IMG/VR virus record: IMGVR_UViG_3300049638_000482
Strand: one strand, 5' to 3'
Source of the DNA: a virus
Taxonomy: Duplodnaviria; Heunggongvirae; Uroviricota; Caudoviricetes
Length of the DNA stretch: 26,457 nt
Shown: in pieces, positions 1 to 26,457 of the stretch
Layout: every line of letters begins with the position of its first letter
How positions within the stretch are numbered: position 1 is the stretch's first letter
Program-made: the position numbers and the translations under genes
Notes under the pieces: generated by a model
What the model was told of the DNA's origin: nothing
The model's input: the letters and a program-made list of their open reading frames with translations, nothing else
Databases searched by the model: none

Positions 1-170
1 TTCTTCCAGACGATGAGGACGAGGAAGGTTACAGCGTTCTGCCTGATGATGAGGACGAGGAAGAAGACTCCAGCGTTCTGCCTGATGATGAGGACGAGGA
101 AGAAGACTCCAGCGTTCTTCCAGACGATGAGGACGAGGAAGAAGACTCCAGCGTTCTCCCAGACGATGGG
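1..170 (+). repeat. 39-bp coding tandem repeat (VLPDDEDEEEDSS), at least 4 units
   Basis: Units start at 36, 75, 114 and 153 (partial), plus a partial unit at 1-35; differences are mostly synonymous. Confidence 0.95.
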
Positions 171-485
171 GATGGCGAAGAGGTAGAGGACGAGGCTTCC
201 TCAGCGGGTATTCCTGAGACGTGCCAAGAGAGAACCATTCATGATGTGGAGAAGCCCGTTTCGCTTCACCACAAGGTTCAGAAGTCTAAGAAGCCCGCAG
301 TTCACCACTCAGCACCTCGCCCCTCAGGGTATTTCGCACCGTCAGTGCCCTTGTATGATTTCATTCTTAACAACGGTGGCTCGATGCTTATCGAGGACGT
401 CAGGAAGTATTATCCTATTGACGAAGTTAAGAAAGCTTTGAGCTTGGGTAAAATTTATCGTTTCGGTAATCACGTAGGAGTTTGA
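3..485 (+). CDS. 5'-truncated protein with acidic tandem repeats and a small C-terminal globular domain
   Basis: Frame 3 is open from position 3 (LPDDEDEEGYSVLPDDEDEEEDSS...) and runs into track ORF 246..485; TGA at 483-485. Confidence 0.8.
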   Translation, partial: LPDDEDEEGYSVLPDDEDEEEDSSVLPDDEDEEEDSSVLPDDEDEEEDSSVLPDDGDGEEVEDEASSAGIPETCQERTIHDVEKPVSLHHKVQKSKKPAVHHSAPRPSGYFAPSVPLYDFILNNGGSMLIEDVRKYYPIDEVKKALSLGKIYRFGNHVGV

Positions 486-489
486 TTTC

Positions 490-2088
490 ATGGGTCGTCG
501 TAAGGTTGTAAGTGTTTATCGTGGTCGCTATAAGGGTGATTATCTTACCGAGGCTGATTGCGACAAGCTTGAGTCCATTCGTGAGGCATACGAGGACGGG
601 GTATTCTTCGGTGATTTGAAAGGCTACCTGTATGATATTCCCAAGAGCGATATTGAGAATATTAAGTATCTGGCTTCCTCTGATGACCTTAAAGAACGCC
701 CGAAGGGTGAGTTGACCGATTCGCAGACGGTTATGCTCGCTTTCGGTTTGGTCAGCAAGAAGTGGCTGTGTGGTGATAGCGTCGGTTTGGGTAAGACCGC
801 TTTGATGGCGGCAACCTATAACTACCTTAAGGCTCATCGTGGTGATAAGGCGCCCAGGATGCTGTTTTTGGTCGATGGCGAGGACGTCATGAACCAGAAC
901 TGCGACCAGCTCATTCGTTTCACAGCGGATTACTTCATGTCCGTAACTGGCAGAAAGCAATCAGCTCAAGACCTTGTGGATTTTTATCTGGAGCGCGGGT
1001 ATTTGCCAAATGTGGTGGGTACGCATAGCCTTCTGCGCCAGCCGGTATTCCAAGAGTTGGTGTCTAACTACATCCGCAGCACCGGTAAAGACCCCTTCGG
1101 CATCGTAGTAATTGATGAGTCCGCCGTGCTTGGTAATAGCAACACACAGGTGTACAAGCAGGCTCAAAGTCTGTTTTCCGAAGTCGAATATCGTATCTGC
1201 CTGAACGCCACCGAGTTCGATGTCAAGCTTGAGGAGTTCTATAATCAGCTGAACTGGGTGGACCCGACATTGCTTCCAACCCGCACTCAATTCAAGAAAG
1301 ACTACTACGTGATGGAATGGAGCCCGTGGGCAGGGTATTCCAAGCCTTCTGGCAAGTATAAGAACGCCGAAGACTTCCGTAATAAGGTCGGTTATCGGTA
1401 TCTGGCTCGCACTCGTAAGGACTTGGGAGCAACCATGAAGGATTGCTCCGCTGAAATTGTTGAGGTGCCTACTAACGATTATCAGAAGACATTGCTTAGG
1501 GAAACTTCCATGGCGGGCATGGCTTTGAACTGCCCTTGGGCAATCGACCGTAACGCCACTATGGACGAGGAGTTCTGCCCCAAGCTTAAGACCCTGTTGA
1601 ATATCCTCGATAATGACCTTGGTTACTCTGACAGCGTGGATATTCCGCAGGTGCTCATCTACGCTCATTACAAGGAGGCCCAGGCGGGTATTGTTGCACT
1701 GCTGGATGCTTGTAATATCTCCAATCGGGTATTGAATGGCGACACGCCCAGTGAGGAGCGTCACGAGATAGTCGAAGGGTTCAAGGATAATAAGTTTAGC
1801 GTGCTTATCACCAATGTGCAGCGCGGTTTGAATTTCGGAAACTGCAATTTCGTCATCTTCTACCAGTTCCCCAGTGTTGGTAGGGCTGTGCAGTTTGAGG
1901 GTCGTATTACCCGTCAGGAGAATATTGTTGGTAAGCATGTGTATGTGTTGTTGTCTGCGCCTAAGGAGTTGAAGCGGTTTAAGACGTTGTTGGCTGACCG
2001 TGCCAAGGCGTTGAATGCGTTTGCCAGCACGGATTACAGTATGCTTCTTGGCTTGCTCCTCAAGAATCAAGATAGCGTGGAAGACTAA
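490..2088 (+). CDS. SNF2-family (superfamily 2) helicase/ATPase
   Basis: GDSVGLGKT (motif I), VVIDES (II), ICLNAT (III), LITNVQRGLNF (V), QFEGRITR (VI); AGGAG upstream. Confidence 0.85.
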   Translation: MGRRKVVSVYRGRYKGDYLTEADCDKLESIREAYEDGVFFGDLKGYLYDIPKSDIENIKYLASSDDLKERPKGELTDSQTVMLAFGLVSKKWLCGDSVGLGKTALMAATYNYLKAHRGDKAPRMLFLVDGEDVMNQNCDQLIRFTADYFMSVTGRKQSAQDLVDFYLERGYLPNVVGTHSLLRQPVFQELVSNYIRSTGKDPFGIVVIDESAVLGNSNTQVYKQAQSLFSEVEYRICLNATEFDVKLEEFYNQLNWVDPTLLPTRTQFKKDYYVMEWSPWAGYSKPSGKYKNAEDFRNKVGYRYLARTRKDLGATMKDCSAEIVEVPTNDYQKTLLRETSMAGMALNCPWAIDRNATMDEEFCPKLKTLLNILDNDLGYSDSVDIPQVLIYAHYKEAQAGIVALLDACNISNRVLNGDTPSEERHEIVEGFKDNKFSVLITNVQRGLNFGNCNFVIFYQFPSVGRAVQFEGRITRQENIVGKHVYVLLSAPKELKRFKTLLADRAKALNAFASTDYSMLLGLLLKNQDSVED

Positions 2089-2142
2089 TCATCTGAGGGG
2101 CAGGCAAGGGGACTAGGGAAGGTGTGGAGGCGCATTGTAGCG

Positions 2143-2622
2143 ATGGAAAAGTTGCCGGATTCACGGGCCTTGCACTCCCGGACGGTCTCGTATGTGATGG
2201 GAGTTTTGGCACCTACCCTCGGACTCGATCCACATGAGGCAGCGTTGTGCGGATGGCTCCACGACTTTGCGTATTGTTTTTCAGACAACTCCCATCATGC
2301 GCATGATGGGGGAGAAATGCTGCGGGAACAAGGCTACAGCCATTGGAAAGAAATCTTCGACCACGGCACAGTGCAAGGGCTTTCCACGCCCTTGGGGGTG
2401 TTGCTCAACACGGCTGACATGGCGGTCGACTCCCACGGCAATATCGTCGGTTTCACAAAACGGCTCAGCGATGTCGCCGCACGATACGGCGTCGACTCTC
2501 CCCAATACAGGGGTTGTGCCCAGGAAATCGAGGCAATCAAGGCTTCGGAAGAATGGAAACTTCTCGCAAAGCCATTGGGGGGCTTTCTCTCGCAAGATCA
2601 GGATGTGGCTGGTTCCTCATAA
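2143..2622 (+). CDS. HD-superfamily metal-dependent phosphohydrolase
   Basis: ALHSRTV...GWLHDFAY...HHAHDG...DHG...NTAD pattern; GGAGG at 2126-2130 favours ATG 2143 (GTG 2122 possible). Confidence 0.75.
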   Translation: MEKLPDSRALHSRTVSYVMGVLAPTLGLDPHEAALCGWLHDFAYCFSDNSHHAHDGGEMLREQGYSHWKEIFDHGTVQGLSTPLGVLLNTADMAVDSHGNIVGFTKRLSDVAARYGVDSPQYRGCAQEIEAIKASEEWKLLAKPLGGFLSQDQDVAGSS

Positions 2623-2777
2623 ACCAAGCGCAGGCGGTTTGTAGCTTAATTTTTCCGACGTAATACCGCTTGAAGAGCGGGGTCTGGAACGAGACTCCCA
2701 CCCGGGTATTAGTAAGCGACTCTCGGGGTATTTCAATTTCTGCTAATATTGAATGAGCATAGTGTAGGAGGCTGTTA

Positions 2778-3863
2778 ATGCTTAGTGGTTGCCCATTTCA
2801 TTGCGATAAGAATTACAGGGTTTTCGACCCCACTCTTGGTAAGTTCGTTCCATGCCCATCATGTGTACCCAAGTTGAAGGAGCAGGCGAAGAAGCCCGGT
2901 TCGTCTAAAGAAGATGAAAACTTGAAGGCAGAGAAGGGTATTAGTTGCCTGTATTATGATTGGTCTTCTGTGGTGTCTAAGGTTACTCTGACTCGGCTAG
3001 AGAAGGAGTCTGTGTCTGATGTCAAGGCTACTATTGATATGCTTCTCAGCGTATTGTCTGACCCTACGGGAACGCTGGATAGGTCTTATTGCATTGGTGT
3101 GACTGAGAAAGGTCATCCCGATAAGGTATCTGGACCTCTGATTGCCGCCGCGCAAATTGGAGGTCATAACCCCAGCCGCTTGTACTTCGCTTCAGATTAC
3201 CAGATGCTGTTGTGCAATGATAGGTATGACGAAGTTACAGAGATTCAGGATACGCCCATTCTCATCATGCAGATTGAGATGGGTGTCCCTCGTAGCATCA
3301 TCACGTCTATTAAAGGCCTGTTGGACAAGCGAGCGCAGAAGGGTTTGTCCACCATCTTTGTTACAACCTGCATGGATACTGCCTTGTCCATGATTCTGAG
3401 TTGGAAAGGCGAAGTCAACAAGGACTCTTGTGAAGGCCACTTCCTTCGGTATGAGCAGGTGGAGAAGCTGCCTGTCTCATGGTATATGCAGGGTATTCGT
3501 GAGGGCAAGCTGCCCACGGTCGAAGAGGAAGCAAAAGAGCGGGCAGAATACATTCAGAGTGGGCGGAAGCCCAGGTATTCGTCCCCATCGTACAGGGGTG
3601 TGGTCGGCTACCACCCGGAGAGCCAAGAAGCGCCGTTCACAGCGGATTCAGCGGAAGGTTCGGAAGGCGAGTTGTTTGGTGATTCCTCAGAGGAAGAAGA
3701 ACTGTTCGGAGATGCCGGTCTGACAGCAGGCGGTGGAATCTATGGAGTTCAGTCCTCACTTGAAGCCGAACCCGGGTATTCTCAGCCCGAGCCTGATAGC
3801 GAAGAACGCTATTCAACAGACATCTATGGTATGCCTTACTCTGATGAAGACGATGAAATGTAA
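2778..3863 (+). CDS. DnaC/DnaI-like helicase-loader-type protein with N-terminal Zn site and acidic tail
   Basis: CPFHC...CPSC; LLDKRAQKGLSTIFVT resembles the DnaC/IstB sensor region; Walker A and B are degenerate; AGGAGG upstream. Confidence 0.5.
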   Translation: MLSGCPFHCDKNYRVFDPTLGKFVPCPSCVPKLKEQAKKPGSSKEDENLKAEKGISCLYYDWSSVVSKVTLTRLEKESVSDVKATIDMLLSVLSDPTGTLDRSYCIGVTEKGHPDKVSGPLIAAAQIGGHNPSRLYFASDYQMLLCNDRYDEVTEIQDTPILIMQIEMGVPRSIITSIKGLLDKRAQKGLSTIFVTTCMDTALSMILSWKGEVNKDSCEGHFLRYEQVEKLPVSWYMQGIREGKLPTVEEEAKERAEYIQSGRKPRYSSPSYRGVVGYHPESQEAPFTADSAEGSEGELFGDSSEEEELFGDAGLTAGGGIYGVQSSLEAEPGYSQPEPDSEERYSTDIYGMPYSDEDDEM

Positions 3864-3997
3864 TGCCCTCTCTGGGTATTCGATGATTTCTTGTTTTTAA
3901 TGAGTTTGTCAAGGTCTGCTGTTCGTTTCGGCGTTCGCTAACTTGCGATTTTTCTTGGTTTGCTTTAGTCATGTGTATGGCGGGCGTTTTGAAGCTG

Positions 3998-4006
3998 TGT
4001 TATACT
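3998..4006 (+). promoter_or_regulatory. Extended -10 promoter element (TGT-TATACT)
   Basis: TGn plus a TATAAT-like hexamer in the AT-rich gap 29 nt before the topoisomerase B start. Confidence 0.45.
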
Positions 4007-4034
4007 GGGCTTAGGTTCGTTAGAAAGGTTCTCC

Positions 4035-6182
4035 ATGTCTGAAATTGACTCTAATTATGGTAATGATTCCATTGAGTACAAGGGCGAGATTGATGGCGTT
4101 CGTACCCGCCCCGAATCGCTTCTCGGTTCCAAGGATCTGGATGGTGCTAAGCATACGGTCATCGAGATGATTGGCAATTCTCTCGATGAAAAGAACTCCG
4201 GTTATGGCGACAAGCTCGTCGTGACTTGGTTCGGAGATGGCAGGGTCGCCGTCCGTGACTATGGTAGGGGTATTCCTCTGGGTTATAATGAGTCTCAGGG
4301 TCGGTACAACTGGGAGCTCATTTACATGAAGCTCTATGCGGGCGGTAAGTATACCGATTTCTCCCCGCTCAAGAAGCTGACACCTGCGGACTGGGATGCT
4401 ATCAACTATAATAATTATGGGGAGTATCTCGCCAATCTGGGTATTAACTACCTGTTTTCGGTCGGTTTGAATGGTCTTGGTAGTGCGGCAACCAGCGCAA
4501 CCTCCCGTACTTTCTTGGTTAAGTCCTTCCGCGATGGAGAAGAAAGCTCCATGCTGTTCAAGGAGGGTCAGCCCGTTTACGATGAGCTTAAGGTCAAGCC
4601 CACTGATGAGCCTACAGGTACATATGTCGAATGGCAGCCTGACCCCTCGGTGTTTACGGATGCATTCATCCCCAAGAAGTGGCTGAAAGAGCTGTGCCGC
4701 AAATTCTCCTACTCTGCGGGTATTACAGTCGACTTCGTCGATGAGAAGGGCGAAGTCACCACTTACAAGGCTTCTAACGTCAATAACATGCTTGCCGAGC
4801 AGGTTGAAAATGGCTTTAGTGAGGACGGCTCCATCAACCCTCTCGCCGTGGAAATCGAGAAGGGTTTGTACCATGATGCCGAGGTGACGAAGCGCACTGC
4901 TGAGGGCAATGAGTATGAGATGGGCGTCATGGTCTATGACTTGGCTATCGGCGGCAATCCCAAGGGCAATATCAAGAGTCAGTTCTTCGTCAATAATGTT
5001 TCTGTCCGTGGCGGCACTCCAGAGGAGGGCTTCCGTGATGCGGTTAGTGGCTTCTTCAATGAGCAAGCCCGGGAGCGGGGTATTAAGCTTCGCCCGGTCG
5101 ATTTCGAGGGTCGCGTGGTCATCACGGCTAGTATCCTTGCTAATCTGACTAACTACCGTAATCAGACCAAGGATGAGGTCGGCAACCAGTACATCTATGA
5201 CGGTATCAATCAAGCGGTTATGAAGATGCTTCGCCATGCTTACATGGTGGATGCCCCGTGGTTGAAGGAAGCTCTCAAGGCTGCATTTGATAACTACGAG
5301 GCGCGTACACTTGCTGAGCAAATGCGCGTTCAGTCCCGTGAGGTTAAGAAGGCGGTCAGCCGTCAGGTCAGTTCCCGCAAGTTCCAGCCTTGCCGCACTT
5401 ATGGCAAGAAGGGCAAGGAGGCGGCAACTGAGCTGTGGATTGTCGAGGGCGATTCGGCAGGTGACCACCTTTTGAATAGCCGCGATTCCGATTATCAGGC
5501 TCTGTACTATCTGCGTGGCAAGGGTCGCAACCCGTTGAAGAGCAATGCCGCCGAGGTGCTGTCCTCCAATAGGGAAATCAGCGATATCCTCAGCATCATC
5601 GGTATGGGCAATAAGCTGACCGGTGATGAGGACGTGTCGAAGTCGAAGATTGGCAAAGTTATCATCGCCTCCGATGCTGACCGTGATGGCTACCATATTC
5701 GTATGCTGACATTCCTTATTATGTGGGTCTACGTGCCTGACCTCCTGTATAAGGGTATGGTTTATGTGGCTGAGCCTCCGCTGTGGCGTGTGGATCTTCA
5801 GAACGGTGAGAAGCGTTTCTACATCACCGACGAAGAGTACAACAAAGACCGCGACTACATCAACAGCGTGGGTATTAAAGGCAAGCCCCATCGTTACAAG
5901 GGTCTGGGTCAGATGGAGGAGGAGGACCTCTCGGAGGTTGTGATGAATCCTAAGAACCGCGTCCTCCATCAGGTCAAGATTGACCGTACCGATGACAGCA
6001 TTGATAAGTATCTTGCCATGCTGTTCGGTAGCTCCACCACCGACCGCCGTGAGGGTATTCTTAAGGGTGCCCTTGGCGAGGAGGGTCTTGCGGAGCGTTA
6101 TGATGAGATGCAGAAGCGTGCTGATGCTCTCCGTGGGTATCAGGTTGAGGATGATATTGATGAAGAGCTGATTGCCCTCTGA
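4035..6182 (+). CDS. gyrB: Type IIA DNA topoisomerase subunit B (GyrB/ParE family)
   Basis: GHKL motifs EMIGNSLDE, DYGRGIP, GLNGLG; TOPRIM motifs IVEGDSAG, LRGK, SDADRDGYHI; RYKGLGQM. Gyrase versus Topo IV not resolved. Confidence 0.95.
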   Translation: MSEIDSNYGNDSIEYKGEIDGVRTRPESLLGSKDLDGAKHTVIEMIGNSLDEKNSGYGDKLVVTWFGDGRVAVRDYGRGIPLGYNESQGRYNWELIYMKLYAGGKYTDFSPLKKLTPADWDAINYNNYGEYLANLGINYLFSVGLNGLGSAATSATSRTFLVKSFRDGEESSMLFKEGQPVYDELKVKPTDEPTGTYVEWQPDPSVFTDAFIPKKWLKELCRKFSYSAGITVDFVDEKGEVTTYKASNVNNMLAEQVENGFSEDGSINPLAVEIEKGLYHDAEVTKRTAEGNEYEMGVMVYDLAIGGNPKGNIKSQFFVNNVSVRGGTPEEGFRDAVSGFFNEQARERGIKLRPVDFEGRVVITASILANLTNYRNQTKDEVGNQYIYDGINQAVMKMLRHAYMVDAPWLKEALKAAFDNYEARTLAEQMRVQSREVKKAVSRQVSSRKFQPCRTYGKKGKEAATELWIVEGDSAGDHLLNSRDSDYQALYYLRGKGRNPLKSNAAEVLSSNREISDILSIIGMGNKLTGDEDVSKSKIGKVIIASDADRDGYHIRMLTFLIMWVYVPDLLYKGMVYVAEPPLWRVDLQNGEKRFYITDEEYNKDRDYINSVGIKGKPHRYKGLGQMEEEDLSEVVMNPKNRVLHQVKIDRTDDSIDKYLAMLFGSSTTDRREGILKGALGEEGLAERYDEMQKRADALRGYQVEDDIDEELIAL

Positions 6183-6189
6183 GTTAGGG

Positions 6190-6224
6190 AAGGGCGGGGA
6201 TTCCGTTATGGAATCCCCGCCCTT
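6190..6224 (+). terminator. Perfect 15-bp stem-loop after topoisomerase B
   Basis: AAGGGCGGGGATTCC-GTTAT-GGAATCCCCGCCCTT; weak U-tract, so terminator or RNA-stabilising hairpin. Confidence 0.65.
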
Positions 6225-6245
6225 ATCGTCGTTTTAAGGATTGTT

Positions 6246-7121
6246 ATGTCTGAAAAGAACAGCAAGACGCCTCAGAAGGCTACCCGAGAGGGTATTGAGA
6301 AGACTACCGGGAGGGGTGCCAAGAAGGGCACCCGAGGGGGTATTAAAGGGGCTTATAAGAAGACCGCTAAGAAGGAGGACTCCCAGTCCGTTGGGAAGAA
6401 GTCCTCCAAGAAGGTGGGTTCTCAGTCCTCCGAGAAGTATTCTAAGAACCCCAACTTTTTCTCTCGTCTGCATAATGCCATGCTCATGGGTTTTATCCGT
6501 CTGTCGAATCCTGTGGAAACGCCTACGGATAATGCTGTCATCGATGAGGCTAAGAAGAATAAGGGCCTCAGCCGGGTATTGAATACCCCACTCGTCGGCA
6601 GGGTTGTTATTTTGTTGGTAACGGTGCTTACTGTGCTTGCCATTCTTCAAGCCAGCCTGTTCTCCTCCGCCGCGCTTAAGAACCATAAGATTATGATTGA
6701 AGAGCGTGCTAAGAACGTGTATTCTTTGCAGTCTGTTCAGTCTATTCAGGATACCAATCAGTATGGTGAAATTGGTGATACTGTGACCACTTATCTTGGT
6801 GACAAGGGTAATATCGCTAATGTGTATCCAGGTGTTCGATCTGACCGAGGTAAGTACGGCCTCGGGTATTACTACTCTGCGGGTAGCGGTCTGCTCAGGC
6901 CGTCTTCTTTCAAGGAAGTTTGGAATGGATCAGGTCTGGGTGGCACGTTCGCTTCCATCCTGTGGGTGCTGATGCTAATCCTGTTGTTGGGTTCGAAGCG
7001 TTGGTTCAAGGGTTCTAAGTTCGATGTTAAGAGCCGTAGATGGCTTTGGCTTCTCCAGATAATCAATGGTGTGTTGATCGTAATATTTTGGGTGCAATTT
7101 ATTACACCGTTGGTTGCGTAG
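6246..7121 (+). CDS. Hypothetical membrane protein with Lys-rich N-terminus and about 3 TM segments
   Basis: K/G/T-rich first 70 aa; hydrophobic VVILLVTVLTVLAIL, FASILWVLMLILLL, WLWLLQIINGVLIVIFW; AAGGA upstream. Confidence 0.75.
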   Translation: MSEKNSKTPQKATREGIEKTTGRGAKKGTRGGIKGAYKKTAKKEDSQSVGKKSSKKVGSQSSEKYSKNPNFFSRLHNAMLMGFIRLSNPVETPTDNAVIDEAKKNKGLSRVLNTPLVGRVVILLVTVLTVLAILQASLFSSAALKNHKIMIEERAKNVYSLQSVQSIQDTNQYGEIGDTVTTYLGDKGNIANVYPGVRSDRGKYGLGYYYSAGSGLLRPSSFKEVWNGSGLGGTFASILWVLMLILLLGSKRWFKGSKFDVKSRRWLWLLQIINGVLIVIFWVQFITPLVA

Positions 7122-7131
7122 TCTAAAGATA

Positions 7132-7140
7132 TGCTAGAAT
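7132..7140 (+). promoter_or_regulatory. Extended -10 promoter element (TGC-TAGAAT)
   Basis: In the intergenic gap 30 nt before the topoisomerase A start. Confidence 0.45.
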
Positions 7141-7169
7141 AGATTTAAGTACTGAAAGGACAAATTGTT

Positions 7170-9512
7170 ATGGCTAATATTAACGACGAGTTCGAAGAGC
7201 TTTTCGAGGATGGCAGCGAGGTTGATGACACCTTGAGCAGCGTCGATATCGACGAAGGTGACATCACCGCTCTGGCTCATCTTTACAAGGGCAATTCCGA
7301 GGGCTTCAAGTCACTGGCAGAGGGGTATTCAGCCTACTCGTTTGAAACGATGCAGAACCGTTCTCTTCCAGACGTTCGCGATGGTCTGAAGCCGGTTCAG
7401 CGTCGTATCATCTACGCGATGTACCTCAACAAGAAGAAGTTCGCTCAAGAGAATGGCTCTCTTGAGCTGGTCGGTGCGGTTTATCCCATGCATCCGCACG
7501 GTGATAGCTCCATCTATAGTGCCGCTGTGCGAATGACCGATAAGAACGGTTCCTTCATGGTACCTCTGCTGTCTGGCGGTGGTAACGTTGGTACGGTTGT
7601 GCAGCCGGGTAAGGAAGCCGCTCCGCGTTATTCGAAGATGTGGGCGCATAAGAATGATTACGATTTCCTTCGCGATATGGACGGCGCTTTCTGGAAGCCC
7701 GCAGAGGCAGATGAGTCCAAGATGGAGCCCGCGTATCTGCCCGTCAGGTATCCTTTCGTGCTGTGCAACCCCGCCATGGGTATTGCCGTCGGCATGAATA
7801 CCAATATCCCGGCATACAATTTCTTTGACGTGGTGAATCTCACCATCAAGTATCTTAAGGGTGAGGACATCACCCATGAGGTGCTTTGCCCTGATTTTCC
7901 GACCGGCGGTTTCGTGCTCAAGAACGATGAGGAGTTCTTGAAGATTCTAAACCTAGGTCATGGTCAGGTGCGTATTCGTGCCCGTGTGGAGATCTCTCCC
8001 AAGGGTGATGATATTGAGGTTCTCGAGATTCCATACGGCAAGACCCGTGAAAGCATTATCGATTCCATCAACCGTATCATTGCCCCTCCGAAGGATGTTG
8101 ATGTTCAGCCGATTCCGGGGCTTAAGGCGGTTAATAACTATACGCAGTACAAGAGCAATAACATTTCCATCTCTTGTGCTCGTGGAACGGCTGAGACAGT
8201 TCTCCTCCATCTCTACAAGCGGGGTATTCTTCAGACCAACTTCAGTGCCCGCCTGAATGTGGTTAACGGTAATCAGCCCATTATCGGTGGCATCCCCGAA
8301 ATTCTGGAGGCTTGGTATCAAGCCCGTGAAAGGGTGATGGCTAAGGTATTCCACAATGAAATCGAGGGATACAAGCAGGCTTATATTCAGTACAGCTACT
8401 TCCTTCGCCTCGTGATGAACGAGGAGTGGAAGGATGAGTACCTTCGCCGTATCACCAAGGTGTCCACGGCTTCGGCTGATGAGTACCTCAAGGGTATTTT
8501 CGAGGATATCCCCGAAGATGTGGTCAAGTGGATTCATGATCGTCGTGCTGCGGAGTTCAATAAGGGCGGAAAGTACAAGGATGCTCTGGACAACACCAGG
8601 AGTGCTCTTGAAGAGGCCAAGTACAATTCCGAGCATATCAAGGAATATGTTATCAAGGATCTAGAATCCCTTAAGAAAGAGCACGCTGGCGAGTTCCCAC
8701 GTATCTCTGAGCTGACTACCAAGGACTATAAGTTCGTCAAGGCCTCTGATATCAAGAGTGAAGACGCCGAGGAAGTAGAAGAAGCCCCGGCTTGGTTCAC
8801 CGTAACCAAGGAAGGTCTGCTCTATAAGACCCGCGACCAGCTGGCTCTGAGTGATATCGTATTCCAGGAGTGCATCTCTGGTTCCTCCACGCTCATCGGC
8901 TTTGATATTTATGGACGTATTCTGCGGTTCTTTGGAGAGCAGGTACCTGTGTCCAATAGCGCGGTCAACCTGACTGAGTACTTCGATGTTCCAGCCGAAT
9001 ACCGCGTTGCTACTCCTCAGCACCCTGCATGGGGTATTCCTTACATGACCGAACTTGACGGCAAGAAGCGCTATATCCTGTATACCAATGGTAAGCTTTC
9101 CATTCTGGATACTGCCAAGTATATCAATAAGGGCGCTCGCCGTCGTGTGGTCAATAATGGTATGCCCGCAGATGTTTATGAGAATCTGTTCGAAATCATC
9201 CACGAAGATGACATGCCCGAGACTATCATCGCCGTCGATAACGGTAAGTCTCGGTGCCGCGTGGGTTGGTTCAGCACCGAGGACATCCGTGAAACCGCTT
9301 CAGCGAAAGCCCAGGAAAGGGTATTGGGCGGTGCAGCCAATCTGTATGCGTGGCATGGAGCCACCGACGAGGAGCTGTCCGAACTGTTCGGCGGTACGGA
9401 AAATGAGTATCAGGACCGAGTCAAGGGCACTAGTGACGAGGACATGCTGGAGCGGGTTGCTGGCGCATGTGATTATGGTTCGTTCGTGCGCGACGCGTTC
9501 GTGGGCGCGTAG
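7170..9512 (+). CDS. gyrA: Type IIA DNA topoisomerase subunit A (GyrA/ParC family)
   Basis: RSLPDVRDGLKPVQRRIIYAM, HPHGDSSIY, AAPRY (catalytic Tyr, codon 7629-7631), GIAVGMNTNIP, PDFPTGG; degenerate beta-pinwheel-like C-terminus. Confidence 0.95.
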   Translation: MANINDEFEELFEDGSEVDDTLSSVDIDEGDITALAHLYKGNSEGFKSLAEGYSAYSFETMQNRSLPDVRDGLKPVQRRIIYAMYLNKKKFAQENGSLELVGAVYPMHPHGDSSIYSAAVRMTDKNGSFMVPLLSGGGNVGTVVQPGKEAAPRYSKMWAHKNDYDFLRDMDGAFWKPAEADESKMEPAYLPVRYPFVLCNPAMGIAVGMNTNIPAYNFFDVVNLTIKYLKGEDITHEVLCPDFPTGGFVLKNDEEFLKILNLGHGQVRIRARVEISPKGDDIEVLEIPYGKTRESIIDSINRIIAPPKDVDVQPIPGLKAVNNYTQYKSNNISISCARGTAETVLLHLYKRGILQTNFSARLNVVNGNQPIIGGIPEILEAWYQARERVMAKVFHNEIEGYKQAYIQYSYFLRLVMNEEWKDEYLRRITKVSTASADEYLKGIFEDIPEDVVKWIHDRRAAEFNKGGKYKDALDNTRSALEEAKYNSEHIKEYVIKDLESLKKEHAGEFPRISELTTKDYKFVKASDIKSEDAEEVEEAPAWFTVTKEGLLYKTRDQLALSDIVFQECISGSSTLIGFDIYGRILRFFGEQVPVSNSAVNLTEYFDVPAEYRVATPQHPAWGIPYMTELDGKKRYILYTNGKLSILDTAKYINKGARRRVVNNGMPADVYENLFEIIHEDDMPETIIAVDNGKSRCRVGWFSTEDIRETASAKAQERVLGGAANLYAWHGATDEELSELFGGTENEYQDRVKGTSDEDMLERVAGACDYGSFVRDAFVGA

Positions 9513-9542
9513 CCGCGCGGCGTGTGGCGGGTGCCTCTGAAC

Positions 9543-9679
9543 GGCGTTCTATGGTGCCGTGGGCGGTGTGTGGGTGGCTGTGGCTATCCCCGCCGCCTAT
9601 GGTGCCGTTTGGCGTTCTATGGTGCCGTTTTCGCGGTTTGCGTGGGTGGCGGTTCGGGCTATGGCGGGCTATGGCGGCG
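9543..9679 (+). repeat. Cluster of short direct repeats (CTATGGTGCCGT x3, CTATGGCGG x2) in a G-rich intergenic segment
   Basis: GGCGTTCTATGGTGCCGT at 9543 and 9611, CTATGGTGCCGT at 9597, GGCTATGGCGGGCTATGGCGG near 9657-9677. Confidence 0.75.
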
Positions 9680-9730
9680 CGGCAGGTCATCAGGTAAAGA
9701 GAAACGGAAAGGGTCAGGCGAGAACTGTCT

Positions 9731-10216
9731 ATGGGCAGGGTATTCATCTTCATCAAGAATTTCTGGTGCCTCCTGTGGCATTGGGCTGTGCTGGTTATTC
9801 CAGTCCGTCTCCTGTTTCCTAATGAGCCTTCTTGGTTGGGTGCTGATTGGTATGCTCTGTTGGCTGGATATGAGTGGGGCGTGCCGCTGACGGTGTTCGG
9901 TTTCATCTCATTCGTTATGGCGTCTCAGTACATCGAGTTTAATAGGTTTCCATTGGTCAGTCTGTTCAGCGGTAGGGGTCTGGTGAACAGGCTCAACACG
10001 GGTGTTGAAGACTTTCTGGAAAGCCTAGCAGAAGAAAAGGGCGAAGAGTCTAATACGACGGAGCCAAAGGAGGAGCCAAAGGAGGAGCCAAAGGAGGAGC
10101 CCCAGGAGGAGCCCTCGGGTATTACTAATGATGAGGTCGATAAAGACGCAGAAGAAGATTCCCAGGAAGGAGATTCTCAAGAAGTACCCTTTAAGGTTGT
10201 TCCGCCCAGCCTGTAA
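9731..10216 (+). CDS. Hypothetical membrane protein with acidic EPKE-repeat tail
   Basis: Hydrophobic Trp-rich N-half; acidic C-half; in-frame TAA at 9695 bounds the 5' end. Confidence 0.65.
   Translation: MGRVFIFIKNFWCLLWHWAVLVIPVRLLFPNEPSWLGADWYALLAGYEWGVPLTVFGFISFVMASQYIEFNRFPLVSLFSGRGLVNRLNTGVEDFLESLAEEKGEESNTTEPKEEPKEEPKEEPQEEPSGITNDEVDKDAEEDSQEGDSQEVPFKVVPPSL
10061..10114 (+). repeat. 12-bp coding tandem repeat GAGCCAAAGGAG (EPKE), about 4.5 units
   Basis: Units at 10061, 10073, 10085, variant at 10097, partial at 10109. Confidence 0.9.
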
Positions 10217-10220
10217 TACT

Positions 10221-10250
10221 TTAGCATTTTTTCCTCAGGCGTGGTATCAT
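10221..10250 (+). promoter_or_regulatory. Putative sigma70-type promoter (TTAGCA-N18-TATCAT with extended TG)
   Basis: -35-like 10221-10226, TGG 10242-10244, -10-like 10245-10250, upstream of the DnaB RBS (AGGAG 10268-10272). Confidence 0.45.
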
Positions 10251-10279
10251 TTAAGTAGAGATAGTTTAGGAGTGTGTCT

Positions 10280-11998
10280 ATGTCTGAAAGCATGGAGGCG
10301 AATGAGCCAACCCCGGAGCAGCTTGGGTATTCTGATCCCAGCGAGTTTGACTTCGAGGACGATTATGATGATACCAGTAGTTCCGAGGTCAAGCCTGCAG
10401 GTGTGGAAGAGAAAGCCAAGGTAGAGGAGTCCACGCAGAGTGCCTCGGATATTCTTAAAGAGCTGAAAGGCTCTAAGTTAAGTCTTTCATTTGGTGGGGC
10501 TTCCAATTCAACTCCTGTCAAGAGCAGTTTGAGTGGTCTCAGTGCTGATGTGGTTGGTAGCCTTGTTTCGGAGCATGATGATAATCGCCTTAATGAGGCT
10601 TATATTGCTTTGGGTAACGGTTCCATCCTTCGAGGCGAGGATTGGGGTATTTGGCGCGTAATTTACGCTATGCGTACCATGGGATTCTTGCCCGATAGGG
10701 AGTTCATTAGTGGTTTCCTGAACCGTAATCGTAATTTGATTTACCGTGCCAATGGCAAGAACATCAACCTTAAAGATTATAAGCCTGTGGCTGGTGATGA
10801 TATTGCTGGGTATATTGCAGCAGTAGTTGAGCGTTATGACAGTCTGTATCCCAAGTATTTGAATCAAACCATTGAGGAGTATCATAAGGCTCTCACGGTG
10901 TATCGAATGCAGTACGCTAGCATTGAGACTGCGGAACTGTACCAGAAGGCTTTGGATATCAATGGCGAAGGTCTCAAGGTAGGTCGCAATTACCTACAGG
11001 GTGTCGAGGATAGCTATGCGTACATCCGCGATGGCATCACGGGTATTATGTCCGCGACGAGCGACTCGGTGGATGTGTCTAGGAAGAGTATGCGTGATCT
11101 GTATCAGGATTTGAAGTCTGGCGATACAGAGAAATCATACAAGATTTGTGATTTCGTGGGTATTCCCACTCTTAATAAGGTTTGGGGAGGTCTGTGGACG
11201 GGCAACCTGTATTCCATTCTTGCCCCGGCTAAAGCTGGTAAGACACGCTTCTGTGCCCGACTTTGCCATTCGGCGTTGATGGCAGGCAAAAATGTGACTG
11301 TGTGGCCAGTTGAAGGTGGCGATGAGGAATGGCTTGCCCATATGCGCTCCATCCATTATCATTACTTTCATAACGAGGGCAAGCCCGTTGACCAGTGGGT
11401 TCCTCGTCTTGATATGATTTCCGTCAAGAATGGTACTTTCATCAACGATGCTCAGAAGAAGTATGAGGAGCTTAGCACTGCTGACCTGTTTAACAACGAG
11501 AGCTACGGTTCCGTTGATATCGTCGAGGGTACTTTCGAAGAAGGCACCTTCCTCGATAAGATTCGTGAAAGTGTGAAACACAACAACTCCTCTCTGGTTA
11601 TCATTGATTATATGCAGTGGCTTAAGCCCTCTCCCGGCGATAGGCGGAGTAAGTGGGAGGTGCTTATGGATGGCTACATTGACCTTGCCAAGTACGTTTC
11701 CGAGGCTAATGTGGCTGTTGTGTCCCCCGCTCAGTTCAATCAGGAGACTATCAAGGGTCTTATCAAGTCTGGCTCAGACAACAGTGATCTTCGAACCGCT
11801 AGTAGTGGTACGTCCGAAGTTATTCGAGCCAGTGATATGATTCTTGGTCTGTGGGCAAGCACTACTGACCTTGAGAATAATCAGATGCAGATAATCTCTG
11901 TGCCATCCCGTAAAGCGCCTCCATTCGAGAATATCAACCTAACCATCGACTTGGGGACTAGTACGTTCCGGGAGATTCCTAGGAGTGCGCAGGATTGA
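10280..11998 (+). CDS. dnaB: DnaB-like replicative helicase with acidic N-terminal extension
   Basis: Walker A APAKAGKT, LVIIDYMQWL (IDYLQ), SPAQFNQE (SQLNR-like), SGTSEVIRASDMILGL (SGSIEQDAD-like); ATG 7 nt after AGGAG. Confidence 0.85.
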   Translation: MSESMEANEPTPEQLGYSDPSEFDFEDDYDDTSSSEVKPAGVEEKAKVEESTQSASDILKELKGSKLSLSFGGASNSTPVKSSLSGLSADVVGSLVSEHDDNRLNEAYIALGNGSILRGEDWGIWRVIYAMRTMGFLPDREFISGFLNRNRNLIYRANGKNINLKDYKPVAGDDIAGYIAAVVERYDSLYPKYLNQTIEEYHKALTVYRMQYASIETAELYQKALDINGEGLKVGRNYLQGVEDSYAYIRDGITGIMSATSDSVDVSRKSMRDLYQDLKSGDTEKSYKICDFVGIPTLNKVWGGLWTGNLYSILAPAKAGKTRFCARLCHSALMAGKNVTVWPVEGGDEEWLAHMRSIHYHYFHNEGKPVDQWVPRLDMISVKNGTFINDAQKKYEELSTADLFNNESYGSVDIVEGTFEEGTFLDKIRESVKHNNSSLVIIDYMQWLKPSPGDRRSKWEVLMDGYIDLAKYVSEANVAVVSPAQFNQETIKGLIKSGSDNSDLRTASSGTSEVIRASDMILGLWASTTDLENNQMQIISVPSRKAPPFENINLTIDLGTSTFREIPRSAQD

Positions 11999-12010
11999 TG
12001 GTTTAAGGCG

Positions 12011-12054
12011 CCTCATAGGTACTAATCCTCGGTGATTGCCTATGAGGAGTTTTT
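12011..12054 (+). terminator. Rho-independent terminator-like hairpin after dnaB
   Basis: CCTCATAGG...CCTATGAGG stem followed by AGTTTTT. Confidence 0.6.
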
Positions 12055-12084
12055 AAATTGGTCTGTAAAGAGTTTCATACTATT

Positions 12085-12708
12085 ATGCTACCAGCCCCAG
12101 AGGGTATTCAATCCTTCTGGGGTGTCAGCGAAGCATATCACAACGATTACTATGAGTCCCTCAATAAGTTGAAGTCCATCGAGACTTCGGATGAGTTTAT
12201 CTCGTTGGCTAAGAATATGCTGTCGGGTCTGTCTGATGATAGTAAGTTCTTGAGGCAAGAAGCCTTCCTTGCAGCGTCGCAAGATTGGGTCAGTAACAAA
12301 ATGTCCTCCAGCTCTCGGAAGCAGAGTGTTTTCTTCCGTGTCAATCCCCGCAGGGTTATCTTATATAAGTCGGCTGTCATCTTGCCTAATGGTATAGGTC
12401 GTTGCAAGTTTTATGATAGGTGCCCTTGGGAGACCAAGAGGGGTATTAACCTCATCGCCGTTCAGATAACCAAAAGCCTTAAGGGTGATTACAAAATAAA
12501 GTTTATCGCCAGCAGCCCCGAAATAAAAATGGGTAAGACCTTGGTCGATGGCAATGCCCTGTATTGGGAGTCCACAAGTGAGCTCCGTAATATCCTCAGG
12601 GACAGCCGTATGGGCTTCACTGTCACAGCCAGGGTCACAGAATGGCTCAGGGACAGAAAATCAGAGATAGAGAAGAAAGAGAAAGAGCAGGTTCCCGATG
12701 AAGATTAA
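12085..12708 (+). CDS. Hypothetical protein
   Basis: Open frame 12058-12708; first ATG at 12085; stop overlaps the next gene; no recognisable motif. Confidence 0.65.
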   Translation: MLPAPEGIQSFWGVSEAYHNDYYESLNKLKSIETSDEFISLAKNMLSGLSDDSKFLRQEAFLAASQDWVSNKMSSSSRKQSVFFRVNPRRVILYKSAVILPNGIGRCKFYDRCPWETKRGINLIAVQITKSLKGDYKIKFIASSPEIKMGKTLVDGNALYWESTSELRNILRDSRMGFTVTARVTEWLRDRKSEIEKKEKEQVPDED

Positions 12709-13417
12709 CGGTAAGCAGGTCTCCCCAGTGGAAGACAAGAAGACCAAGGGTATTCCTGCAACCCAGTCAAAGAGCCACAGCAAGAAGCGCACCATCGCAC
12801 TGATGATTGTCATGATTCTTGTTGTTTCCTCAATCCTTGCTGGGTTGGTGTTTTTCGCTATCAAGACGCGCCCATCGGGGAAGGCTTCCATGAGTGCAAG
12901 TACTTCGCAGGTTTCGGGGAGCGAATCCTCAGACGCTAATAACTCAAAGGCTCCAGCCGAAGACTCAGGCGGGGTATTAAGAAACAAAGTCTCTGTCAAG
13001 GACGTTTCTGTTGAGGATGATTCTTTGGGTTATAATATCAGTGTCGTGTCGTACATCCCAGAGTATAAAGCTTCTGACGGCTCCACAGTAATGCTCGTTG
13101 AGTATATGGCTAAGCCTATTGGCTCGGTGTATTCACTGGTTGATACGTCCGCACTCAAGCTTAAGATTAACGATAAGGTAATCAGCAGCTCTTCCGATTA
13201 TAATATGGAAATGTCCAAGCTCAACCTTAACGTGTTCGAGAGTACGCAAGCAGCCCAAGAAGTCGATGGCTGGTTGGCATACCCTTACAACGGAGACTCC
13301 AAAGGTGTTACACTTTACTACGACAGGGGAACCGTCAGTGTTGATTCGACCCTTGATAGTGCTGGCATTGTCAAGCCGGAAATGAAGAAAGAAATCCTTC
13401 TTTCTCCAGGAGAGTAG
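12698..13417 (+). CDS. Membrane-anchored extracytoplasmic protein with Ser-rich linker and probable Ig-like (DUF4352-like) domain
   Basis: Basic N-terminus, TM IALMIVMILVVSSILAGLVFFAI, S-rich linker, beta-rich domain ending EVDGWLAYPY...VTLYY. Confidence 0.6.
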   Translation: MKINGKQVSPVEDKKTKGIPATQSKSHSKKRTIALMIVMILVVSSILAGLVFFAIKTRPSGKASMSASTSQVSGSESSDANNSKAPAEDSGGVLRNKVSVKDVSVEDDSLGYNISVVSYIPEYKASDGSTVMLVEYMAKPIGSVYSLVDTSALKLKINDKVISSSSDYNMEMSKLNLNVFESTQAAQEVDGWLAYPYNGDSKGVTLYYDRGTVSVDSTLDSAGIVKPEMKKEILLSPGE

Positions 13418-13422
13418 GAACC

Positions 13423-14547
13423 ATGCGTATCCCTCGGGTATTACTAATTTTTCTGACTTTGGTCGCCACGCTGTTTGGTGCGCCCTTGTCGGCTTATGCA
13501 GAGCAGTGCCAATCTAGTTACGTGTATACTCCAGCTACCGTAGACCCGTGGGTTAAGCAGTGGGGACCTCAGGCAGTTGATTTGGGTCAGAAGAATGGTT
13601 TCCCTCCAGCGGCTGTGTTGGCTCAAGGTGGTCTTGAATCCGGATGGGGCGGAAGCCCTGCTTGTGATACTAATTACTTTGGTATCAAGGCGGCTGGAAG
13701 TTGGTGGAAGGGTGATTCTTGCACTGCACCAACAAAAGAAAATGTTAATGGTGCGTTAGTGTCTATTAATGATGCATTTGCCAAGCCGAAGAAGGGTGAG
13801 GAGATGTTGCTGTGGGTGACTTTCCTCAAGAGTAATTCTAGATACCAGTCCGCTTTCAATTACCCGAATGACGCCCACAAGTTTATAGCTGAGGTTGCGA
13901 AAGCAGGCTATGCGACAAGTAATTGCTACCTTCCGGCGCTTAATCCAGCCATTGACGCCATTGAGGAAAGCATGAAGCGGCAGGGTATTAAAGCGGGCGA
14001 CGCCTCCAGTTCGTCCGACAAAAAGATAACCGCTCCGGGCGCTAACAGTAGTGATAGCGATGGCGGTTTGGTTTCCGAGGACGATCTCACTGGCATGCCT
14101 GATAGGAATAACTACAAGGCTGAGAATGGTACTGGCACACCGGATAAGAAGCTTGAAGGTATGGAGGGCTATAGTCTTGCCCAGCTTGAGGATTCCAAGA
14201 CGCTTCAGGAAGAGATGGACAACCATAAGCTGATGCGGGGCGCTATCATGCTCTTGGGTATTATCATACTAATATATGGTGTCGCCCTTGGCATGGCTTG
14301 GATGTTCGATAAGGCGAACACAGTGTTTGATTTCAGTATGCTTTCGGTATTAACGATGGGCAAGCTTAATCTTGTTCAAGACAAGTTTGATAAGAGTAAG
14401 CAGCGGGTTACAGTCAAGAGGCTGATTGTGATTATGATTATCTGTTTTGTGACAGGTGGTTTGGTGCTTTCCGGTGGAGCGACGGGTTTTGTGCTTAAAG
14501 CCTACTGGTGGATTACAGACACGCTTGACAAGATGACAACGAGGTGA
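13423..14547 (+). CDS. Secreted GH73 glucosaminidase (FlgJ-like muramidase) with C-terminal multi-TM anchor
   Basis: Signal peptide (...AYA/EQ); AAVLAQGGLESGWG, NYFGIKA, SRYQ, GYATS..Y motifs; C-terminal TM module shared with 15299..16537. Confidence 0.85.
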   Translation: MRIPRVLLIFLTLVATLFGAPLSAYAEQCQSSYVYTPATVDPWVKQWGPQAVDLGQKNGFPPAAVLAQGGLESGWGGSPACDTNYFGIKAAGSWWKGDSCTAPTKENVNGALVSINDAFAKPKKGEEMLLWVTFLKSNSRYQSAFNYPNDAHKFIAEVAKAGYATSNCYLPALNPAIDAIEESMKRQGIKAGDASSSSDKKITAPGANSSDSDGGLVSEDDLTGMPDRNNYKAENGTGTPDKKLEGMEGYSLAQLEDSKTLQEEMDNHKLMRGAIMLLGIIILIYGVALGMAWMFDKANTVFDFSMLSVLTMGKLNLVQDKFDKSKQRVTVKRLIVIMIICFVTGGLVLSGGATGFVLKAYWWITDTLDKMTTR

Positions 14548-14555
14548 TAAGAGCT

Positions 14556-15302
14556 ATGAAAGTCGGCAAGAAGGAAATCAAAAAGGCAAGTGGTGGTAGT
14601 GTTCAGCCCGTCCGTTCCTATCAAGATGAAGAAGGCGTAGCCACTTCCAAAGGCAAGGGACGCTTGGTGGCAATCATGTTGTCTTTTGTTGTGGTGTTCG
14701 CCCTCATCGTGGGAGCGGGTATTTACGGTTGGGTGCAGAAGCGTCAGCGTGATTATGATACCGTTGCAGGTCAGGTGGCGCAGAGCAACTCCGCGAAGGA
14801 GAGCGGTTCAAGTAGTGATAGTGGTGAGTCCCCCGATAATAAGGACGAAGGTTCTTCGCAAGCAGATAACGGTCTGCCTTCCATCAATGTTGATGACATG
14901 AATAATACCAGCGCTTCCGCCGATGATGTCAAGAAAGCCTTGGTCGGTCTTCCGCAGGGTATTACGGGCAAGAGCCAAGGGTCCGTGGATGATACGGTTG
15001 ATTATAAAGTCAATCAGATGTTCGACCTGTATGGATTGGGTCTTGCGGGCACAGGTGGTATCCTTTATCAGAGTGGTGATTATGCCTTGGTGTGCTACAA
15101 GGGCGGTTATACGGTCGTGGTAAAGCAATCCCAGGGTATTCCAGTCGCTTTGCGGTCTGCTGATGCCTTCTCTGCGGATACTAAGAGCAAGATAGAAAGC
15201 GTCTACATCGGTGGAGCAAAGTATGACACTCTTCTTGGTAAGGAGAGCCTTGTGCTTGATGACTCACTGTATGCCGAGGCTAAGGGGGCTTTGACAAAAT
15301 GA
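14556..15302 (+). CDS. Membrane-anchored protein with Ser-rich linker, unknown extracellular domain
   Basis: TM LVAIMLSFVVVFALIVGAGIYGW; GAGGTG 9 nt before ATG 14556; ATGA overlap with the next gene. Confidence 0.7.
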   Translation: MKVGKKEIKKASGGSVQPVRSYQDEEGVATSKGKGRLVAIMLSFVVVFALIVGAGIYGWVQKRQRDYDTVAGQVAQSNSAKESGSSSDSGESPDNKDEGSSQADNGLPSINVDDMNNTSASADDVKKALVGLPQGITGKSQGSVDDTVDYKVNQMFDLYGLGLAGTGGILYQSGDYALVCYKGGYTVVVKQSQGIPVALRSADAFSADTKSKIESVYIGGAKYDTLLGKESLVLDDSLYAEAKGALTK

Positions 15303-16537
15303 AAGAGCTATGGAAAAGTCTTCTGGTTGCTGTTTCGACATTCCTTGCCTTCCTTATAGCAGTGCCCGCTTCTTTCGGTTGGATTTCCTTTAACGATGCT
15401 TGGAGTGACCCAACCAAGCAGGCCATCATGATGGAGTTCGCATCCCAAGGCAAGGCAAAGGGCTTCAACACTAATGCCATCGCGGGTATTCTGGGTAATG
15501 TCAGTGCTGAGAGCGGATTTAGACCAGAGGCGGGCAATGAAATTGGTTGCGCTGGTTTTGTGCAGTTCTGCGGAGGAAGGGCTGCAGGTCTTATTAACGC
15601 TGTTCCTGATTATAAGACTAACTATAAGAAGCAGATAGAATATATCTACAATGAGATGGGCGACGGCTCTTTCTTCACAACATATAACAGTCGCATCGAA
15701 TGGACTGCGGCTGAAGTGCCGGGGTCTGAGAGTTGCAGAGTAGCCGATTTCAATTCCTTCAAGGGTATTAACGACCCGAAGTGCGCGGCAATCGCTTTCG
15801 AAGCTACTCATGAGAGGTGCGGTAATAGGGGTAGCGTGCAGGTGAGTTGTAGTATTCAGCAAAGAGCAAGCTTTGCTGATGACGCCGTTAAAAGTGGTAA
15901 GATAAATGGCTCCGCTGCAAGTAGCACCAGTGATACCAAGACGGAAGATAAGAAGCAGAGTACTTCAGCCTCTTCTGATGATAGTGGTCATTTGGTGCCC
16001 GAAGAAGACCTAGAGGGTATGCCAGACCAAAACGACTACAAGGCCAAGGGTGAGTTGCAGCTTCCGGGAAAGGGTGGCTATGGAGACACTGGGGGCGGTG
16101 GCTCTAATTCGAGCGGCATGTCCAGTTCTGGTCTTGGAGCCATGGAGGGATATTCAGTGGCTTCCCTGAAAGAGAACGAAGAGTTGCTTCATGAGGTGCA
16201 AACCCGCAGCCTAATCCGCGGTGGAATCATGCTCGTGGGTATTATCATCTTGATATACGGTGTTGTTCTCGGCATGGCATTGATGTTCGATAAAGCTAAC
16301 ACAGTGTTCAATTTCAGTATGCTGTCGGTGGTTACATTCGGAAGGATGAATCTGGTTAAAGATAAGTTTGATACTAGTGCAATCCGTGTAACCTCCAAAC
16401 GCGTCCTGTTCATGATGCTTATTTGCTTCGTCGTGGCAAGTATCGTGCTTAGCGGAGCCGAATTCGATTGGCTATTGAATGCCCTGTGGAAAGCTTCCGA
16501 TTTCCTTAAGGATAAGCTGAATTGGCTCGGTTCGTAG
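15299..16537 (+). CDS. Secreted phage-tail-lysozyme-like (Phage_lysozyme2) peptidoglycan hydrolase with C-terminal multi-TM anchor
   Basis: Signal peptide; AIAGILGNVSAESGFRP, GFVQF..GR, QIEYIYNEM, AAIAFEATHER, QRASFA; C-terminus paralogous to 13423..14547. Confidence 0.8.
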   Translation: MKELWKSLLVAVSTFLAFLIAVPASFGWISFNDAWSDPTKQAIMMEFASQGKAKGFNTNAIAGILGNVSAESGFRPEAGNEIGCAGFVQFCGGRAAGLINAVPDYKTNYKKQIEYIYNEMGDGSFFTTYNSRIEWTAAEVPGSESCRVADFNSFKGINDPKCAAIAFEATHERCGNRGSVQVSCSIQQRASFADDAVKSGKINGSAASSTSDTKTEDKKQSTSASSDDSGHLVPEEDLEGMPDQNDYKAKGELQLPGKGGYGDTGGGGSNSSGMSSSGLGAMEGYSVASLKENEELLHEVQTRSLIRGGIMLVGIIILIYGVVLGMALMFDKANTVFNFSMLSVVTFGRMNLVKDKFDTSAIRVTSKRVLFMMLICFVVASIVLSGAEFDWLLNALWKASDFLKDKLNWLGS

Positions 16538-16641
16538 TCCACTCCTAGGGTGCAAGACAGCACCCCGAACGGGAATCACCGGGTATTGCGGCAAGGCCGG
16601 TTTTCGGCGTCAATTTTAAAAACTGTTGAAAGGTGTATATT

Positions 16642-17337
16642 ATGGCTTACACACTGGCGGATTTCGCTGATAACAAGGAGGCCCTCGAGGAAATCACGAG
16701 GGCTGTGTTCGATCCCATTGCGCAGCAGGCTTCCCCGGAGGTTGCTGCGGCGTTCTCTCAGGTTGCATTTAACGTGATGAGCTATGGTGCTCCGTGGGAA
16801 CTGTACACCGCTGGTCAGTTCCGCGCTCTTGATAAGGTCACCGCGAAGAATATCATCCGTTATGTGGGTCTCCCCGAGAATGTTTACCAGAGCGCTTGCA
16901 AGGAGGGCTTCGTGCTTCACATGAAGCCGCAGGACATTGCAGCCGCTTGCAGCTTCGTGCAGAACGCCCCAGAGATTAAGATTGGTTACTTCCAGTACAA
17001 CCAGTCTACGGGTAAGTCGGAGAAGGTTCAGGATGTGAGTGTCCCTGTGTTCTCTCAGGCATTCCTTCAGGCTGTGTACAGCAAGACCGCTTCCAGCTTT
17101 GCCAAGCTTCAGGATGATTTTGCTAAGGCTCGTCGCAATGAGAAGTCTGACCTGTTGAAGGGCAACCGTAAGGTGGCTCTGCTCAGCCTGAACACTGATA
17201 GCTGGGTTTCTCTGCCTGATGAGGGTAAGATTCCGGCTTATTCGGTTAGCGTGGACCAGTTCACTCAGGCCACGGGTATTCAGCCGACTCAGCTGGGTAT
17301 TGGACCGAAGAGCCGCAGCTTCATCGTGCAGATCTGA
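16642..17337 (+). CDS. Hypothetical protein, probably highly expressed
   Basis: AAAGGTG RBS; strongly biased codons (AAG, GAG, GGT, TTC, CAG); followed by a strong terminator. Confidence 0.8.
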   Translation: MAYTLADFADNKEALEEITRAVFDPIAQQASPEVAAAFSQVAFNVMSYGAPWELYTAGQFRALDKVTAKNIIRYVGLPENVYQSACKEGFVLHMKPQDIAAACSFVQNAPEIKIGYFQYNQSTGKSEKVQDVSVPVFSQAFLQAVYSKTASSFAKLQDDFAKARRNEKSDLLKGNRKVALLSLNTDSWVSLPDEGKIPAYSVSVDQFTQATGIQPTQLGIGPKSRSFIVQI

Positions 17338-17350
17338 TAACAAGGAGAGC

Positions 17351-17388
17351 AACAAGCCCACCGTCTTGTGAAAGCGGTGGGCTTGTTT
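17351..17388 (+). terminator. Rho-independent terminator
   Basis: AACAAGCCCACCG-N11-CGGTGGGCTTGTT, 13-bp perfect stem ending in TTT. Confidence 0.75.
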
Positions 17389-17453
17389 CATGAAAGGGGA
17401 GTTGGGGAGGCGTGCGGGAGAGTCGAGGAGGAATAGTGCAATCTATTCAGAGA

Positions 17454-17462
17454 TGGTAGAAT
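17454..17462 (+). promoter_or_regulatory. Extended -10 promoter element (TGG-TAGAAT)
   Basis: In the roughly 250-bp non-coding gap after the terminator. Confidence 0.35.
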
Positions 17463-17594
17463 CCCTTGGGAAGCCGGGTATTATTTATGGCGCGTTTCCA
17501 TTCGTGCCGCCTAGCAGCTCAATCAGGGTATTTTTGATTAGGCATCTTTAGAAACTATCTCTAAAGATGGTGTAGGATAGTAAGGTGAGTTCGT

Positions 17595-17975
17595 GTGGTC
17601 GATACAAGTTCGGAAAGGATATTGAAGTTGATGACATTCAGCCAAATCATAGAGTCTATGGGCAAGAATAATACTTATCATATCAACGAGAACCTTGACG
17701 TATGCACCACTGGTGGGGAAAACAATAAAAGATTTTTCCGTGTCAAGTGGGAGACGCTTAATTATCTGACGCCTCAGGACTATCTCAGGGCGCTTCATAA
17801 GGCCAATATCAAGGGTTATGAGGTTTGGAAGACCACCCACCATTCAATGGATTTCCCTTTTACCGAAGAAGGGTATGAGAAAGCCGTAACGTATGTAGGT
17901 GTTGTGGAGCATCATAACCTCTTGGTGCGCAAGTTCTATCAGGAGTTCTGTAAGCTTAATATCCAGGCAGTCTGA
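17595..17975 (+). CDS. Hypothetical protein (AT-richer; start uncertain, GTG 17595 or ATG 17631)
   Basis: 126-aa open frame; composition differs from the core genes. Confidence 0.6.
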   Translation: MVDTSSERILKLMTFSQIIESMGKNNTYHINENLDVCTTGGENNKRFFRVKWETLNYLTPQDYLRALHKANIKGYEVWKTTHHSMDFPFTEEGYEKAVTYVGVVEHHNLLVRKFYQEFCKLNIQAV

Positions 17976-18019
17976 CCGCCGCCTAGGGTATTACTCAGCC
18001 ATGAAAAAGTGTAACCAAA

Positions 18020-18316
18020 ATGTGCAAAGCAACATTCATCCGAAAATACTACGGCTCAGGGTATTACGCCCACATGGTTTATCTTGATTATGAGTACCGT
18101 GGTCACGAGTACACAGTGTATGAGAACCGTGCCCAAGGCAACGAGCCTCTCTCATGTCAGCACCACGCCGAGCAAAACCGCATAGACCGCCTAATAGAGA
18201 AGAAAGAGCATAAAGGGGCTACGCAGTCTACCCCTTGCCGTTATGAAGACACTCCGGAATACGCCGTTGACCAGTTTTTCAACTATATCAATGGTAAACA
18301 GTCGGACTTCAATTAG
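18020..18316 (+). CDS. Small phage-type hypothetical protein
   Basis: RKYYGSGYYAHMVYLDYEYRGHEY resembles, from recall only, a recurrent hypothetical in gut phage/prophage genomes. Confidence 0.65.
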   Translation: MCKATFIRKYYGSGYYAHMVYLDYEYRGHEYTVYENRAQGNEPLSCQHHAEQNRIDRLIEKKEHKGATQSTPCRYEDTPEYAVDQFFNYINGKQSDFN

Positions 18317-18397
18317 ATAGTCAGTGCTGAGAGGTCGCGGTGGCTTATGACGGTCAGCCCGGCAGACCTTTGCTAATCAACGAAAGAGGTTTAAGTT

Positions 18398-18937
18398 ATG
18401 GAAAATCTAGTTGTTTTCGCTCACGGTAAGTACGTTTCGCTACCAGAGGGTATTACTGGCGACGAGAAGTTGGTGGCTATCATTCTTACAGGCAAGCTTG
18501 AAGGTATGGTGCTTTTCTTCCGTTCTACTGAGTTGCGTATGGTTCAGCTGAGTGGTTTGCTTGCCAAGGAGAACTCAACCCGGTATGTGATTCAGGGTTA
18601 TTGGGGTAATAAGACGACTATTGTGGGTGCCAAGGTCAGGTACTTCCTCATTAACCGGAGCTACATGCAGATTCTTGGTAACGAGGAGAATATCAGGGAG
18701 TCTCTGCAAGTCTGGCTGGACAGCCTCGACTCCAGGTATTACAACACTGCCACGCCCGATGAGTGGCAGGAGAGCTTCTACACATTCATCAAGAAGTCCG
18801 CCGAAGAAGGTCTGTATCAGAACGCGCAGGATGGTTCAGAAGACGAAGGCTCTTCGGAAGGCGGTCAGGGTGGCGAGGATAGTCTCAGCCTAGAAGCTTT
18901 CCAGAAGCTTGTCGCAGAGGACTACAATAGGGGCTGA
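18398..18937 (+). CDS. Hypothetical protein
   Basis: GAGGT RBS; core-like codon usage; stop 1 nt before the next start. Confidence 0.75.
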   Translation: MENLVVFAHGKYVSLPEGITGDEKLVAIILTGKLEGMVLFFRSTELRMVQLSGLLAKENSTRYVIQGYWGNKTTIVGAKVRYFLINRSYMQILGNEENIRESLQVWLDSLDSRYYNTATPDEWQESFYTFIKKSAEEGLYQNAQDGSEDEGSSEGGQGGEDSLSLEAFQKLVAEDYNRG

Positions 18938-18938
18938 C

Positions 18939-19559
18939 ATGACAATGGATAGGCTAACAGTCCGCGAATTCCTTAAGTGGGCTTCCGGCAATTCTCAACC
19001 CAAGGAGGGCGTGGGTATTTACAAGGGCTTGCCCATTACGGTGAGGTCTTTCTATCAGCGTGCCTTGGTGAAGAACGGCATCGTCGATGACCACTATAAA
19101 GGCGGCGAGAAGCGTCTCATGCTGTGCCCCTTGCATGGCGACGAGAAGCCCTCAATGGGTACGATAATCGATAGTGACGGCCTCGAAATCTTCAATTGCT
19201 TCGGTTGTAAGAGAGCTGGTACGGTTGAGGATTTGGCTCACGGTGTTGAAGTTAAGCTACACCGAAAGTTCTATAATACCCCCTTGGAGTGGGTTGTTCG
19301 CTCATGCAGTGGCGACCTCGGGTATTCAGAAATGCTTCGCTTCGAGGCCGCAGCACAGAAAGAGTCCCACGAGGAAGCCTCCCTCGGGTATTCACCTTCC
19401 GATGCTGCAATCCTTAAGAGCGTTAATACCGGGTCATCATTAAGAAAAAGTGATATAGTCGAGGAATACGCATCTTTGGCGGAAGACCTTCGTAAGAATA
19501 AAGTTTTGGATTTGAACGCTTTGCAGCGTACTTTCATTGCCAGTTTTCTGGCTGTTTAG
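18939..19559 (+). CDS. Stand-alone CHC2 (DnaG primase-type) zinc-finger protein
   Basis: LCPLHGDEKPS...FNCFGCKRAG; no TOPRIM catalytic motifs in the ORF. Confidence 0.8.
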   Translation: MTMDRLTVREFLKWASGNSQPKEGVGIYKGLPITVRSFYQRALVKNGIVDDHYKGGEKRLMLCPLHGDEKPSMGTIIDSDGLEIFNCFGCKRAGTVEDLAHGVEVKLHRKFYNTPLEWVVRSCSGDLGYSEMLRFEAAAQKESHEEASLGYSPSDAAILKSVNTGSSLRKSDIVEEYASLAEDLRKNKVLDLNALQRTFIASFLAV

Positions 19560-19582
19560 GTTTAATGGTTAGGTGGTTTATC

Positions 19583-19855
19583 ATGCCGTATGGTTATGGT
19601 CGCAGAAGAGTTAGTAATCCGTATGTCGCCGCGATGCGTCGTCAGCAGAGGATGTATCGTCAGCCTCGTCCACGATATGTCGTGACGAATTATAATGGTA
19701 CTGCGTGGGCTTGCAGGCGTGGTGGTACACATTGGACGAACCTGTTCGTCCAAGCTGATCAGTTCCGCTCTCAAGAGGAGGCAATGGAAGCCGTTAGGGT
19801 ATTGCCCGGCAGCCAGATTGTTGCCATTCCTCCGAGCATGTGGAAGACCCGCTAA
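19583..19855 (+). CDS. Small Arg-rich basic hypothetical protein
   Basis: AGGTGG 6 nt before ATG 19583; RRRV...RRQQRMYRQPRPR. Confidence 0.65.
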   Translation: MPYGYGRRRVSNPYVAAMRRQQRMYRQPRPRYVVTNYNGTAWACRRGGTHWTNLFVQADQFRSQEEAMEAVRVLPGSQIVAIPPSMWKTR

Positions 19856-19887
19856 AGTTGAGGTCGCTCGCGGGGTGTCGAAGTCAG

Positions 19888-19925
19888 GAAGCCTTGCACC
19901 TAAAGATGGTGTGGGGCTTCTTTTA
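19888..19925 (+). terminator. Rho-independent terminator
   Basis: GAAGCCTTGCACC-TAAAGAT-GGTGTGGGGCTTC (13 bp with 3 G-U pairs) followed by TTTT. Confidence 0.65.
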
Positions 19926-19933
19926 CATTGTAA

Positions 19934-20899
19934 ATGGTGGTCGTGATGGATTCTATCTCCTCTGTCAGTATCAATACGCCTCTTCTGTCTAATGATGAGG
20001 TCGTTGTCGGTCTTGATATTTCCACGGTCAGTACAGGTGTGGCTGTGCTTTCGAACCAGGGTATTAAAGTGGCGAACATTGATGTGTCCCACGCCGCTTC
20101 TAAGAATGATGTCTTTGAGACCATCAAGCGCCGACTTTCCTTAGAGAAGCAGCTCTCTGATATGCTGGATGGTTTGGGTATTAAGTGGCTTGTCGTTGAG
20201 GACGTTTTTATGGGCACTAATGCCACCACATATAAGGAGCTTGTGAATCTTAATAATGTCCCCGACGAGCTGCTTGTCAAGGGCATTCTTCGCACCACGC
20301 AGCCTATCGAAGACGTTTTAGTCAGGGTTCAAAGTCGCGTTTGGAAGTCTTGGATTCGACCCAAGATTCAGGACCAGGGTGGAATTATTCATGATGGCGG
20401 GCGCTATTTGTCTGATAAGCAGGTTGTCCGTCAGAGCCTATCGGCATGGGGTATTAACCCTGATTCTTTGGGTGGCGGCAAAGGCAACCAAGACCGGTGC
20501 GATGCCTTCGGAATGGCTTTCGGGTTGATTATCAACAAGGAAGATTCCGAGGGGGAGAGCGGCAGAGACGGGGAGGCTGAAGGCGGAGATGGCGCTCGCG
20601 AGGGCACCGAAAGTCCTCTGTCTGCTTTTGAGATGTGGTATCAGAAGGACTTGAAGGATGACCCTTCGTTCAAGGACGCTCTCCACGGTCGCCAAGAGAC
20701 GGTTCTGAGTAAAGTAGAGTTCAACCGTGTGGTTACTCAGGGCTATGACTCTTTCAAGAAATGGCTCGATGATACAGCCACGGACGCCTCCCGGGTATTC
20801 ATCGTACCCAATGCCAGTCTCGGTGCTCTTGGTAAGAAGCTTGGTTTTTCAGTGGTGTGGGGCGGAGCCGATTTCGCGTTCTGCCGCAAAGGACGGTGA
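19934..20899 (+). CDS. RuvC-like Holliday junction resolvase with C-terminal extension
   Basis: VVGLDISTVSTGVAVL, LVVEDVF, VWKSWI, DRCDAFGMA match the RuvC/RNase H catalytic D, E, D..D layout. Confidence 0.8.
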   Translation: MVVVMDSISSVSINTPLLSNDEVVVGLDISTVSTGVAVLSNQGIKVANIDVSHAASKNDVFETIKRRLSLEKQLSDMLDGLGIKWLVVEDVFMGTNATTYKELVNLNNVPDELLVKGILRTTQPIEDVLVRVQSRVWKSWIRPKIQDQGGIIHDGGRYLSDKQVVRQSLSAWGINPDSLGGGKGNQDRCDAFGMAFGLIINKEDSEGESGRDGEAEGGDGAREGTESPLSAFEMWYQKDLKDDPSFKDALHGRQETVLSKVEFNRVVTQGYDSFKKWLDDTATDASRVFIVPNASLGALGKKLGFSVVWGGADFAFCRKGR

Positions 20900-20904
20900 T
20901 TATT

Positions 20905-21507
20905 ATGGGTTTCTTCAGTAATCTTTGGAGTGGCGCCGGAGCGGGCATTGGTTATAGTCTAAGTAACCATATCATGAACCACTTCAATAAAGGCCAAAAT
21001 CAGCAACAGCAGGAAGGTCAAGGAATGCAAGGTCAGATTGTTCCGAGTCAAGGTCAGCAGGTGCCGCAGATACCGATGAGCGGCTACCCACAGCAGGTCA
21101 TGCCAATGGGAGGTCAGATGCCTATGGAAGGTCAGATGTACCCTCAGCCCGTGGCCGGTCAGATGTACCTTCAGCCCGTGGCCGGTCAGATGTATCCTCA
21201 GCAGCAAATGATGCCTATGATGGGTTATCAGCCGAAGAGAGTCACTGATAGAGATGCCCTGACGCTGATTCAGCTGGCAGTACCGGGTATTCAGGTTTTG
21301 GATTGTGAGTACATCGATGACTGCCCTCCGTACTTCACTCATATCTGCGGCTCCAGAACCATGCGTGAAGACCCCATCTGCCAAATTCCTCCTAACATCG
21401 TTAATGTTCAGAATGTTGATGGCGTGATGTATGCCATCCCGGTATTCTATTGCGGAAGGTGCCACGAGTTGGTTATTTATGCTGGAGCCTACCGCGACGT
21501 GTACTGA
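20905..21507 (+). CDS. Q/P/M/G-rich low-complexity protein with C-terminal Cys-rich domain
   Basis: MGFFSNLWSGAGAGIG start; GQMYPQPVA repeats; C-terminal C..C..C..C..CGRC. Confidence 0.75.
   Translation: MGFFSNLWSGAGAGIGYSLSNHIMNHFNKGQNQQQQEGQGMQGQIVPSQGQQVPQIPMSGYPQQVMPMGGQMPMEGQMYPQPVAGQMYLQPVAGQMYPQQQMMPMMGYQPKRVTDRDALTLIQLAVPGIQVLDCEYIDDCPPYFTHICGSRTMREDPICQIPPNIVNVQNVDGVMYAIPVFYCGRCHELVIYAGAYRDVY
21130..21202 (+). repeat. 27-bp coding tandem repeat (GQMYPQPVA), about 2.7 units
   Basis: GGTCAGATGTACC(C/T)TCAGCCCGTGGCC at 21130 and 21157, partial at 21184. Confidence 0.9.
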
Positions 21508-21511
21508 TATG

Positions 21512-21520
21512 TGGTAAGAT
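21512..21520 (+). promoter_or_regulatory. Extended -10 promoter element (TGG-TAAGAT)
   Basis: Upstream of the AAGGAG RBS of the ligase gene. Confidence 0.45.
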
Positions 21521-21560
21521 ATAACTAGTCCCGGTTTTAGCATAGTAAGGAGCAGTAGAG

Positions 21561-22979
21561 TTGGCTAATTTGCAGTATGTGCTTGATAATGTCCTCGACA
21601 CGGATAATATGCCTTCTGATGTCGCTAATGAGCTTGAGGAGCTTGTCAGCGAGTGCAACGTGGCGTATGCGAAGGGCGAGCCTATCGTCGAGGATTCAGT
21701 CTATGATTACCTTAAGGACAAGTTGCAGCAGGTCATGCCTGACAGCCCCCTGCTGAACGAGACCTACGAGGAGACCGCTCAGGAGGTGGAAGACGCGCAG
21801 GAGGGAGCGGAAAGTGCTGAGGGTGCGGAAGGCGCGGACGATGAGGCCTCCTCGGGTATTCAGTCTCAGGACTCTTCTCGTCCTGACCCCAGGGGGTATT
21901 TCTCCGCCGTAGGCAAGTGGGGTAACCTCCTTGAGGAGCACCCTATGATGTCTATCCAGACCATCAAGTCCTTCAATGATTCTGAGTTCTGGGATTTCAT
22001 CAACATTCTCGATCCTAACGGTGATTCCGTCTTTTGCAGCTATAAGATTAACGGTCACGGTATTCGTCTCGTGTATAACGATGGTGATTTGGTTTCCGCC
22101 ACTTCCAGGGCGCGTCGTGGTCGTGGTAGCGATATTCTTGACAAGGTAAGCCAAGTGGTGCCCACCCATAATCCCGACCTTGAGGGTCTTGGCGAGGTTG
22201 AGATTCGTGGTGAGCTGTGCCTCCCTCTGGCTAATCTTAACAAGGCGCGTGAGTATAATCCTGATATTAAGTCGGCTTTCAGCGCCGTGTCCTCGCTCCT
22301 TGGAGCTGATAGCGGTGAGTATGTTAAGCTGCTCGATTTGTTGTCGTATAATGTTTTTACCCAAGATGGCTTAATCTTCGATAAGAAAAGTGATGAGTAC
22401 GATTGGTTGGCTAATCATGGGTTCAAGACGCCCGAATGTGCAATTGTCGAGTTCTCCGCTGAAGATCTTTCTTCAGGCGCTAAGGTACTGGAAGCATTCA
22501 AGGAAGTGCTGAGTTCGTTTGAGGAATCTTATGACGATTTCGGGTATTTCTGTGATGGTCTCGTGGTGCAAGTCGACGACAATGCGCGTTTCGCGGAATT
22601 AGGCGATGATGGGGTTCGTAATTTCGGCAACATTGCATTGAAAGTCGGTCTGTGGAAGCAGGAAGGCTATGTGGGTCGCGTCGTAAGGATTGAATGGACC
22701 AAGGGAATGTCCAAGATGTCCCCAGTTGCCATCGTCGAGGACCCTGATAACCCAGGTTCTGGGCAGGGGGTATTGGTTGCGCAAGGTAATCGCCCGAGTC
22801 GTGTCCCTCTGTATGAGCCGGCTAATATCCTTGTGCTGGGCGTTCAGCCGGGTAGTATGCTGCATTTCAATTATGGTGGCGAGAGTGCTGTGGTGCCGAC
22901 CGATGAAAGCGGTCGCCCGTTGAAGAACACATCGGCTACCGAGCGTTTCAATAAGTGGCTTGAGAACAACGTTGATTAG
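21561..22979 (+). CDS. ligA: NAD+-dependent DNA ligase-like protein (domain Ia, adenylation and OB domains; no Zn finger, HhH or BRCT)
   Basis: TTG start after AAGGAG; AY..GEPIVEDSVYDYL, HPMMSI, YKING, EIRGE, DGLVVQ, IALK, IEW...SPVA. Several motifs are atypical. Confidence 0.8.
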   Translation: MANLQYVLDNVLDTDNMPSDVANELEELVSECNVAYAKGEPIVEDSVYDYLKDKLQQVMPDSPLLNETYEETAQEVEDAQEGAESAEGAEGADDEASSGIQSQDSSRPDPRGYFSAVGKWGNLLEEHPMMSIQTIKSFNDSEFWDFINILDPNGDSVFCSYKINGHGIRLVYNDGDLVSATSRARRGRGSDILDKVSQVVPTHNPDLEGLGEVEIRGELCLPLANLNKAREYNPDIKSAFSAVSSLLGADSGEYVKLLDLLSYNVFTQDGLIFDKKSDEYDWLANHGFKTPECAIVEFSAEDLSSGAKVLEAFKEVLSSFEESYDDFGYFCDGLVVQVDDNARFAELGDDGVRNFGNIALKVGLWKQEGYVGRVVRIEWTKGMSKMSPVAIVEDPDNPGSGQGVLVAQGNRPSRVPLYEPANILVLGVQPGSMLHFNYGGESAVVPTDESGRPLKNTSATERFNKWLENNVD

Positions 22980-22989
22980 CAGGGTAAAT

Positions 22990-23030
22990 TCAAGGGGCGG
23001 CACCGTCGTGGGAGCGATGCCGCCCCTTGA
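22990..23030 (+). terminator. GC-rich stem-loop after the ligase gene
   Basis: TCAAGGGGCGGCA...TGCCGCCCCTTGA, 13-bp perfect stem; no clear U-tract. Confidence 0.6.
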
Positions 23031-23101
23031 TGCTACCCACGGGTATTATGCCATGTCAGGGTTGGTTGGTGTTTTAGTGTCGTTTTGAAAGGGCGCGTGC
23101 T

Positions 23102-24994
23102 ATGGTTGCAGACGGTTTTGAAGACCAGCAGTCGGAGGAGTCTGCGTCGGATGAGTTTTCCGGCGTTGATGATGACGTTCAGGACTTCTCGGAGAGCGGG
23201 TATTGGAACTCAGACGAGAACTCGGATGATGACGGTGATGACGGTCAGGACGGTCTTCTCCCCACTGATGACGATGAGGACTTCGAGGAGGGTTCTGAGG
23301 GGAATAGTGATGACGGTTTTCTCCCCGCAGATGATGACGAGGACGAAGACGGAGATGACGGTCTTCTCCCCGCTGATGACGATTCCGACGAGTATGAGGA
23401 CTCGGGTATTCTCCCCGATGATGAAAGCGTGGATATCTCGGACAGTCTCGCTTCCGATGGCACCGAGTCCGTGGCTGATGAGGGTGAGGATGAGGTTGAT
23501 TCCGATGTAGCCGATCCTAAGATGGGAGCAGTCAGTGAGGGTGGGGGTATTCAGGGAGCTGACGATTCTAACGCAGCCTTGAACTCCTCCGACAGCATTG
23601 AAGCCGCTATCCATGAAATGTCCGGTGGCTTCGAGATTCATAGTGGCATGGTGTATATTCCAGGCGACGTGGTTCTTCTCGAGTATGTTAAGAACTCTCG
23701 TAAAGAGACTCACATGGGTCTTACGCAGTCGATTAAGGAAGAGGGTCAGCTCCAGCCGATAACAGTGGTTGAGACTGCGGCATATGCCAAGTTTAAGGAG
23801 ACTAACCCTGAGGGGGTATTCACAGGTCGCAAGTACATCCTTGTTGATGGTCTTCGTAGAATGTATTCCATGGTCGCTCTGAGGTATGAGCAGGCTCAGG
23901 CTAATATTTTGACGTTTGAGCATCCTGAGAAGGCTGCCTCGGTCATCCCCCTGTTGCGCTGTTTGTATAATAAGGCTGAGCGTATGTCATGGCCTGAGCT
24001 CTGGGGGTATTTGAGGGTTCTTGACGAGTCTTACACTCTTGCTCCTAATATTGAGGAGTATTTGCTTGGACTTGATGGCGGCGATATCATGAAGCTCAAG
24101 GATATCATGGCTAATCAAGACAAATACCCCGACATTGTGGATAACCTCTTCTCTAAGAAGAAGACGCTCGACCAGTCTTACAGTGCTCTTAACAAGGCGC
24201 GTAAGGAGGAAGATAAGCTCCGTATGGAGGACCAGTCGGGTATTAGCTCCATTGAGGAAGCCAAAGACATCATGGAGGATGACCAAGGTGGTCAGCAGGG
24301 TGATAAGCTGAGTGAAGATGATGTGCGTGATATCCTTGAGATGGCTTCTGATTCCTTGAGCGATGATGATTTCGCTGGTAAGGATGCTGGCTTTGATATG
24401 GCAATGACAAAAGAGGACTACGGAGCGCAAGACGTTCACGCAAGGCATCCTCTTGACCCCGCTGTTAAGCAGGCCGTGTTCCGTAGGGATAACTTCACTT
24501 GTTGCGTTTGCGGCTTGAGCGGTACGCCTTTCCTCAGTGCATTGGTGGTTCATCATATTCGTCCTGTCTTGGCTAATGGTGGAGATAACTTCGCATCCCC
24601 GGTATTCATTGAAAGGGAGAATGGAGACCTCGGCCTTAATCCAGACAACAATCTTATTACATTGTGTGAAACCGACCATATCACTGCCCACGCCATCCAG
24701 TTCCAGCTCGGTGGTAAAATCCCTATGACGAGGGAAGAGTACGAGGGGTATTCCGAAGAGAAGAAGGAGCACGTCAGAAGGCTCAAGCTTCTCGTTGATG
24801 TCCTCGTGCGTTGCGATAAGGCTCTTAAGAAGAATCGTAAGGCTAAGCTGCCCATGATTCAGCACGATAAGCCTTGGGATAGTAACGAGGTTGCCGGTGA
24901 TGCTGTTTTGGCTTATAACAGCAGGAAGCAAGGTGACGCCAAGCCAATGGTCGGCAAGTTGGTTGAAGAGGAAGGCGACTCTGATGAAGAGTAG
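23102..24994 (+). CDS. ParB/Srx-domain - HNH endonuclease fusion with long acidic N-terminus
   Basis: LTQSIKEEGQLQPITVV...LVDGLRR (ParB N-domain); VFRRDNFTCCVCG...VHHIRPVLANGGDN...NLITLCETDH (HNH); about 150 D/E-rich N-terminal residues. Confidence 0.85.
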   Translation: MVADGFEDQQSEESASDEFSGVDDDVQDFSESGYWNSDENSDDDGDDGQDGLLPTDDDEDFEEGSEGNSDDGFLPADDDEDEDGDDGLLPADDDSDEYEDSGILPDDESVDISDSLASDGTESVADEGEDEVDSDVADPKMGAVSEGGGIQGADDSNAALNSSDSIEAAIHEMSGGFEIHSGMVYIPGDVVLLEYVKNSRKETHMGLTQSIKEEGQLQPITVVETAAYAKFKETNPEGVFTGRKYILVDGLRRMYSMVALRYEQAQANILTFEHPEKAASVIPLLRCLYNKAERMSWPELWGYLRVLDESYTLAPNIEEYLLGLDGGDIMKLKDIMANQDKYPDIVDNLFSKKKTLDQSYSALNKARKEEDKLRMEDQSGISSIEEAKDIMEDDQGGQQGDKLSEDDVRDILEMASDSLSDDDFAGKDAGFDMAMTKEDYGAQDVHARHPLDPAVKQAVFRRDNFTCCVCGLSGTPFLSALVVHHIRPVLANGGDNFASPVFIERENGDLGLNPDNNLITLCETDHITAHAIQFQLGGKIPMTREEYEGYSEEKKEHVRRLKLLVDVLVRCDKALKKNRKAKLPMIQHDKPWDSNEVAGDAVLAYNSRKQGDAKPMVGKLVEEEGDSDEE

Positions 24995-25039
24995 TAACCC
25001 GAAGAGCATCAAGCATCTTGCAAGATAGGACAATATAAC

Positions 25040-25426
25040 ATGGAATCAACTCTGATAGAAGGCATCGACAAATCCTTCATACCGCCTCTCCTTCTTAATA
25101 TTCTGTTGTTCGTGGCTGTTGTGGTCGCCATCTCATTGGTGTGGTGGTTGCTTAAGAAGACTAGGATGCTTGTCAAGACGGTTGTGACCTTCATCCTCGT
25201 GGGTATTCTTTTTGGCGGTGTCCAGTTCAATAACTGGCAGGATTACAGGCATTTGGAGAACGCCTCCATTTCGATTAGCGGTCAAGTAATCCCAGTCCGG
25301 GGTATTGATGACATTGAGATTTCCGGCTCCCAAGCCAAGATAACCTACCACGGAACCACTTATACAATCCATGATAAGAGCGTCGTTGACGCTCTTCGCA
25401 ATTACAATCGGTTCGCAAAGAAGTAA
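25040..25426 (+). CDS. Small membrane protein (2 TM plus short beta-rich domain)
   Basis: LLLNILLFVAVVVAISLVWWLL and VVTFILVGILFGG. Confidence 0.75.
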   Translation: MESTLIEGIDKSFIPPLLLNILLFVAVVVAISLVWWLLKKTRMLVKTVVTFILVGILFGGVQFNNWQDYRHLENASISISGQVIPVRGIDDIEISGSQAKITYHGTTYTIHDKSVVDALRNYNRFAKK

Positions 25427-25444
25427 AGAAAAGGACGGTGCAAG

Positions 25445-26200
25445 ATGGACGAAGAAACAAACGAAGAGTTGGGTAATGACGAGCTGACCGACCTTCAAGC
25501 CGATTTCGACGCCCTCGTCAAGAAGGAAAAGGAGGAGGGCGTTCCGCTGTCCGCTGAGTCCTTGCAGAAGGCCTTGGCTGACTGCACATACGCAGAACAG
25601 GCTGTGGTGAGCGCCGTTGTTGGGAATTACCTCACCTATGGCAGCAATTGGGTCATCTTGCCTAAGCTCACCAAGGATATTGAAGAGCTGGTCTCCGACC
25701 TCACCCACGCGGGTATTTGCAAGTTGTGGAAGTTTACCTTCGGCGGCGTGTTGGAGGTTTCCCCTAAGTGGCTCAATAAGAAGCTGTCCTTCCTCGGAAC
25801 CAATACACTGAAAGAGGCTATCAAAAGGGCGAAATCCGACTGGTCTAAGGTTCAAGAGTACTTCTGCTCTGATGATACTCCTGATGAGGGCTATGTTATT
25901 TTCTGGGGTGTCACCAATGAGGACAAGATGAACCTTACAGATAGCGCCGATGATAAGGATGACATTCCTTGCTTTAATGTGAGTATGCAGGCTTTGCGAG
26001 CGCAGTTGTTGAAGGTTGGATACGAGTTGTGCGACCTCAACCAGTGTGGCATGCTCCCTCAGGCTCAGGGTATTCTTGCGCTTTATTGGAAAGCTGACAA
26101 GGATTATGGTGAGATGCCCGAAGAGGAGCAGGAGTCCATCATCCAGGGTATTCGCGATGCAGTAACCTTCGATATCAACGACGTGGATCTCGAGCTGTAA
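25445..26200 (+). CDS. Hypothetical acidic protein
   Basis: AAGGA upstream; core codon usage; TAA at 26198-26200. Confidence 0.8.
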   Translation: MDEETNEELGNDELTDLQADFDALVKKEKEEGVPLSAESLQKALADCTYAEQAVVSAVVGNYLTYGSNWVILPKLTKDIEELVSDLTHAGICKLWKFTFGGVLEVSPKWLNKKLSFLGTNTLKEAIKRAKSDWSKVQEYFCSDDTPDEGYVIFWGVTNEDKMNLTDSADDKDDIPCFNVSMQALRAQLLKVGYELCDLNQCGMLPQAQGILALYWKADKDYGEMPEEEQESIIQGIRDAVTFDINDVDLEL

Positions 26201-26210
26201 GAAGGGTGGA

Positions 26211-26456
26211 ATGATGGCGAAAGAAGATGTGGTGTTCATCACAACGGACGAAATGCTCCGACCAGGATTCTGTGGCGTGGTACAGGGGAAAGTGCTAGGA
26301 GGTGCCGATGAGGGCGGTATGCAGGGCGCCACGAAAGGGATGGTCACTTATGACATGACCAGGGACGCTAAGCTGTCCAGTGGTGCCCTTATGAAGTTCC
26401 CTAAGGGGTTTGTAAAGACCTACAAGGAAGGGGACTCCCTCTGGGTATTTTCACCG
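26211..26456 (+). CDS. 3'-truncated hypothetical protein (MMAKEDVVFITTDEMLRPG...)
   Basis: GGGTGG upstream; frame open to the window end; absent from the ORF track because there is no stop. Confidence 0.6.
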   Translation, partial: MMAKEDVVFITTDEMLRPGFCGVVQGKVLGGADEGGMQGATKGMVTYDMTRDAKLSSGALMKFPKGFVKTYKEGDSLWVFSP

Positions 26457-26457
26457 G

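Follow-up and report, generated by a model that had tools for sequence, protein, structure and literature searches.

A strand-polar heptamer in a pXO16-like replication module: a candidate primase start site

The heptamer GGGTATT is repeated along one strand of the window (the whole 26,457-nt stretch of DNA analyzed here), is maintained by purifying selection, and contains a polar core, GGGTA, that is conserved across a family of giant conjugative elements. We estimate a probability of about 0.4 that a putative split primase of the DnaG/T7 type, encoded by the element, recognizes this word (family core GGGTA) in the template and starts synthesis there; the protein that would read it is a candidate only.

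Counts, placement, and conservation of GGGTATT

The window contains 86 exact copies of GGGTATT, with 83 on the plus strand (first, 206-212; last, 26443-26449; mean spacing, 320 nt) and only 3 on the minus strand (6582-6588, 19275-19281, and 24123-24129). The initial annotation of this DNA had reported the same strand counts and a large excess over expectation, and both were reproduced. Dinucleotide shuffles of the window yielded 2.69 ± 1.62 copies in total (maximum, 7), and at the base composition of the window chance would place a 7-base site on each strand about once in 10 kb, or about 2.5 times on the plus strand; the over-representation is 30-fold. The boundaries of the word are as sharp as had been described (HGGTATT, 8 copies; GGGTATV, 5 copies), none of the 21 one-off variants departs from chance (0 to 5 copies versus about 2 expected), and the flanking bases are near random.

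Copies fall in all three reading frames inside genes (48, 16, and 11) and at eight intergenic positions (2704, 2726, 3874, 16581, 17476, 17526, 17986, and 23041), again in agreement with the annotation. Noncoding DNA makes up 5% of the window, and the word is twice as dense there as in genes. The spacing, previously called fairly even, is indeed more regular than random placement (mean gap, 320 nt; CV, 0.60 versus 0.99; P < 5e-5), with a largest gap of 977 nt (P = 0.006). Two pairs of plus-strand copies are intergenic. The pair at 2704 to 2732, with members 22 nt apart, lies in a 155-nt spacer before the gene at 2778, at 52 and 74 nt before the start codon and outside ribosome-binding distance. 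The pair at 17476 to 17532, for which the sequence was read directly, follows a strong terminator-like hairpin (about 17365-17400) and precedes the gene at 17595; the copy at 17476, being past the hairpin, may be in untranscribed DNA.

Coding does not account for the GGGTATT counts. The 75 genic copies compare with 8.5 ± 2.6 after synonymous-codon shuffling, 3.0 after codon-order shuffling, and 34 ± 4 after dicodon-preserving shuffling, a check that the annotation had proposed. Gly-Ile pairs are spelled GGT-ATT in 49 of 64 cases, 48 of these being preceded by G, and the Gly-Ile and Gly-Tyr dipeptides are over-represented in the window 1.8- and 1.7-fold, respectively. Selection on the word is strong enough to shape the proteins of the element. 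This selection is purifying: compared with relative L001 (86.7% nucleotide identity), 44 of 47 sites are retained (expectation for a random 7-mer, 37%), and the wobble positions within the word are conserved in 44 of 44 cases versus 81% outside it (P = 2e-4), so that the conservation at synonymous positions for which the annotation had looked to relatives was found. In more divergent comparisons, the sites shift position, whereas each gene keeps the same number of them.

A polar GGGTA core in the pXO16 family

We rejected the assignment of the window to a phage on the basis of its backbone gene order and topoisomerase A matches, which are those of the pXO16 family; these genes identify the window as the module for replication in a giant conjugative element of the pXO16 family. 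Its plus strand encodes an SNF2-family helicase (490 to 2088), the B and A subunits of a type II topoisomerase (4035-6182 and 7170-9512, respectively) with an unknown open reading frame (ORF) between them (6246-7121), and a DnaB-like replicative helicase with an acidic N-terminal tail (10274 to 11998). These are followed by a stand-alone DnaG-type CHC2 zinc-binding-domain protein (18945 to 19559; PF01807; 204-216 aa), a RuvC-like nuclease (19934-20899), an NAD-ligase adenylation-domain homologue (21561-22979) with an unknown ORF between it and the nuclease (20857-21507), and a 630-aa protein in which a ParB-like N-terminal domain is fused to an HNH nuclease (23102 to 24994). The topoisomerase A subunit was the marker used for finding relatives, and its best plasmid matches are ten pXO16-type records. 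The gene order of pXO16 (FtsK-like protein, SNF2 helicase, topoisomerase II B and A, DnaB-like helicase, and CHC2 protein) matches that of the window, L001 to L003, and L084. In all relatives, the SNF2 helicase gene is two genes downstream of that for the FtsK-like coupling ATPase; in pXO16, likewise, one gene stands between the FtsK-like gene and that for the SNF2/DEAD helicase. Of the tip-type type IV secretion system (T4SS) transfer locus, which is situated upstream of the window, the analysis covered the FtsK-like gene, in relatives.

Plasmid pXO16 (350 kb; Bacillus thuringiensis sv. israelensis; tip locus) transfers single-stranded DNA, and all of its coding sequences share one orientation (PMC6199540). 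Neither a relaxase nor an oriT has been identified in it, and it mobilizes both plasmids without oriT and chromosomal DNA of at least 791 kb (PMC9673590). Besides gene order and one-way coding, it shares with the window a positive GC skew throughout (+0.07 to +0.19 on the plus strand of the window) and a polar GGGTA-core word around the whole circle, although protein identity is only about 30%. Its word, (A)GGGGTA(G/T) (AGGGGTAG; 657 forward and 5 reverse copies), occurs every 530 nt, compared with every 320 nt for GGGTATT in the window, and differs further in that a quarter of its copies double as Shine-Dalgarno (SD) or ribosome-binding sites (20 of 78 lie 4 to 9 nt before start codons and are able to pair with the anti-SD sequence). 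No mention of this polar word was found in the literature searched, outside the scope of which lay the primary pXO16 papers.

The polar core GGGTA is common to nine family elements with GC contents of 32 to 54% (enrichment, 2.3- to 4.1-fold; strand ratio, 6 to 38), three of which were picked solely for carrying the primase catalytic gene. The flanks of the core vary by clade, and the clade of the window adds TT. Even spacing was replicated in five elements of that clade (CV, 0.57 to 0.71) and in pXO16 (CV, 0.62 to 0.71).

For pXO16, the only family member whose host is known, the word is a property of the element and not of the host. The comparison with the host that the annotation had suggested gave no bias, either on co-resident plasmids (forward/reverse counts, 55/54, 15/21, and 19/15) or on a 5.5-Mb Bacillus chromosome (501/512, below the reversed-word control). 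Word density and polarity are also independent of coding and GC skew. ORF-free DNA carries the word 10 times forward and 0 times reverse in 6 kb of pXO16, including 4.4 kb with a GC skew of only 0.04, and 21 and 4 times, respectively, in 3.9 kb of the 140-kb relative G001; the intergenic density in pXO16 is four times the genic density. The shuffles, the conservation, and the host comparison together bear out the core of the annotation, namely, that the word is an element-specific cis signal beyond coding.

Binned at 10 kb, neither the complete pXO16 circle nor G001 shows a switch in polarity. Genes have a single orientation throughout the window, G001, and pXO16, and because they are co-oriented in every relative examined, the polarity of DNA and that of mRNA are inseparable, as the annotation had pointed out for the window.

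A possible primase site and its rivals

Split primase genes are present in the family. The CHC2 zinc-finger protein, which matches the zinc domain of Geobacillus stearothermophilus DnaG (1D0Q) and in the window is without a TOPRIM domain, occurs in the window, L003, L084, G001, and pXO16; a separate catalytic protein (about 255 aa; DNAG_N plus TOPRIM) is encoded in G001 and pXO16. Neither the window nor the 22-kb loci of its close relatives yielded the catalytic gene, and no primase domain was found in the N-terminal half of the DnaB-like helicase; to judge from pXO16 and G001, the element of the window would encode a catalytic subunit as well. At 47% identity or higher, 212 clusters were found for the catalytic protein, on contigs of up to 274 kb, and the fast-diverging CHC2 protein has only 8 matches; a conserved catalytic protein with a fast-evolving zinc finger fits a constant GGGTA core with variable flanks. 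The pXO16 family also has a T7-like replisome kit, consisting of a family-A DNA polymerase, DnaB-like helicase, flap nuclease (FEN), SSB, ligase-like protein, and the split primase. In T7, the primase makes the primer ACCC on a template containing GGGTC, and its zinc domain gives the sequence specificity (PMC9198812). The CHC2 protein is our candidate reader of GGGTATT, and the ParB-HNH protein is a weaker candidate reader or a nickase.

We infer a primase reading, together with its template strand and primer product, along the following lines. The strand that carries the word is G-rich and is the sense strand for all genes; by the usual rule that the G-rich strand is the lagging-strand template, it would be so for a fork moving with transcription, and it may also be the strand that enters the recipient cell single-stranded. 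The helicase would travel 5' to 3' on this strand, the zinc finger would read the 3' part of the word (A; ATT in the window clade) as uncopied "cryptic" bases, and the catalytic subunit would start opposite T and make pppACCC, as T7 primase does at GGGTC. Because a 7-base site is so rare by chance, selection would maintain an evenly spaced supply, with no gap above about 1 kb, at a cost in codon choice and some amino acids.

Several observations count against a primase site. A fold search with the zinc-finger protein revealed no helicase-binding domain, and one site per 320 nt exceeds the density required by bacterial Okazaki spacing. GGGTC in the T7 genome (39/55 versus 38/32 expected) is neither enriched nor polar, so known primases leave no such footprint. 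The co-orientation of all genes leaves room for a transcript-level or nontemplate-strand reading, and a quarter of the pXO16 sites serve as Shine-Dalgarno sequences as well. Among the functions that the annotation had listed, a primase start has nevertheless gained the most circumstantial support, whereas a directional motor cue has lost support because the FtsK-like protein is without the KOPS-reading gamma domain, and the strict polarity of the 7-mer makes ParB loading unlikely.

It is improbable, in our view, that copies of the word serve as dispersed signals that load or orient the DNA transfer machinery, with the FtsK/SpoIIIE-like coupling ATPase, or another motor such as the neighboring SNF2 helicase, as their reader. 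Such a signal would work like KOPS (FtsK) or the 8-bp TRS/clt repeats (Streptomyces TraB), with export beginning anywhere and running one way. An FtsK_SpoIIIE gene does lie 1 to 3 kb upstream of the window start position in all relatives and pXO16, the pXO16 circle has a single polarity throughout, and chance 6-mer copies every 3 to 6 kb or so per strand in Bacillus DNA could explain the oriT-less mobilization by pXO16. However, the FtsK-like protein has after its motor a variable acidic tail and no match to the gamma domain (PF09397) at an E value of ≤0.5, and the word is 10 to 30 times denser than KOPS, which the annotation had rightly called far sparser. Moreover, pXO16 reportedly moves single-stranded DNA via a pCW3-like T4SS, and to our knowledge no sequence-guided coupling protein exists in such a system.

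Similar doubt applies to a signal at the level of RNA or transcription, in which GGGUAUU in mRNA or GGGTATT in the nontemplate strand would be read by an element factor (an RfaH/ops-type antiterminator, an RNA-binding protector, or the ribosome) and would keep long co-directional transcription units expressed. Every element has its genes, and hence its words, on the sense strand, the pXO16 copies before start codons could act through the anti-SD sequence, and the pXO16 word GGGGTAG matches ops positions 2 to 8 at 6 of 7 bases. Nevertheless, 0 of the 8 intergenic window copies are at ribosome-binding distance, the window heptamer pairs poorly with the anti-SD sequence, word density is normal in ORF-free DNA, and one copy follows the strong terminator-like hairpin. 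RfaH/ops antitermination itself was not supported: no NusG paralogue scored above threshold (the NGN domain was below it in pXO16 and gave no match in G001), and an ops-type signal works a single time in each operon rather than every 300 nt, whereas the sites here are mostly inside genes rather than in operon leaders.

A wider proposal, which we also hold to be doubtful, is that the word serves replication and transfer alike as a self-address, about 1,000 dispersed copies of which would replace a single oriT/relaxase and a single-strand origin. It would be read by the zinc-finger primase module, and possibly also by the transfer motor, and the entering or displaced single strand would be recognized as self and made duplex from many points. 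If true, this would explain why no oriT or relaxase was found in pXO16, how pXO16 mobilizes oriT-less DNA with chance copies of the word, and why word specificity co-evolves with genome content (a 5-mer in some clades and a 7-mer here).

Less likely still is a Chi-like signal or self-mark that attenuates a helicase-nuclease (host AddAB/RecBCD or an element RecD/SbcCD-type enzyme) and protects linear or rolling-circle intermediates. The word is short, polar, and G-rich on the G-rich strand, Firmicute Chi sites are 5 to 7 nt long, and relatives encode a 1,100-aa RecD/UvrD-like helicase and an SbcCD-like pair adjoining the primase gene. Yet Chi varies between genera, whereas elements of 32 to 54% GC, presumably from different hosts, have an identical core; Chi needs no even spacing, and we know of no Chi near this density. 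As a host RecBCD/AddAB word, Chi was rejected for pXO16, given the unenriched chromosome and unbiased plasmids. A strand-specific nicking or base-modification site, possibly served by the ParB-HNH protein with resealing by the ligase-like protein, is very improbable: both genes are in the window, phage T5 has one-strand nicks, and HNH nickases with asymmetric sites exist, but nothing explains a need for such dense, even nick sites, and about 1,000 nicks per element would fragment the transferred single strand.

Comparison with known systems

Chi sites and DNA uptake sequences resemble the word as short, over-represented motifs maintained by selection across coding DNA. They differ in being shared with, and set by, the host chromosome, which the element word is not in the background of pXO16, and uptake sequences are without this strand polarity. 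KOPS/SRS and the TRS of Streptomyces TraB are, like the word, short, polar, and replicon-wide, with an FtsK-family ATPase encoded nearby. KOPS/FtsK-type orienting was not supported on two counts, as the FtsK-like protein has no gamma/winged-helix reader and the complete pXO16 circle has no polarity switch; the greater density of the word and its specificity to the element rather than the host are further differences.

The sites of the T7 gene 4 primase are unenriched and nonpolar, whereas the word here is 7 nt long, 30-fold over-represented, and evenly spaced, and the zinc and catalytic domains are on separate genes. The T7 sites (GGGTC, TGGTC, and GTGTC; primer pppACCC) share with the word, on the proposed reading, a 5-nt form made up of GGGT and one uncopied 3' base, and T7 primase resembles the proposed reader in that a zinc-binding domain reads the single-stranded template, within a replisome kit analogous to that of the element.

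A sharply bounded polar heptamer under selection

An exact search of the 26,457-base window recovered 83 copies of GGGTATT on the + strand and 3 on the − strand, against a total of 2.7 (maximum, 7) in dinucleotide-preserving shuffles. GGGTATT was by far the commonest 7-mer, its flanking positions were close to background composition, and all 21 of its single-base variants occurred at chance level (0 to 5 copies versus about 2 expected). This variant count bore out the initial annotation, which gave 8 HGGTATT and 5 GGGTATV, and the boundaries of the word are sharp. GGGTA lacking the final TT does not occupy the gaps between heptamers, and the functional word in the window is the full 7-mer. Copies were evenly spaced, with a coefficient of variation of 0.60 for the gaps versus 0.99 under random placement (P < 5e-5) and a largest gap of 977 nt. 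Four relatives showed similar evenness (0.57 to 0.71), as did pXO16, a 350-kb conjugative plasmid of Bacillus thuringiensis (NZ_CP013277.1). A scan for promoters and terminators performed no better than shuffles.

The proposal that protein coding does not explain the word held. The 75 genic copies compare with 34 ± 4 under a dicodon-preserving shuffle, which retains most of the word by construction, with 8.5 ± 2.6 when synonymous codons were shuffled within each gene, and with 3.0 when codon order was shuffled. By reading frame, the genic copies numbered 48, 16, and 11. Eight further copies lie within the noncoding 5% of the window, at twice the genic density; all six of the intergenic spacers of ≥95 nt that were read carry at least one, and one intergenic copy sits past a strong terminator-like hairpin. 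Gly-Ile pairs were spelled GGT-ATT in 49 of 64 cases, the preceding codon ending in G in 48 of the 49, and the dipeptides Gly-Ile and Gly-Tyr exceeded the expectation from amino acid composition 1.8- and 1.7-fold. This excess, together with the codon bias, indicates that the word has shaped both codon choice and protein sequence.

The heptamer was present at equal density in metagenomic relatives with topoisomerase identities of 95, 70, 55, and 43% (GC content, 46 to 54%), with +/− counts of 66/0, 35/0, 73/2, and 76/1, respectively. Of 47 sites compared with the closest relative, which is 86.7% identical at the nucleotide level, 44 were intact, versus 37% survival for a random 7-mer; three sites were lost and three were gained. 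Conservation of sites at synonymous positions, as expected for the cis signal suggested earlier, was borne out: where the encoded amino acid was unchanged, all 44 third codon positions within words were identical, versus 81% outside (P = 2e-4). About half of the sites remained at the same codon at 70% protein identity and almost none at 45%, and each 2-kb gene still had 4 to 8 copies despite this turnover. A constant number of copies per gene with shifting positions therefore points to selection for density and spacing of the copies and not for individual sites.

More distant members shared only the core GGGTA, enriched 2.3- to 4.1-fold and at strand ratios between 6 and 38. They comprised L086, three elements chosen solely for encoding a primase catalytic protein (L101 to L103), and G001, a 140-kb IMG/VR member with a GC content of 32%. 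The core was seen across nine elements in all. In pXO16 the word takes the form (A)GGGGTA(G/T) (ssDNA oligonucleotide word for a pXO16 assay, AGGGGTAG). TGGTA was enriched about twofold in L101 to L103, and likewise in T7.

The element family and word polarity around whole replicons

The window encodes an SNF2 helicase, both subunits of a type II topoisomerase, a DnaB-like helicase, two cell wall hydrolases, a stand-alone DnaG-type CHC2 zinc finger, a RuvC-like nuclease, an NAD-ligase homologue, and a ParB-HNH fusion. It was rejected as a phage: its backbone matches pXO16, no near match to it turned up among 50,697 phage records, and protein matches were below 31% identity. Among plasmids, the topoisomerase A subunit best matched ten 350-kb pXO16-type plasmids of B. 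thuringiensis, and pXO16 shares the gene order FtsK/SpoIIIE-family ATPase, helicase, topoisomerase, DnaB, CHC2. The DNA was present in bioreactor sludge, with partial matches in pig gut, bovine gut, and biogas digester runs; a host search by SNF2 alignment against species genomes gave no match. pXO16 itself, as described in two reviews, is conjugative, carries every CDS in one orientation, and transfers single-stranded DNA (PMC6199540); it also mobilizes oriT-less plasmids and large chromosomal segments (PMC9673590).

Two database labels look wrong. G001 (IMGVR_UViG_3300045988_187936) is filed as a provirus in IMG/VR despite its pXO16-like backbone. The PLSDB "plasmid 18" of Monoglobus pectinilyticus (NZ_OY725742.1; L095), rejected as a family member, carries the housekeeping genes efp, glyA, queCDEF, and RNase J and seems to be part of a chromosome. 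Relatives also carry inserted or defense-like cargo. An IS605-family TnpB gene (OrfB_IS605, Cas12f-like) is inserted in the 95%-identical relative (L001:21268-22343), where the window continues with replication genes; a ZorA-like/MotA and OmpA-domain pair (Zorya-like) lies at L103:15003-18675, and a GmrSD_C nuclease lies at L084:20804-21562 in another metagenomic relative.

On the complete pXO16 circle, GGGGTA occurred 657 times forward and 5 times reverse. Each 10-kb bin held 12 to 27 forward copies and had a positive GC skew, the polarity switched in none of the bins, and the largest gap was 2.07 kb. The reading process is therefore unidirectional around the entire replicon. In every 5-kb bin of G001, the word lay on the strand that carries the genes and the GC skew (about 0.3); the apparent opposite-strand genes were minority-strand ORFs with majority-strand skew and look spurious. 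The initial annotation had proposed a genome-wide orientation map to separate a signal following gene strand from one switching only at ori/ter. In pXO16 and G001 the map revealed uniform polarity and did not separate the two, because every gene in the family runs the same way. No inverted segment that would serve as a natural test was found in the family members examined.

That the word is specific to the element and not a host motif was upheld in the pXO16 background, to which the host chromosome control applies. GGGGTA-type words were unbiased on co-resident B. thuringiensis plasmids of 360, 235, and 128 kb (55/54, 15/21, and 19/15 copies) and on a 5.5-Mb Bacillus chromosome (501/512, below a reversed control word). 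The core was constant in elements spanning 32 to 54% GC. We infer that the reader of the word is probably encoded by the element and not by the host.

Strand bias extended to DNA free of ORFs. In G001, such stretches held 21 forward and 4 reverse copies of GGGTA in 3.9 kb, and a 4.4-kb stretch of pXO16, rich in hairpin repeats and with a GC skew of 0.04, held 8 to 9 forward copies and no reverse copy, equal to the plasmid's average density. The latter (L112:2884-7266, i.e., NZ_CP013277.1 162884-167266) immediately follows, on its downstream side, the stand-alone gene for the primase catalytic protein and contains about a dozen related hairpin-forming units of the CATAGA...TGTATG type; pXO16 may have its replication origin, its single-strand initiation region, or its oriT here. 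Near start codons, 20 of 78 copies in pXO16 lie 4 to 9 nt upstream and serve as Shine-Dalgarno sequences, versus none in the window. We take this overlap to mean that the word does both jobs at sites that require a G-rich sequence in any case. Within L094 (pXO16 1829-43718), AGGGGTA was the Shine-Dalgarno sequence of about 28% of genes, GGAGG that of about as many, and 78 of the 115 occurrences of GGGG on that strand continued into TA.

Candidate readers and the replication kit

The CHC2 protein of the window matches the zinc domain of Geobacillus stearothermophilus DnaG. In G001 and pXO16, a separate gene over 100 kb away from that of the zinc finger protein encodes a catalytic protein (DNAG_N plus TOPRIM, 252 to 275 aa); in pXO16, the CHC2 gene lies at 33.7 to 34.3 kb of NZ_CP013277.1 and the 275-aa catalytic frame at about 162.5 kb. 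These matches indicate that the primase of the pXO16 family is probably a split DnaG-type enzyme. No catalytic primase gene was found in the window. The catalytic protein is highly conserved and widespread (212 clusters at ≥47% identity on contigs of up to 274 kb), and the zinc finger protein evolves fast (only 8 relatives found), a pairing that parallels the constant GGGTA core and its clade-specific flanks. The zinc finger fold model (pLDDT, 82) had no significant Foldseek match in the PDB, and the complex prediction for the two G001 proteins scored 0.04, which counts neither way. Family members encode a family A polymerase, a flap nuclease, and SSB, and a search of pXO16 and G001 recovered no Pol III alpha; this is a T7-like replisome kit. 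The DnaB-like helicase was rejected as a fused primase-helicase, its N-terminal half having no TOPRIM motifs; its N terminus (window 10274-10570) is an acidic low-complexity tail of about 90 residues whose length differs greatly in alignments of relatives.

The FtsK-like ATPases of two metagenomic relatives (L002:870-3215 and L003:303-2972) and of G001 (38348-40597) have a long, variable, acidic C-terminal tail. Its last residues form a short acidic-aromatic motif that is conserved (D/E-rich and then W-D/G) and resembles a protein-docking peptide. Window positions 3-485 encode the C-terminal part of the protein directly after this coupling ATPase. The full protein (L002:3227-4384 and L003:2991-4199; 385 to 441 aa) has an N-terminal ribbon-helix-helix-like match (DUF6290; E value of 0.001, under the Pfam cutoff) and, in this family with no known relaxase, might belong to a relaxosome. 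Conjugative relaxases often bear a RecD/TraA-type helicase module, and 1,100-aa RecD/TraA-like helicases (AAA_30, AAA_19, UvrD_C_2) with an unassigned N-terminal third are encoded beside the catalytic primase gene and that of an HD-domain protein at L101:2240-5557, L102:6354-9770, and L103:6402-9791.

A putative primase start site and its alternatives

Firmicute DnaG primases start at sites ending in TA, and by the usual skew rule the G-rich strand is the lagging-strand template. Our leading reading, with a probability of roughly 40%, is that GGGTA(TT) is a start site of the element's split primase. With a fork advancing in the direction of the genes, the G-rich + strand would be the lagging-strand template, and it may also be the transferred strand. 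The word would be dense and even because a requirement for 5 to 7 nt would otherwise leave long stretches of unprimed single strand.

A loading signal for transfer or for a translocase is a doubtful alternative; it would suit pXO16, which has no known oriT, and the FtsK-like ATPase has no gamma domain, which removes the defining reader of a KOPS-type signal. Just as doubtful is a signal in the transcript or the nontemplate strand, with which the co-orientation of all genes is consistent; no NusG paralogue was evident in pXO16 or G001. A Chi-like signal or self-mark is unlikely, being weakened by the host controls for pXO16. The word is very unlikely to be a nick or modification site.

The literature searched contained no mention of the word, though the two primary pXO16 papers, which lay outside it, may carry one. 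The word defines a large, mostly uncultured family of 140- to 350-kb elements from animal gut, sludge, and biogas digester metagenomes, and it offers a simple marker for their fragments in metagenomic data, now filed as viruses. It is carried by the laboratory-tractable pXO16, whose relaxase and oriT are still unidentified (PMC9673590). If found, the reader would be either a primase with an unusually long specificity, acting as a self-mark, or the key to the missing cis site of pXO16-type transfer.

The primase start site reading has its closest counterpart in T7, whose primase recognizes GGGTC on an ssDNA template and synthesizes pppACCC without copying the 3′ C, with a sequence specificity that comes from the zinc domain (PMC9198812). 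GGGTA fits this pattern, its A taking the place of the uncopied C. The reading is weakened by T7's own primase sites, which are neither enriched nor polar, and by the failure to find a catalytic primase gene in the window. Genome-wide polar words such as Chi, KOPS, and uptake sequences are rare, and each has led to a DNA-handling machine. The present word is 10 to 30 times denser than these, it belongs to a mobile element whereas they are owned by hosts, and selection on it is strong enough to raise the frequencies of Gly-Ile and Gly-Tyr in the encoded proteins (1.8- and 1.7-fold).
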